Shown here piece by piece: positions 1 to 64,000 of a stretch of 64,000 nt of DNA. The notes under the pieces were generated by a model that saw only the letters and a program-made list of their open reading frames with translations, was not told the DNA's origin and ran no database searches. This DNA comes from Candidatus Omnitrophota bacterium (GTDB lineage: Bacteria; Omnitrophota; Gorgyraeia; Zapsychrales; Fredricksoniimonadaceae). The position numbers and the translations under genes were made by a program. Location: assembly GCA_030650275.1 (NCBI GenBank), contig JAUSEK010000023.1, positions 107,581 to 171,580 of the forward strand, in the 5' to 3' direction. Positions within the stretch are counted from its first letter, which is position 1, and each line of letters starts with the position of its first letter.

Positions 1-818
1 ACAACTTTGAGATCCGCAAGCAATTGCTGGAATACGACAATGTCATGAACAAACAGCGCGAGGTGATCTATTCCCTGCGCCGTTCCATCCTGGAAGGCGA
101 GAATTTGAAGGACGTCGTGCTCGACGCTGTGGCCCAGACCGCTGAAGACATGATCGACCAGCATGCGGCTTTGGCCGAGGCCACGGAAAACCCCGTCAAC
201 GTCCTGGCGGCGCAATTGCAGGCCGCCTTTGCGTTGAACATCTATCCGATCAAACATATGTTCGCCGAGTCCTCCACCGCTGAAATTAAGACCGCCGTGG
301 TCGATTTTCTGATGGACGCCTATGAGCTTAAAGAGAAACAATTGACACCCGAAGTCATGCGCCGCATGGAACGCATGGTCCTTCTGCACGTCATTGACAC
401 CCAATGGAAAGACCATTTGCACGCGATGGACCATATCAAGGACGGCATCAGCTTGCGCGCCCTGGGCCAGCGCGATCCGCTGGTTGAATATAAAAAAGAA
501 GGTTTCGCGATGTTCAAGACGCTGTACGGGACCATTAACCACGAGGTCGCCTCCCTGATGTTCAAGCTTGAACCGCCGCAAGGCCAGGAGGAGAGACCGC
601 GCACGGTGTTAAGCCGTTTGCCTCAGCATGCCGTGCATCAGGATTTTTCGGGGTTGGCCGCTGCCGCGGCTGCGCCGCAGGGAAGCATCCCTGAGATGGT
701 GGAAGAGATGCCGTCCGCCCCCGCCCTTGTCCCGCTGCGCGCCGAACACAAGGTCGGCCGCAATGATCCCTGCCCATGCGGCAGCGGAAAAAAATACAAA
801 AAATGCTGCGGACAATGA
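1..818 (+). CDS. secA: Preprotein translocase ATPase SecA, C-terminal fragment (5' end lies outside the window)
   Basis: The translation ends in the characteristic SecA zinc-binding tail ...[20 protein letters not shown], and the upstream region matches the SecA C-terminal domains. The ORF runs off the 5' edge of the window. Confidence 0.85.
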
Positions 819-2287
819 TCCTCATCGTCCTTTCCGCTGTCCTGCTGGTCATTTCCTATCCCCAAATGGACTGGGGACCGCTCGCGTGGGTGGCCCTGGT
901 CCCGTTCTTTTTCGCCATCGACGGTAAAAGCGTCCGTTCTGCCTTCAGCTTGGGTTATGCCTGTGGTTTTCTTTTTTTTGCAGGCACCCTGGGCTGGTTC
1001 ATCTACGTGACGTATCCCGGGGCTTTTTTATTCATTGCCTATCTTTCCTTATATTTTGCCGCGTTCGCCGCCGCGTTCGTTTTTTTCCGCCGTTTAGGCC
1101 TGGTCCCGCGCCTGTTCACGCTGTCCGCCGTGTGGGTCGCGCTTGAATTCATCCGCGCCCACGCCTTGAGCGGTTTCGGGTGGGTGTCCCTGGGTCACTC
1201 GCAGTATAAAAATTATCTGCTGATCCAGATCGCGGACGTGACTGGTGTTTACGGCGTGTCGTTTTTGGTCATGCTGGTCAATCTTTTGGTTTTTGAAAGT
1301 TTGAAATTTGTCCATGACATCCGCCAGCTCCGCCGGGCACAGATCATCGTGACCCTACTGGTATGTTTGGTTTTAGGGTACGGTATCGTGGATACGACGC
1401 ATACGCGCGCCTACGGCCAGGTGAAGGTGGGAGTGGTCCAGCCCAACATTCCCCAGTCGCTCAAATGGGACCCCCGCCTGAAAGGGAGGATCGTTGAGCG
1501 CAACATACAATTGACACGCACATTCGGTGTCCATAAGCCCGAGATCATCATCTGGCCGGAAACATCTTTGCCGGGGATCTTGGGGGAATCGCCGGAGCTT
1601 TTTGAACAGGTCAAAAAAACCGCCCGTGACATGCAGACACCGATCCTGATGGGCACCATCATCCAGGAAGGGGAGGAACAATATTACAATTCAGCCGTTC
1701 TTGTTTCTGCCGACGGAGAAATGACCGGCCGTTATGACAAGGTCCATCTGGTGCCTTTCGGCGAGTATTTGCCGTTGCGGCCCGTGCTCGGGTTTATCAA
1801 CCGTTTCATCGGCATGGGGGACTTTACTTCGGGCGTGGAATATACGCTGTTTTCCGCCGGGCGCGAACAGAAAAAATTTGGCGTGCTCATCTGTTTTGAA
1901 GATACCCTGCCGTATTTGCGCCGGGGCTTCACCAATGCCGGGGCGCAATTTTTGGTCAACATGACCAATGACGCCTGGTTTGAGGACACCAAGGCCCCGT
2001 TTTTGCATTTGCAGGCCGCGGTGTTCGGCGCCGTTGAGAACAAGCGCGCGCTGGTGCGCGCGGCCAACACCGGCGTGAGCGCCTTCATTGATCCTTTTGG
2101 CCGCGTCATCCAGGCCGTTCAAAATGAGCGCGGCAAGAAGGCCTTTGTCATGGGCACGGCCGTGGCTGCCTTGCCGCTGGTCAACCAGCGCACGGTGTAC
2201 ACGAAATATGGGGATGTTTTTGCAATGCTTTGTTTCTTGGGTATACTAGGGGCGATATGGGCAACAAGGACCGCATCAAAAAGATAA
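815..2287 (+). CDS. lnt: Apolipoprotein N-acyltransferase (alternative starts at 776 or 803)
   Basis: The N-terminus has multiple TM helices and the C-terminus is a CN-hydrolase domain with a VVQPNIP...WPE motif, which is the Lnt architecture. The ATG at 815 overlaps the secA stop as ATGA. Confidence 0.8.
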
Positions 2288-3186
2288 AACGGGCCATGGC
2301 CCGTTATACGTTTTATTTCTTTTCAGCATTTTTCCGCCTTTTGCCTTATCCCGTCGTGCGCGCCATGACCAATGCCTTGATCGCCCTCGCGTTCGTGATG
2401 GTCAAGCGCATGCGCAAGCTCTCCAGGGAAAGCCTGACCATCGCTTTCGGCAAGGAGAAAGGCGAGCGGGAGATCGAAGATATTATCCGCACCTGTTTTT
2501 CCAATTTGGGCCGCAGCGCCATTGAAATGCTGTATTTCACGCAAAGACCGCAGATGATCACCGCGAAGCTGGCGTTTGTGCCCGGCGCCCGGGAAAACCT
2601 GGAGGCCGCGCTGGCCGAGGGCAAAGGGGTCATCGCGGTCACGGCCCATTTCGGCAATTTTCCGCTCATGCTTTTGTATCTGGCCCGCATGGGATACAAG
2701 ACCAATGCCATCATCCGTCCGGCGCGCGATGAGGTCATTGAAAAGGTCTTCCAGGACACCCGCACACGTTTGGGCCTGCATACCATTTACAGTTATCCGC
2801 GCCTCGAATGCGTCAAAGAATCCCTGCGCGTTTTGCGCAACAAAGAGATCTTGTGCATTCCTTTGGACCAGAATTTCGGGACCGGCGGGGTGTTCGTTAA
2901 ATTTTTCGGCCAGAAAGCGGCCACAGCCACGGGGCCGGTGGTCTTTGCCGCGCGCACGGGCGCGGTCATTCTGCCCATTTTCATTGCCCGCGACGCGGAC
3001 GACCGGCACAAGATCATGACGGAACCGCATTTCGCGATCGAGGCCAAGGCCACGGATGACGAGACCATCCAATACAATGTGGCCAAGATCACCGGCATCA
3101 TCGAGACCTACATACGCCGCTATCCCCACGAATGGGGATGGATGCACCGGCGCTGGAAAAGTAAACCCAAGGAAGAACAAAAATGA
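2257..3186 (+). CDS. Lipid A biosynthesis late acyltransferase (LpxL/HtrB-family lysophospholipid acyltransferase); start uncertain (2230, 2257 or 2296)
   Basis: About 310 aa with an N-terminal membrane anchor and the conserved LPLAT/HtrB domain signature. It sits downstream of lnt. Confidence 0.65.
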   Translation: MGNKDRIKKIKRAMARYTFYFFSAFFRLLPYPVVRAMTNALIALAFVMVKRMRKLSRESLTIAFGKEKGEREIEDIIRTCFSNLGRSAIEMLYFTQRPQMITAKLAFVPGARENLEAALAEGKGVIAVTAHFGNFPLMLLYLARMGYKTNAIIRPARDEVIEKVFQDTRTRLGLHTIYSYPRLECVKESLRVLRNKEILCIPLDQNFGTGGVFVKFFGQKAATATGPVVFAARTGAVILPIFIARDADDRHKIMTEPHFAIEAKATDDETIQYNVAKITGIIETYIRRYPHEWGWMHRRWKSKPKEEQK

Positions 3187-3353
3187 AAAAAATACTATTG
3201 TCCGGGTTCGGATTTTTGTTGGTCATCGGCGGTATGGCGCTCACCCTGGCGCAATGGGAGATCCTGGCCATGGTCATCAGGGCCTGTGCCGGGCCTGTCC
3301 TGGCCGTTGCCGGCCTTGTCATCCTGTTCGCCGCTTCTTCTCAAAAACAATGA
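3183..3353 (+). CDS. Small hydrophobic protein (56 aa), hypothetical
   Basis: The product MKKILLSGFGFLLVIGGMALTLAQWEILAMVIRACAGPVLAVAGLVILFAASSQKQ is predicted to form two TM helices. Its stop overlaps the next ATG as ATGA. It is below the 60-aa cutoff of the ORF track. Confidence 0.3.
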   Translation: MKKILLSGFGFLLVIGGMALTLAQWEILAMVIRACAGPVLAVAGLVILFAASSQKQ

Positions 3354-4006
3354 AACTCATCATCTTCGACCTCGACGGCACGCTGGTCAATGCCTATCCG
3401 GCCGTGCATGCGAGCATCAATCACACGCTCAGAGCCATGGGATTTTTGCCCCGGTCCGCCGCGGTCATCAAAAGTTCCGTGGGCTGGGGGGACCGGCATT
3501 TGCTGGAGACATTTGTAGGCAAAGCGAAAGGTAAGGCGGCCATTAAAATATACCGCAGGCATCATGCCGTGGCCCTGAAGACCGGCGTTCGGTTTTTGTC
3601 CGGCGCCAAAGCGATTCTAACATTTCTAAAAAGGTCCGGCTATCGGCTGGCCGTGGCCAGCAATCGTCCGACGAAGTTCACGCTCCTGATCCTTAAGATG
3701 CTTGGCGCGCGGGCGTATTTCGACATGGTGTTGTGCGCGGACAAAGTCCAAAGGCCAAAGCCCCATCCGGACATGCTCATTAAGATCATGCGTCTGCTTA
3801 AGGTCAGGAAAGAAGAGACGCTTTATGTCGGGGACATGACCATTGATGTCCTCACGGGCCGCGGGGCCCGCGTGCGCACCGTGGCGGTGGCCACGGGGTC
3901 GAGCACAACAGCGCAATTAAAACGATTGAAACCCTGGCGCGTGATTGATAAGATGAGTTGTCTAAAAACCATCATAGGAGGTTTTCATGAGCAAAAAGAA
4001 ACGTAA
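3350..4006 (+). CDS. HAD-superfamily hydrolase (phosphoglycolate phosphatase-like)
   Basis: The N-terminus MKLIIFDLDGTLV carries HAD motif I (DxDGT), with later motifs present (S/T..N.., K...GD). The 3056..3349 upstream extension in the ORF track is not needed for this call. Confidence 0.75.
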   Translation: MKLIIFDLDGTLVNAYPAVHASINHTLRAMGFLPRSAAVIKSSVGWGDRHLLETFVGKAKGKAAIKIYRRHHAVALKTGVRFLSGAKAILTFLKRSGYRLAVASNRPTKFTLLILKMLGARAYFDMVLCADKVQRPKPHPDMLIKIMRLLKVRKEETLYVGDMTIDVLTGRGARVRTVAVATGSSTTAQLKRLKPWRVIDKMSCLKTIIGGFHEQKET

Positions 4007-4067
4007 GGGCAAACTCAACTGGCGTTCCAAAAAGGCCAACCACGGCACCAAACCCGGCAAGGGCTAA
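3987..4067 (+). CDS. Very small basic protein (26 aa), possibly bTHX-like ribosome-associated
   Basis: A perfect Shine-Dalgarno AGGAGG lies 5 nt upstream of the ATG. The product is MSKKKRKGKLNWRSKKANHGTKPGKG, and its GK(L/I)xWR(S/G)...G(T)xxP pattern resembles Thx/bTHX. It overlaps the 3' end of the HAD gene in another frame. Confidence 0.3.
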   Translation: MSKKKRKGKLNWRSKKANHGTKPGKG

Positions 4068-4118
4068 TTCTTTAAAATTTTTTTAGTCCTCACGCTGTTT
4101 GTGATATAAACTATAAGT

Positions 4119-4517
4119 ATGATCAGTTCCCGGATGCGCTGTTTGCATTGTTTTTTAGCCCTTGTTCTGGTTGTTTCCGCGGCCGGTTGCACGGCCCCTT
4201 TATTGTTTATAGGCGCCGGCGCGGTGGGCGGTTATGCCGTCAGCGGCGACACCTTTGAGGGGATCACGGCCAAAAGCCAGGAGGAGATTTGGGATGCCGC
4301 CTATCGCGTGGCCTCCATCATGGGCACCATTGAAGAAGACAACCGCCGCAGCGGGCAAATGACCGCCCGCATCAACGGCGCCCGCGTGACCATAACGCTG
4401 GTACCGGTCAATTTGACATCTACTACACTGCGCATCAAGGCCCGCAAAGGCATTTTTCCCCGTAGAGGCACCGCCCAAGAGGTTTATGTCAAGATCAACA
4501 CCCAGCTGGAAGAATAG
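4119..4517 (+). CDS. Lipoprotein, hypothetical (DUF3568-like size and shape)
   Basis: It has a signal peptide with the lipobox LVVSAAGC and is 132 aa. Confidence 0.5.
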   Translation: MISSRMRCLHCFLALVLVVSAAGCTAPLLFIGAGAVGGYAVSGDTFEGITAKSQEEIWDAAYRVASIMGTIEEDNRRSGQMTARINGARVTITLVPVNLTSTTLRIKARKGIFPRRGTAQEVYVKINTQLEE

Positions 4518-4535
4518 GCTTTTCGATTTTATTAT

Positions 4536-4563
4536 TTGACAAAGCACAGAAAGCTGTTATATT
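4536..4563 (+). promoter_or_regulatory. Sigma70-type promoter (TTGACA-16-TATATT) upstream of the csp leader
   Basis: An exact -35 hexamer sits at 4536-4541 and a -10-like TATATT at 4558-4563. Confidence 0.45.
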
Positions 4564-4596
4564 ATCCCTTGTATATGAGCAACGGTGATCTTAAGC

Positions 4597-4636
4597 CCGC
4601 AAGGTAGAAGGTGACGTGCCTTGCGGCTTTTTTATT
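4597..4636 (+). terminator. Rho-independent terminator-like hairpin in the csp 5' leader (possible attenuator)
   Basis: CCGCAAGG pairs with CCTTGCGG across a 14-nt loop, followed by CTTTTTTATT. It lies between the promoter and the csp ATG at 4701. Confidence 0.5.
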
Positions 4637-4700
4637 GCCTGCCAGGCGGGATCATACAAAAACGTTGGCTCAAGTTTAATAAAGAGGAGGTATCAAAGAA

Positions 4701-4901
4701 ATGGTTAAAGGTAAAGTAAAGTGGTTCAATGATCAAAAAGGTTTTGGATTCATTACTCCCGAAAACGGCAAAGATGTGTTTGTCCATCACAGCGTCATTC
4801 AGGGTGATGGTTACAGATCGTTAGCTGAAGGCCAGGACGTCGAGTTTGAGATCGTCCAGGGACCTAAAGGCGAGCAAGCCCAGAACGTGGTGAAATTGTA
4901 A
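4701..4901 (+). CDS. cspA: Cold-shock protein (CspA family)
   Basis: The 66-aa product [18 protein letters not shown]...VHHS... carries the canonical CSD RNP1/RNP2 motifs. The Shine-Dalgarno is AAGAGGAGG. Confidence 0.95.
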
Positions 4902-4912
4902 AAAACAACTGG

Positions 4913-4985
4913 TCCCTTTTGGGGCCATGTTTTTTAATAGCCGCAAAAACCCTCCGTGACTTTATTAGTTGCGGAGGGTTTTTCA
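4913..4985. terminator. Two consecutive hairpins with T/A runs forming a bidirectional terminator between convergent csp and MFS genes
   Basis: The first hairpin is GGTCCC-TTTT-GGGGCC followed by TGTTTTTT. The second is AAACCCTCCG paired with CGGAGGGTTT, flanked by AAAAA on one side and TTTTT on the other. Confidence 0.55.
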
Positions 4986-6200
4986 TTTTTCGCGTTCGAG
5001 GGTGCGGGGATTAAAGCGCAGGGCGCGCAATTGGGGAGCTAATGCCGCGGTCAAGCCGACGACGGCCAGCGTCACCAGGCCGCCGGCCGCGACACAGGGA
5101 ATTGTTCCTATCAGCGCCGCCACCATGCCGCTTTCAAAGGCGCCGAGTTCATTCGAAGCGCAGATAAAGACCCAGCTGACCCCCGAGATCCTTCCGCGCA
5201 TGTCATCCGGCGAAAGCAACCGTACCATGGACCGGCGGATGACCATGCTCACCCCGTCAAAGATCCCGCTCAAGGTCAGGGCGGCCATGGACAGCCAGAA
5301 ATTTTTTGAAAAAGCGAAAATGAGGATGCTCACGCCAAATCCCGTCACGGCCAGCAGTAGATTGCGGCCCGCGTTGGTCATGGGCGGATGACGGGCGGCG
5401 ACGAGCATCATCAGCAAAGCCCCCGCGGACGGCGCGGCGTTGAGCAATCCGAACCCCTTGGCCCCGACGTGCAGAATATCATTGGCAAAGATGGGCAAAA
5501 GGGCGATGGCCCCCCCGAACAGCACGGCGAAGAGATCCAGCGCCAGGGCCCCCAAAAGCGGCTGATGGCCGAACACGAAACGCCATCCGATGCGGATACT
5601 TTTCAGCACCGGCTCCTTGTGTTCCGGCATGGTCTGCCGGCGCGGCCCTATCCCCAGCGTGCACAGCCAAGAGAGGATAAAGAATCCTGTGATGAAAACG
5701 TAGGAACCCGCCGCCCCCTTAGCATCAAACACAAAACCGATGATCGCGGGCCCCGCGATGGAACATCCGATCCACGTACTGCCTATCCACGACGAGGCCT
5801 TGACCGTGAGTTCTTGAGGGACCACCTGCGCTTCAAAAGCGCTGTTGGCCGGGTCGGCGAATCCGCGCGCGATACCGGCCAGAAAGATGACGCCGTAAAG
5901 GGGCAAAACCGACGTGTGATGACCTTCCAAAGAAAGCGCGGCCAGCGCCGCGGCGCACAGGCAGGACGCGGCGCGGGTGATGAGAAGTATTTTGCGGCGG
6001 TTGAAATGGTCGGCCACGTGTCCGCCGACGAGGACCAGGGCAATGGCCGGCACGGCTTCCACCAGCCCCAGCCAGCCCAGGGCCATGGCGCTGTGGGTGA
6101 TCTGGTAAATTTGGAAACCGATGACAACGGCCAGCGCCCGGCTGGCCAGTGTGAAGGACCCGACGGAACTGATGAAAAGACGGAGGTCAGGGTTGTTCAT
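4983..6200 (-). CDS. MFS transporter (EntS/enterobactin-exporter-like family)
   Basis: 405 aa with about 12 predicted TM helices and the MFS pattern G..ADR...R..L. Confidence 0.8.
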   Translation of the reverse strand: MNNPDLRLFISSVGSFTLASRALAVVIGFQIYQITHSAMALGWLGLVEAVPAIALVLVGGHVADHFNRRKILLITRAASCLCAAALAALSLEGHHTSVLPLYGVIFLAGIARGFADPANSAFEAQVVPQELTVKASSWIGSTWIGCSIAGPAIIGFVFDAKGAAGSYVFITGFFILSWLCTLGIGPRRQTMPEHKEPVLKSIRIGWRFVFGHQPLLGALALDLFAVLFGGAIALLPIFANDILHVGAKGFGLLNAAPSAGALLMMLVAARHPPMTNAGRNLLLAVTGFGVSILIFAFSKNFWLSMAALTLSGIFDGVSMVIRRSMVRLLSPDDMRGRISGVSWVFICASNELGAFESGMVAALIGTIPCVAAGGLVTLAVVGLTAALAPQLRALRFNPRTLEREK

Positions 6201-6278
6201 GGTTTCAGGGTAATTTTTCCATAAACCCGTGGGCGGTTCAAGGGTTTATGCTAAAATCACTTCATCCATCAAAAGTCG

Positions 6279-6307
6279 TTGATATAGATAATACTTACAG
6301 ATATAAT
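6279..6307 (+). promoter_or_regulatory. Sigma70 promoter TTGATA-17-TATAAT upstream of trxA
   Basis: The hexamers are exact at 6279-6284 and 6302-6307. Confidence 0.5.
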
Positions 6308-6375
6308 AATTTATTATTAAACCGCCTTGGCGCGTGGCGCTTAGGCGTGTTTTGTTTAATATGGAGGGATATTCT

Positions 6376-6696
6376 ATGGGCGCTTTGCATTTGAACGAAA
6401 GCAATTTCAGCCAGGAAGTGGAAAAGTCCACTCTTCCTGTCCTGGTGGATTTTTGGGCCGAGTGGTGCGGGCCATGCAAGGCCATCGGGCCGATCATTGA
6501 ACAATTGTCCGTTGAGCTGCAGGGTAAGATGAAAGTCGCCAAGGTCAACGTGGACGAATGCCCGGACTTGGCGGGGAAGTTCAACATCATGTCCATTCCC
6601 AGCATGCTGATCTTCAAGAACGGCGCGCCCGTGGACCAGATCGTCGGGGCTAGCCCTAAGGACCGGATTTTGGAAAAATTGAATCCGCATTTGTAA
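6376..6696 (+). CDS. trxA: Thioredoxin (alternative start at 6334)
   Basis: It has the WCGPCK active site and is about 106 aa. A GGAGGG Shine-Dalgarno lies upstream of the ATG at 6376. Confidence 0.9.
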   Translation: MGALHLNESNFSQEVEKSTLPVLVDFWAEWCGPCKAIGPIIEQLSVELQGKMKVAKVNVDECPDLAGKFNIMSIPSMLIFKNGAPVDQIVGASPKDRILEKLNPHL

Positions 6697-6706
6697 GGGA
6701 CCGTCT

Positions 6707-7057
6707 ATGTTCATTCAGGTTTTAAAATCAAAGATCGGTCATGCCACGGTCACGGATGCCCAATTGCATTATGAGGGAAGTATCACCATTGATACAGACC
6801 TCATCAAGGCGGCCGGCTTGATCGTCGGCGAGAAAGTGCATGTCCTTAACGAGAACAACGGTACGCGTCTGGAAACCTATGTGATCGCGGGAAAGCCGGG
6901 TTCGGGGGAGGTTTGTCTCAACGGTCCGGCCGCGCTGCACGGCAAGGCCGGCGACAGGGTCATTATTTTGAGTTATGCTTTGGCCGAATCGCAGGAGGCC
7001 AAAAAGATCATGCCGACGATCATTTATCTGGACGGCAAAAATAGAATAAAAAAATAA
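6707..7057 (+). CDS. panD: Aspartate 1-decarboxylase
   Basis: The product MFIQVLKSKIGHATVTDAQLHYEGSITID... matches the conserved PanD N-terminus including the processing-site Ser. It is 116 aa. Confidence 0.9.
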   Translation: MFIQVLKSKIGHATVTDAQLHYEGSITIDTDLIKAAGLIVGEKVHVLNENNGTRLETYVIAGKPGSGEVCLNGPAALHGKAGDRVIILSYALAESQEAKKIMPTIIYLDGKNRIKK

Positions 7058-7067
7058 CAACACCCCT

Positions 7068-7601
7068 ATGGTTGCCGGTATCTTAAAGATCCGATTGTTA
7101 GGTGACCCGTGCCTGCGCCGCAAGTCCAGACCGGTCAAGGAAGTCGGGCCGGTTGAGCGCGTGCTCATCAATGCCCTGTTCGCGACTTTGAAAGAGCATA
7201 AGGGGGTGGGTCTGGCCGCCCCGCAGGTGGGGATCAATGAGCAGATCTTTGTCGTGGATACGGGTAAGGACGCGTTCGCGGTCGTCAACCCCAGGATCTT
7301 AAAAAGCGAAGGCAAGGCCGCGACCGAGGAGGGGTGTTTGAGCATCCCGAATCTGCATGTCAAGGTCAAAAGGGCCAAGGAGCTTGTGGTTGAATTCACC
7401 GACGAACATGACCGGCGCTTCCGGGCTGAAATGTCGGGCCTGACCGCCAGGGTGTTCCAGCATGAACACGACCATCTCAACGGCAAGCTCATCATTGATT
7501 ACCTGCCTCCCGTCAAAAAGGCGCAGGTGCTCAAAGAGATCAAAGACGGTGTTTTCATCGGGAAGACCGGCCATGATGCAGGCAACACAAGAGAGATTTG
7601 A
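7068..7601 (+). CDS. def: Peptide deformylase
   Basis: It carries the GLAAPQVG, EGCLS and QHEHDHLNG motifs. Confidence 0.95.
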   Translation: MVAGILKIRLLGDPCLRRKSRPVKEVGPVERVLINALFATLKEHKGVGLAAPQVGINEQIFVVDTGKDAFAVVNPRILKSEGKAATEEGCLSIPNLHVKVKRAKELVVEFTDEHDRRFRAEMSGLTARVFQHEHDHLNGKLIIDYLPPVKKAQVLKEIKDGVFIGKTGHDAGNTREI

Positions 7602-8484
7602 GTCGGGACTCGTCAAACTCCCGCCATGGTTCAGGCAGGAATTGCCGGACATGGGCAAGGTCCGGGCCATGAAAGAAATGCTGCGCGCCTCGCGTTTGCA
7701 TACGGTGTGCGAAAGCGCGCGCTGCCCCAATATGGGCCAATGCTGGGGCGAGGGCGTGGCCACGTTCATGATCTTAGGGGGCACGTGCACGCGCGCGTGC
7801 CGTTTTTGCGCCGTGCCTGCCGGACGGCCCGAGACCGTGGATGAGCAGGAACCCCGGGGCGTGGCGGATGCGGTCAGGCAATTGGGCCTGCGTTATGTTG
7901 TGCTGACGTCGGTGGCCCGCGATGACCTCAAGGACGAAGGGGCGTTCCAGTTCGTGCGCACCATCGCCGCCATCCGTTGTTTGACCCCGCAGGTCAAGAT
8001 CGAGGTCCTCATTCCTGATTTTTCCGCGAAAGAGGACGCGTTAAAGATATTGAGCGAAGCGGTCCCCGAGGTGGTCAGCCATAATATTGAGACCGTGCGG
8101 CGTTGTTCGCCGCTGTTACGGCCGCAGGCGGACCATGACCGGTCTTTGCGGGTGCTCAAGCGTTTCCGTGAATTGAACCCTGGTGGTTTTGTGAAATCAT
8201 CGTTCATGGTCGGCGCGGGTGAGACCGACGAGGAGATCGTTGTGCTGATGGAGGAATTGCTGGAGGCCGGATGTCAGATATTGACCATCGGCCAATATCT
8301 GGCGCCCACCCGGATGAAACGGCATTTGCCCGTGGCGCGTTTTGGGACGCCTGAACAATTTGAACGCTACCGCGCCATCGGCAGGAACATGGGTTTCAAA
8401 TACGTGATGAGCGGACCGCTGGTGCGCAGTTCCTACATCGCCGAAGAAGGGTATCATGAGTGCATGAAAGCGATGGCGGCATGA
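7575..8484 (+). CDS. lipA: Lipoyl synthase
   Basis: It has the radical-SAM motif CTRACRFC and the N-terminal cluster CESARCPNMGQC. Confidence 0.9.
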
Positions 8485-9452
8485 TCTCTTTTTTGGCCCG
8501 TCTTGGTTTAAGCGTCGTACTTTTGGGGTGGATCTTAAGCCGTATAGATCTGACCAAGACGTGGCAAGCCCTTAAGGGGGCGGACCCCTGGCTCATGTTC
8601 GCGGCGTTTTTGATATTCATCGCCACCAATGTCATCATTTTTTTCCGTTGGAGGGTGTTCATCAGGGCGCTGGACCTTAAATGCAATACTTTTGACGGCG
8701 CGCGCTGGTTTTTGATCGGGCTGTTTTGCAACCTTTTTTTGCCGACTTCCGTCGGTGGGGACGTGGTCAAAGGCATGGGGCTGGCCAAAGCCACCGGCCA
8801 GAACCCCAAGGTGTTCGCCTCCATCGTCCTGGACCGTCTGGCGGGGTTTTCGGGCATCGTGATCACGGCCTGCGTTTCTTTTGCCTTCGGCCGCGCCGTG
8901 GTCCAGGATCCGTCGGTGCTCATGTCCATCGCGGTGATGACGGCGGTGTCCGTGCTTTTAGCCGTGACACTTTTCAGCCGCCGCATTTTTTATTGGGTCG
9001 CCTCCGTGTTCGTATTCTGGCCGCGCCTGAAAAACGCGTTGATGGAATGGCACGATGACATCCTGCTCATGCGCGGCAAACAGCTCCAGGGTCTGGAGAC
9101 CATCGGGCTTTCCATTCTGGCCCAGCTGGTCCTGGCGTTTGAATTTTACGTGACGGCCAAGGCCATGCATCAGGAGATCGCTCTGGTGTATTTCGTGATC
9201 TTTTCGCCGCTGGTGTGCGTGGCCACGTCTTTGCCATCCATCGGGGGATTGGGCGTGCGCGAGGTCGGCTGGGTGTATCTGCTGTCCAAGGTGGGCGTGC
9301 ACCAGGGGGTCGCCGTGGGCCTAAGCCTGCTCAACTTTTTTTTCATGGTCCTCGTCGGGCTTTGCGGGGGGATTTTTTATGTCGCTACATTATCTGGTCG
9401 ACGGCTACAACGTGGTCAAGCAGGCCCCGGCCTTGGCAGACCGGTCGCTTGA
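8481..9452 (+). CDS. Flippase-like/UPF0104 family membrane protein (lysylphosphatidylglycerol-synthase TM-domain-like)
   Basis: It is polytopic, about 320 aa, and has the conserved FRW...LP.S.GGD...G motif of the UPF0104/MprF flippase-like domain. Confidence 0.55.
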   Translation: MISFLARLGLSVVLLGWILSRIDLTKTWQALKGADPWLMFAAFLIFIATNVIIFFRWRVFIRALDLKCNTFDGARWFLIGLFCNLFLPTSVGGDVVKGMGLAKATGQNPKVFASIVLDRLAGFSGIVITACVSFAFGRAVVQDPSVLMSIAVMTAVSVLLAVTLFSRRIFYWVASVFVFWPRLKNALMEWHDDILLMRGKQLQGLETIGLSILAQLVLAFEFYVTAKAMHQEIALVYFVIFSPLVCVATSLPSIGGLGVREVGWVYLLSKVGVHQGVAVGLSLLNFFFMVLVGLCGGIFYVATLSGRRLQRGQAGPGLGRPVA

Positions 9453-9858
9453 GCAAGGCCGCGACGGGCTTTTGCGCTGGATCGATGCCCAACGTCCTCA
9501 AGGCAGTATTAACAACCGCGTGACCGTTGTTTTTGACGGCAGCAGTGAACATTTCGGCGGCGCTTTCGCCGGGACCGCCCAGGTGATCTTTTCCAGGGAC
9601 GAAAGCGCGGACGAATGCATCAAGACCATGGTGGAGAAAAGCGCTGCCAGGTCCAATGTGGTTGTTGTCAGCGATGACAAGGGAATTACGCTGTATGTCC
9701 GTTCTTTGGGGGCCAGGATCATGGGGGTCAAAGAATTTGCCGCGGACCTGTTCGACGCGCCATCCGGGTCATCACCCAAAAAAGGACGCGGCAAATATAT
9801 TTCTTTGGCCCAAGCCCAGCAGATCAATGAGGAATTAAAGAAGATCTGGTTGAAATAA
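9379..9858 (+). CDS. NYN-domain RNase (YacP/Rae1-like)
   Basis: The N-terminus MSLHYLVDGYNVV and the downstream acidic residues are typical of the YacP-like NYN domain. It is 159 aa. Confidence 0.6.
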   Translation: MSLHYLVDGYNVVKQAPALADRSLEQGRDGLLRWIDAQRPQGSINNRVTVVFDGSSEHFGGAFAGTAQVIFSRDESADECIKTMVEKSAARSNVVVVSDDKGITLYVRSLGARIMGVKEFAADLFDAPSGSSPKKGRGKYISLAQAQQINEELKKIWLK

Positions 9859-10631
9859 TGATCACCCGCGTCCTCGACAATGTCCGTTCACGTTTGACCC
9901 ACATGGGCGAAGCCATTTTCTTTCTGGGCGAGATCCTGCGCGTCATCGGCCGGGGCAAGGTGCGTTTCAACGAGGTTTTAAACCAGATGTACGCCCAGGG
10001 CGTGCAGTCCATCGTCATCGTTGTTTTGACGTCTTTTGCCTCCGGCATGGTTTTGGCCCTGCAGGCGAGCATCACCCTGCAGAGGTTCGGGGCCAAGGAA
10101 TTCGTGGCCCGGCTGGTGGCATTGTCTTTGCTGCGCGAATTAAGCCCCGTGTTCACTTCGCTCATTTTTTCCGGCAAGGCGGGGGCCGGTATAACGGCGG
10201 AACTGGGCACCATGAACACCCATGAACAGATCCAGGCCACGCGCGCTTTGGGCGTCAACCCCGTTGAATTCCTGGTGGTGCCGCGGTTTGTGGCCTGCGT
10301 TTTGGTATTGCCGATCCTGGTCGTTATTTCGGAGATCGTGGGGATCTTCGGCGGTTATGTGATCGCCGTCAGCCAGGCTCATGTCCCCGGGGTCTTTTAC
10401 GTGCATGAGACCATGGAAGCGGTGGATTACGTGGATTTCTTCAGCGGGCTCATCAAGGTCTTCTTTTTTTCGGTGATCATCGGATGGATCTGCTGTTACC
10501 AGGGTTTTTATACCAAAGGCGGGGCCATGGGGGTCGGCCAGTTCACGACCAGGGCTGTCGCCTATTCCTATATCGCCGTCATCATTTCCGACGTTGTTTT
10601 GACAAAGATCATCCTGACCATCTGGGGGTAA
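9858..10631 (+). CDS. mlaE: Phospholipid/lipid ABC transporter permease MlaE
   Basis: It carries the conserved MlaE core ...ELSPVFTSLIFSGKAGAGITAELGTM... Confidence 0.85.
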   Translation: MITRVLDNVRSRLTHMGEAIFFLGEILRVIGRGKVRFNEVLNQMYAQGVQSIVIVVLTSFASGMVLALQASITLQRFGAKEFVARLVALSLLRELSPVFTSLIFSGKAGAGITAELGTMNTHEQIQATRALGVNPVEFLVVPRFVACVLVLPILVVISEIVGIFGGYVIAVSQAHVPGVFYVHETMEAVDYVDFFSGLIKVFFFSVIIGWICCYQGFYTKGGAMGVGQFTTRAVAYSYIAVIISDVVLTKIILTIWG

Positions 10632-10635
10632 ATGT

Positions 10636-10974
10636 ATGCGTTTACGTTCGCTGTGCGCTCTGTCTTTATTGAGTGCCGTTTTTGCCGCTGGCTGTGCCAA
10701 TGGGGGTAACAATGACGGGCAATTGCAGAGCTATCTGTACCCTGTCGTTGAGGCGGGGTGGATCCGTAACGGCGAACCCATTGAGTACGGGGAGGAGAGG
10801 TGGTTTTCCGTGAACGACGTCGAGATCCTGATGGATTCCGAGGTCGCTGTGATCGGGGAGTACAAGGGCACGCAGATCTTCGTGGACAAGATCGACACAA
10901 AACCGTATGACCGTCTTTATACCAAGTTCGCCAAGAACAAATTCCGTTATTATGAGCGTTCGCCTAATGATTAA
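10636..10974 (+). CDS. Lipoprotein, hypothetical (inserted between mlaE and mlaF)
   Basis: It has a signal peptide with the lipobox FAAGC and is 112 aa. Confidence 0.45.
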   Translation: MRLRSLCALSLLSAVFAAGCANGGNNDGQLQSYLYPVVEAGWIRNGEPIEYGEERWFSVNDVEILMDSEVAVIGEYKGTQIFVDKIDTKPYDRLYTKFAKNKFRYYERSPND

Positions 10975-11686
10975 AGTTGAAGGCGTTTGCAAGAGCTTTG
11001 CCGGGGAGCGGGTCCTGGAGGATATCACTTTTGATATCGCTTCCGGCGAGATCGTGGTTTTGCTGGGCTCCAGCGGTGTGGGAAAGACGGTTTTGCTCAA
11101 ACATCTGATCGGGCTCATCGCTCCCGACGCAGGGCGCGTCCTGATCGACGGCGTGGACATCACCTCATTGCCCGAGGAAGGGTTACTGCAGGTGCGCAAA
11201 TCCATGGGTTATCTGTTCCAGGAGGGCGCACTGTACGATTTCATGGATGTTTTTGACAATGTCGCTTTTCCTTTAAGGGAGCATACGGTTTTAAGCGGCC
11301 CGGCCATCACGGACAAGGTCCGTGATGTGCTTAAACTGGTGGGCCTGCAGGATGCCGGGGAGAAATTCCCGGCGCAGTTAAGCGGGGGCATGAAAAAACG
11401 GGCGGGATTGGCGCGCGCGATCATTTTGGGGGCCAAGATCCTGCTGTGCGACGAGCCAACCTCTGGCCTGGACCCCATCCGCAGCCGTGATATTTCGGAC
11501 CTGATCCATTCCGTGGCCAAAAAGATCGGTTCCACGACCGTCATCACTTCACATGACATTGATAATTCTTTGCGCATCGCCGACCGTCTTATCCTTTTGA
11601 ACGAAAGCCGGATCGTGGCCGTGGGCACGCCCCAGGCCATGCGCGCCAACCAGGAAGGGTTCGTCCGTGAATTCCTGCGGGTCTAG
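10967..11686 (+). CDS. mlaF: ABC transporter ATP-binding protein MlaF (alternative start at 10952)
   Basis: It has Walker A GSSGVGKT, the signature LSGGMKKR and Walker B LLCDEP. Confidence 0.85.
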   Translation: MIKVEGVCKSFAGERVLEDITFDIASGEIVVLLGSSGVGKTVLLKHLIGLIAPDAGRVLIDGVDITSLPEEGLLQVRKSMGYLFQEGALYDFMDVFDNVAFPLREHTVLSGPAITDKVRDVLKLVGLQDAGEKFPAQLSGGMKKRAGLARAIILGAKILLCDEPTSGLDPIRSRDISDLIHSVAKKIGSTTVITSHDIDNSLRIADRLILLNESRIVAVGTPQAMRANQEGFVREFLRV

Positions 11687-11698
11687 AGAAAGCCGTTA

Positions 11699-12301
11699 AT
11701 GGAGAACATTATGGACAAAAATAGCGTCAAGAAAATAGCGGCGGGACTGTTTTTCGCGGCGGGCCTGGTCCTTGTTGCCATCAGCGTTTTTTTTATCGGC
11801 ATTGACCGTGGCCTGGCCCAGCCGAAATTCAAGGTCATTGTGCTTTTTAACCAGGTGGGCGGCCTGGTGGACGGCGCGCCCATCCGCATCTCCGGGGTCA
11901 ACGTGGGCATCGTCGGGTCCACGGATTTCCTTGATAACCCCATTGAAGGCCGCAGTTTAAAGGTCGTCATGGACATCTTTAAGAAATACGAATCGCAGTT
12001 CCGCAAATGTTCCCGGGTGAGCATCAAGACCGAAGGGGTGCTGGGACAGAAGCTCATTGAGATCAGCGAAGACCGCACCCGCATTGTCTTTGACATGACC
12101 AAGCCTATCATCGGGGAAGATCCCCTGGACGTTGAGGACATGGCCGGGGTCATCACCCACACCGCGGTTTCCCTGCAAAAGACGAGCGAGGACGTCAACC
12201 AGGTCATGAACGAATGGAAATACATTTCCCGCAAGGCCAAGCGGATGATGAACCGTTTTGAGCAGAAATTTATTGAGGGAGACCTGTTCAAAATATTTTA
12301 G
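11699..12301 (+). CDS. mlaD: MCE-domain substrate-binding protein MlaD
   Basis: An N-terminal TM anchor is followed by an MCE domain (VIVLFNQVGGL..GAPIRISGVNVG). Confidence 0.8.
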   Translation: MENIMDKNSVKKIAAGLFFAAGLVLVAISVFFIGIDRGLAQPKFKVIVLFNQVGGLVDGAPIRISGVNVGIVGSTDFLDNPIEGRSLKVVMDIFKKYESQFRKCSRVSIKTEGVLGQKLIEISEDRTRIVFDMTKPIIGEDPLDVEDMAGVITHTAVSLQKTSEDVNQVMNEWKYISRKAKRMMNRFEQKFIEGDLFKIF

Positions 12302-12313
12302 GGAGGGAAAGGC

Positions 12314-12607
12314 ATGTTCGTCCTGGCAAATTTCATGCACGCGCTGGCGGTTCTTGTGAACATCGTCCTGACGGTGTTTTATTGGCTCATCCTTTTTCGG
12401 GCGATCATCAGCTGGGTCAACCCGGACCCGTTCAATCCTATCGTGCAATTCGTGCATCGGGTGACGGAACCGGTCCTTGAGCCCCTGCGCCGGCTTTTGC
12501 CGCCCATGCCCATTGATATTTCCCCGATCCTGGCGTTTTTGGGCGTCATTTTCCTGCGTTCATTTTTGGTCAGGACCCTGCAGGACCTGGCCATGCGTTT
12601 ACAGTAA
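12314..12607 (+). CDS. YggT-family membrane protein
   Basis: 97 aa with the typical YggT motif ...ISWVNPDPFNP... Confidence 0.7.
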   Translation: MFVLANFMHALAVLVNIVLTVFYWLILFRAIISWVNPDPFNPIVQFVHRVTEPVLEPLRRLLPPMPIDISPILAFLGVIFLRSFLVRTLQDLAMRLQ

Positions 12608-12664
12608 TTCTTGCAAAATGAAGGGCTTTCATGTATATAGAGAAGGCATTTTTAAGGAGACGAC

Positions 12665-12961
12665 ATGTTCGATAAGATCAAGCAGATGATGACGTTAAGG
12701 AAACAGGCCGATAAGCTCAAGAAAGAACTGGAACTCGTCATCATCGAGATCAGCGATGTGCGGGGCATCAAGGTCGTTGTCAACGGCGCCCAGATCTTCC
12801 AGTCGGTGGACATTGACGCGGGGCTTTTGAACGCCGGCAATAAGAACCGCCTCCAGATGGACCTTTTACGCAGTATCAACACCGCGGTCAAAAAGTCCCA
12901 GCAGGCGGCCGCCAACAAGATGCGCAATACGCCCGGTTTGAACATACCGGGGTTAACTTAA
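12665..12961 (+). CDS. ybaB: Nucleoid-associated protein YbaB/EbfC
   Basis: 98 aa. The sequence MF.K...MMTLRKQADKLKKELE...VKVVVNGAQ matches the YbaB family. Confidence 0.7.
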   Translation: MFDKIKQMMTLRKQADKLKKELELVIIEISDVRGIKVVVNGAQIFQSVDIDAGLLNAGNKNRLQMDLLRSINTAVKKSQQAAANKMRNTPGLNIPGLT

Positions 12962-12976
12962 AAATCAGGAGGACTC

Positions 12977-13207
12977 ATGCCTTACGATGCCAGTTTAGAC
13001 GCCGCCACATTCAAAGAAGTGATCGATTTTGAGAACACCCGCGTTACGGTCGGGGTTTTTTCCTATAACGGCGCGCCCAAGAAATTGCAGATCACCCGCG
13101 AAAATTTTCTTAACGAAAAATGGAGTTTCACCAAACTCGGCCGTTTGAACAAGGAAGAGGCGCAGGCGGTTCTGCCGATCATGGCCAAAGCCATCGAAGC
13201 GCTCTAG
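12977..13207 (+). CDS. Hypothetical 76-aa protein, possibly a bacterial PC4/YdbC-like ssDNA-binding fold
   Basis: The weak similarity rests on the spacing of the ...KKLQITRE...SFTKLGRLNKEEAQAV... stretch. This is a guess from memory. Confidence 0.3.
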   Translation: MPYDASLDAATFKEVIDFENTRVTVGVFSYNGAPKKLQITRENFLNEKWSFTKLGRLNKEEAQAVLPIMAKAIEAL

Positions 13208-13215
13208 GGAGTTTT

Positions 13216-13695
13216 ATGGCCAACGAAGTTTACTTGACCCGCGAGGGTTTTCATAAACTGCAAAAACAGCTGGAGACCCTCAAGTCCACCGAACGCCGCA
13301 AGATCGCCAAAGCGATCGGCGAGGCGCGCGCGCAGGGCGACATTTCCGAGAACGCCGAATACGACGCGGCCAAGGAAGCGCAGGCCCACAATGAGACCCG
13401 TGTTGCCGATTTGGAGGCAAAACTGGTCAACGTGCGCATCATCGAGAATGAGAAGATCCCTTCCGACAAGGTGTTCATCGGCGCCATCGTGGCGCTGGAG
13501 GATCTGGACAGCGGTGAAAAAATGACCTACATGCTGGTGTCCCCGGAAGAGGCGAGTTACGAGGAAAAAAAGATCTCGGTGTTTTCCCCCATCGGCAAAG
13601 GGCTTTTGGGCCATAAAGCCAAAGAGACCGTGGAGTTAAAAGTCCCGGCCGGGACACTCAAGTATAAAATTTTAAGCATCAAACGTCCTTCTTAA
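13216..13695 (+). CDS. greA: Transcription elongation factor GreA
   Basis: An N-terminal coiled coil with ..GDISENAEYDAAKE.. is followed by a C-terminal FKBP-like domain. It is 159 aa. Confidence 0.9.
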   Translation: MANEVYLTREGFHKLQKQLETLKSTERRKIAKAIGEARAQGDISENAEYDAAKEAQAHNETRVADLEAKLVNVRIIENEKIPSDKVFIGAIVALEDLDSGEKMTYMLVSPEEASYEEKKISVFSPIGKGLLGHKAKETVELKVPAGTLKYKILSIKRPS

Positions 13696-13865
13696 GCGCA
13701 GGTTCCGCCCACAACATTATCAACGGGTAATACAGTAAGATAAATTTGTCATTTTATCGTATATGGTGTATCATAAAAATGATTTTGTTGCCTCCGCATT
13801 CCCCATGCGGTTAACATAAATTCCCCTAATCAGAAGTTGTTGCTTACGCAAAATAAACCATCATC

Positions 13866-13892
13866 TTTGAGGTTTCAAATTGAAACCTCAAG
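13866..13892. repeat. Perfect 13-bp-arm palindrome CTTGAGGTTTCAA-A-TTGAAACCTCAAG
   Basis: Read directly from the sequence. It lies in a 540-bp ORF-free AT-rich spacer. Confidence 0.8.
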
Positions 13893-13907
13893 TTACCGTG
13901 GATTGTC

Positions 13908-13927
13908 ATTCCCGCGCAGGCGGGAAT
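13908..13927. repeat. Inverted repeat ATTCCC-GCGCAGGC-GGGAAT (dRS3-like architecture)
   Basis: Read directly from the sequence. Confidence 0.7.
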
Positions 13928-13952
13928 CCAAAACATTGACCAAAGGAATACT

Positions 13953-14024
13953 ATGCTCAAAACATTGTCCATCGCCGAATGGCCCATCGACGACCGTCTG
14001 CGGGAAGTAGGTAATTTTACGTAA
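13953..14024 (+). pseudogene. radC (UPF0758) N-terminal remnant
   Basis: The 23-codon ORF MLKTLSIAEWPIDDRLREVGNFT* matches the conserved RadC N-terminal motif (..W/LPxDERPRE(K/R)L..) and then terminates. There is no downstream JAB domain. Confidence 0.35.
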
Positions 14025-14233
14025 CAAGGGGGTAAAATGTTGAATTATTACCTACTTAATGGCTTTAAAAATATGTTTGACCCGGTGATTTGACTTATCA
14101 CGGCCGTAATGATAGAGTGGTCATCACATAGTTCTTCCGGTTCCCCGCCGGAAGTGCGGTTCATACAAACTCCCCTGTTGCAAGCGGTCGTGCCTGTTTT
14201 TTTAAGAATTCTTAATTTTCAAGGGGGCGTGCC

Positions 14234-14779
14234 ATGTCTCAAGAACAAAAGAAGGGGATCCTTGTGCCAGTCGAGATCATCCATAGTAAGATCTATTTAA
14301 TTCGAGGACATAAGGTCATGTTTGATAAGGATTTGGCGGAATTGTATAATGTTGAAACAGGACATCTCAATAGGGCGGTCAGCCGGAATATCGACCGTTT
14401 CCCGGAAGATTTTATGTTCCAACTAACAAAGGAAGAGATGGATTCTTTAAGATGCCAATTTGGCATCTTAAAGAGAGGGCAGCACATTAAGTATTTACCC
14501 TTCGTTTTTACTGAGCAGGGGATCGCTATGCTCTCAAGCGTGCTTAAATCCAAAAGAGCTGTCCAGGTGAACATACAAATTATACGGGTTTTTGTGAGAC
14601 TTAAAGAGCTGATACTTTCCCACAAGGACCTGGCCCGCAAGATTGAGGACCTGGAGCGGAAATTCGGCGACCATGATGCCAAAATCATCCACCTGTTCAA
14701 TGAGATTCGCCGGTTGATGGCCACTTCTGAGCCGCTGGATAATTACAAAAGGACAAAGGTAGGTTTTGTGGTGAATTAA
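14234..14779 (+). CDS. ORF6N-domain DNA-binding protein
   Basis: It matches the conserved ORF6N signature IRGHKVMFDKDLAELYNVETGHLNRAVSRNIDRFPEDFMFQLTKEE...LPFVFTEQGIAMLSSVLKS..AVQVNIQIIRVF. Its GC is lower than that of its neighbours. Confidence 0.7.
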   Translation: MSQEQKKGILVPVEIIHSKIYLIRGHKVMFDKDLAELYNVETGHLNRAVSRNIDRFPEDFMFQLTKEEMDSLRCQFGILKRGQHIKYLPFVFTEQGIAMLSSVLKSKRAVQVNIQIIRVFVRLKELILSHKDLARKIEDLERKFGDHDAKIIHLFNEIRRLMATSEPLDNYKRTKVGFVVN

Positions 14780-14788
14780 GAAACGCTT

Positions 14789-14816
14789 TTGCAAGTGGGC
14801 GGGTTTTCTGTATAAT
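14789..14816 (+). promoter_or_regulatory. Promoter TTGCAA-16-TATAAT ending 6 nt before the ATG at 14823 (leaderless transcript predicted)
   Basis: The hexamers sit at 14789-14794 and 14811-16. The start codon A falls at the expected +1 position. Confidence 0.45.
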
Positions 14817-14822
14817 GCACCC

Positions 14823-15836
14823 ATGATTTCTCTCGGCGTCATCGGTTGCGGTCATTGGGGACCCAACCATGTCCGTGTTTTTTCCCAGTTGACGGCCTCG
14901 CGTGTCGTCCGGTGCGCAGACCCCGACGAAAAACGCCTGGCATTCGTCCGCGCGCTTTTTCCCGCTGTTGAAACCACGACGGACTATACGCGGATCCTCA
15001 AAGATCCCGGCGTTGACGCGGTGGTCATTGCCGCGCCCACTGATCTGCATTTTAAATTGACCAGGGAGGCGCTGGAGGCGGGCAAGCATGTCCTTTGCGA
15101 AAAACCCCTGTCGCTTGACCCAGATGAGTGTCTTAAGCTGGGCGATCTGGCCCGCAAGCAGGGCAAGGTCCTGATGGCCGGGCATGTTTTTGTTTTCAAC
15201 CGGGGCATTGTCAAGATGCGCGAGTACATCCAGGGCGGAGAATTAGGGGCATTGCATTACGCCCATAGCGAGCGCACCAATCTGGGCCCGTTCCGTTACG
15301 ACGTCAATGCCTTGTGGGACCTGGCCCCGCACGACATTTCCATTTTCAATTACCTGTTTGACAGTTGTCCGGTGAGCGTTTCGGCCCGCGGGCATAAATG
15401 CCTGGGCAAGGTCCTGGAAGACCTGGCCTTTGCCACCCTTGATTATCCCAATGATGTCATGGTCAATATCCATGTCAGCTGGCTTGACCCCAGGAAGGTG
15501 CGCCAGATCACCATCGTCGGCGCCCAGAAAATGGTGTCCTGGGACGACCTGGACAACGACGGGTCCATCAAACTTTACGACAAGCACGTTGAGAAAACAT
15601 CCGTTTATTACGAGACCTATGGCGAGTTCCAGCTGTTGTCCCGTGAGGGGAACGTCACCATCCCCAAGATCGGTTTCCACGAGCCGCTCAAGGACCAGGC
15701 GCAGTATTTTATCGACTGTGTTGTCAAAAACGTCCCGCCGGTTTTGGCGGATGCCCAAAGGGCTTATGATGTTGTGCGCACCCTGTGCGCCATCCAGGAG
15801 TCCATGGACCGCAAAGGCGAATTGGTCAAACTATGA
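14823..15836 (+). CDS. Gfo/Idh/MocA-family NAD(P)-dependent sugar oxidoreductase (WbpB-like)
   Basis: It has the N-terminal Rossmann fold GVIGCGHWG, the family's C-terminal domain, and a sugar-modification context. Confidence 0.8.
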   Translation: MISLGVIGCGHWGPNHVRVFSQLTASRVVRCADPDEKRLAFVRALFPAVETTTDYTRILKDPGVDAVVIAAPTDLHFKLTREALEAGKHVLCEKPLSLDPDECLKLGDLARKQGKVLMAGHVFVFNRGIVKMREYIQGGELGALHYAHSERTNLGPFRYDVNALWDLAPHDISIFNYLFDSCPVSVSARGHKCLGKVLEDLAFATLDYPNDVMVNIHVSWLDPRKVRQITIVGAQKMVSWDDLDNDGSIKLYDKHVEKTSVYYETYGEFQLLSREGNVTIPKIGFHEPLKDQAQYFIDCVVKNVPPVLADAQRAYDVVRTLCAIQESMDRKGELVKL

Positions 15837-16390
15837 ATTATTTTAAGCACGAAAAAGCATTGGTCCATCCCAAGGCCGTGGTCGGTGAAGGCACACGCGT
15901 TTGGGCCTTTGCCAATATTCTGGAAGGGGCTGTGGTCGGCAGGCAATGCAACATTTGCGACGGTTGTTTTGTTGAAGGAGGCGCCGTCCTCGGCGACCAC
16001 GTGACGCTTAAAAACGGTGTGGCGGTCTTTAACGGGATCACGCTCGGCAACGACGTGTTCGTCGGTGCCCATATGGTGTTCATCAATGACCGTTATCCGC
16101 GTTCCAACCGTGCCGATGCCTGGACGCTGGAAAAGACCCTGGTCAAGAAAGGGGCCGCCCTTGGCGCCAATGCCACCATCATGTGCGGCATCACCATCGG
16201 GGAATACGCGGTGGTGGGCGCGGGGAGTGTTGTGACCAAGGATGTGCCGGCGCACAGCATCGTTGTGGGCAATCCCGCCAAAGCCGCGGGCCACGCCTGC
16301 TGCTGCGGCCGTAAACTTTCTTCTGATCTGCGTTGTTCGTGCGGCCTGAAATATGAAACATCGCATTCTGGTCTGTCCTGTTGCTTATAA
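15833..16390 (+). CDS. Hexapeptide-repeat sugar N-acetyltransferase (WbpD/PglD-like) with a Cys-rich C-terminal tail
   Basis: It has left-handed β-helix hexapeptide repeats. Its start overlaps the upstream stop as ATGA. The C-terminus is ...HACCCGRKLSSDLRCSCGLKYETSHSGLSCCL. Confidence 0.75.
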   Translation: MNYFKHEKALVHPKAVVGEGTRVWAFANILEGAVVGRQCNICDGCFVEGGAVLGDHVTLKNGVAVFNGITLGNDVFVGAHMVFINDRYPRSNRADAWTLEKTLVKKGAALGANATIMCGITIGEYAVVGAGSVVTKDVPAHSIVVGNPAKAAGHACCCGRKLSSDLRCSCGLKYETSHSGLSCCL

Positions 16391-17090
16391 TGAGCGGGTG
16401 AAAATAAAGAACGTCATTGATCGTTTTTTGAAAAGCCGCGCTTTTGGCAAGACGGATTATTGCATCGTGGACGATGGTTCCGATGACGGCACCAGCGAAG
16501 TCATCGCCGGTTTTGCCCCGCAAGGGGTCAGGACGGTCAAACACCCCGGACGCAGCGGGGTGGGGGCGGCCATCCGCACGGCCATCCGTTACGCGCAAAA
16601 TAATCACTACGACGTCCTGGTTATCATGGCCGGCAATGACAAGGACGATCCCGAGGAGATCCCGCTGGTGGCGGGCCCCGTCGTGGAGCAGGGTTTTGAC
16701 GTGGTGCAGGGCTCAAGGTATCTGGGCAAGGCCGGTTCCAGCGGCGACATGCCGTTCTATCGCAAGGTCGCCACGCGTTTGCATCCGTTCATTTTTTCTA
16801 TATTCACCGGACGAAAATTGACGGACACCACCAATGGTTTTCGTGCCATGCGGGTGGCGATCTTTGACGACAAACGGATCAACCTGGACCAGGAATGGCT
16901 CAATAGCTATGAACTGGAACCGTATGTGCTCTATAAAGCCATCACGTTAGGGTACAAATTCAAGGAAGTGCCCGTCACCAAAATTTATCCGCCCAAAAAT
17001 TCAGGCGGCTATACCAAGATGAAGCCCTTTGTCAGTTGGTGGGGCATTTTAAGGCCGCTGTTCTATCTGCGTTTGGGAGTTAAAACATGA
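16353..17090 (+). CDS. Family 2 glycosyltransferase (DPM1/polyprenyl-phosphate sugar transferase-like)
   Basis: It carries the GT-A motifs VDDGSDDGT and DxD, and the QGSRY motif. Confidence 0.8.
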   Translation: MKHRILVCPVAYNERVKIKNVIDRFLKSRAFGKTDYCIVDDGSDDGTSEVIAGFAPQGVRTVKHPGRSGVGAAIRTAIRYAQNNHYDVLVIMAGNDKDDPEEIPLVAGPVVEQGFDVVQGSRYLGKAGSSGDMPFYRKVATRLHPFIFSIFTGRKLTDTTNGFRAMRVAIFDDKRINLDQEWLNSYELEPYVLYKAITLGYKFKEVPVTKIYPPKNSGGYTKMKPFVSWWGILRPLFYLRLGVKT

Positions 17091-17836
17091 GACTTTTCGG
17101 AAAAAACCCCGTCATTGAACGGCTGAAGGCCGATCCCAAGAGCATCCGCCGCGTCCTTCTTGAACTGGGACATCCGGACACCGCGTATGTGCACAAGAAA
17201 TGCCATCAGTGGGGCATTCCGGTCGCGTCGGTACCGCGCAGCAAGATCCAAAAACTGGCGCAGAGTTTGAATACCCAGGGGGTACTCGCCGAAATAGATG
17301 AATTCCCGTATCAGCCCTTTGAAGACATGCTGGATACGGCGTGGGACAAGAAACAGACCCTCGTTTTTTTGGACAATCTGACCGACCCGCAGAATCTGGG
17401 CGGCATCCTGCGCACCTGCGGTTCTCTGGGCGATTTCGCCGTTGTCCTGCCGACGGCGGAGTCCGTCAGCGTGACGGAGACGGTATTGCGGGTGGCCTGC
17501 GGCGGCGAGAATTATTTGTCGGTCGCGCGCGTTTCCAATCTGGCCAATGCCATTGAAAAGGCGAAGAAAAAAGGTTTTTGGATCATCGGTACTGTGGCCA
17601 AAGATGCCAAGAATATCACGGATGTTCAGATGAATTTCCCGGCGGGCCTTGTCCTTGGCTCCGAAGACAAAGGGGTGAGGGACGTCATCCGCAAGAAACT
17701 GGACCTGGAAGTGATGGTCCCCATGAAAAATGAACGCATGTCGCTCAACGTGGCCCACGCGGCCGCCATTTTGTCCTATGAGATCATCCGCCAAAAAAAG
17801 AAACAAAAAGACCGACCCGCACACGGCAACCCTTAA
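17087..17836 (+). CDS. rlmB: 23S rRNA (guanosine-2'-O)-methyltransferase RlmB (SpoU/TrmH family)
   Basis: An N-terminal substrate-binding domain is joined to a SPOUT domain (NLGGILRTCG.., ...MKNERMSLNVAHAAAI). Confidence 0.8.
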   Translation: MRLFGKNPVIERLKADPKSIRRVLLELGHPDTAYVHKKCHQWGIPVASVPRSKIQKLAQSLNTQGVLAEIDEFPYQPFEDMLDTAWDKKQTLVFLDNLTDPQNLGGILRTCGSLGDFAVVLPTAESVSVTETVLRVACGGENYLSVARVSNLANAIEKAKKKGFWIIGTVAKDAKNITDVQMNFPAGLVLGSEDKGVRDVIRKKLDLEVMVPMKNERMSLNVAHAAAILSYEIIRQKKKQKDRPAHGNP

Positions 17837-18389
17837 TTTCTTTGGGGAAGCGGGACTGCTCAAGCGCGTCCACCGCAGCGGCTGGTGGGTGGCAGGCATT
17901 GAGAATCCGGAAACCGTGGCCGAACATTCCTTCCGCTGCGCGGTCATCGCGTATTATATCGCCCATTGCGAGAATGCGGACCCTTTCAAGGCGGTGACCA
18001 TGGCGCTTTTTAATGACATCCACGAGGCGCGCATCAATGACCTGCACAAGATGGGGCATTATTACATTAATTTCCGCGACGCCGAGAAAAAGGCCTTTGC
18101 CGACCAGATCGCGGTCCTGGACCACAGGGTCAGGAAAGCGCTGGCTTCCCTAAGGCTGGCGTATGACGCCCAATCCTGCCGTGAAAGCCTGATCGCGCGC
18201 GACGCCGACATCCTCGAATGCCTTTTGCAGGCCAAGGAGTACGTGGATAACGGCTACCCGGCCGCCCGCACGTTCTTTAAAAGCGCCCCCGGCCATCTCA
18301 AAACAAAGACCGCCCGCGCGCTGTGGAAAAAAGCCCTGCGCTGGGACAGCCACGCGTGGTGGCAGGAAGTTGTCAAGTTCGAACGATGA
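17778..18389 (+). CDS. HD-domain phosphohydrolase (YfbR-like 5'-deoxynucleotidase family); start uncertain
   Basis: The stretch ...VAEHSFRCAVIAYYIA...ALFNDIHEARINDL matches the HD motif and YfbR alignment. The nearest in-frame ATG overlaps the rlmB end. Confidence 0.6.
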   Translation: MRSSAKKRNKKTDPHTATLNFFGEAGLLKRVHRSGWWVAGIENPETVAEHSFRCAVIAYYIAHCENADPFKAVTMALFNDIHEARINDLHKMGHYYINFRDAEKKAFADQIAVLDHRVRKALASLRLAYDAQSCRESLIARDADILECLLQAKEYVDNGYPAARTFFKSAPGHLKTKTARALWKKALRWDSHAWWQEVVKFER

Positions 18390-19135
18390 CCCGATGGCTT
18401 TTGTCCTGTTTTTTGCTGCTGACCGGCTGCGCCACCTACAATACCGCCACCGAGCGCAACGAGATCATTCTCATTTCCACCTCTTCCGAAGTGGCGATGG
18501 CCCACAGCATTCACAGTCAGATCTCTTCTCAAAATAAGATCATCAGTAATACCGACGAGACCAGGCGCCTGGAGCGCATTGGCGGGCGCGTGGCGCGCGT
18601 CAGCGACCGCCAGGATTACCAGTATCATTTCTACCTGATCGACAGCGACGAGATCAACGCCTTCACCGTGCCGGGCGGCAACATCTATTTTTATACGGGG
18701 CTTTTGCGCCGCCTGCCCTCGGACGACCAGGTCGCCTCGGTCCTCGCCCATGAGGTCGGTCATTGCGCGGCCAAACACACCGTCAAGAAATTCCAGGCCG
18801 CTTTGGGTTATAACGTCGCCCGCAATGTGCTGGTCAACATCCTTGCTTTAAGGGCGCCGGGGGTCCAGTCCGTGGCAGGATTGGGCGCGGATGCCGTCAT
18901 GAACCTGGCCAACTCCGCCTACAGCCGACGGGACGAATATGAGGCGGACCGTTTGGGAATTAAATATCTGTATTTGGCCGGTTTTGATTTAAATGGTATG
19001 ATACAGGCATTTGATGTCCTGCAGGAGGCGACCAAGGGCGATCACAGCCCTCTGATCCTCAGATCACATCCTTTTTTAAAGGACCGCATCGTGGCTGTGC
19101 GCAAAGAGATCGAGGCTGTCGGGACAAAATACTGA
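18386..19135 (+). CDS. M48-family Zn metalloprotease lipoprotein
   Basis: It has the lipobox LLLTGC and an HEVGH...E zincin motif (LAHEVGHCAAKH). Confidence 0.8.
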   Translation: MTRWLLSCFLLLTGCATYNTATERNEIILISTSSEVAMAHSIHSQISSQNKIISNTDETRRLERIGGRVARVSDRQDYQYHFYLIDSDEINAFTVPGGNIYFYTGLLRRLPSDDQVASVLAHEVGHCAAKHTVKKFQAALGYNVARNVLVNILALRAPGVQSVAGLGADAVMNLANSAYSRRDEYEADRLGIKYLYLAGFDLNGMIQAFDVLQEATKGDHSPLILRSHPFLKDRIVAVRKEIEAVGTKY

Positions 19136-19164
19136 CGTAGGGGCCGGGTCACCCGGCCCGAAGG

Positions 19165-19461
19165 GTGCTCATGCGGCGCATCGGGATCGCGGCCAGCAAA
19201 ATGGCCAGGGGCAGTTTGCCCAAGTACAATGTTTTCGTCATCATGATCGCTTTTTTGTGTTCTTTGCTTTTGTTCTTTATCTGCGGGCTCTCCATTTTAG
19301 CGGCGCTGTTTTTGGTTTCTTTGGTGTGCCGGCCGTTTTTGTCTCCGGAATTTAACGCTGCGTCACCGGCGATCGTCCGGGTATGTCTGGTCGCCCTGGC
19401 CGTTGTCATCGGGGTCCTCAACGTTTTGGCCGTGATCAAGAACGTAAAAGTCAACAAATAG
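19165..19461 (+). CDS. Small 3-TM membrane protein, hypothetical (possibly the detached membrane anchor of the following sensor kinase)
   Basis: Its 98 aa are strongly hydrophobic and it ends 6 nt before the HK start. The antisense 359-aa ORF over the same region is rejected. Confidence 0.3.
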   Translation: MLMRRIGIAASKMARGSLPKYNVFVIMIAFLCSLLLFFICGLSILAALFLVSLVCRPFLSPEFNAASPAIVRVCLVALAVVIGVLNVLAVIKNVKVNK

Positions 19462-19466
19462 GGATT

Positions 19467-21053
19467 ATGCCTTCTAAAGCCGCACATCTGTCCGCCCAGC
19501 AGCAAATATTCAAGGTTGTCTTTGAACGCTCTCCCGCCGGCATCACCGTCACCGACCAGCACGAGCGCATCACAGCCTGGAATCCCATGGCCGAGAAGAT
19601 GCTCGGCATGGGCCACAAGGACCTTTTGAACAAACCTGTCCAGGACCTCTATACGCCAGACGAGTGGAAACGCATGCGTGACCTGCAGATCCGCAAGCAC
19701 GGGATGCTGGCCGACATCGCCACCAAGGTCATCCGCAAGGACGGGACCATGCTGGACGTCAACACTTCGATCGCTGTGCTCAAGGACAATGACGGCCATG
19801 TCGTGGGCGCCATCGGCATCATGCATGACATGTCCCGCCAGAAGATGGTGGAAGAACAGTTGATGCAGGCCAAACTTGCCGCGGAACAGGCCAATATCGC
19901 CAAGAGTGTATTTTTGGCCAACATGTCCCATGAGGTGCGCACCCCCATGAACGCCATCATCGGTATGCTGGACCTGACATTGGACACCGCGCTCAACGAT
20001 GAGCAAAAGGACAATCTGGAAGTGGCCAAGGATGCCGCGGACAATCTCTTGAGTTTGATCAATGATATTTTGGATCTTTCCCGGGCCGAAGCGGGCAAGG
20101 TCGTCGTCGAAGAAATTGAGATCAATGTGCCGGACATCGTCAAGAACGTCGGCAAGGGGCTTTCGGTGCTGGCGCGCAATAAGAGCATTGACCTGATGTG
20201 GAACGTTGATGCCGGCATCCCGCGGCAATTGGTCGGCGACCCGGTGCGTTTAAGGCAGGTTTTGGTCAATCTGGTCAATAATGCGATCAAATTCACCAAC
20301 AAAGGCCAGGTGCAGGTCAACGCCAAAATGGAGTCCTTAACAGCCAAGGACTGTGTCGTCAAGTTTGAGGTCATAGACCAGGGCATCGGCATCCCTAAAA
20401 AGAATTTGGCCACGATTTTTGACGTGTTCACCGAAGCGCACAACACCACGGCCCGCCGTTATGGAGGCACGGGGCTGGGACTGGCGATCTGCAAAAAGAT
20501 CGTCGAGATGATGCGCGGGGCCATTTGGGTCGAAAGCACCGAGGGCAAGGGGAGCATGTTTTATTTCACCATCATTTTTGGCGTCAACCCCGATCTCATA
20601 TGCCACCCCGTGCATGGTCAGGCGCGCGGGCAGGCGGTTGTCCAGGACAATCTTCCCGATGAGATCAGGCATTTGCGCGTCCTTTTGGCGGAAGATAATG
20701 TGGTCAACCAGCGCATCGCGGTCAAGACGCTGGAAAAATTCGGCTGGTCGGTGCACGTCGCCGGTGACGGCCAGGAGGTTTTGGATATTCTCAACAAACA
20801 GGCCTTCGATGTCATTTTGATGGACGACCAGATGCCTCTGTTGACCGGGGCGGAAGCCACCCAGGTCATACGCCGCGAAGAAAAACAGACGGGACAGCAT
20901 ATTCCCATCATCGCCATGACCGCCAATGCCATGTCCGGCGACCGCGAAAGGTATCTGGCCATCGGCATGGACGGTTATGTGTCCAAGCCCATTGACCGCC
21001 AGGTCCTGTATCAAGAGGTTGTCCATCTCGTGACACAACGTTTGAAAGAATAG
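19467..21053 (+). CDS. Hybrid sensor histidine kinase (PAS–HisKA–HATPase_c–REC)
   Basis: It has a PAS domain, the H-box ANMSHEVRTPMN, the G-boxes GGTGLGLAICK and a C-terminal receiver with D..D...K. Confidence 0.85.
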   Translation: MPSKAAHLSAQQQIFKVVFERSPAGITVTDQHERITAWNPMAEKMLGMGHKDLLNKPVQDLYTPDEWKRMRDLQIRKHGMLADIATKVIRKDGTMLDVNTSIAVLKDNDGHVVGAIGIMHDMSRQKMVEEQLMQAKLAAEQANIAKSVFLANMSHEVRTPMNAIIGMLDLTLDTALNDEQKDNLEVAKDAADNLLSLINDILDLSRAEAGKVVVEEIEINVPDIVKNVGKGLSVLARNKSIDLMWNVDAGIPRQLVGDPVRLRQVLVNLVNNAIKFTNKGQVQVNAKMESLTAKDCVVKFEVIDQGIGIPKKNLATIFDVFTEAHNTTARRYGGTGLGLAICKKIVEMMRGAIWVESTEGKGSMFYFTIIFGVNPDLICHPVHGQARGQAVVQDNLPDEIRHLRVLLAEDNVVNQRIAVKTLEKFGWSVHVAGDGQEVLDILNKQAFDVILMDDQMPLLTGAEATQVIRREEKQTGQHIPIIAMTANAMSGDRERYLAIGMDGYVSKPIDRQVLYQEVVHLVTQRLKE

Positions 21054-21068
21054 AAAGGCCTCAAGTCC

Positions 21069-21422
21069 ATGAGCGATGATGCGATCGACCTGCCGGAAGC
21101 CCTGGAGCGGGTCCAGGATGACAAGGGTTTTCTGGTGGAATTGCTGGATGTTTTTCAGGAGGATTTCTTAAAAAAGCGGGCCGTTCTGGCAGAGGCCCTG
21201 ACAACCAGGGATATCATGAAGGTCATGGAAGTCGCCCATTCCATGAAAGGTTCCTCGGGTAATATTTCAGCCAAAGGCATATACACCATATGCCTGGAGC
21301 TGGAAAAGCTCGCCAAAACCAACAGCACCGACGGTATGCAGGATCTGGCCAGGAACATCGATGTCCAGTTCGCGGGCGTTCAGGCGTTCGCCGCCAAGCT
21401 CAAAAAAGAGTTGGGCGGATGA
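21069..21422 (+). CDS. Hpt phosphotransfer protein
   Basis: It carries the HSMKGSSGNISA motif typical of the Hpt domain and is 117 aa. Confidence 0.75.
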   Translation: MSDDAIDLPEALERVQDDKGFLVELLDVFQEDFLKKRAVLAEALTTRDIMKVMEVAHSMKGSSGNISAKGIYTICLELEKLAKTNSTDGMQDLARNIDVQFAGVQAFAAKLKKELGG

Positions 21423-22831
21423 CCGCCGTCCGTGACCTTTGGCCGGCCTTGTCCCTTGTGGCCGTCGCCTGTGTCCTTTATGCCAATACTGTTGTTCATC
21501 CGTTCGTCCACGATGACCTTGTTTTTATAGTCCAGAATCCCGCCATCAGCCGGCTCGATCATATCGCCGGTATTTTTTTGGACCCTTCCGGCGCGGTCTC
21601 CCACGGCATCAACGCGTATTACCGTCCTGTCCTGGAATTGATCTACCGTCTGGAATACCGGTTTCTCGGGCCTGATCCCAGCGGGTATCACGCGTTCAAT
21701 GTCCTCGTGCACGCGGCCAACGGCGTGCTCATTTTCTTTCTTTTGTCCCGTCTGGGCTTGGGGTCACGCGGCCTGGCCTGGGGGTTGTCCGCGATCTTCC
21801 TCGTCCATCCGGCGCAAAGCGAGTCGGTGGCCTGCGTTGCCGGCATATCCAATCTTGCGTCGGCATTTTTTATTCTGGCATGCCTTTATTTTTACGTGTC
21901 CCGCCGTACTGTTTGGGCCATGGCCGCGTTTGTTCTCGGCCTGTTCACCAAAGAATCCACGGTCATCCTTCCGCTCATGTTGATCGTCGTGGACCGCCTG
22001 TATATCGGTGGATCTGCCGGCCGCACATGGACCCGCGCGGGACCGTTTGCGGCGCTTGCGTGTGTTTTTCTGGTCCTTCGTCAGTATTTGACGGGGACGG
22101 ATCCGGTTTCAGCTGTTTTGGCCTCGCCGGGAGAACTTGCCTTACGCCTCCTGGCCATCCCGCGCACCCTGCTGACTTACGGAAAGATCATTGTCCGGCC
22201 GGATGACCTGCATTATTACCGCAACACCGATATCCTGGCGCCCAATGCCTGGGCTTTCGCGCTCCTGGGGCTGATCATCCTGACGGGGCTGTGGTGGTTC
22301 AGGCGGCTTAATACCGATGACAAAAGAACAGTTATTTTTGGGGCCGGATGGTTCTTGGCGTTCCTGCTTCCTGTCCTCAATGTCGCGCCGCTCATTAATG
22401 AATATTCGTTCATCCTGACCGCCGAGCATTTTTTATACCTTCCCATCGTCGGTGTTTTACTGACCGGCGGCGTTGTCCTGTGCCGTTGGACGGTCCGTCC
22501 GTCCGTGCGCAAGGGCATATTCGCCGTGGTTTTCGCGGCGTGCTTCGTTACCACCGTTGGGCAGAACACCTTCTGGAGAGGGGAGGTCCCGCTGTTTGAG
22601 CGCATGATCCGTTTTGAGCCGCGCTTCGGCCGCGGCCATATTCTTTTGGCCAGGGCGTATGATGCCGACCACCGTTATGATCTGGCCAGGCGTCATTTCC
22701 TGATCGCCCTGGGTATCATGCAGGGTTACGCGGCCAGGGCATCTAACGCGACGGCGAAAAACATTTATCTGGGCTTCATCAGGGATATTCATATGGATTT
22801 GACGCGGCTGGAAAAGATGGGCAAATTGTGA
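21419..22831 (+). CDS. Polytopic membrane protein with C-terminal TPR-like region (TMTC/PMT_2 (DUF2723)-like putative glycosyltransferase)
   Basis: It has about 10 TM helices and then a soluble TPR-like tail. Its start overlaps the Hpt stop as ATGA. Confidence 0.5.
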   Translation: MTAVRDLWPALSLVAVACVLYANTVVHPFVHDDLVFIVQNPAISRLDHIAGIFLDPSGAVSHGINAYYRPVLELIYRLEYRFLGPDPSGYHAFNVLVHAANGVLIFFLLSRLGLGSRGLAWGLSAIFLVHPAQSESVACVAGISNLASAFFILACLYFYVSRRTVWAMAAFVLGLFTKESTVILPLMLIVVDRLYIGGSAGRTWTRAGPFAALACVFLVLRQYLTGTDPVSAVLASPGELALRLLAIPRTLLTYGKIIVRPDDLHYYRNTDILAPNAWAFALLGLIILTGLWWFRRLNTDDKRTVIFGAGWFLAFLLPVLNVAPLINEYSFILTAEHFLYLPIVGVLLTGGVVLCRWTVRPSVRKGIFAVVFAACFVTTVGQNTFWRGEVPLFERMIRFEPRFGRGHILLARAYDADHRYDLARRHFLIALGIMQGYAARASNATAKNIYLGFIRDIHMDLTRLEKMGKL

Positions 22832-22868
22832 TAGTTTAAGGACATTCCGTAAGTTTGGGGGCTCATTT

Positions 22869-23555
22869 ATGTTTTGGATCGTTGTGATCAGTTTTGCTGT
22901 TTTGATCGGCGTCGCGTTGGCGGTCTATGCCATGCCGTCGGACTCTACCAAGGCGTCCAGAAGGAGGGAGAGGCGGCCGGAGCCCGTGCCCCAGGAAAAT
23001 CCTAAGGACAAAGAATGGCAGGCCATTGCCCAGCGCTGGGAAAAACATAATCTCGGCCTGCAGGGCGATATCGAAAAAATGAAGATGGAGCAAAAGAAAT
23101 TCCTGCAGGACATGGAGGACCAGAAAGCTCGCAACCAGGAGCTCGTCGAGAAATTGGCCCTGGAAAAAGGGTGGAGGGAAAAGGAGCAGGGGAACCTGGA
23201 CAAGGCCAAGGCCCATGAGAAGGACCTTAAGGAACAGATCTTCCGCACGGAAGGTGATCTGGAAAAAGAACACACGGCCCGCCTGCGCGCCGAGCGCGAC
23301 CATCAGGAATTAAAGATCAAAACCGATGCCCTTTTGGAAGAAAAACGCCTGTTGTCCACCAAAGCCATGAGTTTGGAAACCACGGTCCAGCAATTGTCTA
23401 AGGAGGCCAGGGAGCTCAAGCGCGACAATGAAAACTTAAGCCGCAAGCGTGAGGATATCCAGTGGGTGGCCAAGTCGGAGTTTGAAGAGGTCAAAAAACT
23501 TTTACTCGCCAAAGAGCAGGAGATCGCCCGGCTGAAAAACGCCCCCGCCGGCTGA
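22869..23555 (+). CDS. Membrane-anchored coiled-coil protein, hypothetical
   Basis: An N-terminal TM helix is followed by about 190 aa rich in E, K and Q, predicted as coiled coil. Confidence 0.45.
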   Translation: MFWIVVISFAVLIGVALAVYAMPSDSTKASRRRERRPEPVPQENPKDKEWQAIAQRWEKHNLGLQGDIEKMKMEQKKFLQDMEDQKARNQELVEKLALEKGWREKEQGNLDKAKAHEKDLKEQIFRTEGDLEKEHTARLRAERDHQELKIKTDALLEEKRLLSTKAMSLETTVQQLSKEARELKRDNENLSRKREDIQWVAKSEFEEVKKLLLAKEQEIARLKNAPAG

Positions 23556-23560
23556 CCATT

Positions 23561-24727
23561 ATGCTTTTTTCCCGACGTACGGACTGGCCATTAGTCCCCA
23601 ATGAACTTGCAGACATCTTGCAGAATATGCGCGCGCAAGGTCAGGACATTTTGGATCTGACCGAGTCCAATCCGACCCGGTGCGGTTTCAATTATTCCCC
23701 GTCGATATTATCCGCGTTCAATGTTCCGGACAATTTGACCTATGACCCGGCCTCCCAGGGGGTTCCCAAGGCCCGGCAGGCGGTGGCCGGATATTACGCG
23801 GCCAAGGGTTTGTCCGTCAACGTGGATGATATTGTTCTCACCTCCAGCACGTCCGAGGCGTATGCGTTCCTTTTGCGGCTTTTGTTGAACCCCGGGGAGA
23901 AAGCCCTTGTCCCGCGGCCCAGTTATCCGTTATTCCAGTTTTTGCTGGAGCTCAATGATGTTGCCTATACCCAGTATCCTTTGGTCTACGATGGGGCGTG
24001 GCGTCTGGACCAACAGGCCCTTGAAGACGCGGTGGATGAGAAAACCCGCGCTGTCATTCTGGTCAATCCCAATAATCCGACGGGGTCCTATGTCCAAAAG
24101 GATGAACTGGATTTTTTGAACGGCCTGTGCCTGCGGCATTCCCTGTCTTTGATCTCCGACGAGGTTTTTATGGATTATGGGTGGGGGCCGCGGGCCGGCG
24201 TGACCTTGATGGGAAACGCGCGGGTGCCGACCTTTGTGCTGGGCGGATTGTCCAAGACATTGGGGCTGCCGCAGATGAAAATGTCCTGGCTGGCCATGTC
24301 CGGTCCACGGGACACCATCGCCACGGCCATGGGGCGTCTGGAGATCATCGCGGACACGTTTTTGTCCGTCAATACGCCCGTGCAGAATGCCGCGCCCGTC
24401 TGGCTGGCTGATGCCGGCGGCGTCCGGGACCAGGTGCTACGCAGAGTGAAAGACAACTGGTTCTGGCTTAATGCTCACGTTCCCGCCGGTGTCAAGGTAT
24501 TGTCCGCCCAGGGCGGCTGGTATGCGGTGCTGGCCATTGAGGGCCTTACGGACGAGGAGGCCTTTGTCACCGGACTGCTCAAGGACGAACGCGTTCTGGC
24601 GCATCCCGGGTATTTTTTTGATTTTGAGGCCTCGGGATACGTTGTTGTGTCGCTTTTACCAACTGCGGAAATTTTTTGCCAGGCCGCCGGCCGTCTGTTA
24701 AGATATGTCCATGAACAAAAGACCTGA
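23561..24727 (+). CDS. PLP-dependent aminotransferase, class I/II (AlaA/AlaC-like)
   Basis: It has the fold-type I motifs ...NPNNPTG... and ...SKT.G..G.R.G... Confidence 0.85.
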   Translation: MLFSRRTDWPLVPNELADILQNMRAQGQDILDLTESNPTRCGFNYSPSILSAFNVPDNLTYDPASQGVPKARQAVAGYYAAKGLSVNVDDIVLTSSTSEAYAFLLRLLLNPGEKALVPRPSYPLFQFLLELNDVAYTQYPLVYDGAWRLDQQALEDAVDEKTRAVILVNPNNPTGSYVQKDELDFLNGLCLRHSLSLISDEVFMDYGWGPRAGVTLMGNARVPTFVLGGLSKTLGLPQMKMSWLAMSGPRDTIATAMGRLEIIADTFLSVNTPVQNAAPVWLADAGGVRDQVLRRVKDNWFWLNAHVPAGVKVLSAQGGWYAVLAIEGLTDEEAFVTGLLKDERVLAHPGYFFDFEASGYVVVSLLPTAEIFCQAAGRLLRYVHEQKT

Positions 24728-25184
24728 CTGGGACGAATATTTCATGAAACTGGCGATGCTCGCTTCCGAGCGCGCCACATGCCCGCGCATGCATTGCGGA
24801 TGCGTCCTGGTCAAGGCCAAGAACGTCATTGCCACCGGGTATAACGGGTCCATCCCCGGGGACGAACATTGCGACGACGCGGGGTGTCTGCTCGTGGATG
24901 ACCATTGCGTGCGCACCGTGCATGCCGAAATGAACGCGCTGATCCAGGCGGCCAGGCGCGGCCATGCCGTTGAGGGAGCCGGCGCCTACATCACCAACAT
25001 GCCTTGCACCACCTGCGCCAAGGCCTTGATCACCGCCGGCGTCAAGCGCGTCGTGGTTTTTTCCGATTACCATAAGACCATGGCCACGGAATTTTTTGCC
25101 AAGGCCGGGGTCATCATTGACCGCGTTCCCATGCCGGACAAAATGATCGATTATGACCTTAAAAATTATTCTTCCGCACGCTAG
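24711..25184 (+). CDS. dCMP deaminase (ComEB-like)
   Basis: It has the N-terminal WDEYFM motif and the zinc ligands HAEMNA...PCTTCA. Confidence 0.85.
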   Translation: MNKRPDWDEYFMKLAMLASERATCPRMHCGCVLVKAKNVIATGYNGSIPGDEHCDDAGCLLVDDHCVRTVHAEMNALIQAARRGHAVEGAGAYITNMPCTTCAKALITAGVKRVVVFSDYHKTMATEFFAKAGVIIDRVPMPDKMIDYDLKNYSSAR

Positions 25185-25193
25185 GAGACAGAT

Positions 25194-25583
25194 ATGGCCA
25201 TCAAAGTCCTGATCGCCGACGACGAAGAAGCCATCCTTGGGATCATGGCTAATAAAGTGGCCGCGCAGGATTACGCGGTCGTGACCGCCCGCGACGGCCA
25301 GGAAGCGTGGGACAAGATCGTTTCCGAAAGCCCCGACGTGATCATCCTCGACATCGTCATGCCCAAAATGGACGGTTGGTCCGTCTTGCATAAACTGCGC
25401 TCTGAGCCCCCGTCGAAGAAATGGCAGCCCGTCATCATCGTTTCCGCTCTGGGGGAAATGGACCATGTGCAAAAAGGGCTGGATCTGGAAGCCGACCATT
25501 ATTTGACCAAACCCTGCCGTATCGAGGATGTTCTCAAAGGCATACGTCTGATGGTATCGTTGATCCCGGCGAGAAACGTTTAG
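25194..25583 (+). CDS. Single-domain response regulator (CheY-like)
   Basis: The REC-domain motifs DDE...D...K are present. It is 129 aa. Confidence 0.85.
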   Translation: MAIKVLIADDEEAILGIMANKVAAQDYAVVTARDGQEAWDKIVSESPDVIILDIVMPKMDGWSVLHKLRSEPPSKKWQPVIIVSALGEMDHVQKGLDLEADHYLTKPCRIEDVLKGIRLMVSLIPARNV

Positions 25584-25636
25584 CCACGGCCCCAAGCCAT
25601 GACAAATTTTGTCCCGATCGTTTGTATTGTATTGCT

Positions 25637-26830
25637 ATGAACATTTTAACGACACACGGCACGGCGATCCTTGATGGTCAGCGGCCCGTTATGCTTAAGG
25701 GCGTGAATTTCGGGGGATGGCTGATGATGGAAGCGTATTTCACGCATGCCCCGAATTTTGCCGAGAAGGTTTTTAAGGAACATTTTTCAAAAGTCCGCGG
25801 GGACAAAACCCTTGCGCAACTGGAACGGTCATTTCGCGCGAATTTCATCACCGAGGCAGACATGAAAACCGTGGCCGGCTTAGGCATGAATTGCGTGCGC
25901 CTGCCGTTCAATGGCCGTTTGCTTGAGCGAAAGCCTTATCAGGTTGATCCCGCGGGTTTTCATTATCTTGACGATGCCGTGCGCTGGGCCAGGAAATACG
26001 GCGTGCGCTTGATCCTGGATCTGCACGCGGCGCCGGGATCGCAGAATCACGACTGGCATTCGGACAGTTTGGGTAAAGCCGGGTTATGGACGTCCAACAG
26101 AAACCAAAAACGCGTGTGTGCTTTATGGGAAGCGGTGGCGGACCGTTATAAGGACGAAGGCGCGGTGGCCGGCTATGACCTGCTCAATGAGGCGGTTGTG
26201 CAGGACAATGGTCTTTTGAACCGTTTTTATAAAAGCGTCATCAAAACCATCCGTTCGGTGGACCGCAGGCACATTTTGTTCATTGAAGGCAATCGCTGGG
26301 CGCAGGACATCGACATGTTGGAGGATTTTTCCGACGACAATTGGGCTTACAGCGTCCATTTTTATGAGCCCGTGGAATTCACGTTCCATCTCAACCATTT
26401 CCTGAAATACCCGTTGATATCCAGGGCCGGAAGATGGGACGCGGGGGTGATGCGCCGCCGGATGAAGGCGTATTTGACCCAAGCGCGCTCCAGGCAAAGG
26501 CCGGTGTATGTCGGCGAGTTCGGGGTCAATGCCCGCGAAGGCGTTTACGGCGAGGACATTTATCTGCGCGACCTTTTGAAGGTGTTCAATGACTGCGGTT
26601 TCCACTGGACGTACTGGACCTATAAAGCGGTCAAAAATTATATGTTTCCCGACGGTATTTACAGTTACAGGCCTAATACTCCGTGGGTCAATCGCCAGGG
26701 GCCCAAGAGCGGCTGGGACACGTGGGCGGCCTTGTGGCCCAAGCATCAAAAGGACATGATCGCGTCCTGGCGGACAAAGACCTTCACGCCCAACGCGCGC
26801 GTCCTGGCCGAATTAAAAAAGGCCATTTGA
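25637..26830 (+). CDS. Glycoside hydrolase family 5
   Basis: It has a (β/α)8 fold with the catalytic NE (LLNEAV) and GEFG (VGEFGV) motifs. It lacks a signal peptide. Confidence 0.7.
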   Translation: MNILTTHGTAILDGQRPVMLKGVNFGGWLMMEAYFTHAPNFAEKVFKEHFSKVRGDKTLAQLERSFRANFITEADMKTVAGLGMNCVRLPFNGRLLERKPYQVDPAGFHYLDDAVRWARKYGVRLILDLHAAPGSQNHDWHSDSLGKAGLWTSNRNQKRVCALWEAVADRYKDEGAVAGYDLLNEAVVQDNGLLNRFYKSVIKTIRSVDRRHILFIEGNRWAQDIDMLEDFSDDNWAYSVHFYEPVEFTFHLNHFLKYPLISRAGRWDAGVMRRRMKAYLTQARSRQRPVYVGEFGVNAREGVYGEDIYLRDLLKVFNDCGFHWTYWTYKAVKNYMFPDGIYSYRPNTPWVNRQGPKSGWDTWAALWPKHQKDMIASWRTKTFTPNARVLAELKKAI

Positions 26831-26833
26831 ATT

Positions 26834-27628
26834 ATGGGGACACAATACTTAATTTCCAGCACACAGAACGGCCTGATCAAAGAGACCGCGGCATTGCGCG
26901 AGCATAAGGCGCGCCAGGAAACAGGCCTGACGCTCATTGATGGTCAAAGAGAGTTGGAGCGGGCTTTGCAGGCAGGCATCAAGTTGGTGCGGGTATTTTT
27001 TTGTCCCAAACTGATCCAGGGCAAGCTGAACCTCAAGTCCCTTAAAAGCGAAGGGACCGAATGCGTTGAGGTCACGGACCATATTTTCGCAAAATTGGCG
27101 TATGGTCAAAGGGTGGAGGGCGTCATCGGCGTGGCCCGCGTGCCTTCTCAAGCATTGAACGGCCTGAAATTATCCGAAAACCCTTTGATCGTGGTTGTTG
27201 AATCCGTTGAGAAACCCGGTAATTTGGGCGCCATCCTGCGCACCTGCGACGGTGCCGGCGTGGACGCTTTGCTCATCGGCGATGCCAAGACCGACCTTTA
27301 CAATCCTAATGTCATCCGCGCCAGCGTCGGCACCATATTCACCGTTGCTGCGGCCGTTGACACGAATGAAAACATCAGGGCTTTCTTAAAGACCAAGGGC
27401 GTTAAAACGCTCGGCACCTTTCCCGACGCCAAGGATGTTTATACCAAGGCGGACCTGAAAGGGCCTTTGGCTGTTGTTTTGGGCACGGAAGATGAAGGCC
27501 TAAGCCCTTTTTGGCAAAGGCATTGCGACAGGAAGGCCCATATCCCCATGGCCGGCCAGGCCGACTCACTGAATGTCTCCGTCACCGCCGCTATTGTCGT
27601 TTATGAGGCCTTAAGGCAGAGGGCTTAA
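26834..27628 (+). CDS. TrmH/SpoU-family RNA 2'-O-methyltransferase
   Basis: It carries the SPOUT motifs NLGAILRTCDGAG and ...SLNVSVTAAI. Confidence 0.8.
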   Translation: MGTQYLISSTQNGLIKETAALREHKARQETGLTLIDGQRELERALQAGIKLVRVFFCPKLIQGKLNLKSLKSEGTECVEVTDHIFAKLAYGQRVEGVIGVARVPSQALNGLKLSENPLIVVVESVEKPGNLGAILRTCDGAGVDALLIGDAKTDLYNPNVIRASVGTIFTVAAAVDTNENIRAFLKTKGVKTLGTFPDAKDVYTKADLKGPLAVVLGTEDEGLSPFWQRHCDRKAHIPMAGQADSLNVSVTAAIVVYEALRQRA

Positions 27629-28323
27629 TGCGCCTGCAGGTGTTTTTATCCCATAATGGTGTTTGTTCCCGCCGGGACGCGATGGTCCTTGTCCAGTCGG
27701 GCCGCGTGAAGGTCAACGGCCTCATCGTGCGCGAGCCGTCGTTCGCGGTTGAGGCCGGTGATGATATCATGGCCGACGGCCAAAAGGTCGAGTCCAAACA
27801 ATATTCCTATGTCATGCTCAACAAGCCCGCCGGCTATGTCACCAGCAAGGAAGATCCGCACGCGGACAAAACCATCATGGACCTGCTTCCCAAAGAATTG
27901 CATCATCTTGTTCCTGTCGGCCGTCTGGACAAGGAGAGCGAAGGCCTGCTGTTATTGACCAATGACGGCAACCTGGCCCATCGCCTGACGCATCCGAAAT
28001 TCCACGTGGATAAAACCTATACGGTGCGCGTCGGGGGCGAACTGGCCAGGGAAAAAAAGATGCGCCTGGAACACGGGGTGGTCATCGAGGGCGAAAAAAC
28101 AGCCCCTTGCTGTATCCGCGACGTACAGTATAATGGCACGGATACGGAATTCCGGATGATGATCCACGAGGGCCGCAAACGCCAGATCCGGCTCATGCTC
28201 AAAGCCGTGGGCAGTCATGTTCATTACTTAAAACGCGTTGCCGTCGGAGATCTGAAGCTGGGAGACCTCAAGACCGGCGCCTGGAGATATTTGGACCCCA
28301 AGGAAGTGAAGATCCTGCGATGA
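27628..28323 (+). CDS. rRNA pseudouridine synthase (RsuA/RluB family)
   Basis: An S4 domain is followed by the catalytic motif VGRLDKESEGLLLLTNDG. Confidence 0.8.
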   Translation: MRLQVFLSHNGVCSRRDAMVLVQSGRVKVNGLIVREPSFAVEAGDDIMADGQKVESKQYSYVMLNKPAGYVTSKEDPHADKTIMDLLPKELHHLVPVGRLDKESEGLLLLTNDGNLAHRLTHPKFHVDKTYTVRVGGELAREKKMRLEHGVVIEGEKTAPCCIRDVQYNGTDTEFRMMIHEGRKRQIRLMLKAVGSHVHYLKRVAVGDLKLGDLKTGAWRYLDPKEVKILR

Positions 28324-30263
28324 TCACCGTCAGCAATTTATCCAAGAATTTTGATGAGCGCATGCTCCTGCAGGATGTGTCTCTGGGCATTTTTCCCAAT
28401 GAGCGCATCGGCCTGACCGGCCCCAACGGGGCGGGCAAAAGCACGTTGTTTGCCATCATCCTCGGACAAATGGAACCCACGTCGGGTTCGGTGCAGGTCC
28501 AGAAAAACTTGAAGATCGGTCATATGGCGCAGGAAACGAAATACGCCTCCGACCGCACGGTCATGGATGAAATGACGTCCGGCGATGCACAGATCCGTGA
28601 ACTTCTGCATGAAAAACACCGCCTGGAAGAAGAACATAAGGCCGACAGTTCCCGTTACGGCGATATTTTGGAGGTCCTGGAGAAAAAGGGCATTTATGAA
28701 ATGGAACATAAGGCCGAAAAAGTCCTGACCGGGCTTGGCTTCAAACAGGAGGATTTCCATAAGCCCATTGCCCATTTGTCAGGCGGCTGGCAGATGCGCA
28801 CCCAGTTGGCCAAACTGCTGACCACCCGTTACGACCTGCTTTTGCTCGACGAGCCGACCAATTACCTTGACCTGGAGGCCACGCTGTGGCTCAAAGGATA
28901 TTTGTCCAAATACGACGGGACGTTCATCATCATTTCGCACGACAAGATCTTCCTCAACGATGTCACCAATTACACCATCATTCTGGAAGACGGAAAAATG
29001 ACCAAGGTCAAGGGCAATTACGAACTGTATGAAGAGGAAAAGATCACGCGCCTGCGCACCCTGGAAAAACAAAGCAAGGTCATTGAAAAGAAACGCGAAC
29101 AGCTGGAACGTTTCACCGAGCGTTTTCACGCCCAGCCCAATCGTGCCTCTGCCGTGCGCAACAAACGTAAAATGCTCGACCGGATGGAAGAGATCCGCAT
29201 CCCGCAGGAAAAACACAGCATCCGCGATTTTCAGTTTCCCCCGACAATAGAAAGCGGTCATACGGTCCTGACCATGAGCAAGGTCGCGAAATCCTACGGG
29301 GACAAACAGGTCTACAAGGACCTTGACCTTGAGATCACCAAGGGCCAGAGAATATGCCTGGTCGGCCCCAATGGTGCCGGCAAAAGCACGCTGCTCAAAA
29401 TGCTCGCCGGGGTCCTGCCGTTCGATTCCGGCACGCGCAAACTCGGGCATCAGGTGTCTTTGGGATATTTTTCCCAAACGCGTCTGGATGTTTTGAACCC
29501 GGCGCGCACGGCGCTGGAGGAATTGTTGTCCGCGTCCACGGCCTCGGTGCCCATGACGCAGGCGCGCACCCTTTTGGGTGTTTTTAATTTCCGCGGGGAC
29601 GACGTGTTCAAACACGTGCGGATCCTCTCCGGAGGGGAAAAAAGCCGGCTCATCCTGGCCAAACTTCTGGTCAATCCGCCCAATTTCATTTTGCTCGACG
29701 AGCCCACGACCCACCTGGACATCGACGGGGTGGAAGCCCTGACGAGTTGTTTCAGGAAATACACGGGCACGCTGTGTTTTATCAGCCACGATCTTTTTTT
29801 CGTCAAAGAGATCGCCGACCATATCATGGACGTCAATAACGGGACGCTGAAAATGTATCCCGGCGGCCTTGATTATTATCTGGACAAGAAAGCCGGCCGC
29901 GACGCGCAGGAAAGACAAAAAGCAGGGCAGGAGAGGGCCGCTGCCAAACAGAAAAGATCCGCTCCGCCGGGAAATAACGGCCATGCCGCGTCTTCTCAAA
30001 TCAGGTCTGCCCAACAACGTCATCGGCAGGCCTTAAAGCGTCTGGAAGATATCAAGACAGAGGCCAAGAATTTTGAAAATGAGCGCAAACAGCTGGAGAC
30101 CGAAAGTTACGTCAAGTCACGCGTTCTTTCTGATGCGTTCGGCCGGGACCCGGTCCTGATCAAGGAATACGGCCGGCGGCTCAAGGAGATCCAGCAACGC
30201 ATGCGGGAGATCGTCGTGACCCTGGACAAACTGCAGGAAGAGAAGATAAGGATCACCAAATGA
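28320..30263 (+). CDS. ABC-F family ATPase (Uup/EttA-like translation factor)
   Basis: It has two complete ABC cassettes (GPNGAGKST twice, LSGG motifs), no TM domain and a C-terminal coiled coil. Confidence 0.85.
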   Translation: MITVSNLSKNFDERMLLQDVSLGIFPNERIGLTGPNGAGKSTLFAIILGQMEPTSGSVQVQKNLKIGHMAQETKYASDRTVMDEMTSGDAQIRELLHEKHRLEEEHKADSSRYGDILEVLEKKGIYEMEHKAEKVLTGLGFKQEDFHKPIAHLSGGWQMRTQLAKLLTTRYDLLLLDEPTNYLDLEATLWLKGYLSKYDGTFIIISHDKIFLNDVTNYTIILEDGKMTKVKGNYELYEEEKITRLRTLEKQSKVIEKKREQLERFTERFHAQPNRASAVRNKRKMLDRMEEIRIPQEKHSIRDFQFPPTIESGHTVLTMSKVAKSYGDKQVYKDLDLEITKGQRICLVGPNGAGKSTLLKMLAGVLPFDSGTRKLGHQVSLGYFSQTRLDVLNPARTALEELLSASTASVPMTQARTLLGVFNFRGDDVFKHVRILSGGEKSRLILAKLLVNPPNFILLDEPTTHLDIDGVEALTSCFRKYTGTLCFISHDLFFVKEIADHIMDVNNGTLKMYPGGLDYYLDKKAGRDAQERQKAGQERAAAKQKRSAPPGNNGHAASSQIRSAQQRHRQALKRLEDIKTEAKNFENERKQLETESYVKSRVLSDAFGRDPVLIKEYGRRLKEIQQRMREIVVTLDKLQEEKIRITK

Positions 30264-30634
30264 TAGCACCACTATTGCTGGTCCTTTTTTTCAGCGGGTG
30301 CGTGCAGGTGCAGATGCTGCCCCATCTCGACGAGGCGCTGACCCTTCGGTCATTCAGCGCGCAAAAGGACGAACAGCATCAATATGTCCGTGACGCGGAT
30401 GCCCGGTTTGACAAACTTTTGGCCGCGGTGCAAAGCGGGGACATCAAGAAGTACAACACAAAAAAAGATATTGTGAGGGCTTTCGGAGAGCCGGTCCTGA
30501 CCAAGGACATTGTCATCGATGGGCTGCCTTCGACATATGGCCTGTATCGTCATGCCATTGGATCCAAAGCTAAACAGAAAGTGTATCTGTATTTTAATGC
30601 CCAGGGGCAGTTGACCTATTGGGAGTCTATATGA
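30260..30634 (+). CDS. Lipoprotein, hypothetical
   Basis: It has a signal peptide with the lipobox FFSGC and is 124 aa. Confidence 0.45.
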   Translation: MIAPLLLVLFFSGCVQVQMLPHLDEALTLRSFSAQKDEQHQYVRDADARFDKLLAAVQSGDIKKYNTKKDIVRAFGEPVLTKDIVIDGLPSTYGLYRHAIGSKAKQKVYLYFNAQGQLTYWESI

Positions 30635-30679
30635 TGACAAAGGCTATTTAGTAAGATTTGTATCATTGGAGGAATGGTC

Positions 30680-32029
30680 ATGAGCGCTAAGTTTGAAAAG
30701 TTAAATATTTTCTTCGATAGAATAAAAACTATTGGATTTTTTCAAAGAATATTCCAGTGGCGTCAGATTAGCAATTTAAGTCATGATGCTTATCGAGAAT
30801 TTAAGGAGCTGGAGAGATTGTTTGAGGATACGACCACAAGGATCAACGAATTAAATAAATCAACAGAACTTTCGAGTGTTGAAAATGATCGTCTTAAGTC
30901 AGAGAAAATAAAATTAGAGAATTTGTTGAAGTCTGGGGTAGAGAAATTGGAGGATACTAAGGGAGAGGTTTCCGATTTAAAGGCTTCGATTGCTTCGAAA
31001 GACGAAAAAATAAGTTCGTTAACGGAACAAATTAAAAAAGAGGCGATTGAATTAGCCGTATTGAAAGAAAAAACAAGCCTGCTTGAACAAGAAATGCAGA
31101 AAATTAAGCAAGAAAATACAAAATATGAACAGACCGAGGCTGGCCGGTTGGCTAAACATGGTAATGAGATGGCAACAATTATAACCATCAGAGATCAAAT
31201 CCAAAGCGACAGAAAGAAAGAGATAGAGGAACATCAGGCAAATGAGATTGCTCGTATAGAAGCGATGAAGGAAACCTGGAGCAAACATCAGGAAAAGGTC
31301 AAGAATACTATCAAATCAATATGTCAAAAACATGCCATAGAGTATTTGGATCAAGTTCCTTTTAAGGGAAGCCCTGATAACACAGTTAAGATTTGTGATG
31401 AATTTGTTATTTTTGATGCCAAAAGTCCTTCTTCGGATGATTTGGGAAATTTTCCGGTCTATATCAAAGCTCAGACTGAGGCGGTGAAGAAGTATATAAA
31501 AGAGGAAAATGTGCGCAAAGATATTTTTCTTGTAGTTCCTTCGAATACCGTCGATGTTATTGAACAGTTCAGCTATAACATGGCTGACTACAACGTTTAT
31601 ATAATCACTATCAATGTGCTCGAGCCGCTTATGTTGCTTGTTAAGAAGCTCGAAGATTATGAATTTGTTAATCAATTAAGCCCAGAAGAGCGGGAAGATA
31701 TTTGTAGAATCATTGGTAAGTTTGCTTACATGACAAAAAGAAGAATACAAATCGATCATTTTTTTACCCGACAATTTCTTGAAATACTTGCTAAATGTGA
31801 AGCTGGTCTTCCAGGAGAGATACTTGACAGGGTGGCTGCATTCGAACAATCTGAGAAATTGAATCCTCCTCAAGAGAAGCGTGCAAAACAGATTCTCATC
31901 AAAGATTTAGAAAAGGATGATCAGAAAATTCAGAAAGAGGCCGAAGCAAAGAGTGTTGTGTTTCCTTTATCATTGTCGCGCAATATCAAGAACATTCCGC
32001 TCTATGAAGGGGAAGAATCGGTCTCGTAA
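30680..32029 (+). CDS. RmuC-family DNA recombination protein-like (AT-rich, probably horizontally acquired)
   Basis: An N-terminal ~200-aa coiled coil is followed by a C-terminal region matching RmuC motifs (DEFVIFDAKSP, KKYIKE, DIFLVVPSNTV, NVYIITINVLEPLMLL). A GGAGGA Shine-Dalgarno lies 8 nt upstream. Local GC is about 35% against about 58% for its neighbours. Confidence 0.5.
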   Translation: MSAKFEKLNIFFDRIKTIGFFQRIFQWRQISNLSHDAYREFKELERLFEDTTTRINELNKSTELSSVENDRLKSEKIKLENLLKSGVEKLEDTKGEVSDLKASIASKDEKISSLTEQIKKEAIELAVLKEKTSLLEQEMQKIKQENTKYEQTEAGRLAKHGNEMATIITIRDQIQSDRKKEIEEHQANEIARIEAMKETWSKHQEKVKNTIKSICQKHAIEYLDQVPFKGSPDNTVKICDEFVIFDAKSPSSDDLGNFPVYIKAQTEAVKKYIKEENVRKDIFLVVPSNTVDVIEQFSYNMADYNVYIITINVLEPLMLLVKKLEDYEFVNQLSPEEREDICRIIGKFAYMTKRRIQIDHFFTRQFLEILAKCEAGLPGEILDRVAAFEQSEKLNPPQEKRAKQILIKDLEKDDQKIQKEAEAKSVVFPLSLSRNIKNIPLYEGEESVS

Positions 32030-32048
32030 GAATAAGATATTATGTTTT

Positions 32049-32735
32049 ATGATAATTTTTAAAGATCCTTCCGTGATTGCTTTCACCAGCGACGCGTCCG
32101 TTGATTTCACCACACAGGATTTTGACGCGTCTTTGGCCCCGGCCCAAAGCGCCTACCTTAAAACGCATACCGGTATTGACATCCCGCGGGTTTTTTGGCG
32201 CAAACAGGTCCACGGGGATGATGTCCTCATCGCCGGAAAAGAGGCCTGCGCCAGGGGCTGTCCTGACGCGGACGCTTTCATCACCGACCGCAAGAACGTG
32301 CCGATCGCCATCCGCACGGCGGATTGCGTGCCGGTCTTTATTTATGATCCCCTCAAACAGGTCATCGGCCTGGCCCATGCCGGATGGAAGGGGACGCGTC
32401 AGCGCATCGCGGCTAAAACCGTCCAGGAAATGCAAGACAAATTCACCTGCCGATGCTATGATTTAAAAGTTGCTTTAGGTCCGGCCATCCGTTCGTGCTG
32501 TTATGAAGCGGGGCCGGAATTTAAGGTGTATTTCCCGGACGATACTGTTGAACGCGGTGGAAAAGTTTACGTGGATATCGTCGCGGCCAACCGCCGCCAG
32601 TTGGTGGAAGCGGGGATTGACGACGGCAATATTTTCGATGGCGGCGCGTGCACCTGCTGCAATAAAGATTATTTTTCGTTTCGCAGGGACGGTAAAAAAG
32701 CCGGACGCATGATCTCTTTGATGATGTTGTTGTAA
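32049..32735 (+). CDS. pgeF: PgeF/YfiH (DUF152) purine-nucleoside/peptidoglycan-editing factor
   Basis: It has the conserved motifs ...TADCVPVF..D....IGLAHAGWKG and ...C.CCY. Confidence 0.75.
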   Translation: MIIFKDPSVIAFTSDASVDFTTQDFDASLAPAQSAYLKTHTGIDIPRVFWRKQVHGDDVLIAGKEACARGCPDADAFITDRKNVPIAIRTADCVPVFIYDPLKQVIGLAHAGWKGTRQRIAAKTVQEMQDKFTCRCYDLKVALGPAIRSCCYEAGPEFKVYFPDDTVERGGKVYVDIVAANRRQLVEAGIDDGNIFDGGACTCCNKDYFSFRRDGKKAGRMISLMMLL

Positions 32736-32741
32736 AAATAT

Positions 32742-33533
32742 ATGTATATCGTCGTTTTGGTCACAGCCAAGGATGCAAAAGAAGCGCACAAGATCGCCAA
32801 CGGTCTTTTGCAGGACAAGTTGGTCGCCTGCGCCAATATCGTTGCGGGCGTGCGGTCTTTGTTTTGGTGGCGGGCACAAGTGGATTCATCCAAAGAAGCA
32901 TTGCTTATCCTCAAAACAAAGAAGGCCTTGTTCAAAAAAGTCGTCGCCAAAGTCAAGGTGCTGCACAGTTATGAGGTCCCGGAGATCATCGCTTTGCCCA
33001 TTGTTGCAGGCAGCAGCGATTATTTAAAATGGATCAAAACGTTGGTCTCCATCATATTTGTCGGGATGGTCCTGTCCGCGCCTTCTTTAGCGCCGGCCAT
33101 GAGCAATATGCCGGAGGGGACTTCAGAAATATCTTTGGTGGGCAAGGCCGCTTATGACGTGACCCTGCCGACGGCTTTGGGTGAGCAGAAGTCGCTGTCG
33201 CAGGCGCGGGAAGGCAAGAAAGCGGTGCTGTTCTTCTGGGCCACCTGGTGTCCTCATTGCCGCGATGAGATCACGCGCATGAACAAGAACCTCGATGCCA
33301 TCACCGCCAAGGGGATCAAGGTCGTTTTGGTGTCCATCGGGGAAACGAAAGAGGATGTGGCGGCTTATTTAAAGCGCAATGCCGTTGTGCTGGACAGTTT
33401 CTTGGATGAGGACAATGCTTTGCAGGGACCGTATGATCTGGTCGGCGTTCCGACGCTGGTCTTCGTGGATGAAAAGGGCGTTATCCGCGAGGTGCGCCAC
33501 GATTTTCCCGATGATTACGAGAAATTTTTTTAG
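32742..33533 (+). CDS. CutA1 divalent-cation tolerance domain fused via a TM segment to a TlpA/ResA-like thioredoxin-fold domain
   Basis: Residues 1-~105 match CutA (...VACANI..G..S.YWW...LKT...EVPEIIALPI..G...YLKWI). A hydrophobic segment follows, then a thioredoxin domain with the WCPHC active site. Confidence 0.7.
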   Translation: MYIVVLVTAKDAKEAHKIANGLLQDKLVACANIVAGVRSLFWWRAQVDSSKEALLILKTKKALFKKVVAKVKVLHSYEVPEIIALPIVAGSSDYLKWIKTLVSIIFVGMVLSAPSLAPAMSNMPEGTSEISLVGKAAYDVTLPTALGEQKSLSQAREGKKAVLFFWATWCPHCRDEITRMNKNLDAITAKGIKVVLVSIGETKEDVAAYLKRNAVVLDSFLDEDNALQGPYDLVGVPTLVFVDEKGVIREVRHDFPDDYEKFF

Positions 33534-35002
33534 CGGCGGATCTTGTCTTTGACGTTGCTCTGCAGTTTTGCTTCCAGTTTTAACCTGGTCACAAAAGCCG
33601 TCAGGATCTGGCTGCGTTTGCGCGCGCTGAGCATTTGCCGGTAATTGTCTTTCTCGCCTTCAAAATCTTCGTCTTTGACTTTCACGACACTGCTCAAATA
33701 AGCGATGGCCGGCCCTTGGGGCGTTGCCACCGTGTCCGTCAGCCGGTTATTTTCCTCCAACTTTAAACTCGCTTCTTGCAATTGCGCGGCAAATCCCAAA
33801 GCCGGGTTATATTCCCCGTGGCTGAATTCCGGCGTTTGCCGGACATCCAAGTTCAGCGCCTGGCAGGATGTCTTGAAATCTTTTCCCGTCGCGACGCTTT
33901 CCTTGATCGATCTTAGAACTTCCTCGGCTTTGGCCTGCGCTTTTGCATACGCTTTTTGTGCGATCACGGTTTTTTGTACCGCTTCTTTGATCACTGCCAG
34001 GTCAGGGACGGCTGAATCCTTATGTTCTTTGACCCTGGCGATCTGCCATCCGTCGGGCATTTCCAAAAGCGGGGTGGTGGCGCCCGCCTTCATGGCAAAA
34101 AGTTTTTCCACCAGGTCCGGCGACCAGGCGAAGGTCAGCAGGGGCTGGTCCTTGGTGAATGGTCCGCTTTCCTTTGCCTCGTAACCGGCTTGTTTGGCCG
34201 CGGCCACAAAGTCCGCGGACGGCGTTAACGCTTTGGCAAAGGCCTGCGCTTCTTTTTTGTCCGGCAGGGCAATGATGACGTATTGCACGTTCACCGTGGC
34301 CGGCGCGCGCAAGGTCTCCGCATTCCGGTCATAATATTCTTTAATTTCTTTTTCCGACGCCTCGAGCCCGGCGCTAAAGTCCGCGGGGTTGATGATGACA
34401 TAATCCAATCTGATCTTTTCATTGCGCCTGGCATATTCCTGTTTGACCTCATCATCAGCAATGACCATGGGTCCGGTAACGCCGTCGAGCATTTTTTTGA
34501 TCATCAATCTGTTGCGCATGCCTTCCTCGAAGTCATGGGGTTTACGGCCGAAGGCGCCGGGATTGCGGACAAGTTCCTCATACAGATAGCGGTCGAACCT
34601 ACCTTCCCGTTGAAAGAAGGGAAAGGCCGCGATCAAGGCCGCCACTTCTGCGTCGCTGACCTTGATGCCGCGTTTTTTGGCTTCCCGCGACAGGATGAGG
34701 CGGTCCCAGGCCTCGTTTTCCAAATCCAGCCTGTCGCCTAATTTGGAGAGTTGATCGCCGTAGAGGATGAGCGCCTGGTCGCGGCTGTCCATGTAGGCGC
34801 GTTCGAAATCCCGCAAAGAAACGCTTTGGCCGTAAATTTTTCCGGCGCTGTTGGTGCTGTCCCAGCCCGAAGCCGCGCCGAAGACCCCGAAAGACAGGAC
34901 AATGATGACCGTGATGAACCACAGCACTTTTTTGGACACGCCCTTGTGGCGCAGGATGCTAAGCATATCGGTGATTATAGACGATGGCCTAAATTTTGAC
35001 AA
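33530..35002 (-). CDS. PpiD/SurA-like periplasmic chaperone with N-terminal TM anchor
   Basis: It has a TM helix, a SurA-N-like domain and a degenerate parvulin-like domain. Its stop overlaps the stop of the convergent CutA–TlpA gene by 4 nt. Confidence 0.6.
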   Translation of the reverse strand: MSKFRPSSIITDMLSILRHKGVSKKVLWFITVIIVLSFGVFGAASGWDSTNSAGKIYGQSVSLRDFERAYMDSRDQALILYGDQLSKLGDRLDLENEAWDRLILSREAKKRGIKVSDAEVAALIAAFPFFQREGRFDRYLYEELVRNPGAFGRKPHDFEEGMRNRLMIKKMLDGVTGPMVIADDEVKQEYARRNEKIRLDYVIINPADFSAGLEASEKEIKEYYDRNAETLRAPATVNVQYVIIALPDKKEAQAFAKALTPSADFVAAAKQAGYEAKESGPFTKDQPLLTFAWSPDLVEKLFAMKAGATTPLLEMPDGWQIARVKEHKDSAVPDLAVIKEAVQKTVIAQKAYAKAQAKAEEVLRSIKESVATGKDFKTSCQALNLDVRQTPEFSHGEYNPALGFAAQLQEASLKLEENNRLTDTVATPQGPAIAYLSSVVKVKDEDFEGEKDNYRQMLSARKRSQILTAFVTRLKLEAKLQSNVKDKIRR

Positions 35003-35106
35003 GAATTAAGACGGAAAACGCTTTCCCAATAAGCCGGTCTTGGGCTTGTTTTTTTGTGTTTTATAGTAAATACTTATACATGAACCCTAATAGATATATC
35101 TAACAT

Positions 35107-38097
35107 ATGAACCCCTTGTTCCGCCAGATCATTTGCTCTATTTTGACCGTTACGTTTGCGTTAACAGCGGTCCCGCCTCTGCACGCCCAAGAGATTTACC
35201 TGCCCCAACCCGGCGTCCGCATTGGCCTAAGCCCCCAATTCAACCCCGCCGTCCTCAAAGGCCTCAAGGTCCATCCCGACAATCCGTTTCGGTTTGATTT
35301 CATATTGGATACCGGTGACGTAGAGACGCAGCATGCTGCGTCTCTACAAAACGAATCAATGAAATTGATCAAATATTTCCTCGCCTCTTTAACCATCCCC
35401 GAACAAGACCTCTGGGTCAACCTGTCTCCTTATGAGAAGGATAGAATTGTTCCTCAATCCTTTGGTCAAACCGAGATGGGACGTGACCTATTAGCCCAGG
35501 ATTATCTGCTCAAGCAGATCACCGCATCACTAATCTACCCAGAGGATGAATTCGGCAAGATCTTCTGGAAGAGGGTCTATGAAGAAGCCAACAAGAGATT
35601 TGGAACAACCAACATCCCGGTCAATACCTTCAACAAGGTCTGGATCGTGCCAGAGAAGGCCGTAGTCTATGAGAACGCGCAAGCAGGCACGGCGTATGTG
35701 GTAGAAAGCCGATTGAAGGTGATGTTGGAAGAGGATTATCTTGCCTTGGCCAACAACCAACCGCCTACCAGGGGACATGTTCCGCAGAACGTGTCCCCAA
35801 GCACCCTGCCAACCTATCAACCATTGAATCCGAAAGCATCCCAGGGAAATCCCCTTAACGCCTCACCAGAGATTAACGCATTAGGTTCTCAAATAGTCAG
35901 AGAGATTGTCATTCCCGCATTAACCAAAGAAATCAACGAAAACAAGAACTTTGCCCAACTAAGACAGGTCTACAACTCCCTTATCTTGGCCACCTGGTAC
36001 AAGAAGAAGATCAAGGACAGCATTCTCTCTCAAGTGTATGCAGATAAGAATAAGATTTCAGGCCTAACGCCAACCAGGGGACATGTTGCTGGCACCGCTA
36101 GTGCCAGTAACGTGTCCCCAAGCACGTTGCCAACCAACCCAGCATTGAATGCGAAAGCACCCCAGGGAAACCCGCCCAACGATGTCGAAGCCATCTACCA
36201 GCAATACCTCACCGCCTTCAAGAAAGGGGTCTACAACTACATCAAAGAAGAGCAGGACCCTGTGACCCGACAGATGATTCCAAGGAAGTATTTTTCGGGT
36301 GGCGTGAAATTCGGTGATGTGGCGATGGTGACTACAAAGGATGCGGCCATGCTTCCGCAGGTGGCTTCCGATCACTCCGCTATTGTTCAGACAAATTTAA
36401 ATCCAGCTGGCCGGGCGATGGCGGCTATACAGGATTGGGAAAGAGTGCGTGCTCGGGCAAAAATTTCTTTCTTCGTCAAAACATTTTTTATTATGGGAGG
36501 GACGGTTATCGGTGCAAGTGCGTTTAAGCATTACAGTCAGAACGTATACGCGGTTCTCGCAATGGGGATGTTGTACGGCTTCACAACCTTCCGTTTTGTT
36601 ATGGACGACTACTTAATAGGAAAAAGTGAACGTGCTGGGGACTATATTACGATTTCAAGGCAACCGAAGGAAAGGGACTCTTTGGGTATTCATGTCGTCC
36701 TAAATTTAAAGGGGCTGGCCGGACAACAGGAGAACGCATATACACTTATCGCGGAAGATGTGGTTAAGGTTGTTTATGAGCTTGTTGCGAACTGGAAACA
36801 AGAGGGTGGGCTTAAAGAAGTAAAATATATTACAGGAGATTCCCCGTTGCTTGTTCAGGAGAGGAGGGGTATGGGAGCAAGGTTTATGCCTAGCATAAAG
36901 CGTCTGCTCAATAAGATCGGCGTGGGGGATGAGGATATTGAAGTGCACAAACGTCAAAGAACAGATAAAAGGCAGTTTATGTTGTGGAAGATATTGTATC
37001 CGCGTGTATGGATGATAAATAATAAAACATATAGTGGCAGATTCAGGATGAATGTTTCCACGCCCGAGGCTCAGCAGGCCTTGCTTGAAAAATTGAGACC
37101 TGTTTATGATGCGTTGAACGGCGTTGATCCTAATGATCCGGAAAAGATGGCCAAGAAAAGGCGAATTTTGTTCGGCGGGAGTTTGGCGCGGGATGAAGAA
37201 GCCCAAGTGGACGATGCCACAGCCTCCGTGCAGGCCGGGCCGGACGCGGCGATGTCAAGGTCACAACAGTCAGAAAATATTAAAAGCATTGCTGATTGGA
37301 TTGATGCTCTCAAGAAAGACAATTATGTTTTGTTCCACCAAACAATGGATGATTCAGCTGAAAGAATATTACAGAGTTATTTTAAAACCAGCCCTCAAAT
37401 TAATGGGATTGCCGCAGTATATACTCGAGAAATTTTGATGGGAAATCTTCAATGGATGTCTATGTCTGCGGGAGAATTTCAGAGACGTCGTTTGGAACAG
37501 GACGGTCCCCTCGGACAAATTCACAAAGGTGCAAATGCGATAGTTGTTCTTGTTTTTCCAAAAAAAGAATTCGGAGGCGTAGATCGTTTTATCCGACTTT
37601 TCGAAGTCTTTGAGATGATTGATGAAAAAATAGGCGGCGATTGGCTTCAAGAAACAGGAGGTATGGGTGTCCCCAATAAATATGTAGCTGGATATATCCA
37701 TCCCACTGATCAATCCATTGATGTGTATATAAATCCAAATAGCGTTGTTAAACCTTTATCTGATGAGCATTGGGGATTGTTAGGCGTTGGAAATGAAAAT
37801 TTGATTGTTTTAAGGGATCAGGCGATAAAAAGTGTTATGAGCAAACAATCCGGCCCTGGAGGTATTGACTTTAAATCCGACAAGGTGGACAGCGCTTTTG
37901 AAATAAAAAGAGAGCCGGAACAAATGGGGACACGTAACGAGTACATGTCCCCATTTGTCGACCCGGTCATGCTGGAGCAATTACAAAACGCCCCGGGGTT
38001 CGTGCCGGTGATCATCAACATCCAGCCCATGACGGATTTGCGGATGTTTTTGGGGCTTCAAGAAAATAAGCCGGAAAAAGAGGAGGCTGTGTTATAA
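35107..38097 (+). CDS. Large secreted protein (996 aa), paralog A: conserved N-terminal domain + variable middle + C-terminal GGIDFKSDKVDSAF...PGFVPVIIN module
   Basis: It has a Sec signal peptide (…ALTAVPPLHAQE). It is a paralog of the 55409..60343 product and contains an internal tandem repeat. Confidence 0.7.
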   Translation: MNPLFRQIICSILTVTFALTAVPPLHAQEIYLPQPGVRIGLSPQFNPAVLKGLKVHPDNPFRFDFILDTGDVETQHAASLQNESMKLIKYFLASLTIPEQDLWVNLSPYEKDRIVPQSFGQTEMGRDLLAQDYLLKQITASLIYPEDEFGKIFWKRVYEEANKRFGTTNIPVNTFNKVWIVPEKAVVYENAQAGTAYVVESRLKVMLEEDYLALANNQPPTRGHVPQNVSPSTLPTYQPLNPKASQGNPLNASPEINALGSQIVREIVIPALTKEINENKNFAQLRQVYNSLILATWYKKKIKDSILSQVYADKNKISGLTPTRGHVAGTASASNVSPSTLPTNPALNAKAPQGNPPNDVEAIYQQYLTAFKKGVYNYIKEEQDPVTRQMIPRKYFSGGVKFGDVAMVTTKDAAMLPQVASDHSAIVQTNLNPAGRAMAAIQDWERVRARAKISFFVKTFFIMGGTVIGASAFKHYSQNVYAVLAMGMLYGFTTFRFVMDDYLIGKSERAGDYITISRQPKERDSLGIHVVLNLKGLAGQQENAYTLIAEDVVKVVYELVANWKQEGGLKEVKYITGDSPLLVQERRGMGARFMPSIKRLLNKIGVGDEDIEVHKRQRTDKRQFMLWKILYPRVWMINNKTYSGRFRMNVSTPEAQQALLEKLRPVYDALNGVDPNDPEKMAKKRRILFGGSLARDEEAQVDDATASVQAGPDAAMSRSQQSENIKSIADWIDALKKDNYVLFHQTMDDSAERILQSYFKTSPQINGIAAVYTREILMGNLQWMSMSAGEFQRRRLEQDGPLGQIHKGANAIVVLVFPKKEFGGVDRFIRLFEVFEMIDEKIGGDWLQETGGMGVPNKYVAGYIHPTDQSIDVYINPNSVVKPLSDEHWGLLGVGNENLIVLRDQAIKSVMSKQSGPGGIDFKSDKVDSAFEIKREPEQMGTRNEYMSPFVDPVMLEQLQNAPGFVPVIINIQPMTDLRMFLGLQENKPEKEEAVL

Positions 38098-38098
38098 T
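38090..38098 (+). promoter_or_regulatory. Extended -10 promoter (TGtTATAAT) 8 nt upstream of the nucleotidyltransferase ATG
   Basis: Read directly from the sequence. It predicts a near-leaderless transcript. Confidence 0.35.
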
Positions 38099-38106
38099 TC
38101 TTAAAT

Positions 38107-38652
38107 ATGGATTTCGAGGCGGTTTTTAAAATAATCCTGGGACAATTTGGCAAATATAACGTCCGTTTCGCGATCATAGGGGGTTTTGCCCTGCACGCGG
38201 CGGGTTTTACCAGGGCCACCAAAGACATTGATTTCCTGCTGCATCATGAAGACAAGGCGAAAGTCAAGGCAGTCCTTGCCTCTTTGGGGTATGAAGCCAT
38301 TCATGAAAGCGAGGACGCCGCGAATTTCTTGAATCGATTGTCCGAGTTGGGACAGATCGATTTTATCATAGCCCGTCGTAAATATGCGTTGGCGATGCTC
38401 GAACGCGCCAAGCCGTATGAGATCATTAAAGGGCATACGGTCAATGTCATTGTGCCGGAAGACATTATTGGTTTGAAGATCCAGGCCTTGCACAATGATC
38501 CCGCGCGGTATGCGCAGGACATGGCGGACATTCAATGGCTGATCAAAAATCACCGGGAACAGCTGAATGTGGGACTTTTACGGGAGTATTTTGATCTATT
38601 CAACTGTGCTGATCAATTGGAAAGAATTTTAAACGAGACCGACCATGCTTAG
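38107..38652 (+). CDS. Polβ-superfamily nucleotidyltransferase (AbiEii- / ANT(2'')-like minimal NTase)
   Basis: It has the GG-x9-R.T.DIDFL motif (FAIIGGFALHAAGFTRATKDIDFLL) and is 181 aa. Confidence 0.5.
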   Translation: MDFEAVFKIILGQFGKYNVRFAIIGGFALHAAGFTRATKDIDFLLHHEDKAKVKAVLASLGYEAIHESEDAANFLNRLSELGQIDFIIARRKYALAMLERAKPYEIIKGHTVNVIVPEDIIGLKIQALHNDPARYAQDMADIQWLIKNHREQLNVGLLREYFDLFNCADQLERILNETDHA

Positions 38653-38848
38653 CGACGAAGAAAAAAGAGAAATGCTGGAAGACGCCCGAAGCGAGTCCCG
38701 CCGCAAGGCATTTGCCCGGGCGAGAACACAGGTCTTCAGTCAGCCGATGACCTGGGAACAGTATTTTCGTTTTTTGCGCGGCGTTGTGAATCTTTTTCCT
38801 CAAAAAGAGTCCTTTAAAAAGATCGAGGGAAGTGCGTTTAAGCTCTAA
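38645..38848 (+). CDS. Small 67-aa protein overlapping the NTase gene by 8 nt (putative partner protein)
   Basis: The two ORFs overlap and appear translationally coupled. I recognise no family for it. Confidence 0.3.
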   Translation: MLSDEEKREMLEDARSESRRKAFARARTQVFSQPMTWEQYFRFLRGVVNLFPQKESFKKIEGSAFKL

Positions 38849-38867
38849 ATCAGCGTATCTATTCGCT

Positions 38868-38895
38868 TTACATTTAAAAACCGTCTCGTTATAAT
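38868..38895 (+). promoter_or_regulatory. Promoter TTACAT-16-TATAAT with -10 ending 9 nt before the hisG ATG
   Basis: Read directly from the sequence. The predicted leader is very short. Confidence 0.45.
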
Positions 38896-38904
38896 ACGCT
38901 CCTT

Positions 38905-39780
38905 ATGAAAAAGTTAAAATTAGGTCTCCCCAAAGGCAGTTTGCAGGACGCCACCGTCGCGCTGTTCGCCAAAGCCGGCTTTAAGGTGACGGTGTCCACG
39001 CGCTCCTATTTCCCCCGCATCGACGATGCCGAGATCGAGCCCGTGCTGTTGCGCGCCCAGGAAATGTCCCGCTACGTCGAGGATGAGACGCTGGATTGCG
39101 GCATCACCGGCAATGACTGGATCTTGGAGAACAACTCCGATGTGACGCGCCTTTCCGAACTTCTCTACGCCAAACAGACCACCAATAAGGTGCGCTGGGT
39201 CTTGGCCGTGCCCGAGGACTCAAAGATCAAGACTATCAAAGATCTGGAAGGTAAAAAGATCGCCACGGAAGTGGTCAATGTCACCAAACAGTATCTGGCC
39301 AAACATAAGGTCAAGGCCGACGTGGAATTTTCCTGGGGCGCCACCGAAGCCAAGGTGGCCACGGGCCTGGTGGATGCCATTGTGGAGTTGACCGAGACCG
39401 GCTCGTCGCTGCGCGCCAATAAACTGCGCATTGTTGACACCCTTTGCGAGTCCACGACCCAGTTCATTGCGAATAAAAAAGCCGCCCAGGACCCCTGGAA
39501 GAAAAAGAAAATGGAGCAGGTCATCATGCTTTTGCAGGGGGCCCTGGCCGCCAATAATATGGTGGGCCTGAAGATGAATTTGCGCAAAAAGGACCTCGAC
39601 AAGGTATTGAAGATCCTGACCTCTTTGCGCAACCCTACGATCTCACATCTGGCCGCGGACAACTGGCTGGCTTTGGAAACAGTGATCGACGAGGGGACCG
39701 TGCGTTCCATTATTCCCCAGCTCAAAGAAGTGGGCGCTGAGGGCATCATCGAGTATTCTTTGAATAAGCTGATCTACTAA
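38905..39780 (+). CDS. hisG: ATP phosphoribosyltransferase (long form)
   Basis: 291 aa with the conserved HisG N-terminus ([10 protein letters not shown]) and C-terminal regulatory domain. Confidence 0.9.
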
Positions 39781-39792
39781 AAAAGGAAAAGT

Positions 39793-39894
39793 ATGCCTTG
39801 CGGAAGAAAAAGAAAACGCATCAAGATCCGCACGCACAAGCGCAAGAAATTGCGTAAGTCGCTGCGTCATTTGAAAAAGCGCGCCACCCGTTAA
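39793..39894 (+). CDS. 33-aa highly basic protein, possibly ribosomal protein bS22-like
   Basis: The product is MPCGRKRKRIKIRTHKRKKLRKSLRHLKKRATR. A Shine-Dalgarno AAGGAAAAG precedes it. Its length and its KRKR..KHRK.L.R pattern resemble mycobacterial/Bacteroidetes bS22. Confidence 0.3.
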   Translation: MPCGRKRKRIKIRTHKRKKLRKSLRHLKKRATR

Positions 39895-39916
39895 GGCGAA
39901 GCGGGGGGAGGTCCGT

Positions 39917-40924
39917 ATGAAACGCTTATGCACGCGTTGGGCGGTTGTTTTGGCTGTCCTGATGCTGGGTTATTTCAGCGCGGGGAAATTTGTTTTCTCC
40001 GCTGCCGGCCCCGTCGTTGACGCCCGTTCCAAGGCGCTGGCCCATTACATCATGGGCATTTCCAATGACCTCAACGGCATGGCCGCCGAGTCCGTTAAAG
40101 AGTACGAAAAAAGCGTTGCTCTCAACGGCCAGGAGCCCTTGCCCCATCTGCGCCTGGCCGCCTATTACGCGCGCCTTGGCCTTCTGGACAAGGCCGTGGC
40201 CCAGCTGAAAACCGTTGTCCGCCTCGACCCCAAAGAGCCCCAGGCCCATTATCTTTTGGCCATGGTGTATTCCTCACAGAACAAGTTTGACCTTGCCGCA
40301 ACCGAATACGAACTGATCCTCAAATCAGCGTCAGCGGACAATCCCGAAAATACCGAGATCTACCTGTATCTGGCCCAACTGTATTCTTCCGAGCGCAAAT
40401 TTGACGAAGCCATTGCCCAGTTCAATAAGATCTTGGAAGTCCAGCCGGACAATGCTTCCGTTTGCTATCTTTTGGGGTCCATCTATGCGGAAACCGGCGA
40501 CAGGGCCAAGGCCAAAGACGCGTTCAAGAAAGTGCTGGCCCTTCAGCCTGATCACGACGGAGCATTGAATTCGCTGGGGTATATTTATGCCGAAGATGGC
40601 GTGAATCTCGACGATGCTTTAAAGATGGCGCGCCGGGCCGTGGATCTTGATCCTTCCAACGGCGCTTATTATGATACGCTCGGCTGGGTGCTGTACAAAA
40701 AAGGGATGAATGCCCAGGCGCTCATGGCTTTGCAAAAAGCAGAGGCCTATATCCAGGACCCGGTGCTTTATGATCACATGGGCGATGTGTATAAAGCCGT
40801 GAAGGAATTCACCCTGGCCCGCAAATTTTGGCACAGATCTCTGGACATGAAACCCGGCCAGGCGGAGGTTTCCCGCAAACTCGGAGAACTCGAGAAAGTC
40901 CACGCCTTTAACGGAACTCCCTAG
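39917..40924 (+). CDS. Secreted tetratricopeptide-repeat protein
   Basis: It has a signal peptide and about 8 TPR units. Confidence 0.7.
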   Translation: MKRLCTRWAVVLAVLMLGYFSAGKFVFSAAGPVVDARSKALAHYIMGISNDLNGMAAESVKEYEKSVALNGQEPLPHLRLAAYYARLGLLDKAVAQLKTVVRLDPKEPQAHYLLAMVYSSQNKFDLAATEYELILKSASADNPENTEIYLYLAQLYSSERKFDEAIAQFNKILEVQPDNASVCYLLGSIYAETGDRAKAKDAFKKVLALQPDHDGALNSLGYIYAEDGVNLDDALKMARRAVDLDPSNGAYYDTLGWVLYKKGMNAQALMALQKAEAYIQDPVLYDHMGDVYKAVKEFTLARKFWHRSLDMKPGQAEVSRKLGELEKVHAFNGTP

Positions 40925-41796
40925 TGCCTTCCATCACGCTTTTTGCACCTGCAAAATTGAATCTTGTTCTGGACGTTTTGGGCAAACGCCCCGACGGTTT
41001 CCATGAACTGCGCACGGTGTTCGAGCGCGTCGGCCTGTGCGATACCATCACATTGACGGCCAATCCCCATGGTCCTATCCGCGTGATTTGCGGCCACCCC
41101 CACGTTCCCAAAGGCCCCAGAAATCTGGCCTTCCGGGCCGCCCGGCAAATACAGCAGGAATATGGCGTCCGCCAGGGGGTGGACATCCGGATCGTCAAGC
41201 GCATTCCCGTGGCCGCGGGCTTGGCCGGCGGGTCCAGCGATGCCGCGGCTGTTTTGATGGGGGTAAACCGTTTGTGGCGGTTGGGTTTAAGTCAAAAAGA
41301 TTTGGTCCGGCACGCCGCCCGCCTGGGCAGCGACGTGGCTTTTTTTATCTACGATACGCCCTTTGCCTTGGGCACGGGGCGGGGGGAGAAGATCAGGCCT
41401 TTAAAATTGGGGGTTAAATTGTGGCATGTGCTTGTCACGCCTAAGGTTAAAATGTATACCAAGGATGTTTTCGCCTGCCTCGCCCGGAAGGCCAAGAGTT
41501 TAAAGTTGACAAAAAAAAAGGATAATGTTAATATTTGTCTTCCTTATTTAAGGAAGAACGATTTTCAGGGCCTTGGGACGGCTTTGTCCAACGACCTTGA
41601 GCTTTCCATTTTGTCTTTAAAGCCGGATCTGATCCGCTTAAAAAAGAAATTGTCCGACGCCGGGGCTGCCGGTGTCTGTTTCTCTGGCAGCGGTCCGTCT
41701 GTTTTCGCCCTGGCGTCCGGCCGGGCGCAGGCCGAGTCGATCAAAGACGGGTTCGATAAGCGTTTCACGCAGGTTTTCGTCGTACCGACGCTGTGA
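40924..41796 (+). CDS. ispE: 4-diphosphocytidyl-2-C-methyl-D-erythritol kinase
   Basis: It has the GHMP kinase motif PVAAGLAGGSSDAAAV and the IspE N-terminus APAKLNL.L.V. Confidence 0.85.
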   Translation: MPSITLFAPAKLNLVLDVLGKRPDGFHELRTVFERVGLCDTITLTANPHGPIRVICGHPHVPKGPRNLAFRAARQIQQEYGVRQGVDIRIVKRIPVAAGLAGGSSDAAAVLMGVNRLWRLGLSQKDLVRHAARLGSDVAFFIYDTPFALGTGRGEKIRPLKLGVKLWHVLVTPKVKMYTKDVFACLARKAKSLKLTKKKDNVNICLPYLRKNDFQGLGTALSNDLELSILSLKPDLIRLKKKLSDAGAAGVCFSGSGPSVFALASGRAQAESIKDGFDKRFTQVFVVPTL

Positions 41797-41824
41797 TCGG
41801 GCGCGCCGGTTGTCAAGGATCGAC

Positions 41825-41898
41825 TGCCCGGTGGTGTAATGGTAGCACCCGAGAATTTGGATCTCGTTGTCCAGGTTCGAATCCTGGCTGGGCAACCA
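41825..41898 (+). tRNA. tRNA-Gln (anticodon UUG), CCA encoded
   Basis: I folded the cloverleaf by hand. The acceptor stem TGCCCGG pairs with CTGGGCA, the D-arm is GTGT..GCAC and the T-arm is CCAGG-TTCGAAT-CCTGG. The anticodon stem CGAGA pairs with TCTCG, the anticodon loop is ATTTGGA, and the gene ends in ACCA. Confidence 0.85.
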
Positions 41899-41911
41899 CG
41901 TTTGCATATTT

Positions 41912-43150
41912 ATGACTGACGTTCGCGCGATCATTTTAGCCGCCGGAAAAGGGACCCGGATGAAGTCCGAGATCCCCAAGGTTTTGCATCCCGTTGCCGG
42001 CCGTCCGGTCATCGCTTACGTTCTGGACATTGTCCGTTCTTTGAAAACTTTTGTTGTCGTCGGGCACGGGGCCCAAAATGTCCGGGCCGCTTTAGGGGAC
42101 GGACTGACCTATGTTGCGCAGGATCGGCTTTTGGGAACGGCGGATGCCCTGCGCCGCGTGGCGCCGCTCTTGAAAGGGTTTCGCGGGCACGTGCTTGTCT
42201 TGTGCGGGGACACGCCGCTTTTGGAAAAACAGACGGTGCAGCGTTTGCTGGCCCAACACCGTCGCAGTCGGGCCGATGCCACGGTCCTGACCGCCCATAT
42301 CCATGATCCGCGCGGATATGGTCGCATCCTCCGCGATGCCGGCGGCCGTATTAGTGCTATCCGTGAACAAAAAGACGCCAGCCCCCGGGAAGCGCGGATC
42401 ACAGAGATCAACGTCGGGGCATATTGTTTTCAGGCGCAAAAGATTTTTGATGTGTTGAGGCGGGTCAAATGGAATGCCCGCAAAAAAGAATTTTATCTGA
42501 CGGACGTCATCGAGGTTTTATTAGCGCGGGGCGGCCGCGTGGGAACGGTCCTGGCCGGGGATGCTTCATTGGCCTTCGGGATCAACACGCGCGTGGACCT
42601 GGCCCGGGCCGAAAGGGTCATCCGGATGCGCATTTTGAGCAAACTGATGCTGGGGGGCGTGACCATCGTGGATCCGGCAACCACCTATGTGGAAACCGGT
42701 GTCAAGATCGGACGGGACACGGTGATCTATCCGTGCACCGTCATTGACCGGGATGTCGTCGTCGGGAAGAATTGCCGCGTGGGACCTTTTGCCCATTTGC
42801 GGCCCGGCACGCGCGTGGGTGACCACGTTGAGATCGGTAATTTCACGGAAGTGTCGCGCAGCCGTGTGGGCAAAAACGTGTTCATAAAACATTTTTCTTT
42901 TTTGGGTGATGCGGTCCTGGGGGCCAATGTCAATATCGGTGCTGGAACGGTGACGGCGAATTTTGACGGCAGGACCAAGAACAGGACAACAATATCCGAT
43001 GGTGCCTTTATCGGCTCGGGCGCTGTTTTGGTGGCGCCGGTCAGCGTCGGCAAGAAAGCCGTTGTGGGCGCCGGTTCGGTCGTGACAAAGGGTAAGAATA
43101 TTCCGGCCGGGGCTGTGGCGTTCGGTGTCCCGGCCAAGATCGTACGGTAG
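41912..43150 (+). CDS. glmU: Bifunctional UDP-GlcNAc pyrophosphorylase / GlcN-1-P N-acetyltransferase
   Basis: It has the N-terminal NTP-transferase motif ILAAGKGTRM and a C-terminal hexapeptide-repeat domain. Confidence 0.9.
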   Translation: MTDVRAIILAAGKGTRMKSEIPKVLHPVAGRPVIAYVLDIVRSLKTFVVVGHGAQNVRAALGDGLTYVAQDRLLGTADALRRVAPLLKGFRGHVLVLCGDTPLLEKQTVQRLLAQHRRSRADATVLTAHIHDPRGYGRILRDAGGRISAIREQKDASPREARITEINVGAYCFQAQKIFDVLRRVKWNARKKEFYLTDVIEVLLARGGRVGTVLAGDASLAFGINTRVDLARAERVIRMRILSKLMLGGVTIVDPATTYVETGVKIGRDTVIYPCTVIDRDVVVGKNCRVGPFAHLRPGTRVGDHVEIGNFTEVSRSRVGKNVFIKHFSFLGDAVLGANVNIGAGTVTANFDGRTKNRTTISDGAFIGSGAVLVAPVSVGKKAVVGAGSVVTKGKNIPAGAVAFGVPAKIVR

Positions 43151-43185
43151 GGGTACGGCATGCCGTGCCCGTATAGAGGAGATGT

Positions 43186-44142
43186 ATGGCTCAATTAGCG
43201 GTGTTAGGCGGTAATGCCAATCCGGCATTGACGGCGGAGATCTGCGGGATCTTGAAGATCACGCAAACGAAGGTGCTGGTGGACCGTTTCTCCGAGGGCG
43301 AGATCCGCGTGCAGATCAAGGAGAACATCCGCGGCAGGGACGTTTTTATCGTCCAGCCGACATGCCAGCCGGTCAACGACAATATCATGGAATTGCTGAT
43401 CCTCATCGACGCGGCCCGCAGGGCTTCCGCCGACAGGATCACCGCGGTGCTGCCGTATTACGGTTACGCCCGCCAGGACCGCAAGGACCAGCCGCGCGTG
43501 CCGATCACGGCAAAGCTGGTGGCGAACATCATTGTCGCGGCCGGCGCCAACCGCGTGCTGACCATGGACCTGCATGCCAGCCAGCTGCAGGGATTCTTTG
43601 ATATTCCCGTCGACCATTTGTATGCCATTGACGTTCTTTCCAATTATTTCAAGGACAAAAATTTGTACGGACCGGACATTGTTGTTGTTTCTCCCGATGT
43701 TGGGGGCTTAAAAATGGCCCGGGCCTACGCGAAACGCCTGCACGCGGGTCTGGCCATCGTGGACAAGCGCCGCATGAGCCCGGATAAGACCGAAGTCATG
43801 CACATCCTCGGTGAGGTGAGCGGCAAGAACGTGGTCCTGGTCGATGATATTCTGGCCACGGCCAGCTCGATCATTGAAGGGGTGACGGCATTGAAGGCCA
43901 ACGGGGCCAAATCCATTTACGCGGCGGTCAGTCATGGCGTGTTGTCCGGCCCGGCGAAACAGCGCATCCGCGACTGCCAGGACTTGAAGGAAGTGGTCAT
44001 TACCAATACGATCCCCCTGGCGGACGCGGGGAGCAATCCCAAGATCAAACAGCTTTCCGTAGCGCCCTTATTGGCGGAAGCCATCGCGCGCACCCATAAC
44101 GGGGAATCTATCAGCAGTTTATTTGAAGAGATCCGTAACTAG
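43186..44142 (+). CDS. prs: Ribose-phosphate pyrophosphokinase
   Basis: It has the PRPP synthetase motifs, including the DLHA and PRPP-binding loops. Confidence 0.95.
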   Translation: MAQLAVLGGNANPALTAEICGILKITQTKVLVDRFSEGEIRVQIKENIRGRDVFIVQPTCQPVNDNIMELLILIDAARRASADRITAVLPYYGYARQDRKDQPRVPITAKLVANIIVAAGANRVLTMDLHASQLQGFFDIPVDHLYAIDVLSNYFKDKNLYGPDIVVVSPDVGGLKMARAYAKRLHAGLAIVDKRRMSPDKTEVMHILGEVSGKNVVLVDDILATASSIIEGVTALKANGAKSIYAAVSHGVLSGPAKQRIRDCQDLKEVVITNTIPLADAGSNPKIKQLSVAPLLAEAIARTHNGESISSLFEEIRN

Positions 44143-44160
44143 AAAAGGCAGGGTCATCCC

Positions 44161-44877
44161 ATGGAAGAAATTCAATTCGACGTCCAATTAAGAAAAGAAG
44201 CGGGATCAGCCAATGCCCGCCGCGTCCGCCGCGCGGAGCTTATCCCGGCGGTGGTTTATGGGGGCGGTTTGAAACCCACCATGATCCAGGCCGACCGCAA
44301 GGCCTATAACCGCATCCATCGCCAGCATATGGGGGAGAGCCTCATCTATCACCTCAATGTGGCCGAAGGCGACAAGAAGGTCGCGGATTTTCCGGCCATC
44401 ATCAAAGATATTCAGAGGCACCCCGTCAGTGAAGAGGTCATCCACATCGATTTTAACCGCATTTCCCTGGACAAAGAGATCGAGGTCAATATCAAGGTCA
44501 TCACCAAGGGCGAAGCCATCGGCATCAAGCGCGACGGCGGCACCCTGGACCACACCTTATGGGAACTGGACGTCATCTGTTTACCGACCAATATCCCGCA
44601 TCATTTTGAAGTGGACATCACGAATTTGGGCATTCACGACGCCATTCACGTGCGCGATGTGGTCCTGCCGGCGGGCGTGCGCACCAAACATGACCTTGAC
44701 GCGGTGGTCGTGTCGGTGGTCGGTTCCACCAAGGAAACGGTGGCCGCGCCCACGGAAGAAGAGGCCGCCGCTACAGAGCCCGAGGTTTTGAAAGAAAAGA
44801 AGAAGGAAGAAGGCGAAGAGCCGGCCGCTGCCAAGAAGGAAGACAAAGAGAAAGAAAAAGACAAAGAGAAGAAGTGA
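44161..44877 (+). CDS. rplY: Ribosomal protein bL25 / general stress protein Ctc with E/K-rich C-terminal tail
   Basis: It has an L25 N-terminal β-barrel and a Ctc-type C-domain. The last ~40 aa are low complexity (KEKKKEEGEE...EKEKDKEKK). Confidence 0.85.
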   Translation: MEEIQFDVQLRKEAGSANARRVRRAELIPAVVYGGGLKPTMIQADRKAYNRIHRQHMGESLIYHLNVAEGDKKVADFPAIIKDIQRHPVSEEVIHIDFNRISLDKEIEVNIKVITKGEAIGIKRDGGTLDHTLWELDVICLPTNIPHHFEVDITNLGIHDAIHVRDVVLPAGVRTKHDLDAVVVSVVGSTKETVAAPTEEEAAATEPEVLKEKKKEEGEEPAAAKKEDKEKEKDKEKK

Positions 44878-44882
44878 TCTAA

Positions 44883-45455
44883 ATGCGGCTCATCGTCGGC
44901 CTCGGCAACCCGGAACCCCGTTACGTCCATACGCGGCACAATTTGGGATTTTTGTGCGTCCAGGCCCTGGCCGAAGGGCAGGGCGGTCGCTGGCGCAAGG
45001 CCTCTTTTGCGCAGGCCCTGACCAGCCGTATCGTGCTCGACGGTATTGAATGTTCTTTGATCTTGCCGCTGACCTACATGAACAATTCAGGGGTAGCGGT
45101 CAAACAGGCGGCCGCCAAAAGCGGCGTTGAACCCGGCGACATCATCGTCGTGTATGACGACATGGATCTGGATTTCGGGGACATGCGTTTGCGCGCCGCG
45201 GGAAGCGCCGGCGGACATAACGGGATCAAATCCGTTATTGAACATCTGGGGTCCAAAGATTTTGCCCGCCTGCGTTTGGGCGTGGGCAACCCTAAGCCCG
45301 GCGTCGATCCCGCGGACCATGTGCTGTCAGATCTCACTCCGGCTGAGTTAAAAAAACTCCCGGACCTTATCAACAATGCCCTTTCCTGCCTTCACATCTG
45401 GGGGACCGAAGGGGTCGAAAAAGCCATGAATGAGTTCAACAAAAGGAAGGTTTAA
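44883..45455 (+). CDS. pth: Peptidyl-tRNA hydrolase
   Basis: It has the motif MRLIVGLGNPEP.Y..TRHN.GF. Confidence 0.9.
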   Translation: MRLIVGLGNPEPRYVHTRHNLGFLCVQALAEGQGGRWRKASFAQALTSRIVLDGIECSLILPLTYMNNSGVAVKQAAAKSGVEPGDIIVVYDDMDLDFGDMRLRAAGSAGGHNGIKSVIEHLGSKDFARLRLGVGNPKPGVDPADHVLSDLTPAELKKLPDLINNALSCLHIWGTEGVEKAMNEFNKRKV

Positions 45456-45754
45456 TGAATAAGTACGAATTGGTTTACATCGTGGACGCCCACGCGCCGC
45501 AGGCCGCCAGGGACGAGATCAGCAAACAGGTCACTGAGGCGGCTTCAAAATCCGACGTGAAGGTCATCAATTCCCAGGTCTGGCTGGAACGCCACCGGAT
45601 GAGTTTTCCCATCAAAAAAGTGTGGGAAGGGACGTATTACCTTTTGAACATCGAGGCCCCGATGGCCGCCGTCAACAAGATGCAGGCGTTCTTGCGGCTC
45701 AATGAGCAGATCTTGCGTTTCCTGGCCATCCGCCAGGAGAACAAAAGCGCGTAA
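45455..45754 (+). CDS. rpsF: 30S ribosomal protein S6
   Basis: It has the S6 fold motif YE.VYIV, is 99 aa, and sits in the conserved rpsF-ssb-rpsR-rplI order. Confidence 0.85.
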   Translation: MNKYELVYIVDAHAPQAARDEISKQVTEAASKSDVKVINSQVWLERHRMSFPIKKVWEGTYYLLNIEAPMAAVNKMQAFLRLNEQILRFLAIRQENKSA

Positions 45755-45774
45755 CATATAACGAAAGGCTGTCT

Positions 45775-46239
45775 ATGGCGAGTTTGAACAAAGTCCTTCT
45801 GATAGGCAATCTCACGAAAGACCCGGAATTGCGCTACACCCCCAACGGCACGGCCGTGACCAATCTGCGTTTGGCCGTTAACCGCAAGTTCAAGGACCGC
45901 ACCGGCGAACTGAAAGAAGACACGTGTTTTATCACGGTGACCGCCTGGGACAAACAGGCTGAGATCTGCAATCAGTATCTGCAGAAGGGCCGGGCGGTTT
46001 TTGTCGAGGGCATTTTGCAGTCCCGCTCCTGGGAGACCAGTGACAAGCAAAAGCGCAGCACCATTGACGTGCGCGCGGAGCGCATCCAGTTTTTAAGCGG
46101 CGCGCCCAAGTCGGCGGAAGGGGCCGCTGTCCCGCCTATCGGCGGGACCGGCGGGGTCAACCCCGCGATCGGCGGGGCTAAAGACACCAATGAACAGGAC
46201 GAGGTCATCTCGCCTGAAGATATCGCATGGGAGGAATGA
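45775..46239 (+). CDS. ssb: Single-stranded DNA-binding protein
   Basis: It has an OB-fold with [19 protein letters not shown], a Gly-rich linker and an acidic tail. Confidence 0.9.
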
Positions 46240-46244
46240 TCATC

Positions 46245-46547
46245 ATGGAAAACAGAAGGTTCGGTGGTAAGAAATTATCCAGGGAAGACCGCAATAAGAA
46301 GAAGTTCCGCCGGGACGGGGACGGTCCCCGGCGCATGGGAAGGATCCAGCGTTTCACCATCCCCAAGGGCACGGACATCAATTATAAGAACATCGCATTT
46401 TTGCAGAAATGTCTGACCGAGCGCGGCAAGATCCTTTCGCGCCGGCTCACCAGCGCCGACGCCGGCCAGCAGCGGCTTTTGAGCACGGCGGTCAAGCGCG
46501 CCCGCCTTCTGGGGCTTTTACCCGTCGGATCGACAAAAAGAAAGTGA
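46245..46547 (+). CDS. rpsR: 30S ribosomal protein S18
   Basis: It has the motif ...[25 protein letters not shown]...[10 protein letters not shown]. Confidence 0.85.
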
Positions 46548-46552
46548 AACCA

Positions 46553-46996
46553 ATGAATATCATATTGACGCAGGACATGAAAGATCTGGGGCATATCGGC
46601 GACGTCGTCAGGGTCAAGGACGGCTACGCCCGCAATTATTTATTGCCCCGCCAGATGGCCATGGCGGCGACCGCCTCCAACATCAAACGCATGGAAAAAG
46701 AAAAAGCCGGCCGTCAGGCCGTTTATGAACAGCAGAAAGTCCAGGCCCAGGCCAAAGCCGCCGTAGTCGCCAAGATCTCTTTGACCGTTGCCGTCGAGGT
46801 CAATGACCAGGAAAAAATGTACGGCGCCGTGCCGGAAACAGAGATCCTCAAGGCCCTGGCAGCGGAAGGCCAGAAGGTGGACAAGAAAGACCTTGTCATC
46901 GAAAAGCCCGTTGAAGAATTAGGTATCTTTGAGATCGGCGTGAAACTCCACCCGGAAGTGATCGCGAAAGTCCGTTTATGGGTAACGAAGAAATAA
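46553..46996 (+). CDS. rplI: 50S ribosomal protein L9
   Basis: Its N-terminus is MNIILTQDMKDLGHIGDVVRVKDGYARNYLLPR. Confidence 0.85.
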   Translation: MNIILTQDMKDLGHIGDVVRVKDGYARNYLLPRQMAMAATASNIKRMEKEKAGRQAVYEQQKVQAQAKAAVVAKISLTVAVEVNDQEKMYGAVPETEILKALAAEGQKVDKKDLVIEKPVEELGIFEIGVKLHPEVIAKVRLWVTKK

Positions 46997-48315
46997 GGGT
47001 CCCCCCGCAGAACATCGACGCTGAAAAAGCCCTGCTGGGGGCCATGATGATCGATGAAGAAGCGATCGGGACCGCCATCGAGCATCTCGACAGCTTTTAT
47101 TTTTATGAGACCCGCCACCAGAAGGTCTTTGACGCGGTGCGCGACCTGTACGCCCAGCGCAAGAACGTGGACATCATCACGCTCTCCGATTTTCTCACCG
47201 GCAAGGGGATCCTGGAAGCCGTCGGGGGCCTCTCCTATCTGACCGAACTGGCGGATTTCGTGCCCACCTCCGCCAATGCCCGTTATTACGTGGACATTGT
47301 CAAGGAAAAGGGCATCCAGCGGCGGCTCATCAAGAATTCCACCGAGATCATTTCCAAAAGTTACGGCACCGACGTCAATGTGGACGAATTGGTGGATGCC
47401 GCGGAACAGCTCATCTTCGAGATCGCCACCGCCAAGCAAAGACAGCAGGCGGTCCACGTCAAAGACATCATCAAGACCGCCATTGAGACCATTGACCAGC
47501 TCTACCAGCACAAACAGGCCATCACCGGGGTGGCCACCGGATTCATTGATTTTGACCGCATGACCTCTGGTTTGCAGAAATCCGACCTCATCATCATCGC
47601 CGGCCGTCCATCCATGGGAAAAAGCGCCCTGGCGGGTTCCATCTGCGAGTATGCCGCCATTCACGGCAACGTTCCGGTCGCGATCTTTTCTTTGGAAATG
47701 TCCAAGGAACAGCTGGTCCAGCGCATGCTGTGTTCCCAGGCGCAGGTGGACGCGCACAAGGTGCGCACGGGGTTTTTGTCCCCGTCGGAATGGCCGCTGT
47801 TGACCAAGGCCGCGGGCAAACTGTCCAACGTCCCCATTTTTATTGATGATACCCCGGCGATCTCGGCTTTGGAATTGCGGGCCAAGGCCAGGCGGCTGAA
47901 GACCTCCCATAATATCGGGCTCATTGTCGTGGACTATCTGCAATTGATGGAGGCCTCGGCCAGGACCGAAAGCCGCCAGCAGGAAATTTCAGAGATCTCC
48001 CGGTCGCTCAAGGCGCTGGCCCGTGAATTGAACACGCCCTTGATCGCCATCAGCCAGTTGTCGCGCGCGGTGGAAAGCCGGCAGGACCACAGGCCCCAGC
48101 TGTCGGACCTGCGCGAATCCGGGGCCATTGAGCAGGACGCGGACGTGGTGGTGCTCCTCATGCGGGAGGAACAATATAACCCCACCCCGGAAAATCAGGG
48201 CATCGCGGAAGCCATCATCGCCAAACAGCGCAACGGCCCGACAGGGTCCCTCAAGTTGAAATTTTTCAAGGAATTCGTTAAATTTGCCAATTTGGAAACC
48301 GTCCACCATCAATAA
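46978..48315 (+). CDS. dnaB: Replicative DNA helicase DnaB (no intein)
   Basis: It starts with the N-terminal PPQNIDAEKALLG motif and has Walker A GRPSMGKSA plus the H1–H4 motifs. It is 445 aa. Confidence 0.95.
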   Translation: MGNEEIRVPPQNIDAEKALLGAMMIDEEAIGTAIEHLDSFYFYETRHQKVFDAVRDLYAQRKNVDIITLSDFLTGKGILEAVGGLSYLTELADFVPTSANARYYVDIVKEKGIQRRLIKNSTEIISKSYGTDVNVDELVDAAEQLIFEIATAKQRQQAVHVKDIIKTAIETIDQLYQHKQAITGVATGFIDFDRMTSGLQKSDLIIIAGRPSMGKSALAGSICEYAAIHGNVPVAIFSLEMSKEQLVQRMLCSQAQVDAHKVRTGFLSPSEWPLLTKAAGKLSNVPIFIDDTPAISALELRAKARRLKTSHNIGLIVVDYLQLMEASARTESRQQEISEISRSLKALARELNTPLIAISQLSRAVESRQDHRPQLSDLRESGAIEQDADVVVLLMREEQYNPTPENQGIAEAIIAKQRNGPTGSLKLKFFKEFVKFANLETVHHQ

Positions 48316-48329
48316 AAACCTTTTGCCCA

Positions 48330-48358
48330 TTGACACGGCCAACCCCAAACTCTATAAT
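48330..48358 (+). promoter_or_regulatory. Exact consensus sigma70 promoter TTGACA-17-TATAAT; the bamA ATG begins 7 nt after the -10 hexamer (leaderless transcript predicted)
   Basis: Read directly from the sequence as cat TTGACA cggccaaccccaaactc TATAAT caaaacc ATG. Confidence 0.55.
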
Positions 48359-48365
48359 CAAAACC

Positions 48366-50711
48366 ATGCGTAAAAAGACCCTTTTTATTTTTGTTTGCGC
48401 CTTCACTTTTTGTTTTTTCGCCGGCGCCAATATCCTTTGGGCCCAAGAAGTTACGGACCAGCAGCAGGCAGCAGCTCCCGCAGCCCCCGTCAAGATCGTC
48501 AAGGCCATTGATATCCGCGGCAACAAGTCCATCGGGATCGCCCAGGTCCTGGCGAAGATCAAAATACGCGTGGGACAGGAATACCTGGAGAACGTGGTCA
48601 GCGATGACCTCAAGCGACTGTATAATACCGGCCATTTCGCCGACGTGCAGATCGAGCATGAGGATCACGAGGGCGGGTATAAAGTCATTGTGCTTTTGAA
48701 AGAAAAGCCCATTGTTGAAGAGATCACCTTTTCCAAATTGCGCCATTTCAATACGCGCCATTTGGAAAGCAAAATGAAGACCAAGAAAGACAGGTTCCTG
48801 GACAATAAGACGGTCAAGGATGATGTCAATACCATTGAGGACCTTTATAAGAAGAAAGGCCTCACCCAGGTCAACGTGGACGTTGAGACATTTGTGGATG
48901 AGACCACCAACAAGGCCAGTTTGCATTTCATCATCCGCGAGGGCTGGCGCGTCAAGATCAAACGCATCGGTGTGTACGGCAACACCGCCTATCCGGACAA
49001 ACGCATCATCAAGGTCATGAAGTCCCGCCCGGCATGGCTGTTCAACTCCGGGTTCCTGAAAGAGGAGGTCTTAGAGGAAGACATGACCCGCATCCAGTCT
49101 TTTTATGAGCAAAACGGTTACATCGACGCCAAGGCCGGCCATAAGATCGAAGGGCTGTATAAGGGCCTGGTCAACGTTGTCATCACCATTGAGGAAGGCA
49201 AGCGTTATTACGTCGGCGATGTGGTCTTCAGCGGTAATGCCGCCGCCTCCGAATACGAGATCAAGAGCAATATCAAGAACATGCGCGAGGGCAATGTGTT
49301 CAGCCGCGAGAAATTGGATGAGGACATCGGCAAGATCCGCGATTCTTATTTTGACCGCGGTTACATTTCCGCCAACGTGCAGGAGTCCACGTCGTTCAAT
49401 ACGGATACGGGCAAGGTGGACATCAGGATGGATATTAAGGAAGGCAATTTAGCGTATATCGACAAGATCAAGATCCAGGGCAACACCCAGACCCGCGACA
49501 TCGTCATCCGCCGGGAACTGCGCATGTATCCCGGCGACCAGTTCGACGGAAAGAAGCTGCGCAAGTCCAAGGACCGCCTCAAAGACCTGGGGTATTTTGA
49601 GGACGTGGGCTACGACATTGAAGACACCGACAAACCGGACCAGAAGGACTTGATCGTGCAGGTCAAGGAAGCCAAGACCGGCAGTTTCTCTTTCGGCGGC
49701 GGTTACAGTACGGTGGACCGGATCGTCGGGTTCATCGAGATCGAGCAGAAGAATTTTGACATTTCCAAATGGCCAACGTTTACCGGCGGCGGCCAGGACC
49801 TGCGCGTGCGCGCGGAAGCTGGCTCCACCCGCCACAACATTGTGTTGAGTTTTACGGAGCCGTGGCTTTTCGATTATCCGGTTTCCGGGGGCTTTGACGT
49901 TTTTGCCACCCAGCAGAAACGCGACAGCACCACCGGTTACGCCTACGATGAAACACGTACCGGCGGCGATCTGCGTTTGGGCAAAAGGTTCGATGATCAT
50001 TTCTCGATCGGGTCGACCTACCGGCTGGAACAGATCAAGATCAATAATTTGGACAGCGGCGTTTCCGCGGACCTGTCTGCCGAAGAGGGTACCAACGTGG
50101 TCAGCGCTCTCGGGTTTTCCACCACCCACGATCACCGCGACAGCACGTTAAGCCCCACGCAAGGATGGGTCATCCAGAACAATGCCGATTTTGCCGGCAG
50201 TTTCCTCGGGGGAGACAAGGATTTCTACCGTTTGCAGACATCGGGCAGTTATTATGTCCCGTTCAAGTTCGATGAATTGATCACGGTCCTGCAGATGAGC
50301 GCCAGGACCGGCCTGGTCAAGCCCTATGGCGATTCGGACAAGGTCCCTATTTTTGAGCGGTATTTCGCCGGCGGCGCGCGTTCCATCCGCGGTTACAATG
50401 AACGCCGGGTGGGGCCTTTGGACCCCGGCAGCAATGATTCCATCGGCGGTGAAGCCATGTTCGTCGGTAATGTCGAATACACGGTGCCCATTGTCGAGAT
50501 CCTCAAGGCCGCGGTATTTTTTGATACCGGTAATGTCTGGAGCGATACGAAGGATTACGGTTCGGGCCTCAAAAGCGGCACCGGCTTAGGGCTGCGGGTC
50601 AAGACCCCCATCGGCCCCATCAACCTGGATTATGGTATTCCTTTGAACGATGAGCCCGGCGAAAGCAAGAGAAGCGGCAAGTTCTATTTCAGCGTCAGCC
50701 GTGGTTTTTAA
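48366..50711 (+). CDS. bamA: Outer membrane protein assembly factor BamA
   Basis: A signal peptide is followed by POTRA repeats and a C-terminal Omp85 β-barrel ending ...FYFSVSRGF. Confidence 0.9.
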   Translation: MRKKTLFIFVCAFTFCFFAGANILWAQEVTDQQQAAAPAAPVKIVKAIDIRGNKSIGIAQVLAKIKIRVGQEYLENVVSDDLKRLYNTGHFADVQIEHEDHEGGYKVIVLLKEKPIVEEITFSKLRHFNTRHLESKMKTKKDRFLDNKTVKDDVNTIEDLYKKKGLTQVNVDVETFVDETTNKASLHFIIREGWRVKIKRIGVYGNTAYPDKRIIKVMKSRPAWLFNSGFLKEEVLEEDMTRIQSFYEQNGYIDAKAGHKIEGLYKGLVNVVITIEEGKRYYVGDVVFSGNAAASEYEIKSNIKNMREGNVFSREKLDEDIGKIRDSYFDRGYISANVQESTSFNTDTGKVDIRMDIKEGNLAYIDKIKIQGNTQTRDIVIRRELRMYPGDQFDGKKLRKSKDRLKDLGYFEDVGYDIEDTDKPDQKDLIVQVKEAKTGSFSFGGGYSTVDRIVGFIEIEQKNFDISKWPTFTGGGQDLRVRAEAGSTRHNIVLSFTEPWLFDYPVSGGFDVFATQQKRDSTTGYAYDETRTGGDLRLGKRFDDHFSIGSTYRLEQIKINNLDSGVSADLSAEEGTNVVSALGFSTTHDHRDSTLSPTQGWVIQNNADFAGSFLGGDKDFYRLQTSGSYYVPFKFDELITVLQMSARTGLVKPYGDSDKVPIFERYFAGGARSIRGYNERRVGPLDPGSNDSIGGEAMFVGNVEYTVPIVEILKAAVFFDTGNVWSDTKDYGSGLKSGTGLGLRVKTPIGPINLDYGIPLNDEPGESKRSGKFYFSVSRGF

Positions 50712-50755
50712 CGGGTCGTCCCGCCGCATTTTTTAAACAACAACAGGAGGGGTGT

Positions 50756-51268
50756 ATGAAAGCGGTCAAATGTTTTATTCTAACGGTGGTGTTCGCTCTG
50801 ACAATGGGGCTTTCAGCCCATGCCAAGGAGATGAAATACGCGTTCGTTGATCTAAGCCGCGTCTTCGATAATTATCAGAAGACCAAGGATTCCGACGCTG
50901 TCCTGCAGAAAGACAGCCAGGCATTCCAGAAGGAACGTGACAAGATGGTTGAGAAGGTCCGCGATGCCCAGGGCAAACTGGCCCTTTTGAAAGAATCTGA
51001 AAAGCAGAAAACGCAGGCCGACATCGATAAACAACAGGCCGACCTCATTGAATTCAATAAGCAAAAAATGACGGAATTGGCCAAACAGCGCGATGAGAAA
51101 GTCCGCGAGATCCTGCTGGAGATCGAAAAGAACGTCAGCGCAATGGCCAAGAAGGAAGGCTATGATATGATCTTCAACGACCGCGTTCTGGTCTATGGGG
51201 ACCAGAGCATGAACCTCACCGAGAAGGTCCTGAAAGGCCTTAACGACAGTTATCCCGGAAAGAAATAA
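50756..51268 (+). CDS. skp: Periplasmic chaperone Skp (OmpH)
   Basis: It has a signal peptide and a 170-aa coiled-coil OmpH domain. It sits in the bamA-skp-lpxD context. Confidence 0.8.
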   Translation: MKAVKCFILTVVFALTMGLSAHAKEMKYAFVDLSRVFDNYQKTKDSDAVLQKDSQAFQKERDKMVEKVRDAQGKLALLKESEKQKTQADIDKQQADLIEFNKQKMTELAKQRDEKVREILLEIEKNVSAMAKKEGYDMIFNDRVLVYGDQSMNLTEKVLKGLNDSYPGKK

Positions 51269-51277
51269 CCAAAGCCC

Positions 51278-52312
51278 ATGTCCCATTCCGTTGCCGATAT
51301 CGCGCGTTGGGTCGGCGGCGAGATCACCGGCGATGGGAAAGCCCTGATCACCGGATGCGCCGGCATCGAAGAGGCGCAAAAAAGTGATATCACTTTTTTG
51401 GCCGACCGGAAATACGCGTCTTCGGCCAAGGCCACCCGGGCGGGTGCCATCATTGTTCCCCGGCAGGTTGTTTTGCCGGGGAAAACTTTTATACGGGTGG
51501 ATAACCCGTCGCTGGCTTTCATTGAAGTGATGCGCCGGCTTTTGCCAGATCCTTCCCGCCATTTTCCTAAAGGCATACATCCAACGGCCGTCGTCGCCAA
51601 AGATGCTGTATTGGGCAAAGGCGTCGCCCTCGGCCCTTATACGGTCGTGGAAAGCGGCGCGTCTTTGGGTGAAGGGACGGTCGTGCACGGCCATTGTTAT
51701 GTCGGGCCCGGGACTTCCGTCGGGAAAAATTGCCTTTTGTATCCCGGGGTCATCCTGCGCGAGCATATCACGGTCGGTGCCCGGGTCATCATCCAGCCCG
51801 GGGCTGTCATCGGTTCCGACGGGTATGGCTTTGTGACTGTGGAGGGCAAACACGTCAAATTGCCGCAGGTGGGCACGGTTGTCATCGGGGATGATGTCGA
51901 GATCGGCTCCAACGTCACCATTGACCGCGCGCGTTTTGACAAGACCGTCATCGGTGAGGGGACCAAGATCGACAATCTTGTCCAGATCGCGCACAACGTC
52001 ATCATCGGCAAACATTGTTTGATCGTGGCCCAGGCCGGTGTTTCGGGCAGCACGCGCATCGGCGATCATGTCATTTTGGCGGGCCAGGCCGGTATCGTCG
52101 GGCATTTGACCATCGGCGACGGCGCCGTTGTCACGGCCCAGTCCGGGGTCAGCAAGGACATCAAGGCGGGCGAACAGGTGTTCGGGTCGCCGGCGCAGCC
52201 CATCAAAGACGCGTTTCGGGCCCGTGCCCATATCCAGCGGCTGGACCATTATGCGAAGACCATTAAAGACCTGAAGAAAAGGATCGAGGACCTGGAAAAG
52301 AAGGTCCGTTGA
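51278..52312 (+). CDS. lpxD: UDP-3-O-acylglucosamine N-acyltransferase
   Basis: It has an N-terminal LpxD domain and hexapeptide repeats. Confidence 0.9.
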   Translation: MSHSVADIARWVGGEITGDGKALITGCAGIEEAQKSDITFLADRKYASSAKATRAGAIIVPRQVVLPGKTFIRVDNPSLAFIEVMRRLLPDPSRHFPKGIHPTAVVAKDAVLGKGVALGPYTVVESGASLGEGTVVHGHCYVGPGTSVGKNCLLYPGVILREHITVGARVIIQPGAVIGSDGYGFVTVEGKHVKLPQVGTVVIGDDVEIGSNVTIDRARFDKTVIGEGTKIDNLVQIAHNVIIGKHCLIVAQAGVSGSTRIGDHVILAGQAGIVGHLTIGDGAVVTAQSGVSKDIKAGEQVFGSPAQPIKDAFRARAHIQRLDHYAKTIKDLKKRIEDLEKKVR

Positions 52313-52313
52313 T

Positions 52314-53645
52314 ATGAACCAACACACCATCCAATCACCGGTCACCTTGTCCGGCACGGGGTTGCATACGGGGCAGAAGGTGACGTGCACCTTAAAACCC
52401 GCCGTGGCCGGGGAAGGCGTGCGTTTCGTGCGCATTGACCTGCCCGGGCAGCCGGTCATCAAGGTTTGTCCGTCATCGGCTGTCATGGACGCCGGGGTCA
52501 CGCGCTGCACCATTGTGCAGGCCGACAGTGCCAGGGTATCGACCGTTGAACATTTATTGGCCGCTTTGGGCGGGCTGTCCGTGGACAATGTCACCATCGC
52601 GATCGACGGGCCCGAAGTGCCGGGTCTGGACGGCAGCAGTCTGGATTTCGCGGCGGCCATTAAGAAGGCGGGGATCGTTGAACTGAAAAGCGCCCCCCAA
52701 GATATTTTTGAGATCAGGGAACCGATCATCGTCACCCATAAGAACGCGTTTTTGGCCATCGTGCCCGCGCCGGAATTCAGCGTATCCTATACGCTGGATT
52801 ACGACCACCCGGCTTTGCGTTCCCAGTTTTTCACCTTGTCCGTTGATCCCAAGACCTTTGAACGCGCATTGGCAGGTGCCCGCACATTTTGTCTGCAAGA
52901 GGAAGCGCAAGAGATCCGGGCCAAGGGGCTGGGCAAAGGCGCCGACCGCCACAATACCCTGGTCATGGGCAGGGACGGACCCCTGGACAATTCATTGCGT
53001 TTTCCCGACGAGTGCGCCCGGCACAAGGTTTTGGATATTGTCGGGGACCTGTTTTTGCTGGGATACGGCGTGCGCGGGGCCGTGGTCGCGACCAAGAGCG
53101 GCCATGCCTTGAACCGCGAACTCGTCAAAAAGATCGACGCCCAGCGCAAGAAATATGCCGCGACCGCTTTTGTTCCCGCCTCTCTGCCGTCGGGCGGGCG
53201 TGTTTTTACCATTGACCAGATCCAGAAGATCCTGCCGCACCGTTACCCGTTCTTGCTGGTGGACCGCGTCATTGAGGTCGAACAGGGCAAGCGCGGGATA
53301 GGCGTCAAGAACGTCACCATCAACGACGGGTTCTTCCAGGGGCATTTTCCGGCCAAGCCGGTGATGCCGGGCGTTTTGATGGTGGAAGCCATGGCGCAGA
53401 CCGCCGGGGTCGTGGTTTTGACAAGTGGGCTGCACAGTGGTAAAGTAGCGCTATTCATGGCCATTGAAGCGGTCAAGTTCCGCAAGGTGGTTTCTCCGGG
53501 CGACCAGCTGCTGATGGAAGTTGAGATCATCCGCGACCGCGACCGCACCGCGAGCGTCAAGGGCACGGGCAGGGTGGACGGGGAGATCGTTGTTGAGGCC
53601 GAAATGCTTTTTTCGTACACGGACGCGTCCTACCTTTACGCGTGA
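52314..53645 (+). CDS. lpxC-fabZ: Fused UDP-3-O-acyl-GlcNAc deacetylase / 3-hydroxyacyl-ACP dehydratase
   Basis: The N-terminal ~280 aa are LpxC (TLSGTGLHTG..., HKVLD..GDL) and the C-terminal ~145 aa are the FabZ hot-dog domain (LPHRYPFLLVDRV...GHFP..PVMPGVL). Confidence 0.85.
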   Translation: MNQHTIQSPVTLSGTGLHTGQKVTCTLKPAVAGEGVRFVRIDLPGQPVIKVCPSSAVMDAGVTRCTIVQADSARVSTVEHLLAALGGLSVDNVTIAIDGPEVPGLDGSSLDFAAAIKKAGIVELKSAPQDIFEIREPIIVTHKNAFLAIVPAPEFSVSYTLDYDHPALRSQFFTLSVDPKTFERALAGARTFCLQEEAQEIRAKGLGKGADRHNTLVMGRDGPLDNSLRFPDECARHKVLDIVGDLFLLGYGVRGAVVATKSGHALNRELVKKIDAQRKKYAATAFVPASLPSGGRVFTIDQIQKILPHRYPFLLVDRVIEVEQGKRGIGVKNVTINDGFFQGHFPAKPVMPGVLMVEAMAQTAGVVVLTSGLHSGKVALFMAIEAVKFRKVVSPGDQLLMEVEIIRDRDRTASVKGTGRVDGEIVVEAEMLFSYTDASYLYA

Positions 53646-53650
53646 TCGTT

Positions 53651-54427
53651 ATGTCTTTCATTCATCCAACCGCCATCATTGCTTCTGAGGCCCGTCTGGG
53701 CAAGGACGTGAGCGTCGGGCCTTATACGGTCATTGAAGGCCCTGTCACCATCGGGGATGGGACCGTCATCGGCGCCCATTGCGTTGTCGAAGGTCACACG
53801 ACCTTAGGGGAAAAATGCGAGCTGTATACGGCCGCGGTCATCGGCAGCCGTCCGCAGGACAAAAAACACAACAGCAAAGACCAGGTGACCCTTAAGATCG
53901 GCAACAATAACATTTTTCGTGAATACGTCACCGCCAATCCCGGCACCGTCGAGGGCGGGGGCACGACGTCCATCGGCAATAACAATTTATTCATGGCCTG
54001 TTCCCACGTGGCCCATGACTGCCATATCGGCGATGACTGTGTCCTGGCCAATTATGTCGGCCTCTCCGGCCATGTGACCATTGAGGACCGCGCGCTCATC
54101 GGCGGCCTTTCCGGCGTGCATCAATTCGCCCGCGTCGGTTACATGTCCATCATCGGGGGGTGCTCCAAGGTGAACCAGGACGTGCCGCCTTATTCCATGG
54201 TGGACGGCAATCCCGCGACCTTAAGGGGTTTGAACGCCATCGGGATCAAGCGCGCCGGCATCCCTTCGGATACGGCTTTGGCTTTGCGCCGGGCTTTTAA
54301 AATTCTTTTTAATTCAGGGCTGGCCAGGGGCAATGCCCTCACACAGGTTGAACAACAGATGGGGAGCATTCCGGAAATTCAACGTTTGCTGGAATTCATT
54401 AAAAATTCTAAACGCGGGATCTCATGA
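53651..54427 (+). CDS. lpxA: Acyl-ACP–UDP-GlcNAc O-acyltransferase
   Basis: IHPTAII is followed by hexapeptide repeats and the LpxA C-terminal helical domain. Confidence 0.9.
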   Translation: MSFIHPTAIIASEARLGKDVSVGPYTVIEGPVTIGDGTVIGAHCVVEGHTTLGEKCELYTAAVIGSRPQDKKHNSKDQVTLKIGNNNIFREYVTANPGTVEGGGTTSIGNNNLFMACSHVAHDCHIGDDCVLANYVGLSGHVTIEDRALIGGLSGVHQFARVGYMSIIGGCSKVNQDVPPYSMVDGNPATLRGLNAIGIKRAGIPSDTALALRRAFKILFNSGLARGNALTQVEQQMGSIPEIQRLLEFIKNSKRGIS

Positions 54428-54468
54428 AAACCATAGGATTGATCGCGGGGCGCTGGTCGGCCGAATAA
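54424..54468 (+). other. 14-codon upstream ORF MKTIGLIAGRWSAE that mimics the LpxI N-terminus, with its stop codon inside a perfect hairpin
   Basis: Its ATG overlaps the lpxA stop (ATGA) and it is in frame with lpxI. The hairpin GGTCGGCC-GAATAA-GGCCGACC lies at 54454-54475. Confidence 0.25.
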
Positions 54469-54528
54469 GGCCGACCGTTTAGCGCGCCGGCGAGACAGTG
54501 AGCCGGCCGGGCAGCACAAGGAGGCGGC

Positions 54529-55341
54529 GTGTTGGCTAATAAAACTATCGGCCTTATAGCTGGGAACAGGCAGTTCCCTTTTTTATTTGCCCGGGCCGCC
54601 AAAGACCAGGGTTACAAGGTCGTGGCCGCGGGGGTTTGGGGGGACACCTCCCCGCTATTGGCCGCGTTCGCCGACGATTTCCGGTATTTTTACGTCGGAC
54701 AGATGAAAAAGATGATCGCGTATTTTAAGGACAAGGGGGTCACGCAGGTCATCATGGCCGGACAGGTCAACCCCGATCATCTTTTCGATCCCCGTCTTGC
54801 CCTTGACGAAGAATTCGCTTCCCTGGAGGGATCCCTCAAAGACCGCAAGGCCGACACCATTTTTTCCGCCGTTGCCGGCAGATTGGGCGAACACGGCATG
54901 GCCTTGCTGGATTCAACATTCCTGCTCAAGAAATACCTGGCCCCCAAAGGCACATTGACCCACCGCGGTCCGACGCTGGCGGAACTGGCGGACATGGAAT
55001 TCGGCTTCACCATCGCCAAACTCATGGGCGGCATCGACGTCGGGCAGACGGTCGTGGTCAAGGAAAAGGCCATTGTCGCCATCGAGGCCATGGAAGGCAC
55101 GGACAATGCCATCGCACGCGGCGGCGCCATCGCGCGCGGCGGGGCCGTGGTGGTCAAGACCGCCAAACCCGCCCAGGACAACCGTTTTGATGTTCCTGTT
55201 GTGGGCCCGCAGACCATCCGCGTCATGGCCCGCGTCAAAGCCGCCTGCTTGAGCATTGAAGCCGGTAAGACCCTTCTCATTGACCGCGAAGCAACCGTCC
55301 GTCTGGCCGACCGTCACGGGATCTGCATCGTCGCTGCCTAG
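54529..55341 (+). CDS. lpxI: UDP-2,3-diacylglucosamine hydrolase LpxI (DUF1009 family), GTG start
   Basis: An AAGGAGG Shine-Dalgarno lies 4 nt upstream. It has the conserved N-terminus ...IGLIAGNRQFP... and the Lpx cluster context. Confidence 0.7.
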   Translation: MLANKTIGLIAGNRQFPFLFARAAKDQGYKVVAAGVWGDTSPLLAAFADDFRYFYVGQMKKMIAYFKDKGVTQVIMAGQVNPDHLFDPRLALDEEFASLEGSLKDRKADTIFSAVAGRLGEHGMALLDSTFLLKKYLAPKGTLTHRGPTLAELADMEFGFTIAKLMGGIDVGQTVVVKEKAIVAIEAMEGTDNAIARGGAIARGGAVVVKTAKPAQDNRFDVPVVGPQTIRVMARVKAACLSIEAGKTLLIDREATVRLADRHGICIVAA

Positions 55342-55408
55342 AAAACGCTTTCCCGAAAACCCCTCCAGGGCTTGTTTTAGGTGTATTTATATTCCATACT
55401 TGTAGTAT

Positions 55409-58400
55409 ATGAAATACCCCGTATTCCGTCGTTTAACCTGCGCTTTGGTCATTATTACCTTTACGGCAACGATGACCCCAGCTTTGCACGCACAGGAAAT
55501 TTCGCTTCCTCAGCCCGGCGTCCGCGTATCCTTAAGCCCCGCCTTTAACCCCCCAGTCCTCAAAGGCCTCAAGGTCCATTCCGATAATCCGTTTCGTTTT
55601 GATTTTATCCTTGATCAAGGTGATTCCCTCCCCCTTGTGGGGAGGGCCAGGGAGGGGGACAAACAAGAACAACTCAAACAAGAAGCCAACAAACTCATCA
55701 AATACTTCCTCGCCTCTCTGACCGTGCCAGAGAAAGACCTCTGGGTCAACCTCTCTCCCTATGAGAAAGACCGTATCGTCCCCACATCTTTCGGTCAAAC
55801 CGAGATGGGAAGGGATCTTCTGGCCCAGGACTATCTGCTTAAGCAAATAACCGCATCTCTGATCTATCCAGAGGATGAATTGGGTAAGACCTTCTGGAAC
55901 AGGATCTACCAAGAAGCATCCAGGAGATACCATACAACCAACATCCCGGTCAATACATTCAACAAGGTATGGATCGTACCCGAGAAAGCCGTAGTGTACG
56001 AGAACGCGCAGGCGGGAACGGCTTACGTTGTCGAATCCAGATTGAAGGTGATGCTAGAAGAAGATTATTTGGCATTATCCAAAAATACCGTAGGGGCGCA
56101 ATTTATTGCGCCCGATAAGGGTTCGATGAATCGAACCCCTACGGATGTTAATTCGTTGGGTTCCCAGATTATCCGTGAGATCGTCATCCCCGCCTTAACC
56201 AAGGAAATCAACGAAGGAAAGAACTTCGCCCAACTCCGTCAGGTCTACAATTCTCTGATCCTTGCCACCTGGTACAAGAAGAAGATCAAGGATAGTATTC
56301 TCAATAAAGTTTATTCCGATAGGAATAAAGTTTTAGGCATTGGTTACGATACGCCAACCAGGGGACATGTTGCTGGCACCGCCAGTGCCAGTAACGTGTC
56401 CCCAAGCACGCTGCCAAGCGACCCAGGGTTGAATGCGAAAGCACCCCAGGGAAACCCGCCCAACGATGTCGAAGCCATCTACCAGCAATACCTCACCGCC
56501 TTCAAGAAAGGCGTCTACAACTACATCAAAGAAGAACAAGATCCCATCACCCAACAGATTATCCCGAGGAAATATTTTTCGGGTGGTGTTAAATGGGGCA
56601 TGGCAATGCTTCAAACAACAACAGATCAGGCCATGCTCCCGCAAGTAGTTTCCGATCATGCCGCTATTGTTCAGACAAATTTAAATCCAGCCGACCGTGC
56701 GATATTCAGTAATATCACCAGTAGGGCTGATTCAGCAGCTGCTAGCCGAAGAATTCTATCGTTTAATCAAGCTAAAATGGCATTTGCCGACTTCTTGCTA
56801 GGCAGAGATGGAAAAAGCAAACAAATTGTTGATTTGCCAAGACTAGTGGATAGCCTCAATGCAATGAATAAACCTACAAGAGAAAAATTCCTAGAGTGGA
56901 CTGTGAATATGGATGATAATTGGTATCAGTATGGTTTATCCAATCATAGTAAAGCTAAATATCGTTCGCTGGCATTATTGTTAATGGAAATGGAAAGCCA
57001 TAACCGAAATGCTCCGGCTATGAAACTTTGGAATTTTCTTTCCCAACGGTTTGGAGCGTCTCGTTTTCACACAGAACAATGGGTATCTTGGCAACCTGCA
57101 ATTGACCAAAATCTGTTAAAGGATGTATTACGCATTGCGAAACGATATGGGCTGCGCGCTCATGGGACATTGAATTTTAACATGTTCGGGATCAATAAAT
57201 ATTCTGCTCTCAACGGTTTCTTTCAGAATGAATGGGGAATGCTTAATATCATGATCGATGGGAATCTGTCTCGGGGAAGCATTGGCCCTTTAGCGCCTGT
57301 TGAAGATGAAGGGAATCCGAATGTCGCGGCAGCATTATATGGCCCTTTTTATATTATTGTTGATAAACGTCAAGATGAAGTGCTGCCTGAGAGGCGTTTG
57401 AATGAGCATGACAGAGTTTCTCGAAAGGATCAGTTGATTTATCTTGTCCCAAGCGAAAAAGAAGTACTTTTTTTCAGTGAAGGTATTCGTGAAGCTTTGC
57501 ATTTGGGCCTCATTGATCAGGGAATCGCTGACGAGGTATTATCAAAACTTATGACGTATGGACAGTTCGTGATTAATCAAGCCGCATTGGCTAATCTTGA
57601 AACTCCCGGTGGCATCGACTTCAAATCTGATAAAGTGGACAGCGCCCAATTAAGCCAAGACCGGGCGATGATGACCAGACGAAATTTTCTGTCTTCGTCG
57701 GTTGCGGCAGGTATTGGACTGGTATTACCAAATGCCACCCTTGGGCAATCACTCGCAGGCTTTGGCAGGACGCCTATACCTGATAAACCAGATCAGGTCC
57801 AAGTACGATCTATTACAGGTTTTGAAACCCATGGCAATCGATACAATCTCACTTTTGAGGGGTTTAATCATAATCAGGGCGTAATAAAATCGGCGGGGCG
57901 GCAAGCGCGGGAAGTGGGTCATTTTAATTTCTTTATTTATCCCAATGGGGGATCGATACTAAGGATTGTCGGAGAATTCCCGGGGATCAATGAATCCGCG
58001 CACTTCTTTTCAGTTAACCGGGATCGGGATAAGATCAATTATATAGGCTCCACCGATAACTCTGCAGCGTTAGGGGATATTGCTTTAAACGAAGGGTTAT
58101 GGGTGCTTCTCGGTGAGTATTTAACGACAGGTTCTTTGCCTTCGGAATTTGACCAACAATTTAATATTTTATTTCCTCGTTGGGCGCCACTGAATTCTTT
58201 GACCGATCGATCGCCGTTTAATTTCTCAACAGGGCTCGTTAATGTTTTATCTCCGCGTTTTGTTCCTCCGGATGATAAAACGCTTTTGCTCGTCGGGCAG
58301 CAGCGAGACATCATTGAGGGTTATGTTCGCGCTGTTGGAGTGCCCGGTGGGTTTATGTCCTATACATCCATTAAACATTTGGAGGGATTAACCACGTTGG

Positions 58401-60343
58401 ATGATTACGGCGGCGGAATTCAAGATGCGCAGGACCTGGTTGATCTGTATCCGAATACCGTCTTACAACTTGGTTTGTACATGGTGGATGAATTGAATAA
58501 TGTAAATAGCGGTATATACGATGCGAATATTCGAAAGTTGGGGGAGTGGATCAAGCAAACAAGGCGTCCGGTGTATTTGCGCATTGGCTATGAATTTGAT
58601 TTGCCCGACAATAAGTATAAGCCGCAAGAATATATAAAGGCCTATCAAAAGATCGTCGACATATTGAGACAGCAAAAGGTAACGAATGTATCGTTTGTAT
58701 GGCATTCTGCAGTTTATCCGAGCCAAGAAAAATCTGCGCAGGACTGGTATCCGGGGGATGAATATGTTGATTGGGTCGCGATGACCCGTATGGATCCTTC
58801 ACAAGATTTACAAGGGACTCGGTTAGCTCAGTGGGCCAGAGGGCACAACAAACCTTTTATGATCGCGGAGGCATCTCCGATGGGTCGGAAGACTACGGAG
58901 GAAAAGAAAGTATGGTTCGACACTCTTTTGCCATTTATCAGACAAAACAATATCAAGGCCCTTGGGTATATCAACAGTAATTGGGATGCATTGGGTTTAT
59001 TTTGGGATAGGGGCTGGGGGGACCAGCAAGTGCAGAATGATCCGGCAATTCGTCAATTGTGGATGGACAGAGTCATCCAGGATGGTTCTTATTTGCAATC
59101 GTCAGCAGATCTATTCAGGCAATACCTCAATTTTAACCCAAGCCTTGACCGGGCGATGGCGGCCGCAGATCAGGCTGGGCCGGACGCGGCGATGAAGGTG
59201 ACGCGGCGTACTCTTTTGAGAGGCGCGGGCGCTACGGTGGCGGTGAGGGTATTGGAGGGGGCGTTTGGCAGCCTTGCACTGCAGGCAAGCGGGAACACCA
59301 ACGCTCCCGACAAGAATAGTGTTCTGGCGATGTCTTGGGATATCCTTGATAAGACGGCACTTCGGATGAATTTACCGAAAGCATTGCTTGAGAACATCAA
59401 GGCCGCGCTTCTGGAAGAGGCCACTAAAATATACTCAGAATACAAAGACACGCTTCCTCCAAGAGTACGCTCGATCCTCGGGGATGATTTTAGAAAGCCG
59501 GTTCCTTTTTACGCGCGGTGGCTTGTCAGCAGGTTTATCAAGAATGAGATCGAGCCAAGGATAAAATATCTCAGTAAATACACCGCCTTTCTTGACCCGG
59601 ATGAAGTGGGTATCTTAGATTCTGAGCCGGATTTGGTGAAATATTTCGTTAAAAGAACCGTGAGGTTATACGCTGAAAGAGGTCCGGATTGGATGACCGA
59701 GGAAGAAGCGGCTAAAAGCGTGATCGGTCTGTTTGCTTACTTGATCAAAGAAAGTAATGGCAAGTTTCCTCTTTCGCAGGAGGAAATTGGCAATTATTAT
59801 TATTTATTAAAGAGGGATAAACTCAATACCCTTACAGATTTCGATTTAAAGAATGTAAGGTTGGTGGAGGGTTATCGCGAAAGATTAAAGAAATATTACC
59901 GGATAAAATTTGCTCCGAATGAATTGCGTTGGGATATACAAAGTCAGAGAGGGGAAAGAGAGATTGTTCGGGTGGAATATCTACCGACCCATGATAATGT
60001 GCAAGTTATTGGATATGGTCTTGAAGAGTATAGTAAAATGGATCGTCGAGTGATCGCACTTTTGAGGTTGCGTGTTTATTTATCGGAGAAAAACGGGGGC
60101 GACCATCCGCAGACATCCACAGGCGGTATTGATTTCAATGCCGACAAGGTGGACAGCGCTTTTGCGGTGAAAAATAGCGGCGGCGCGATCAAATTTAACA
60201 TCGACCCCGCCATGCTCCAGCAATTACAGGATTCCCCCGGTTTCGTGCCCGTGATCATCAACGTCAGTCCGCTCAAAGACCTGCCTGCATTTTTGGGATC
60301 AAACGACCCTGTTCCAGTGTCTTCCAAAGCCGCTGCCCTTTAG
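55409..60343 (+). CDS. Large mosaic secreted protein (1644 aa), paralog B: paralog-A-like N-terminal unit + Tat-signal/GH26-like unit + Tat-signal/unknown unit with C-terminal GGIDFNADKVDSAF...PGFVPVIIN module
   Basis: It has a Sec signal peptide and a ~440-aa N-terminal domain homologous to 35107..38097. Internal twin-arginine signal-like segments start at 57668 (MMTRRNFLSS...) and 59204 (MKVTRRTLLRGAGATVAV...). GH26-like motifs (VYLRIGYEFD, WYPGDEYVDWV) are present. Confidence 0.65.
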   Translation: MKYPVFRRLTCALVIITFTATMTPALHAQEISLPQPGVRVSLSPAFNPPVLKGLKVHSDNPFRFDFILDQGDSLPLVGRAREGDKQEQLKQEANKLIKYFLASLTVPEKDLWVNLSPYEKDRIVPTSFGQTEMGRDLLAQDYLLKQITASLIYPEDELGKTFWNRIYQEASRRYHTTNIPVNTFNKVWIVPEKAVVYENAQAGTAYVVESRLKVMLEEDYLALSKNTVGAQFIAPDKGSMNRTPTDVNSLGSQIIREIVIPALTKEINEGKNFAQLRQVYNSLILATWYKKKIKDSILNKVYSDRNKVLGIGYDTPTRGHVAGTASASNVSPSTLPSDPGLNAKAPQGNPPNDVEAIYQQYLTAFKKGVYNYIKEEQDPITQQIIPRKYFSGGVKWGMAMLQTTTDQAMLPQVVSDHAAIVQTNLNPADRAIFSNITSRADSAAASRRILSFNQAKMAFADFLLGRDGKSKQIVDLPRLVDSLNAMNKPTREKFLEWTVNMDDNWYQYGLSNHSKAKYRSLALLLMEMESHNRNAPAMKLWNFLSQRFGASRFHTEQWVSWQPAIDQNLLKDVLRIAKRYGLRAHGTLNFNMFGINKYSALNGFFQNEWGMLNIMIDGNLSRGSIGPLAPVEDEGNPNVAAALYGPFYIIVDKRQDEVLPERRLNEHDRVSRKDQLIYLVPSEKEVLFFSEGIREALHLGLIDQGIADEVLSKLMTYGQFVINQAALANLETPGGIDFKSDKVDSAQLSQDRAMMTRRNFLSSSVAAGIGLVLPNATLGQSLAGFGRTPIPDKPDQVQVRSITGFETHGNRYNLTFEGFNHNQGVIKSAGRQAREVGHFNFFIYPNGGSILRIVGEFPGINESAHFFSVNRDRDKINYIGSTDNSAALGDIALNEGLWVLLGEYLTTGSLPSEFDQQFNILFPRWAPLNSLTDRSPFNFSTGLVNVLSPRFVPPDDKTLLLVGQQRDIIEGYVRAVGVPGGFMSYTSIKHLEGLTTLDDYGGGIQDAQDLVDLYPNTVLQLGLYMVDELNNVNSGIYDANIRKLGEWIKQTRRPVYLRIGYEFDLPDNKYKPQEYIKAYQKIVDILRQQKVTNVSFVWHSAVYPSQEKSAQDWYPGDEYVDWVAMTRMDPSQDLQGTRLAQWARGHNKPFMIAEASPMGRKTTEEKKVWFDTLLPFIRQNNIKALGYINSNWDALGLFWDRGWGDQQVQNDPAIRQLWMDRVIQDGSYLQSSADLFRQYLNFNPSLDRAMAAADQAGPDAAMKVTRRTLLRGAGATVAVRVLEGAFGSLALQASGNTNAPDKNSVLAMSWDILDKTALRMNLPKALLENIKAALLEEATKIYSEYKDTLPPRVRSILGDDFRKPVPFYARWLVSRFIKNEIEPRIKYLSKYTAFLDPDEVGILDSEPDLVKYFVKRTVRLYAERGPDWMTEEEAAKSVIGLFAYLIKESNGKFPLSQEEIGNYYYLLKRDKLNTLTDFDLKNVRLVEGYRERLKKYYRIKFAPNELRWDIQSQRGEREIVRVEYLPTHDNVQVIGYGLEEYSKMDRRVIALLRLRVYLSEKNGGDHPQTSTGGIDFNADKVDSAFAVKNSGGAIKFNIDPAMLQQLQDSPGFVPVIINVSPLKDLPAFLGSNDPVPVSSKAAAL

Positions 60344-60511
60344 GTGAGAAATTAATACCTAATCCACATTTGGATTTACTAAACGAAATTCTACTTGCAC
60401 ATAGACAGGCAGGCGAAATTTATAGATTTAAGGTTTTTCTTGCGTCATTTCAATGCGCGTGGTATCTTTAATTGTACAATTGTATATTATTAATGGACGG
60501 CAGGAGGGGTC

Positions 60512-60910
60512 ATGCGTTCGATCGTCGTTGATACTTCGGTTGTTTTGGCCGTTGCTTTGGGGGAACCAGAGAAGTTGAAGCTGGTTCGGATGACCAAAGG
60601 CGTTGCTTTATTGACCCCTGCTTCAATGAAATGGGAAATAGGTAACGCGCTTTCTGTTATGTTTAAGAAGAAACGGATCACGCTCAATGAAGCAAAGAAA
60701 GTTTGGGGCATTTGTATGGATATTCCGCTGCAATATGTGGATGTCGACCCTGTCAGGTCCCTTGAAATAGCTTTTGAGGGTGATCTGTATGCCTATGACG
60801 CGTATATGATCGCGTGCTGCCTTGAACGCAAGGCGCCATTATTAACGTTGGATCAGGTTTTATCGAAAAAGGCCGGGCTTTTTAACGTGTCCATGGAGGT
60901 TGTCATATGA
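60512..60910 (+). CDS. vapC: PIN-domain ribonuclease toxin (VapC-like)
   Basis: It starts MRSIVVDTSVV... with the conserved acidic residues of the PIN fold. It is 132 aa. Confidence 0.7.
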   Translation: MRSIVVDTSVVLAVALGEPEKLKLVRMTKGVALLTPASMKWEIGNALSVMFKKKRITLNEAKKVWGICMDIPLQYVDVDPVRSLEIAFEGDLYAYDAYMIACCLERKAPLLTLDQVLSKKAGLFNVSMEVVI

Positions 60911-61128
60911 AAATTTTTACCTATTCTCAATTTCGTCAAAAACTTGCCACCATTCTTGACTTAGCGCGCAGGGAAGGGCGGGTCATGATCAAACGCAAGG
61001 ATGGCTCCTTGTTTAATTTGTCCCCCGCAAGGCGCAACAACGGATCGCCTCTGGATGTGCGTTCGCTTAAAACAAAAGTCACGACCGTTGATATTATCAA
61101 CAGTGTCCGTGAAAGCCGTCAGCAGTAA
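60907..61128 (+). CDS. Phd/YefM-like antitoxin, encoded downstream of the toxin (reversed order)
   Basis: 73 aa. Its start overlaps the PIN stop as ATGA. The N-terminus MKIFTYSQFRQKLATILD... is typical of Phd/YefM. Confidence 0.45.
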   Translation: MKIFTYSQFRQKLATILDLARREGRVMIKRKDGSLFNLSPARRNNGSPLDVRSLKTKVTTVDIINSVRESRQQ

Positions 61129-61163
61129 CCCCTGAAAATCTCTCCTTTGCGCTGAAAACCCCT

Positions 61164-61192
61164 TTGACACTCCCGTTGTATTTCTATATAAT
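61164..61192 (+). promoter_or_regulatory. Exact consensus promoter TTGACA-17-TATAAT upstream of lysS
   Basis: Read directly from the sequence. Confidence 0.5.
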
Positions 61193-61239
61193 AAAATATC
61201 TTAGAACATAGTTACTTATAAATAATTTAAGATGGAAAG

Positions 61240-62682
61240 ATGGTTTTTATGGCGGCTGACGAGACGAGGATCAATAAACTTAAAACATTGCGGCAAAAGG
61301 GGTTAGACCCCTATGGCCAGCGTTTCATACGCTCCCACGCGGTGGCGGATATCCTTAAGGATTTTAAAGAAGGCCTGAAGGTGATCACGGCCGGGCGCAT
61401 TACAGCCCACCGCGATCAGGGCAAGGTCCATTTCATGGACCTGACCGACCAAAGCGGAAAAATACAACTGTTTGTTAAGGCGGACAATCTTAGCCTCGAA
61501 GCCGCGGAATTGTTAAAAGCCCTGGACATCGGCGACATCATCGGCGTTCAAGGGGAAACATTCACAACCAAGACCGGCCAGAACAGCATCCGCGTTTTGA
61601 AGTATGACGTGCTGGCCAAGTCCTTGCGGAGTTTGCCGGAAAAATGGCATGGCTTGAAGGACGTGGACATCCGCTACCGCCAGCGTTATGTGGACCTGAT
61701 CGCCAACCCCGAAGTGCGCGACGTGTTCATCAAACGCAGCCGTATCGTGTCCTTGATCCGCAGCTTTCTCGACGGGCGGGGATTTCTGGAAGTGGAAACG
61801 CCGATCTTGCAGCCCATGGCCGGGGGGGCCCGCGGCAAGCCGTTCAAGTCCAGGCACAATACTTTGGACATGGATGTTTATCTTCGCATCGCGCCCGAAC
61901 TGTATCTCAAGCGTTTGCTGGTGGGCGGCATGGAAAAAGTGTACGAGATGAACCGCAATTTCCGCAATGAAGGCATTTCAACGCGGCATAATCCGGAATT
62001 CACCATGCTGGAGGTGTATCAGGCCTACGGGAATTTTGAGGACATGATGACATTGACCGAGGAGATGATCGCTTCCATCGTGAAGACGCTCAATGGTTCG
62101 TACAAGATCAAATATCAGGGGCAGGACATTGATTTCACGCCGCCGTGGCCGCGCCGTTCTTTCGCCCAGGTGGTCAAGGAGCGTTTTGACATCAACCCCC
62201 AGGACAGCGCCCAGGTCATGCTGGACAAGGTCAGGGCCAAACGTGGGGGGCATGCGAAGGTGGACCGTTTGACCCGCTCGGCGGTCATGAAGATCGTGGA
62301 AGAGGTCCTCGACGAGAAAGCTACGCCCAACCCGGTCTTTATGCTGGATTATTTTACGTTCCTCTCGCCCTTGGCCAAGGCCAAGCCGGATGACCCGGCC
62401 GTGGCCCAGCGTTTTGAATTTTTCATCGCGGGGCTTGAAGTGGGCAACGCCTATTCCGAGCTCAATGACCCGCAGGAACAGCGCCGTCGCCTGGAGGCGG
62501 ACCTGGACGACGATGAAACAGGCAACCGCGTCATTGACGAGGATTTTGTTACGGCCCTGGAATACGGCATGCCGCCCGCGGGCGGCCTGGGGGTCGGCAT
62601 TGACCGGCTCGTCATGATCTTGACGGATTCTCCGTCGATCCGTGATGTGATCTTGTTCCCATTGTTGAAACCGGAGCAATAA
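61240..62682 (+). CDS. lysS: Lysine–tRNA ligase (class II; alternative start at 61249)
   Basis: It has an N-terminal OB anticodon-binding domain and class II motifs 1-3 (…FRNEGIS..HNPEFT.LE.Y…, …GGLGVGIDRLVM…). Confidence 0.95.
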   Translation: MVFMAADETRINKLKTLRQKGLDPYGQRFIRSHAVADILKDFKEGLKVITAGRITAHRDQGKVHFMDLTDQSGKIQLFVKADNLSLEAAELLKALDIGDIIGVQGETFTTKTGQNSIRVLKYDVLAKSLRSLPEKWHGLKDVDIRYRQRYVDLIANPEVRDVFIKRSRIVSLIRSFLDGRGFLEVETPILQPMAGGARGKPFKSRHNTLDMDVYLRIAPELYLKRLLVGGMEKVYEMNRNFRNEGISTRHNPEFTMLEVYQAYGNFEDMMTLTEEMIASIVKTLNGSYKIKYQGQDIDFTPPWPRRSFAQVVKERFDINPQDSAQVMLDKVRAKRGGHAKVDRLTRSAVMKIVEEVLDEKATPNPVFMLDYFTFLSPLAKAKPDDPAVAQRFEFFIAGLEVGNAYSELNDPQEQRRRLEADLDDDETGNRVIDEDFVTALEYGMPPAGGLGVGIDRLVMILTDSPSIRDVILFPLLKPEQ

Positions 62683-62685
62683 TTT

Positions 62686-63882
62686 ATGGGATTCGCGAGC
62701 TGGATGGCCTACAGGTATTTGACGGCCAGGAAGGACAAATTCCTTTCGGTCATCAATGGTGTCGCCATTGCCGGCATCGCCATCGGCGTGGCGGCGCTGA
62801 TCGTCGTCATCGGGGTCATGAGCGGTTTTGATCATGAACTGCGCGAAAAGATCATCGGCGCCAATGCCCACGTTCTGGTGGAGCGCGAAACCGGCCTTGA
62901 ACAATATGCGGCCCTGCAGGACAAACTGAAAGTTTTGCCCGGGGTCATGGCCGCCACACCGTACATCCACGGCAATGTATTTCTGGAAAGCGGCCGCAAG
63001 GCCGCGAGTTTGATCCTGCGCGGGGTGGAACCCAAAAGTGAGGGCTCCGTGACCAAGATCGACCAATATCTGGCCCAGGGGGCCATCAAAGACCTGAAGC
63101 CCGATGAAGCCGTCATCGGCAGTCAAATAGCGTCGTTTTATGGTTTGCGCGTCGGAGATGATATGACCATCATCGCCCCGGCGTCCGGCATGGCCGGTGC
63201 CCCGTGGCGGTATCATTTTAAGGTGGCCGGCACTTTCACGTCGGGCATGTATGACTACGACATGAACCTGGTGCTGGTGGATCTGCGCAAAGCCCAGGAG
63301 ATCTTCCATACCGGGCCGGATACGGTGACCGGGATCGGGCTGAAGTTGCGCGATCCGCAAGCCGCCGGGGCCCTCAAGAAGAACATTTATGATCTGGCGG
63401 GATTCAGTTTTTCCGTGCGCACGTGGATGGAGAGCAATTCTAATTTCTTCGCGGCGCTGCAATTAGAGAAATTCGCGATGTTCATCATCCTCATCCTCAT
63501 CGTCCTGGTGGCATCGTTCAATATCATCAGCACCCTGATCGTGACCGTAACGGGCAAGGTCAGGGACATCGGCATCCTCAAGGCCATCGGCGCCTCTAAA
63601 GGCACGGTGGGCCGTTTGTTCATGTGGCAGGGATTGGCCGTGGGGATGCTGGGCACGTTTTGGGGTTTTACCGGCGGGGTGGGCTTGAGTTTGCTCTTGA
63701 AGAAATACCAGTTCATCCGCCTGCCACAGGACATTTATTACATTGACCATTTGCCGGTTTTAGTGCAGGCCTCCGACGTAGCGGTCATTGTCGCCGCGGC
63801 GATGCTGATCACTTATGCGGCCACAGTTTATCCGGCGATGAAGGCGGCTGATCTGGAGCCGGTGGAGGCCTTACGGTATTGA
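62686..63882 (+). CDS. lolC: Lipoprotein-releasing system permease LolC/LolE
   Basis: It has MacB-like periplasmic and FtsX domains with four TM helices. Confidence 0.85.
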   Translation: MGFASWMAYRYLTARKDKFLSVINGVAIAGIAIGVAALIVVIGVMSGFDHELREKIIGANAHVLVERETGLEQYAALQDKLKVLPGVMAATPYIHGNVFLESGRKAASLILRGVEPKSEGSVTKIDQYLAQGAIKDLKPDEAVIGSQIASFYGLRVGDDMTIIAPASGMAGAPWRYHFKVAGTFTSGMYDYDMNLVLVDLRKAQEIFHTGPDTVTGIGLKLRDPQAAGALKKNIYDLAGFSFSVRTWMESNSNFFAALQLEKFAMFIILILIVLVASFNIISTLIVTVTGKVRDIGILKAIGASKGTVGRLFMWQGLAVGMLGTFWGFTGGVGLSLLLKKYQFIRLPQDIYYIDHLPVLVQASDVAVIVAAAMLITYAATVYPAMKAADLEPVEALRY

Positions 63883-63883
63883 T

Positions 63884-64000
63884 ATGCTGATCACCGCCCA
63901 TGACATTGACAAGTCCTACGGGCAGGGAAGCCAGACCCTGCGCGTTTTAAGCGATGTTGAATTTTCCGTTGAGGCAGGGGAAATGGTGGTCGTTGTCGGC
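63884..64000 (+). CDS. lolD: Lipoprotein-releasing system ATP-binding protein LolD (5' fragment; 3' end lies outside the window)
   Basis: MLITAHDIDKSYGQG...GEMVVVVG is the start of an ABC Walker A region and sits directly after lolC. Confidence 0.75.
   Translation, partial: MLITAHDIDKSYGQGSQTLRVLSDVEFSVEAGEMVVVVG

Follow-up and report, generated by a model that had tools for sequence, protein, structure and literature searches.

The slot between greA and the Gfo/Idh/MocA gene

In the 64-kb window examined here (the whole stretch of Omnitrophota DNA that was analysed, 64,000 nucleotides, to which all positions refer), some 540 bp of apparently empty DNA lie between greA and a small ORF6N-domain gene. 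What is this segment, and how did it come to be there? The earlier note, made from the letters alone, saw in it a decayed mobile-element remnant or an ncRNA locus. Its starting observations are sound: there is no ORF of at least 60 aa inside 13696-14233 (a 63-aa frame, 14109-14300, touches the region and runs out into the ORF6N gene), and the G+C content is low, 0.37-0.48 over 13600-14800 compared with some 0.50-0.60 in the majority of windows on either side. The reading that we prefer, at a probability of roughly 0.7, is that 13696-14777 is a replaceable cassette slot in the Omnitrophota chromosome, holding a collapsed ORF6N-radC module and an intact ORF6N cassette. The slot and its flanks are as follows.

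13216-13695, + strand: greA, on the conserved left side; its stop codon marks the end of homology with the sister genome
13696-14777, unstranded: cassette slot that varies between strains, bounded by greA and the Gfo/Idh/MocA gene
14778-15836, + strand: conserved right flank, with a promoter-like site (14789-14816) and the Gfo/Idh/MocA oxidoreductase gene (14823-15836)

The greA product matches GreA_GreB_N and GreA_GreB in Pfam; the right-flank gene was likewise assigned by Pfam and the site at 14789-14816 by a promoter scan. The Gfo/Idh/MocA sugar oxidoreductase gene heads a glycosyltransferase cluster.

The evidence for a slot comes from a sister genome (L326/L165), ~93% identical to the window. 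On the left, the flanks are 93.4% identical at the nucleotide level over 7 kb, up to exactly 13695; on the right, homology with L326 begins at 14778, the ORF6N stop codon, and holds at 90.6% over 3.6 kb. In place of window positions 13696-14777, L326 has 6.8 kb of other content: a leader A, an NTS hairpin with a palindrome on either side, an ORF6N gene 74% identical to that of the window, a gene for a 1979-aa glycosyltransferase (~6 kb) and, ~20 nt before right-flank homology resumes, an inverted NTS hairpin. The sister genome has no counterpart of 13696-14129 yet possesses an ORF6N gene, at the same post-greA position and with different cargo. A third genome, L003, carries two unrelated minus-strand genes at that position. 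The same flanks thus enclose different content in the window, L326 and L003, with sharp edges at 13695/13696 and 14777/14778, as in a cassette slot: the interval is replaceable. The comparison covers three genomes, L326 and L003 being the two syntenic relatives: among 80 GreA loci from a genome scan L003 alone was syntenic, and when metagenomes were scanned with the Gfo protein, matches did not exceed 53% identity and offered no usable synteny. With just two syntenic relatives, the events at the slot may have been losses or gains.

Slot content would turn over via homologous recombination in the conserved flanks and, within the slot, deletions may end at hairpin-forming repeats. In a Logan short-read assembly of the same sample, contigs end at the hairpin 13901-13930, exactly on this 30-mer, which could reflect strain heterogeneity at the joint. 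Hairpin repeats break short-read assemblies here, so that cassette content is easily mis-assembled.

A slot with repeat-mediated decay is ordinary, of a kind known from Neisseria. The minimal mobile elements of Neisseria (Snyder and Saunders) reportedly consist of a fixed conserved gene pair between which cassettes vary by strain, with recombination in the flanks. Our slot resembles them in its conserved flanks (greA, Gfo), its three contents in three genomes, its sharp boundaries and its lack of a recombinase. It differs in that this organism is not known to undergo natural transformation, in that three genomes were compared, and in that two of the three slot contents share ORF6N as first gene.

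The remains of an ORF6N-radC module

The left part of the slot (unit 1) contains the following features.

13738-14006: unit 1, collapsed ORF6N-radC module, collinear with the intact L163 module
13746-13774: promoter-like site TTGTCA-17-TATCAT (promoter scan 10/12), overlapping the degenerated hairpin 13747-13772
13747-13772, + strand: degenerated dRS3/NTS-type hairpin copy, aligned column for column with the intact L163 hairpin TGTCATTCCAGCGCAAGCGGGAATC
13794-13843, + strand: leader motif A, copy 1: hairpin CCGCAT-TCCCC-ATGCGG, then GGTTAACATAAATTCCCCTAATCAGAAGTTGTTGC
13867-13891, + strand: relic of the ORF6N-internal palindrome, in-frame reading SLRFQIETSS
13898-13931, + strand: ORF6N 3'-end remnant (GTGGAT) fused to the dRS3/NTS-type hairpin TGTCATTCCCGCGCAGGCGGGAATCCAA (dRS3 core 13908-13927)
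13953-14024, + strand: radC 5' fragment: 18 homologous codons (homology ends at 14006), 5 unrelated codons and a stop
14005-14057, unstranded: 53-nt inverted-repeat mini-element, AAGTAGGTAAT...ATTACCTACTT, with perfect 11-nt arms

The intact locus L163 has an ORF6N gene followed directly by a full-length radC gene, then by hsdR, hsdS and hsdM. Three blocks of unit 1 are collinear with it: 13738-13848 corresponds to L163 727-838, 13867-13901 to 1090-1124 and 13968-14006 to 1433-1471. What survives is the degenerated dRS3-type hairpin, the promoter and leader motif A, the mid-ORF6N palindrome, the ORF6N end with its dRS3/NTS hairpin, and 18 radC codons. Judged by this alignment, unit 1 is a dead copy of an ORF6N-radC module.

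The individual pieces are well conserved. Motif A copy 1, the hairpin of which has a folding z of -4.1, is 90% identical to L163 784-833, itself upstream of the intact ORF6N gene. The relic palindrome (z -5.5) is 93% identical to the one within the L163 ORF6N coding sequence; it was matched in no shuffle of the window. The palindrome described in the earlier note is thus real, with arms one nucleotide shorter than the 13 nt given there: they are 12 nt long around a central A (TTGAGGTTTCAA-A-TTGAAACCTCAA), and the next outward pair, 13866/13892, is T.G. That it is of the same kind as the one in the ORF6N gene had escaped notice. Finally, 13898-13931 shares 97% identity with the L165 ORF6N gene at its 3' end.

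The predicted radC start remnant was found again: its peptide (MLKTLSIAEWPIDDRLREVGNFT, then the stop) aligns with the N-terminus of the full RadC of L163 (pairwise BLASTP E 3e-7; 90% nucleotide identity over 39 nt). The similarity spans 18 residues only of the RadC UPF0758_N region, and the 23-aa peptide alone has no Pfam match. The C-terminal JAB (metalloprotease-like) domain is absent: the frame stops at 14024 and there is no radC similarity in 14025-14233. With its homology ending at 14006, this is therefore a gene fragment and not a radC gene. The 53-nt mini-element (folding z -3.6) sits exactly where radC homology stops, and a discrete homologue with the same ends is present at an unrelated locus, L196 (5870-5922).

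The intact ORF6N cassette

The right part of the slot (unit 2) is organised as follows.

14090-14779: unit 2, intact ORF6N cassette: promoter, ~110-nt leader and ORF6N gene
14090-14118, + strand: promoter-like site TTGACT-17-TAGAGT, with TG before the second hexamer
14125-14233, + strand: leader with motif A copy 2: hairpin 14134-14154, CTCCCC box 14170-14175, Shine-Dalgarno AAGGGGG 14221-14227
14234-14779, + strand: intact ORF6N-domain gene (PF10543), 181 aa
14444-14474, + strand: intragenic perfect palindrome TCTTTAAGATGCCAA-T-TTGGCATCTTAAAGA (codons SLRCQFGILKR; folding z -7.0)

From 14090 to 14773 the cassette matches L198-L200 at 70%, including the region upstream of the ATG, and both promoter hexamers are kept upstream of the L198 and L199 ORF6N genes. 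The leader is 89% identical to L165 over 14130-14176. Its hairpin CTTCCGG-TTCCCCG-CCGGAAG, which the earlier note had already pointed out, lies at 14134-14154 and folds at -7.6 kcal/mol (z -3.4).

The ORF6N call was borne out: the protein scores 124.2 bits against PF10543 (cut-off 27.8, E 2.6e-36) over profile positions 1-86 of 86, a clear full-length member of the ORF6N/KilA-N-like proteins, for which one search returned at least 8000 homologues. As modelled by AF2 (pLDDT 71.5), it consists of a DNA-binding-type N-terminal domain and one long C-terminal helix, spanning residues 107-162 (~55 residues). A Foldseek search with this model gave no significant match among solved structures; the best was a Ski-like protein fragment (probability 0.92, E 0.14), which we take to be a winged-helix-like Dachshund-homology domain.

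The closest relatives are 60-78% identical and form a chromosomal subfamily. Viral contigs yielded none of them, the best match there reaching only 54% identity, and isolate phages gave 5 weak ORF6N matches; the distant viral-contig relatives served for the palindrome test below and not for the slot comparison. Restriction-modification, toxin-antitoxin, Bro-N and integrase genes occur in ORF6N neighbourhoods, as is usual in this family.

A dRS3/NTS-type hairpin

The inverted repeat ATTCCC-N8-GGGAAT is present exactly, as had been reported, at 13908-13927, in one copy in the window for a chance expectation of 0.01. That it belongs to a known type of repeat, dRS3/NTS, had not been recognised. 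Among REP repeats, dRS3/NTS constitutes the CGTC-1 class; the SsnA single-stranded DNA nucleases have NTS as their target (PMC11893778; PMC3733652). The hairpin has the CGTC-1 geometry: an 8-bp stem (ATTCCCGC/GCGGGAAT) beginning with AT, a 4-nt loop (GCAG) and a CCA tail. Compared with the 28-nt NTS consensus CGTCATTCCCGCGMAVGCGGGAATCYRG, it matches at 26 positions of 28, both mismatches being at the outermost positions; since the authors of the consensus tolerated one mismatch (PMC11893778; PMC3733652), it is an NTS-like hairpin rather than a strict NTS. There are one intact and one degenerated copy in the 64 kb, three in 7 kb at the sister locus, and the exact hairpin core occurs in at least 120 viral-contig stretches.

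In Neisseria, repeats of this class are cut as single-stranded DNA by Ssn nucleases and mark variable genes (PMC11893778; PMC3733652). By analogy, the hairpin may play a similar role in this organism. Shared with the Neisseria dRS3/NTS repeats are the sequence ATTCCCGCGCAGGCGGGAAT, the GTC upstream, the CCA tail downstream, the 8-bp stem and the 4-nt loop, and also the setting: the hairpin stands in a mosaic of short repeats edging strain-variable genes, and in the sister genome copies flank the cargo on both sides. Unlike in Neisseria, the tag is TGTC and not CGTC, and there is one intact copy in 64 kb where Neisseria has hundreds per genome. A motif scan of the 64-kb window for an ssn (GIY-YIG) gene saw none. 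Omnitrophota is not among the phyla named for dRS3/NTS repeats in the accessible parts of the two papers (PMC11893778; PMC3733652). The occurrence of such a slot in Omnitrophota extends the reach of dRS3/NTS-type hairpins and of their link with strain-variable genes.

A palindrome inside the ORF6N coding sequence

The 64 kb contain four perfect palindromes with arms of at least 12 nt, and two of them are in this 1.1-kb locus: the relic and its counterpart in the intact gene. In ORF6N genes generally, the palindrome is 25-33 nt long and lies at codons about 70-80. The alignment of 24 distinct ORF6N genes shows that it is kept by compensatory changes. Within it, 88% of the cells are paired, 11 of the 16 pairs have changes on both sides, and cells with a double change number 80 versus 30.9 in shuffles, a value reached in none of 500. 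The covariation score is 0.526, versus about 0.07-0.17 with slid partners. These paired changes in the arms alter the encoded amino acids. By alignment count, which of the synonymous Ser codons is used predicts the amino acid three positions further along, TCG going with Ala GCG (7/7) and TCA with Val GTG (6/8). The centre codons are CAA (32/32), TTT (18/18) and ATT (11/12); in the rest of these genes they account for 58%, 73% and 41% of the synonyms, respectively. At the protein level, among 120 homologues, motifs compatible with a perfect palindrome amount to 0.63 versus 0.34 with shuffled right halves, and the pairing of residues (F/C with G/E, S with A/V/G) fits the DNA rule; this is weaker evidence than the DNA alignment.

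The intragenic palindrome was seen in at least seven phyla; isolates from six phyla have it (Bacteroides, Legionella, Sulfuricurvum, Butyrivibrio, Treponema and Haliovirga plasmids). The class turned up once in unrelated loci totalling about 1.31 Mb. Extragenic copies are found in about 10 of 22 loci, mostly just upstream of the ORF6N coding sequence. Exact extragenic twins of the intragenic half-site exist in L175, Legionella pneumophila and Butyrivibrio, and L168 is a tandem array of ORF6N paralogues with different palindromes; in the window, L165, L170 and L201 the adjoining gene has another half-site than the extragenic palindromes. Over nine positions, extragenic half-sites agree with that of their own gene at 6.31 and with those of other genes at 5.55, a weak effect (210 of 5000 permutations give a mean at least as high). 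The searchable literature mentioning ORF6N or KilA-N yielded no description of the palindrome within the gene or of its twins outside it.

We also considered that the palindrome might act as an RNA hairpin. This is less likely, since an RNA hairpin would favour G.T mismatches, and in our count single A.C mismatches (5) are about as frequent as G.T (5), with one G.G; furthermore, the palindrome is symmetric down to its central base, with CAA, TTT and ATT near-exclusive, whereas the loop of an RNA hairpin would tolerate variation.

Alternative explanations

The spacer could be undecayed, i.e. a working regulatory region of the ORF6N gene comprising a distal operator (the palindrome 13867-13891), two copies of motif A active as promoters or leaders and a translated 23-codon radC-like leader peptide. 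Palindromes of the same class do stand upstream of ORF6N genes in several loci, motif A copy 1 has been kept at its 90% while the hairpin just before it degenerated, the radC fragment retains an ATG and an AAGGA-type ribosome-binding site, and L165 shows the same order (motif A, palindrome, NTS hairpin) as a live leader. We nevertheless hold this to be unlikely: the three blocks line up in order along a coding ORF6N-radC module, down to 6 nt of the ORF6N 3' end and 39 nt of radC, the half-site of the relic palindrome fits an L163-type gene and not the adjoining one, and the sister genome keeps its ORF6N gene without 13696-14129. Another alternative, which sees in motif A (13794-13843, 14134-14176) a riboswitch-like leader or small structured RNA and would make the locus chiefly an ncRNA one, appears improbable. 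It can draw on the recurrence of motif A, which precedes the ORF6N genes of four distinct loci and has two copies in the window, on its hairpin with a TTCCCC loop and a stem differing in sequence between copies (with, in our reading of the alignment, a G.U stem pair in the L198 copy), and on the invariant CUCCCC box (14170-14175), which the consensus fold of four leaders pairs with the Shine-Dalgarno. This fold has, however, a single compensatory pair, the single-sequence fold of the leader is no better than that of shuffles (z -1.1), and motif A was found only beside the closest ORF6N alleles. An Rfam scan of 13500-15000 with E up to 10 returned no ncRNA family, only chance-level matches, none below E=0.6; the best, FtrB, at 22.8 bits falls well below its gathering score (66) and rests solely on the dRS3-type hairpin. 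The proposal of an ncRNA locus was accordingly not upheld.

The idea of a decayed mobile element fared better in one half than in the other: decayed genes there are, those of the collapsed ORF6N-radC module, whereas no mark of a classical mobile element was found. It would make the segment the last remnant of a prophage, ICE or other self-mobile element inserted downstream of greA, and is in keeping with the frequency of RadC and ORF6N domains on mobile elements, with the ORF6N relatives in viral contigs and conjugative plasmids, with a slot G+C below that of the flanks and with the integrase, transposase, restriction-modification or toxin-antitoxin genes that adjoin ORF6N elsewhere. But no recombinase, integrase or transposase ORF lies in or next to the slot, no direct repeat spans its two boundaries, each of which is a stop codon with no duplicated sequence, and no tRNA or tmRNA attachment site is near the locus, the sole tRNA of the window being at 41825. 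The closest ORF6N relatives are, moreover, those not found in viral contigs, and ORF6N occupies the same position in the sister genome with different cargo. We regard such an origin as very improbable. The replaceable slot with its collapsed module and intact cassette remains the reading that we retain.

A possible operator within its own gene

The mechanism that we favour is that the palindrome would be an operator for a dimeric ORF6N protein, sited in that protein's own gene. ORF6N would be a dimeric DNA-binding regulator and the palindrome at codons about 70-80 its binding site, so that gene and site would move together; extragenic copies would be extra operators or, like 13867-13891, left-overs of dead copies. 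The modelled N-terminal domain and ~55-residue helix support a regulator role. Phage lambda offers a parallel: its O gene contains ori-lambda, i.e. the dyad-symmetric sites of a DNA-binding protein within its own coding sequence. Here too a dyad-symmetric site lies inside the gene of a DNA-binding protein and the two travel together, with binding being putative in our case; lambda has four iterons, acting in replication initiation, and ORF6N a single perfect palindrome, 25-33 nt long and fixed in its codon position. We know of no replication role for the ORF6N family.

A bolder generalisation, which we consider possible but doubtful, is that every ORF6N gene bears a selected 25-33 bp dyad recognised, as duplex or cruciform, by its own protein, and is thus a portable self-recognising unit. 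The dyad, at its fixed codon position, would encode a Leu-Arg-x-Gln-Phe-x-Thr-Ser-type segment, with complementarity preserved even where this costs the protein sequence. Against the operator mechanism that we favour, the arms are fully complementary even where they vary, more than a dimeric protein needs; such pairing also fits cruciform or hairpin recognition, or a non-selective correction of quasi-palindromes by template switching. The weak agreement of extragenic palindromes with their own gene, and their divergence from it in the window, L165, L170 and L201, likewise speak against it.

If self-recognition were true, the extragenic twins, the L168-type arrays and relics such as 13867-13891 would form a cross-recognition network, of which a possible use would be the silencing of incoming ORF6N-type genes of phages or plasmids by the chromosomal ORF6N copies. 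The ORF6N family is very large and poorly understood, and the palindrome provides a handle on what its proteins bind and regulate; it would, besides, clearly exemplify how a constraint on the DNA can prevail over one on the protein throughout a family.

A strain-variable slot downstream of greA

The clearest comparison for the region between greA and the Gfo/Idh/MocA gene is the sister genome GCA_041643055.1 (loci L165 and L326). To the left, 7 kb align at 93.4% identity as far as the final base of the greA stop codon; to the right, 3.6 kb align at 90.6%, beginning at 14778 with the middle base of the ORF6N stop codon. Between these points the sister genome holds a leader of 198 bp, an ORF6N gene with only 74% identity to that of the window and a gene for a 1979-aa glycosyltransferase; an inverted ATTCCC...GGGAAT hairpin lies about 20 nt short of the right-hand homology. 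In a more distant genome (L003, GreA 81% identical), the same position is occupied by two minus-strand genes (434 and 137 aa). Given such sharp boundaries and differing contents, the segment singled out in the earlier note (13696-14800) coincides almost exactly with a replaceable cassette slot (13696-14777). Cassettes would be exchanged by recombination in the conserved flanks.

All the features named in that note are present. The 538-bp spacer has no ORF of 60 aa or longer inside it; a 63-aa ORF in another frame (14109-14300), probably not a gene, overlaps the leader and start of ORF6N. G+C is low (0.37-0.48 over the locus), the ATTCCC-N8-GGGAAT repeat occurs once in the window (13908-13927), the CTTCCGG/CCGGAAG hairpin lies at 14134-14154 and the radC-like start fragment belongs to an ORF at 13953-14024. 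The palindrome described there exists (13867-13891), but its arms are 12 nt around a single A, i.e. 1 bp shorter per arm than claimed.

Composition of the spacer

The spacer was compared with L163, an intact locus where an ORF6N gene (78% identical) is directly followed by a full radC (UPF0758_N and JAB domains), with a type I restriction-modification system after that. The ORF6N-radC part of L163 has three collinear blocks in the window.

Features of the slot and its left border (window coordinates)
up to 13695: greA
13738-13848: block 1, matches the region upstream of L163 ORF6N; hairpin degenerated, 50-nt motif A (a conserved leader motif) kept at 90%
13867-13901: block 2, matches the mid-gene palindrome in the coding sequence of L163 ORF6N (29 nt at 93%)
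13898-13931: ORF6N 3' end piece plus hairpin; 97% identity with the corresponding end of the sister ORF6N gene
13968-14006: block 3, matches the first codons of L163 radC (90%)
14005-14057: inverted-repeat mini-element, 53 nt
14090 onward: promoter-like site TTGACT-17-TAGAGT, conserved upstream of other ORF6N genes
14234-14779: full-length ORF6N gene

Block 2 still translates in frame as SLRFQIETSS. The 3' end of the sister ORF6N gene carries the same hairpin as an insertion, and the corresponding piece of the window sits between blocks 2 and 3. The radC homology ends (14006) exactly where the mini-element starts, and a discrete copy of this element, with identical ends, was found in an unrelated locus. 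Downstream of the promoter-like site, the leader with the second copy of motif A is, like that site, conserved upstream of other ORF6N genes. The spacer therefore consists of a dead cassette (13738-14006), the mini-element and the control region of the live cassette. Deletions inside the slot would have ended at hairpins.

The scar does exist, as a decayed gene module that occupies a cassette slot and is edged by a known class of hairpin repeat. The prophage- or ICE-type remnant previously proposed was rejected, since neither integrase, transposase, attachment site nor flanking duplication was found at the slot; no tRNA lies near the locus. For an ncRNA locus, the other suggestion, there is no evidence, the Rfam scan proposed with it having given nothing meaningful.

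A second ORF6N gene from the same sample (SRR13727527; L198, 3501-4826) is 66% identical and has the same leader motif; directly after it comes a 239-aa Y1_Tnp (IS200-like) protein, which could be a REP-associated tyrosine transposase.

The hairpin repeat

The ATTCCC-N8-GGGAAT hairpin matches the Neisseria dRS3 repeat exactly, and 26 of the 28 positions of the NTS consensus (CGTCATTCCCGCGMAVGCGGGAATCYRG; PMC11893778); with the CGTC-1 REP class (PMC3733652) it shares an 8-bp stem, a 4-nt loop and a CCA tail. In Neisseria, according to PMC11893778, such hairpins cluster round variable genes, and the GIY-YIG nuclease SsnA cleaves them in single-stranded DNA. A motif search of the 64-kb window gave no ssn gene. 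The exact core is present in at least 120 viral-contig stretches, the hairpin recurs in ORF6N loci, and in the public short-read assembly of the sample a contig break falls exactly on it (13901-13930), where two contigs (end of L001, start of L002) overlap by 30 nt; all of this shows it to be a repeat here too. The break calls for caution on the assembly at that joint, and suggests repetition of the 30-mer or differences between strains there.

Other palindromes were noted in the window. A perfect one with 14-nt arms (GTAGAGACGCAGCA and TGCTGCGTCTCTAC, 35320-35347), bearing the GTAG tag of REP repeats, is in frame within a 996-aa ORF (35107-38097); a near-palindrome resembling GTAG-type REP repeats (TAGGGGTACGGCATGCCGTGCCCGTA, 43148-43173) lies at the junction of plus-strand ORFs 41867-43150 and 43186-44142; another perfect one, with 12-nt arms (CAAAAAAGTGAT and ATCACTTTTTTG), is at 51377-51400.

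A conserved palindrome within ORF6N genes

The intact ORF6N gene contains a perfect palindrome with 15-nt arms (14444-14474), and a palindrome lies at this codon position in every ORF6N gene collected. The two arms covary: among 24 distinct genes (39-78% protein identity to that of the window), 88% of cells are paired and two-sided changes affect 11 of the 16 pairs. Double-change cells number 80 versus 30.9 in shuffles, none of 500 shuffles reaching 80, and the covariation score is 0.526 versus about 0.07-0.17 with the partners slid. The paired changes alter the protein (e.g. LRSQFATS, LRFQFGTS, LRCQFGIL, LKSQFVIS, LTSQIVMS), and the choice between synonymous Ser codons is predictive of the residue three positions later (Ala GCG after TCG, 7/7; Val GTG after TCA, 6/8; counted by hand from the alignment). 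Symmetry extends to the centre, where Gln is CAA in 32/32 cases, Phe TTT in 18/18 and Ile ATT in 11/12; in the rest of these genes, these codons account for 58%, 73% and 41% of their respective synonyms. By hand count, A.C mismatches are as frequent as G.T ones. This and the symmetry at the centre favour a DNA dyad over an RNA hairpin, and the palindrome looks like a DNA-level feature.

Plasmids of Bacteroides ovatus, two Legionella species, Sulfuricurvum, Butyrivibrio, Treponema and Haliovirga have a palindrome of this class as well; unrelated loci totalling about 1.31 Mb yielded only one. No published description was found in the literature searched.

A few particular cases were recorded. 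In L168 (3394-6265; GCA_043742785.1), four ORF6N genes and a fifth, similarly sized gene stand in tandem, and no two of the ORF6N genes share the same version of the palindrome; a PIN-domain gene is found upstream on that contig. In the ORF6N gene of a viral contig (L169), the palindrome at the usual codon position (about 2680-2710) is degenerate, and about 50 nt further on, within the coding sequence (about 2735-2765), there is a near-perfect one with a single mismatch near its outer edge. Some ORF6N genes lie within or adjoining restriction-modification gene sets: between DNA methyltransferase and restriction endonuclease S-subunit genes in Treponema saccharophilum pTS1 (L331), ahead of hsdR/S/M in L163, and no more than about 2-2.5 kb from a gene for a DpnI-type nuclease (L194) or a D12-class methyltransferase (L196).

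Extragenic copies and possible role

Additional copies outside the coding sequence are present in about 10 of 22 loci, most of them upstream of the gene, at 12-343 nt from the start codon, and two beyond the stop codon. The half-site of the gene itself is exactly repeated in the extra copy in L175, in the Legionella pneumophila conjugative plasmid (L328, 868-894 and 1582-1606; twin 6 nt after the ORF6N stop codon) and in Butyrivibrio pCY186 (L330, 614-646 and 868-894; twin 13 nt before the start codon). Overall, the match between extragenic copy and own gene is only weakly significant.

The AF2 model shows a small N-terminal domain and a single helix of about 55 residues, and the palindrome-encoded residues 71-80 form a helix end and a low-confidence loop; this modelled architecture would suit dimeric binding of dyad DNA. 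The palindrome would be an operator for the ORF6N protein itself, placed within the gene so that both move together. Alternatively, another factor could recognise it as a cruciform or hairpin, or template-switch correction of quasi-palindromes could maintain it passively. The conserved intragenic palindrome of ORF6N genes is the most interesting result of this analysis, and it is directly testable.

Follow-up and report, generated by a model that had tools for sequence, protein, structure and literature searches.

In the T9SS CTD cargo of Bacteroidota, an N-terminal Sec signal precedes very diverse passengers, a conserved module of ~60–100 aa is always C-terminal, and dozens of paralogues lie scattered away from the machinery. 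Polymorphic toxins (CdiA/TpsA with VENN; Rhs with PxxxxDPxGL) carry a signal peptide and a conserved N-terminal secretion domain, and a short peptide motif borders the variable part, which is swapped by recombination, with possible orphan fragments. In MARTX proteins, constant N- and C-terminal regions bracket a recombining effector mosaic, whose effectors are released by processing. Cellulosomal enzymes occur as many paralogues in which a catalytic part that varies lies between the signal peptide and a small, conserved C-terminal docking module. Integron arrays consist of gene-sized units of foreign composition with short conserved junctions and differ between close relatives. Within Omnitrophota, two reports describe giants of 10–147 kaa, including the 'Archaeovorins', encoded beside T2SS-like loci and joining SP/TM segments to tiled, unrelated and mostly cytoplasm-type enzyme domains (10.1101/2023.11.21.568195; 10.64898/2026.06.07.730766).

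The proteins described here resemble each of these systems in the respects just listed, except for the length and the T2SS-like neighbourhood of the giants. The 64,000-nucleotide stretch of Omnitrophota DNA that was analysed (the window) encodes two of them, W1 and W2, which are members of a large, previously undescribed, multi-copy family that is Omnitrophota-wide and exported by prediction. A constant head and a constant tail of ~60 residues flank interchangeable gene-sized enzyme cassettes, with short Asp-x-Ala-Met (D-x-A-M) linkers between them. This combination of constant modules, exchangeable whole-gene cassettes and D-x-A-M linkers across the phylum is the main point, overlooked by the original prediction, and the layout looks like a system for the display or delivery of variable enzymes.

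Both ORFs are present exactly as first described, on the plus strand at 35107-38097 (W1, 996 aa) and 55409-60343 (W2, 1644 aa); at these lengths, calling them giant was an overstatement. BLASTP aligned the N-terminal regions, made up of the signal peptide and a ~430-aa head, with 73% identity over 447 columns (E = 0), and the C-terminal modules, the ~60-aa tail, with 47% identity over 81 columns (E = 2e-17). No alignment was obtained between the middles, in agreement with the claim that they are unrelated. The Sec signal peptides attributed to both proteins were recognizable by eye, with a basic n-region, a hydrophobic core of ~15 residues and LHA↓QE. The heads differ at dN 0.155 and dS 0.93 (dN/dS 0.17, NG86) and are 75–83% identical in DNA, so W1 and W2 are old paralogues under purifying selection. 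Duplicated assembly of one locus was excluded by the same nucleotide identity and dS.

W1 consists of a signal peptide, the head, two cassettes and the tail. The predicted Sec signal peptide (35107-35187, aa 1-27, ...PPLHA↓QE; sequence features, by eye) is followed by the conserved head, including the head's own tail (35188-36420, 73% identical to W2). The head's tail contains RKYFSGG at 36283-36303, followed by DVAM, DAAM and GRAM. Cassette A (36421-37221, aa 439-705) matches no known family, contains two hydrophobic helices (36463-36603) and has a GC content of 0.46, compared with 0.55 in the genome. It is separated by a GC-rich linker, ...VQAGPDAAM (37222-37254, GC 0.82), from cassette B (37255-37857, aa 717-917, GC 0.38), which also matches no known family. 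The C-terminal tail module, GGIDF...DPVMLEQLQNAPGFVPVIINIQPMTDLRMFLG, occupies 37858-38055; an in-frame hairpin insertion at 37920-37958 takes the place of its usual IKF strand. An in-frame palindrome-bearing repeat lies in the head loop (aa ~214-250) at 35747-35862, with further copies at 36054-36190 in W1 and 56341-56474 in W2; no Rfam match was found for the hairpin element. The gene downstream of W1 encodes an AbiEii-type nucleotidyltransferase.

W2 is built in the same way with three cassettes. Its predicted Sec signal peptide (55409-55492, aa 1-28, ...PALHA↓QE; likewise by eye) and conserved head (55493-56704, including the head's own tail, 73% identical to W1) are followed by cassette A (56705-57607, aa 433-733, GC 0.41), with no known family; the head's tail reads RKYFSGG at 56567-56587, then DQAM and DRAI. 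Cassette A ends at an internal partial tail start and linker, GGIDFKSDKVDSAQLSQDRAM (57608-57670), with the DNA core GACCGGGCGATG; this partial tail start, GGIDFKSDKVDSA at aa 734 and then DRAM, had been overlooked, as had the linker QAGPDAAM common to W1 and W2. Cassette B (57671-59143) opens with a Tat-type signal, MTRRNFLSS... (57671-57751, Pfam TAT_signal); a domain of ~170 aa follows, and then the catalytic domain, which is GH26 beta-1,3-xylanase-like (about 58256-59134). A GC-rich double linker, SLDRAMAAADQAGPDAAM (59144-59194, GC 0.73), leads to cassette C (59192-60109), which opens with the Tat-like signal MKVTRRTLLRGAGA... and matches no known family. The tail module, GGIDFNADKVDSAF...IKFNIDPAMLQQLQDSPGFVPVIINVSPLKDLPAFLG, lies at 60122-60298, and a PIN toxin module lies downstream of the gene. 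Neither the Tat-type signals that open two W2 cassettes (TAT_signal E 9.7e-5) nor the GH26 domain at aa ~953-1237 had been pointed out before.

The GH26 assignment is based on a Pfam score of 23.4 bits against a cut-off of 20.2, and on a PDB match to the beta-1,3-xylanase 2ddx (E 3e-34). The catalytic Glu pair (E in RIGYEFD and E in MIAE) is invariant among 13 homologues, and standalone GH26 homologues of ~320 aa end where cassette B ends. For the other cassettes of the window (A and B of W1, A and C of W2), no relative was found in Pfam or PDB, and hardly any among the family proteins retrieved.

Database searches demonstrated the extent of the family. The W1 head has 1641 homologues, with invariant columns in their alignment, and matches at least 595 loci in species-representative genomes; it occurs in many copies per genome (at least nine in one MAG), and some loci hold tandem arrays of family genes. 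A search for the tail gave 4,533 protein clusters, and in 150 of the 150 matches listed the tail ends at most ~85 residues, mostly fewer than 10, from the C-terminus. The MAGs with these 595 or more loci are labelled Omnitrophota/Omnitrophica, in many cases 'uncultured Planctomycetales', and once Elulimicrobium. Viral contigs gave only three matches, so the family is not a phage family. W1 itself is absent from the public gene index. The order head, cargo, tail was found in 57 complete genes of 784-3165 aa from 80 genomic loci, the head is N-terminal in 32 of 49 long tail-bearing proteins, and the family consensus is hydrophobic at the signal-peptide position. There are also tail-bearing ORFs with no head, possibly orphan fragments, and one tail-bearing protein (L021 13738-15333) has a prepilin-like N-terminus in place of the head.

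In MAGs, a single in-frame stop interrupts a few of the family genes (L026, L068 and L077, the last beside an N-run), as would be expected if the architecture were an artefact of chimeric assembly or of decaying fused pseudogenes. This explanation is scarcely credible and effectively refuted: dozens of independent assemblies share this architecture, the head is under purifying selection (dN/dS 0.17), the GH26 catalytic residues are kept, and the same 1630-aa protein is present in three data sets of independent origin.

As claimed, head and tail lie outside known families, with no match in Pfam, NCBIfam, PDB sequence or PDB fold searches. For the head, whole proteins and 43 isolated heads gave no Pfam or NCBIfam family, with a weak sub-threshold DUF896 match on one helix in 18 of the 43 members (best E 0.004), and a PDB sequence profile search gave no match; AlphaFold modelled a mixed alpha/beta fold, not a beta-helix. 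The tail consensus is GGID[FL]...IKFxxDPAMLxQLQNAPGFVPVIINIQPxxxLxxFLG. Neither whole proteins at E <= 1 nor 22 isolated tails at E <= 10 matched Pfam or NCBIfam, and the tail was modelled as coil with two short helices (pLDDT 54-78). The head's tail aligned with the C-terminal module (hhalign, P = 0.003), with GGxDx and D-x-A-M in register, which is suggestive of a diverged copy of that module.

The tail matches no T9SS CTD model (TIGR04183 Por_Secre_tail or Pfam CTD). Its model shows coil and two short helices and not the Ig-like beta-sandwich of T9SS CTDs, at a confidence too low to discount such a fold. The family also has an extra, obligatory head of ~400 aa, and its passengers are largely cytoplasm-type enzymes. 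In contrast to substrates of sortases, exosortases, archaeosortases and rhombosortases (LPXTG, PEP-CTERM, PGF-CTERM, GlyGly-CTERM), the tail lacks a TM helix, a basic cluster and an NCBIfam match; the hydrophobic stretch after its 'PGF' (VPVIINIQ) is only ~8 residues long, and no basic tail comes after it.

No sortase-, exosortase- or T9SS-like gene of the kind anticipated by the original prediction was found among the neighbours in 80 loci. Clustering of 829 neighbouring ORFs revealed no conserved neighbour, no family occurring in more than six loci, and pilin-like genes were adjacent in only one. In the window, W1 and W2 lie among core housekeeping genes, and no PorK/L/M/N, Sov or PorU/V was found among the ORFs scanned (mostly ~30.7 to ~62.7 kb). 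The suggestion of a sorting, anchoring or secretion tag is upheld in part: the strictly terminal position of the tail fits it, but the lack of a partner gene in the 80 loci and of a TM helix with basic tail, and the moderate AlphaFold confidence, keep it tentative.

Head and tail probably serve as constant handles by which variable passenger enzymes are exported, anchored or assembled. We tentatively favour, at somewhat less than an even chance, the reading that W1 and W2 are paralogues in an Omnitrophota-wide family of Sec-exported modular carrier proteins with variable payload. In each protein, a predicted cleavable signal peptide and a head of ~400 aa under strong conservation precede the passenger cassettes, of which there may be one or many, and an obligatory ~60-aa tail closes the chain. 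After Sec export, head and tail would act as common handles for machinery encoded elsewhere. This machinery would translocate the protein across the outer envelope or attach it there, with the tail working like a C-terminal secretion or sorting domain and the cassettes as payload. That no partner machinery was found, with no conserved neighbour in 80 loci and a core-housekeeping context in the window, argues against this reading.

Head and tail are far better conserved than the cargo and common to all paralogues of a genome, a pattern that would also suit a self-assembling display scaffold, in which the tail docks, in the manner of dockerin and cohesin, on the head of another molecule or on a common scaffold to form an enzyme-decorated surface coat or filament. 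The tail is dockerin-sized and terminal, and its model of a short helix and an extended hydrophobic strand would be typical of a docking peptide; giant proteins of dockerin type exist in the phylum, and the head is replaced by a prepilin-like N-terminus in the L021 protein. However, no dockerin or cohesin sequence match was obtained, and the cytoplasm-type enzymes are no better accounted for. Compared with cellulosomal enzymes, the family lacks dockerin sequence and Ca-binding repeats, and no cohesin scaffold was found. We consider this arrangement unlikely, though a serious possibility.

The borders of the cassettes are marked by D-x-A-M, with in-frame GC-rich linkers ending in this motif. 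D.AM was observed 131 times against 5.4 expected, and D-x-A-M occurs within 30 aa upstream of 64% of tails compared with 8.7% of control windows. In the window, the linkers have a GC content of 0.73–0.82 and share the core GACCGGGCGATG, while the cassettes in between have 0.38–0.46. The Ala codon of the motif is biased to GCG/GCC (77% vs 51%), and therefore the constraint may act partly at the nucleic-acid level. Each cassette corresponds roughly to a whole gene, running from its own Met, sometimes with its own Sec/Tat signal, to the natural C-terminus. The residue after the linker Met is native-like, being enriched in N, A, S, T and K. In W2 (twice), P0069, L002, L008, L037 and L076, the linker Met leads straight into a Tat/Sec signal. 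A hydrophobic signal-like segment follows only about 5% of strict D.AM motifs.

The invariable ATG at the end of the linker, the native-like next residue, the GCS-biased Ala codon immediately before the ATG and the Tat signals would all make sense if the linker ATGs were internal starts of an operon within the ORF, the cassettes being also or mainly separate cytoplasmic proteins and the signal-bearing ones exported normally. This is very unlikely. No Shine-Dalgarno-like or promoter-like sequence was found before the linker ATGs in the GC-rich linkers, whereas several real gene starts of the window have AT-rich or TATAAT-like upstreams. Moreover, dozens of genes keep their frame open throughout, the longest over 3,165 codons, which indicates selection for full-length translation. 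Under the favoured carrier reading, the linkers would be junctions for cassette recombination and may double as sites where cassettes are cut apart. The family differs from integrons in that its units make up a single protein by in-frame fusion, and no integrase or attC-like folded site was found at the junctions.

A relative's gene, P0354, occupies the locus orthologous to that of W1, between SurA (minus strand) and HisG, the latter 92% identical in nucleotides. Its product carries the GH26 cassette of W2 (58% aa identity), flanked by two cassettes unrelated to those of W2: neither cassette A nor cassette C of W2 is related to its counterpart at the same or last position. The linker of P0354 is identical to the QAGPDAAM linker of W1 and W2. 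Since a W1-orthologous gene holds the GH26 cassette of W2, cassettes have been exchanged between family genes and loci. This turnover also bears on whether the family comprises multi-enzyme proteins that reside in the envelope and serve the physiology of the cell itself, as small cousins of the giant SP/TM proteins, with head and tail only folding or anchoring the protein and nothing delivered. The housekeeping context and the palette (methyltransferase, HATPase, HAD, HD, glycosyl hydrolase/transferase), shared with the giants of one report (10.64898/2026.06.07.730766), agree with such a role. Nevertheless, rapid cassette turnover at an orthologous locus, the foreign base composition of the cassettes and the many divergent paralogues fit conflict or interaction genes better, and we regard it as quite improbable.

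By design, D-x-A-M fits the polymorphic-toxin pattern of a motif demarcating an exchangeable region, an analogy rather than homology. In the family, the variable part is internal, comprises multiple cassettes, is closed by a constant tail and encodes ordinary enzymes instead of toxins, with no adjacent immunity gene; no TPS (haemagglutination-activity) domain or RHS/YD repeats were matched by Pfam in 34 long members or the window proteins. MARTX proteins differ in their T1SS, glycine-rich repeats and internal cysteine protease domain, none of which was found in the family by Pfam; the family has a Sec signal instead.

The cargo includes Ser/Thr and ABC1 kinases, SNF2/ResIII helicases, methyltransferases, PLD, DnaJ, a GH26 glycosidase and RNAP alpha CTD, and has no TM-like segment in 46 of 57 proteins. 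Many cassettes are ATP- or SAM-dependent and of cytoplasm type, which makes them odd passengers for the extracytoplasmic protein of the carrier reading; internal signal peptides behind an exported head are topologically awkward, and the helix-and-coil tail model contains no folded sorting domain. Because Omnitrophota are host-dependent or predatory, we considered an effector polyprotein delivered into host or prey cytoplasm and cut at D-x-A↓M, with Sec/Tat cassettes re-exported by the victim's translocons to attack the envelope from within. The kinases, PLD, DnaJ, helicases, methyltransferases and RNAP alpha CTD form an effector-like repertoire, intact Tat/Sec signals sit exactly behind the linker Met, and cassette N-termini are native-like, in line with the host-dependent lifestyle described in both reports (10.64898/2026.06.07.730766; 10.1101/2023.11.21.568195). 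Yet neither an injection apparatus nor a protease turned up, signal-like segments follow only about 5% of strict D.AM motifs, and recent capture could have left the signal peptides behind as relics. Such delivery appears rather unlikely.

In contrast to the giants (>= 10 kaa, with a T2SS/T4P-like locus and pilZ genes on their flanks), family proteins measure 0.8–3.2 kaa, and those of the window lie in housekeeping context. A keyword search of 10.1101/2023.11.21.568195 and 10.64898/2026.06.07.730766 did not find the head, tail or D-x-A-M linker. A more far-reaching version of the carrier reading is doubtful but worth stating. Head, linkers and tail would form a hitherto unknown export and delivery system that captures whole genes in frame as cassettes of a secreted polyprotein, which would be cleaved at D-x-A↓M and in part re-targeted by retained Sec/Tat signals; the same linker-mediated concatenation in frame would also build the huge multi-enzyme genes of the phylum.

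Omnitrophota, nanobacteria that are abundant, uncultured and dependent on hosts, have huge multi-enzyme genes, and the family models this design in compact form and in great numbers. It shows directly that loci exchange enzyme cassettes the size of genes. Its two constant modules could help to trace the missing machinery for export or anchoring, and D-x-A-M, a short motif at the junctions, lends itself to tests for cleavage or recombination. Should the tail prove to be a secretion or docking signal, it would be a new one, and if the linkers are processing sites, the family would represent a rare bacterial polyprotein strategy.

Both open reading frames (ORFs) of the original prediction were recovered on the forward strand, at 35107-38097 (W1, 996 aa) and 55409-60343 (W2, 1644 aa). 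As had been described, BLASTP aligned them over the first ~440 residues (73% identity; the head) and the last ~80 residues (47% identity, E 2e-17; the tail), with no alignment between the middle regions. Because the head DNA was only 75-83% identical, with dN 0.155 and dS 0.93 over 419 aligned codons, W1 and W2 are old paralogues with the head under purifying selection, and assembly duplication of one locus is ruled out by the same DNA identity and dS. The N-termini, read by eye, have the features typical of predicted Sec signal peptides: a basic stretch, a hydrophobic core of ~15 residues and then LHA↓QE. The starts at 35107 (W1), 38107, 38905 and 55409 (W2) lack a Shine-Dalgarno sequence and have a TATAAT-like box ~7-12 nt 5' of the ATG, a pattern suggestive of leaderless or non-Shine-Dalgarno initiation in the source organism.

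Neither head nor tail matched Pfam or NCBIfam in searches with whole proteins, 43 separate heads and 22 separate tails, and the head profile had no match among PDB sequences, in agreement with the earlier suspicion that both fall outside recognised families. AlphaFold gave a pLDDT of 61 for the head alone and 62 for a 600-aa family member, with 80-90 in the head core. Recognisable parts of W1 and W2 were confined to the cargo between head and tail. Two Tat-type signals lie inside W2 (Pfam TAT_signal, E 9.7e-5), along with a Pfam GH26 domain related to beta-1,3-xylanase XYL4 (PDB 2ddx, E 3e-34), with both catalytic glutamates conserved.

Head homologues comprised 1,641 proteins; source-named matches nearly all bore the label Omnitrophica, one being labelled Minisyncoccia, and had 50-65% identity and varied C-terminal extensions. 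With each species represented by one genome, the head was encoded at no fewer than 595 loci, nearly all in metagenome-assembled genomes (MAGs) labelled Omnitrophota/Omnitrophica or "uncultured Planctomycetales"; a single MAG had nine copies or more, and tandem arrays occurred at some loci. Viral contigs gave three matches only. The tail profile matched 4,533 clusters among 1.84 billion representatives; in all 150 matches listed of the 4,533, the tail was positioned at, or close to, the extreme C-terminal end of proteins as long as 2,927 aa. An N-terminal head was present in 32 of 49 tail-bearing proteins of at least 600 aa, the remaining 17 being apparently 5'-truncated, and 57 complete ORFs (784-3165 aa) at genomic loci followed the order head, cargo, tail. 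The architecture is therefore the rule and not a quirk of the window. Several exceptions were ORFs interrupted by one in-frame stop codon (TAA, TAG or TGA), with cargo and tail resuming downstream (L026 4692, L068 16749, L077 889, L033 10974); candidate explanations are pseudogene formation, sequencing error and the displacement of orphan fragments. The tail can also occur without a head, since a 531-aa protein at another locus (L021 13738-15333) joins a prepilin-like N-terminus (..HNLA↓FTIIELVIVISVL) to a canonical C-terminal tail. Four tandem pilin-like genes adjoin the family gene there.

Most cargo matched no known family. Pfam domains in the remainder included ABC1 and Ser/Thr kinases, ResIII/SNF2/DEAD helicases, SAM methyltransferases, PLD, DnaJ, M48 peptidase, the RNAP alpha C-terminal domain, phosphoribosyltransferase, HAD, HD, HEAT, HATPase, sugar transferase and GH26. 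The borders of the gene-sized cargo units (cassettes) are marked by a D-x-A-M linker motif (131 occurrences versus 5.4 expected). It appears two to three times at the end of the head, after an invariant RKYFSGG, between cassettes, 1-10 residues upstream of the tail's GGID[FL], and within the tail itself as DPAML; 64% of 252 tails had it within 30 residues upstream, versus 8.7% of control windows. Linkers in the window had a GC content of 0.73-0.82 versus 0.38-0.46 in cassettes, where GC3 was 0.27-0.50; GC3 was 0.72-0.77 in housekeeping genes and ~0.57 in the head. Three linkers had the DNA core GACCGGGCGATG in common, exactly or with one mismatch. Several lines of evidence identify the cassettes as entire genes: Tat or Sec signals start at or just after the linker Met (twice in W2, and in P0069, L002, L008, L037 and L076); the C-terminus of the GH26 cassette coincides with that of Omnitrophota GH26 proteins that exist on their own (~320 aa); the residue following the linker Met shows enrichment for N, A, S, T and K, as in native N-termini; and the cargo of 46 of 57 family proteins has no TM-like segment.

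Cassette exchange was observed at the locus of W1. P0354, a 1630-aa family protein found in three independent groundwater data sets, is encoded at an orthologous locus (laccase, CutA, AhpC, SurA-like on the minus strand, family gene, HisG, TPR), where HisG has 92% nt identity to that of the window. Its head is 75-80% identical to those of W1 and W2 and its tail has 93% nt identity to W1 at the 3' end, with cargo unrelated to that of W1. Between two cassettes unrelated to those of W2, it contains W2's Tat-GH26 cassette (58% aa, 68% nt identity), and (Q/V)(A)GPDAAM is the linker found repeatedly at junctions of all three proteins. Close relatives therefore have different cassettes at one locus, and the same cassette is present at different loci. 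Near W1, a single 263-aa ORF (32742-33533) combines CutA1 with an AhpC/TSA thioredoxin-like protein that has its own signal-like segment, another in-frame gene fusion in the source genome; a related genome has the two as separate genes (104 and 167 aa, L081).

The heads also carry in-frame palindromic elements. A repeat of ~110-135 nt contains a perfect 10-19-bp hairpin (GGGGACAYGT-loop-ACRTGTCCCC) and, after it, a conserved 3' part; every copy reads in frame in the sense direction and encodes PTRGHV..VSPSTLP..NAKAPQGNPPN. The three full copies in the window all lie within W1 (35747-35862, 36054-36190) and W2 (56341-56474), and a shorter hairpin lies in the W1 tail (37920-37958). nhmmer found 24 copies in 1.07 Mb, 22 of them in three head loops and two in inter-domain linkers of a pyruvate-dehydrogenase E2 gene (L030 13211-13698); loci outside the window included L001, L005, L006, L021, L053, L054, L064, L067, L069, L073, L076 and L081-L083. 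The repeat has no Rfam family and behaves like Rickettsia palindromic elements, which insert in frame into genes (PMC10969869). A loop of the W2 head contains a second palindromic element, REP-like and inserted in frame (CCGTAGGGGCGCAATTTATTGCGCCC ... GGGTTCGATGAATCGAACCCCTACGG; 56088-56144), which encodes VGAQFIAPDKGSMNRTPT; this insertion type is also found in the family protein P0004 and is absent from the close homologue P0354.

W1 is flanked by a SurA-like PPIase on one side and, on the other, by an AbiEii-type nucleotidyltransferase (type IV toxin-antitoxin toxin, 38107-38652) and then HisG; in the relative's orthologous locus (L081-L083) the AbiEii-type gene is absent and hisG directly follows the family gene. 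W2 lies between LpxI and a PIN-domain toxin gene with a 73-aa ORF, a possible antitoxin (60512-61128, directly downstream), beyond which lies a class II (Asp/Asn/Lys-type) aminoacyl-tRNA synthetase. Thus, both family genes precede toxin-antitoxin-type genes. The interval between them encodes IspE, GlmU, Prs, L25, Pth, DnaB, BamA, LpxD, LpxC-FabZ and LpxA. A 451-aa coiled-coil-rich ORF without a Pfam family (30674-32029; GC 0.37 versus 0.55 for the genome) is probably foreign DNA. When 829 neighbouring ORFs were clustered, no family occurred at more than 6 of 80 loci. Co-occurrence of the tail with a dedicated sortase or secretion gene had been proposed as a check; neither these nor a dedicated protease gene accompanied the family among neighbours at the 80 loci.

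The architecture is phylum-wide and multi-copy, comprising a signal peptide, a conserved head, gene-sized cassettes in frame with D-x-A-M linkers, and a terminal tail that is obligatory. Purifying selection acts on the constant parts and at least one cassette, and cassettes turn over between loci. On the most economical interpretation, head and tail would serve as constant handles for a common step after Sec export, in which the protein may be secreted across the outer envelope, attached to it or assembled, with the cassettes as putative payload. The strict terminal position of the tail parallels T9SS CTDs and dockerins, and the demarcating motif and swapped cassettes parallel polymorphic toxins (VENN, DPxGL) and MARTX effector mosaics. 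Simple secretion does not account well for the cytoplasm-type enzymes and retained signal peptides in the cargo, and these motivate a more novel rival, in which a polyprotein would be delivered to the inside of another cell and cleaved at D-x-A↓M. Two preprints report comparable mosaics of domains, with SP/TM, in Omnitrophota giant proteins (10.1101/2023.11.21.568195; 10.64898/2026.06.07.730766), and no mention of the head, tail or D-x-A-M linker was found in the sections and keyword matches covered. The original prediction was confirmed in its observation and partly supported in its interpretation. With head and tail as putative constant handles for a proposed post-Sec step, W1 and W2 belong to an undescribed family that represents a modular secreted-effector design in altered form.

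Follow-up and report, generated by a model that had tools for sequence, protein, structure and literature searches.

Two large protein-coding genes in a 64,000-nucleotide stretch of the genome of a Candidatus Omnitrophota bacterium, referred to here as the window, share a block of DNA that is far more alike than the sequence around it. The question is how this block came to be so similar. A preliminary description had placed its extent at about 240 bp and offered two origins for it: a recent event of gene conversion, or an insertion cassette common to both genes. The genes concerned are as follows:

35107..38097, + strand: gene A, 996 aa (ORF list; BLASTP against gene B).
55409..60343, + strand: gene B, 1644 aa (ORF list), a paralog of gene A at the N-terminal domain and the C-terminal module.

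Although they had been called giant, proteins of 996 and 1644 aa are better described as large. Gene A encodes a signal peptide, a conserved Omnitrophota N-terminal domain (aa 1 to ~440), a variable middle and a C-terminal module of about 80 aa. According to BLASTP, the N-terminal domains of the two proteins are 73% identical over aa 3-438, and the C-terminal module is also present in gene B at 47% identity. The middle of gene B differs from that of gene A, being modular with TAT-signal-like segments and a GH26-like region; scans of Pfam and NCBIfam returned a weak GH26 match and one TAT-signal match for gene B. Neither database gave a match to the N-terminal domain when both proteins were scanned, and a Foldseek comparison of the AlphaFold model with the PDB gave no structural match (best E ~1.3). 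The family comprises more than 1630 homologs, the closest of which is ~65-71% identical, and all of the named ones are Omnitrophica. A tblastn search found A and B to be its only members in the 64-kb window. A and B are old paralogs in a very large, uncharacterised Omnitrophota family of secreted proteins.

A BLASTN search of positions 36040-36330 against the window aligned 36067-36310 with 56351-56594 (244 nt, 91.8% identity), so that the second copy starts one nucleotide before the 56352 given previously. The similarity is unevenly distributed over these 244 nt. It is concentrated in the following pair of segments:

36067..36251, + strand: proposed gene-conversion tract, copy in gene A, made up of the element A2 described below and 68 nt of host coding sequence (7 mismatches in 185 nt).
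56351..56535, + strand: the copy of the same tract in gene B (BLASTN, identity profile, dS).

The two copies are 96.2% identical, with the mismatches at 36099, 36127, 36134, 36136, 36143, 36144 and 36228 in gene A numbering and a longest perfect run of 83 nt (36145-36227). In the remaining 36252-36310 there are 13 mismatches in 59 nt, chiefly at third codon positions, which corresponds to about 80% identity (79.7% for 36247-36310) and to the background divergence of the rest of the domain. Near-identity is therefore a property of the first 185 nt of the block (96%) and not of its last 59 nt. The 72 nt located 5′ of the block are 83% identical between A and B. In the identity profile the 185-nt part stands above its flanks. 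The five mismatches clustered at 36127-36144 interrupt the tract, a point against the conversion reading.

The contrast is clearest at synonymous sites. By the Nei-Gojobori method, dS is 0.107 in the 39 codons of the element and 0.086 in the next 21 codons, against 1.13 over the other 337 aligned codons. Where the amino acids are identical, the codons are also identical at 149 of 257 positions (58%) outside the patch, as compared with 34 of 36 in the element (Fisher p=5e-6) and 20 of 21 in its 3′ flank (p=3.4e-4 against the same 149/257). In permutations that kept the codon position and the amino-acid-identity class, the length of the perfect run was matched once in 20,000 (p ~5e-5). The 3′ edge of the tract is sharp and falls between 36228 and 36252. 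The 5′ edge directly follows a 9-nt indel at which gene B has an extra GGTTACGAT.

The 5′ part of the tract is an insert of 117 nt. The copies of this element in the window, with their hairpins, are:

36067..36183, + strand: element copy A2, 117 nt (39 codons), in frame at site 2 of gene A, encoding TPTRGHVAGTASASNVSPSTLPTNPALNAKAPQGNPPN; it aligns with ~70 dispersed copies.
36077..36119, + strand: hairpin of A2, with 19-nt arms GGGGACATGTTGCTGGCAC / GTGCCAGTAACGTGTCCCC and a 5-nt loop (inverted repeat, RNA fold).
56351..56467, + strand: element copy B2, 117 nt, in frame at site 2 of gene B (BLASTN, alignment).
56361..56403, + strand: hairpin of B2, with the arms of A2 and a loop that differs by one base (fold z -5.8).
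35760..35862, + strand: element copy A1, in frame at site 1 of gene A (BLASTN, alignment, fold z -3.8).
35771-35798, + strand: hairpin of A1, GGGGACATGTTC / GAACGTGTCCCC (inverted repeat).

The hairpin of A2 is fully paired on the sense strand by means of two G.U wobbles; the sense RNA fold of the whole element has an energy of -48.2 kcal/mol and a z of -5.2, as opposed to -2.0 for the antisense. A1 is 75.4% identical to A2 over 114 columns (BLASTN) and is without the 15-nt nested inner palindrome. Three things had escaped the preliminary description: the hairpin, copy A1, and the membership of the cassette in a dispersed repeat family. Micro-conversion from A1 was considered as a source of the private differences of A2 and dropped, since A1 agrees at about 3 of 5 of them, short of significance.

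The 117 nt are regarded as an insert because most homologs lack them at site 2. Most homologs have no insert of any kind there and read GVNIDDPQEKEKIYQ, and the site-2 spacer has a modal length of 23 (49 of 89 proteins) compared with 55-58 in A and B. The same sequence occurs in many other contexts, so the cassette proposed earlier is real and corresponds to this dispersed repeat. In the AlphaFold model the element inserts fall in coil with pLDDT <50 between helices, at residues 221-249 and 313-357, the latter being the low-confidence loop that holds A2. This placement is only indicative, since the model is weak (pLDDT 64, pTM 0.56).

An insert of this kind could make two genes locally alike without any exchange between them, if the same active master copy had recently entered the same loop of both paralogs independently. 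The element is dispersed over many unrelated sites and has moved repeatedly, the inner-hairpin subtype of the window copies is also found at a different site (site 1) in the loci L035 and L066, and the 5′ edge of the identical tract is the exact terminus of the element. As this is the edge that a fresh insertion would give, the evidence for conversion rests on the 68-nt extension at the 3′ side. Here the identity runs on into host coding sequence (36184-36251, DVEAIYQQYLTAFKKGVYNYIKEE), which is conserved in insert-free homologs too, with a single mismatch in 68 nt and the 20 of 21 identical codons noted above. An insertion cannot homogenise its own flank, and the 68-nt segment is not carried by the element copies found in contexts outside the family. 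For this reason gene conversion is preferred over two independent insertions, which are judged improbable. Only homologous exchange between the two loci explains the near-absence of synonymous differences in the 68-nt host flank.

The most probable history, held with good though not full confidence, is that two old paralogs share an in-frame element at site 2 and that ~185 nt, including 68 nt of host sequence, were recently copied between them by gene conversion, as judged from a comparison of these two sequences. Both of the origins first put forward apply in part: the cassette accounts for the 5′ 117 nt, and conversion for a tract of ~185 nt rather than 244 nt, in which almost all synonymous differences have been removed from the host portion. 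The copied stretch would comprise the element in full and the 68 nt of host coding sequence that follow it, and its transfer by homologous recombination would have lowered dS about tenfold. On its 5′ side the tract presumably ended at the 9-nt indel and the diverged sequence that starts at the element terminus. It is conceivable, though speculative, that the long perfect hairpin itself triggered the exchange, for instance if replication stalled there or the hairpin was cleaved and the ectopic paralog then served as the template for repair. Paralog-to-paralog conversion is probably one way in which such inserts spread and stay alike within a genome.

The pattern recurs in a second pair of paralogs in another genome (L006/L012), with 73% amino-acid identity, which shows a nucleotide identity of 0.92-0.98 over the site-1 element and of ~0.6-0.8 elsewhere; this recurrence speaks for conversion. 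The high-identity patch is nearly confined to the element and barely exceeds it, so that here a single master copy, recently inserted, could also be the cause, and the pair counts in favour of independent insertion as well. The pair also bears on a technical source of false identity, in which reads from one paralog are built into a short stretch of the other during assembly. The window is probably derived from a metagenome-assembled genome and the paralogs share repeats, which are circumstances that favour such an error. Yet an analogous patch is present in the independently assembled genome of L006/L012, and the diverged sequence on both sides of the tract, together with its seven differences and their five-mismatch cluster, is unlike a collapsed or chimeric join. 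Typical assembler k-mers and reads are longer than 83 nt, the longest exact run in the tract. An assembly artefact is accordingly considered very improbable.

The element was further characterised through its copies elsewhere. A scan of genome representatives gave 14 hits, of which 12 are real and lie in Omnitrophota-type MAGs; the other two, in Magnetococcales (L011) and Holophagaceae (L014), have no hairpin and were discarded as chance matches. A metagenome scan gave 62 loci with ~68 distinct copies. Altogether there are ~80 further copies in Omnitrophota genomes and metagenomes beyond the three in the window, and every copy found is in the sense orientation. Most occupy three loops (sites) of the A/B protein family. 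Others are carried in frame by an SMC-like protein (L005, L026) and by the linker of an unrelated two-domain protein (L010, L022, L042), or sit, likewise in frame, at one C-terminus (L076, L037). Intergenic copies have co-directional genes on either side, and their 5′ end is 0-5 nt from the stop codon of the upstream gene.

The element is ~115-130 nt in length, with a 5′ terminus of (A)ACGCCAA and a 3′ terminus of ..AACG(C/A)C. Its palindromic part is confined to the 5′ third, where a conserved outer stem GGGGACATGT/ACGTGTCCCC surrounds a variable nested inner palindrome. Each of the 53 inner variants retains the hairpin, and all four Watson-Crick combinations are represented at pair 11. The 3′ half (~70 nt) is non-palindromic and conserved in sequence (AAGC..TTGCCAAGC..TTGAATGYGAAAGCACCCCAGGGAAAC). 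The reading frame varies among the copies, the 5′ half being translated as PTRGHV in 36, QPGDM in 18 and NQGTC in 1. Because the 5′ half is translated in different frames, the conservation is at the level of the nucleotide sequence. No terminal inverted repeats were found among the aligned copies, whose consensus termini (AACGCCAACC... and ...CCTAACG(C/A)C) are direct repeats. An AACGCC-like motif, the same in many contexts, flanks the copies and could be either a specific duplicated target or part of the element, as far as the aligned sequences can tell. A copy-specific target-site duplication was also sought among the copies, which offered no orthologous sites of which one was empty and the other filled. 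The element is non-autonomous and dispersed. Nothing relevant emerged from a literature search on palindromic repeats, in-frame repeats or MITEs in Omnitrophota, and the repeat family is apparently undescribed and looks new.

Such conservation raises the possibility that the block has been identical since the duplication through purifying selection on the nucleotide sequence. It would then have a function on the sense strand within the coding region, as RNA or as DNA, for example as a hairpin with a regulatory or stabilising role or as a site of protein binding. Several properties point in this direction. All copies found are in the sense orientation, and stop codons, which were considered as the cause, do not explain this, since 65 of the 68 copies would have one or more open frames if inserted in antisense. 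The inner stems covary, with many having GAA or GAAA loops, and the outer stem retains a T.G wobble that pairs on the sense strand only. The sense fold is the more stable in 50 of 53 variants, a figure that is partly built in, as the search pattern fixed the T.G wobble. The 3′ half is also conserved in sequence across contexts and reading frames.

Against this stands the freedom with which the copies diverge. Identity is only 75% between A1 and A2. L004 and L007, both at site 2 in one genome, have unlike inner hairpins and are dissimilar at synonymous sites downstream, and among the copies at large one inner hairpin is exchanged entirely for another. Judged from these sequence comparisons, the identity of the A/B patch is beyond what nucleotide-level constraint would produce. 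Constraint on the element also leaves the identical synonymous sites in 68 nt of ordinary host sequence unexplained. A search of 35000-57000 with Rfam cmscan (E<=1) gave no match to the element and only a tRNA at 41825-41895, while RNAalifold on 57 full-length copies gave no consensus structure beyond the first hairpin and none supported in the 3′ half. The generation of palindromes could by itself yield self-complementary inner parts without selection. Constraint since the duplication is given only a small probability as the origin of the patch, and recent conversion is retained.

A broader reading is that the GGGGACATGT-hairpin element is not just passive selfish DNA but a strand-specific functional module of the Omnitrophota, placed without exception on the transcribed sense strand, in coding loops and immediately past stop codons, and acting either on RNA (mRNA stability, or translational pausing between domains) or on DNA as a recombination hotspot that drives patchy conversion. 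This is improbable. If true, it would lead to concerted evolution and to diversified loops in a family of secreted paralogs that numbers hundreds and has interchangeable cargo.

The conversion tract itself is an ordinary, textbook interlocus case. As in ectopic gene conversion between other bacterial paralogs, a short near-identical tract lies in old, diverged genes (here 20 kb apart), synonymous differences are erased, the edges are sharp and one edge is at a heterology (an indel). It differs in being centred on an in-frame dispersed hairpin repeat and not on ordinary coding sequence. The flagged block is therefore of limited interest alone, and its value lies in exposing this less routine repeat.

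The closest behavioural parallel is found in the Rickettsia palindromic elements (RPEs), which are likewise small (~100-150 bp), non-autonomous, hairpin-forming and dispersed (PMC10969869). They too are inserted in frame in unrelated protein-coding genes, where they add a peptide and leave the ORF intact, and also occur between genes (PMC10969869). The likeness drawn here is one of behaviour, in a different phylum (the Omnitrophota), and makes no claim of sequence relationship or family membership. Unlike RPEs, the present element is palindromic in its 5′ third only, has a modular inner stem with nested palindromes, is translated in at least two frames with every copy sense, and has most of its copies clustered in the three loops of one very large family of paralogs. 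Bacterial MITEs such as Correia and ERIC are similar in size, non-autonomous and dispersed, are sometimes intragenic with in-frame fusions, and are co-transcribed with neighbouring genes (PMC10969869). In contrast to these, the element is without terminal inverted repeats, its termini being the short direct repeat AACGCC ... AACG(C/A)C; it has no known parent IS and its orientation is strictly sense.

A small hairpin repeat thus resides mainly inside the protein-coding sequence of a poorly known, uncultivated phylum. The phenomenon of selfish DNA within coding sequence, of which Rickettsia is the best-known example, is thereby extended to a distant phylum. The repeat offers a natural system in which to study how proteins tolerate palindromic inserts and how such inserts pass from paralog to paralog, whether by conversion or by transposition. 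For annotation it serves as a warning, as peptides such as PTRGHV..NVSPSTLP..KAPQGN, VGAQFIAP..MNRTPT and VIPAKAGIQ in these proteins are translated repeats and not domain signatures. Element-centred patches of identity can likewise mislead phylogenies of the A/B protein family.

The REP and REPIN sequences (GTAG- or CGTC-tagged) are a further comparison, being short, GC-rich dispersed palindromes that often lie just past stop codons in operons (PMC3733652). The main element is without a GTAG or CGTC head (compare PMC3733652), its hairpin is flanked by CCAG and AAGC, and it has a conserved non-palindromic 3′ half of ~70 nt and lies mostly inside coding sequence. A REP doublet is resembled more closely by the first of two other palindromic inserts in gene B, which has GTAG heads on both arms:

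56088..56144, + strand: a different palindromic insert, in frame at site 1 of gene B (inverted repeats, RNA fold).
55626..55646, + strand: a short hairpin insert, in frame at site 0 of gene B, CCCTCCCC/GGGGAGGG, encoding SLPLVGRAREGD.

The GTAG-headed doublet (CCGTAGGGGCGCAATTTATTGCGCCC ... GGGTTCGATGAATCGAACCCCTACGG) encodes VGAQFIAPDKGSMNRTPT, and its RNA fold has an energy of -35.7 kcal/mol and a z of -7.0. Around aa 70, 220-250 and 320-360 of A, three apparent loops of the N-terminal domain thus repeatedly accept short palindromic repeats in frame. The peptide of the doublet is also present at the same site in the homolog P0005, and site 0 of the homolog P0004 carries a peptide similar to that of the 55626-55646 insert.

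Genes A and B are paralogs with 73% identity across their first ~440 residues and a common C-terminal module of ~80 aa (in A, within 37747-38094). Their N-terminal domain has >1630 homologs, every named one of which belongs to Candidatus Omnitrophica, and the C-terminal parts of these homologs are extremely diverse. No model of this domain family exists in Pfam or NCBIfam. The domain has three variable loops, located in A near aa 70 (site 0), aa 220-250 (site 1) and aa 320-360 (site 2). Copies of a dispersed hairpin repeat of ~115-130 nt, referred to here as the element, lie in these loops, as do other palindromic inserts.

Genes and palindromic inserts (window positions)
35107-38097, + strand: gene A, 996 aa
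35760-35862: element copy A1, gene A, site 1, ~300 nt upstream of A2; 75% identity, without the 15-nt nested palindrome of the hairpin
36067-36183: element copy A2, gene A, site 2, the first 117 nt of the near-identical block
55409-60343, + strand: gene B, 1644 aa
55626-55646: short hairpin CCCTCCCC/GGGGAGGG, gene B, site 0
56088-56144: GTAG-headed REP-like palindromic doublet, gene B, site 1, unrelated to A1 at the matching position
56351-56467: element copy B2, gene B, site 2, the first 117 nt of the block

BLASTN aligned 36067-36310 with 56351-56594 over 244 nt at 91.8% identity. This bears out the near-identical block of the preliminary description, which had set the start of the second copy one nucleotide off and had drawn the extent too widely. 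The near-identity holds for ~185 nt (36067-36251, with 7 mismatches in 185 nt and a perfect run of 83 nt at 36145-36227), whereas from 36252 on there is a mismatch at about every third base and the ~80% identity of the remaining domain. The 72 nt 5′ of the block are 83% identical. The earlier claim that the block exceeds its flanks was upheld by codon comparison, as dS is 0.107 in its first 39 codons and 0.086 in the following 21, against 1.13 across the other 337 aligned codons. Where the amino acids are identical, the same codon is used at 149 of 257 positions outside the block, compared with 34/36 in the first 39 codons (p=5e-6) and 20/21 in the next 21 (p=3.4e-4). Of 20,000 permutations that kept codon position and amino-acid-identity class, one reached a perfect run of this length (83 nt).

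Judged from the two sequences, the best explanation for this near-identity is recent gene conversion between the A and B loci. Independent insertions of one master copy into both genes could also make the elements alike, but insertion is unable to erase synonymous differences in the 68 nt past the element (36184-36251) and is disfavoured. These 68 nt encode DVEAIYQQYLTAFKKGVYNYIKEE, a host sequence that is present in insert-free homologs. It is also unlikely that nucleotide-level constraint keeps the block identical, since A1 and A2 diverge to 75% within the same gene, and two site-2 copies of one other genome, L004 and L007, have unlike inner hairpins and show synonymous differences downstream. 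An assembly artefact that created a false patch would not fit the seven internal differences and the diverged sequence on either side. The putative conversion tract would be limited on its 5′ side by a 9-nt indel at the element terminus together with the divergence there, and on its 3′ side between 36228 and 36252. The hairpin could plausibly act as a trigger, conjecturally if stalling or cleavage there led to ectopic repair. Such a tract would be ordinary interlocus gene conversion and unremarkable. The initial proposal of gene conversion or a shared cassette is supported in both its parts, the cassette being the dispersed repeat and conversion the tract that runs into host sequence.

Patchy homogenisation or recent co-insertion is recurrent, as a second independent paralog pair, L006 and L012 of the Omnitrophota MAG nDJH2bin13, has been found. 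These proteins share 73% amino-acid identity, with a nucleotide identity of 0.92-0.98 over the site-1 element versus ~0.6-0.8 elsewhere, and the high-identity patch is hardly larger than the element. Within gene A, about three of five clustered A2/B2 differences at 36127-36144 match the A1 copy (35806-35823), which hints at a micro-conversion from A1 to A2 that is not statistically significant.

The A2 and B2 hairpin is of 19 bp, GGGGACATGTTGCTGGCAC / GTGCCAGTAACGTGTCCCC, and with two G.U wobbles it is perfectly paired on the sense strand. Folding of the sense strand gives z-scores of -5.2 to -5.8, that of the antisense strand -2.0. Across copies, the element is conserved as nucleotides and not as peptide, with the 5′ half translated as PTRGHV (36 copies), QPGDM (18) or NQGTC (1). 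The inner hairpin occurs as discrete subtypes, with either an A-rich loop or GC-rich nested palindromes often closed by GAA/GAAA; the window's subtype recurs at site 1 of L035 and L066. A stem of 11-20 bp is retained in 53/53 inner variants, and all four Watson-Crick combinations are seen at the first inner pair. The 3′ half shows sequence conservation without a supported consensus structure. The termini form a short direct repeat, AACGCC ... AACG(C/A)C, and are not inverted.

A scan for the 3′ motif with one genome per species gave 14 loci, 12 of them real copies, all in Omnitrophota-type MAGs and several per genome. In metagenomes, a scan for the outer stem gave 62 loci with ~68 distinct copies, ~50 of them in the three loops of family genes. 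Outside the family, in-frame copies occur in an SMC-like protein (L005, L026), in the linker of an unrelated two-domain protein (L010, L022, L042) and at one C-terminus (L076, L037). The L005 and L026 elements occupy matching positions in two divergent genomes and differ in their inner hairpins (TCAAGACAGAACATCAGAGAA vs TACCGAAGGGAA); either one inner palindrome replaced another within the existing insert, or two separate insertions struck this site.

Further copies fill the spacer between co-directional genes (L017, L018, L020, L021, L023, L024, L036, L037, L054, L057, L062). At its 5′ end, the element either is separated by 0-5 nt from the stop codon of the upstream gene or includes that codon (e.g., TAA in TAACGCC), and the start codon of the next gene follows shortly past the 3′ end. 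A preference for AACGCC-like targets at stop codons may underlie this placement. All copies are sense relative to the genes that carry or adjoin them. This bias is not accounted for by stop codons, because the antisense orientation would be open in at least one frame for 65 of the 68 copies.

An alignment of 60 homologs identified all three loops as hypervariable spacers, in each of which the minimal length is the most frequent and inserts form a long tail. The insert-free, 23-residue form of site 2, GVNIDDPQEKEKIYQ, is found in 49/89 proteins. In an AlphaFold model (43 sequences; weak, pLDDT 64), residues 221-249 and 313-357, corresponding to sites 1 and 2, are low-confidence unstructured inter-helix loops; no PDB structure matches the model. 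Many inserts of other homologs (VIPAKAGIQ, VIARSEATKQS, RAGLEPAPT and others) resemble translated GC-rich palindromic repeats. The variable loops appear to be places where repeats of several unrelated families generally accumulate. Gene B carries a palindromic insert in 3/3 loops, with the GGGGACATGT element at site 2, and its insert peptides are found again at matching sites of two database homologs, P0004 and P0005.

The element has no match in Rfam. It lacks the terminal inverted repeats that define MITEs and the GTAG or CGTC head that defines REP/REPIN sequences (PMC3733652), whereas the separate gene B insert at 56088-56144 has GTAG heads. Rickettsia palindromic elements are small hairpin repeats that are frequently in frame in unrelated genes (PMC10969869), and the element resembles them by behaviour, not by demonstrated kinship. 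No papers on such repeats in Omnitrophota were found among open-access texts, which does not prove novelty. The family is a modestly interesting addition to in-frame palindromic repeats, with strict sense orientation and a preference for three loops of one protein family.

Gene B is apparently composed of multiple modules joined within a single ORF. The N-domain is followed by a PGGIDFKSDKVDSA linker (~aa 698) and then by a TAT-signal-like segment, MMTRRNFL, at aa 754-773. Next come a region resembling GH26 (aa 1070-1125) and a DQAGPDAAM motif together with another TAT-like segment, KVTRRTLL (~aa 1270); GGIDFNADKVDSAF and the C-terminal module as in A follow. The cargo fused to the same N-domain in homologs varies widely, including methyltransferase, HAD, GH26, kinase ATPase and others. 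Between the two genes, a tRNA gene on the + strand (41825-41895; Rfam RF00005, 59 bits) overlaps the nominal start of a mechanically listed ORF at 41867-43150.
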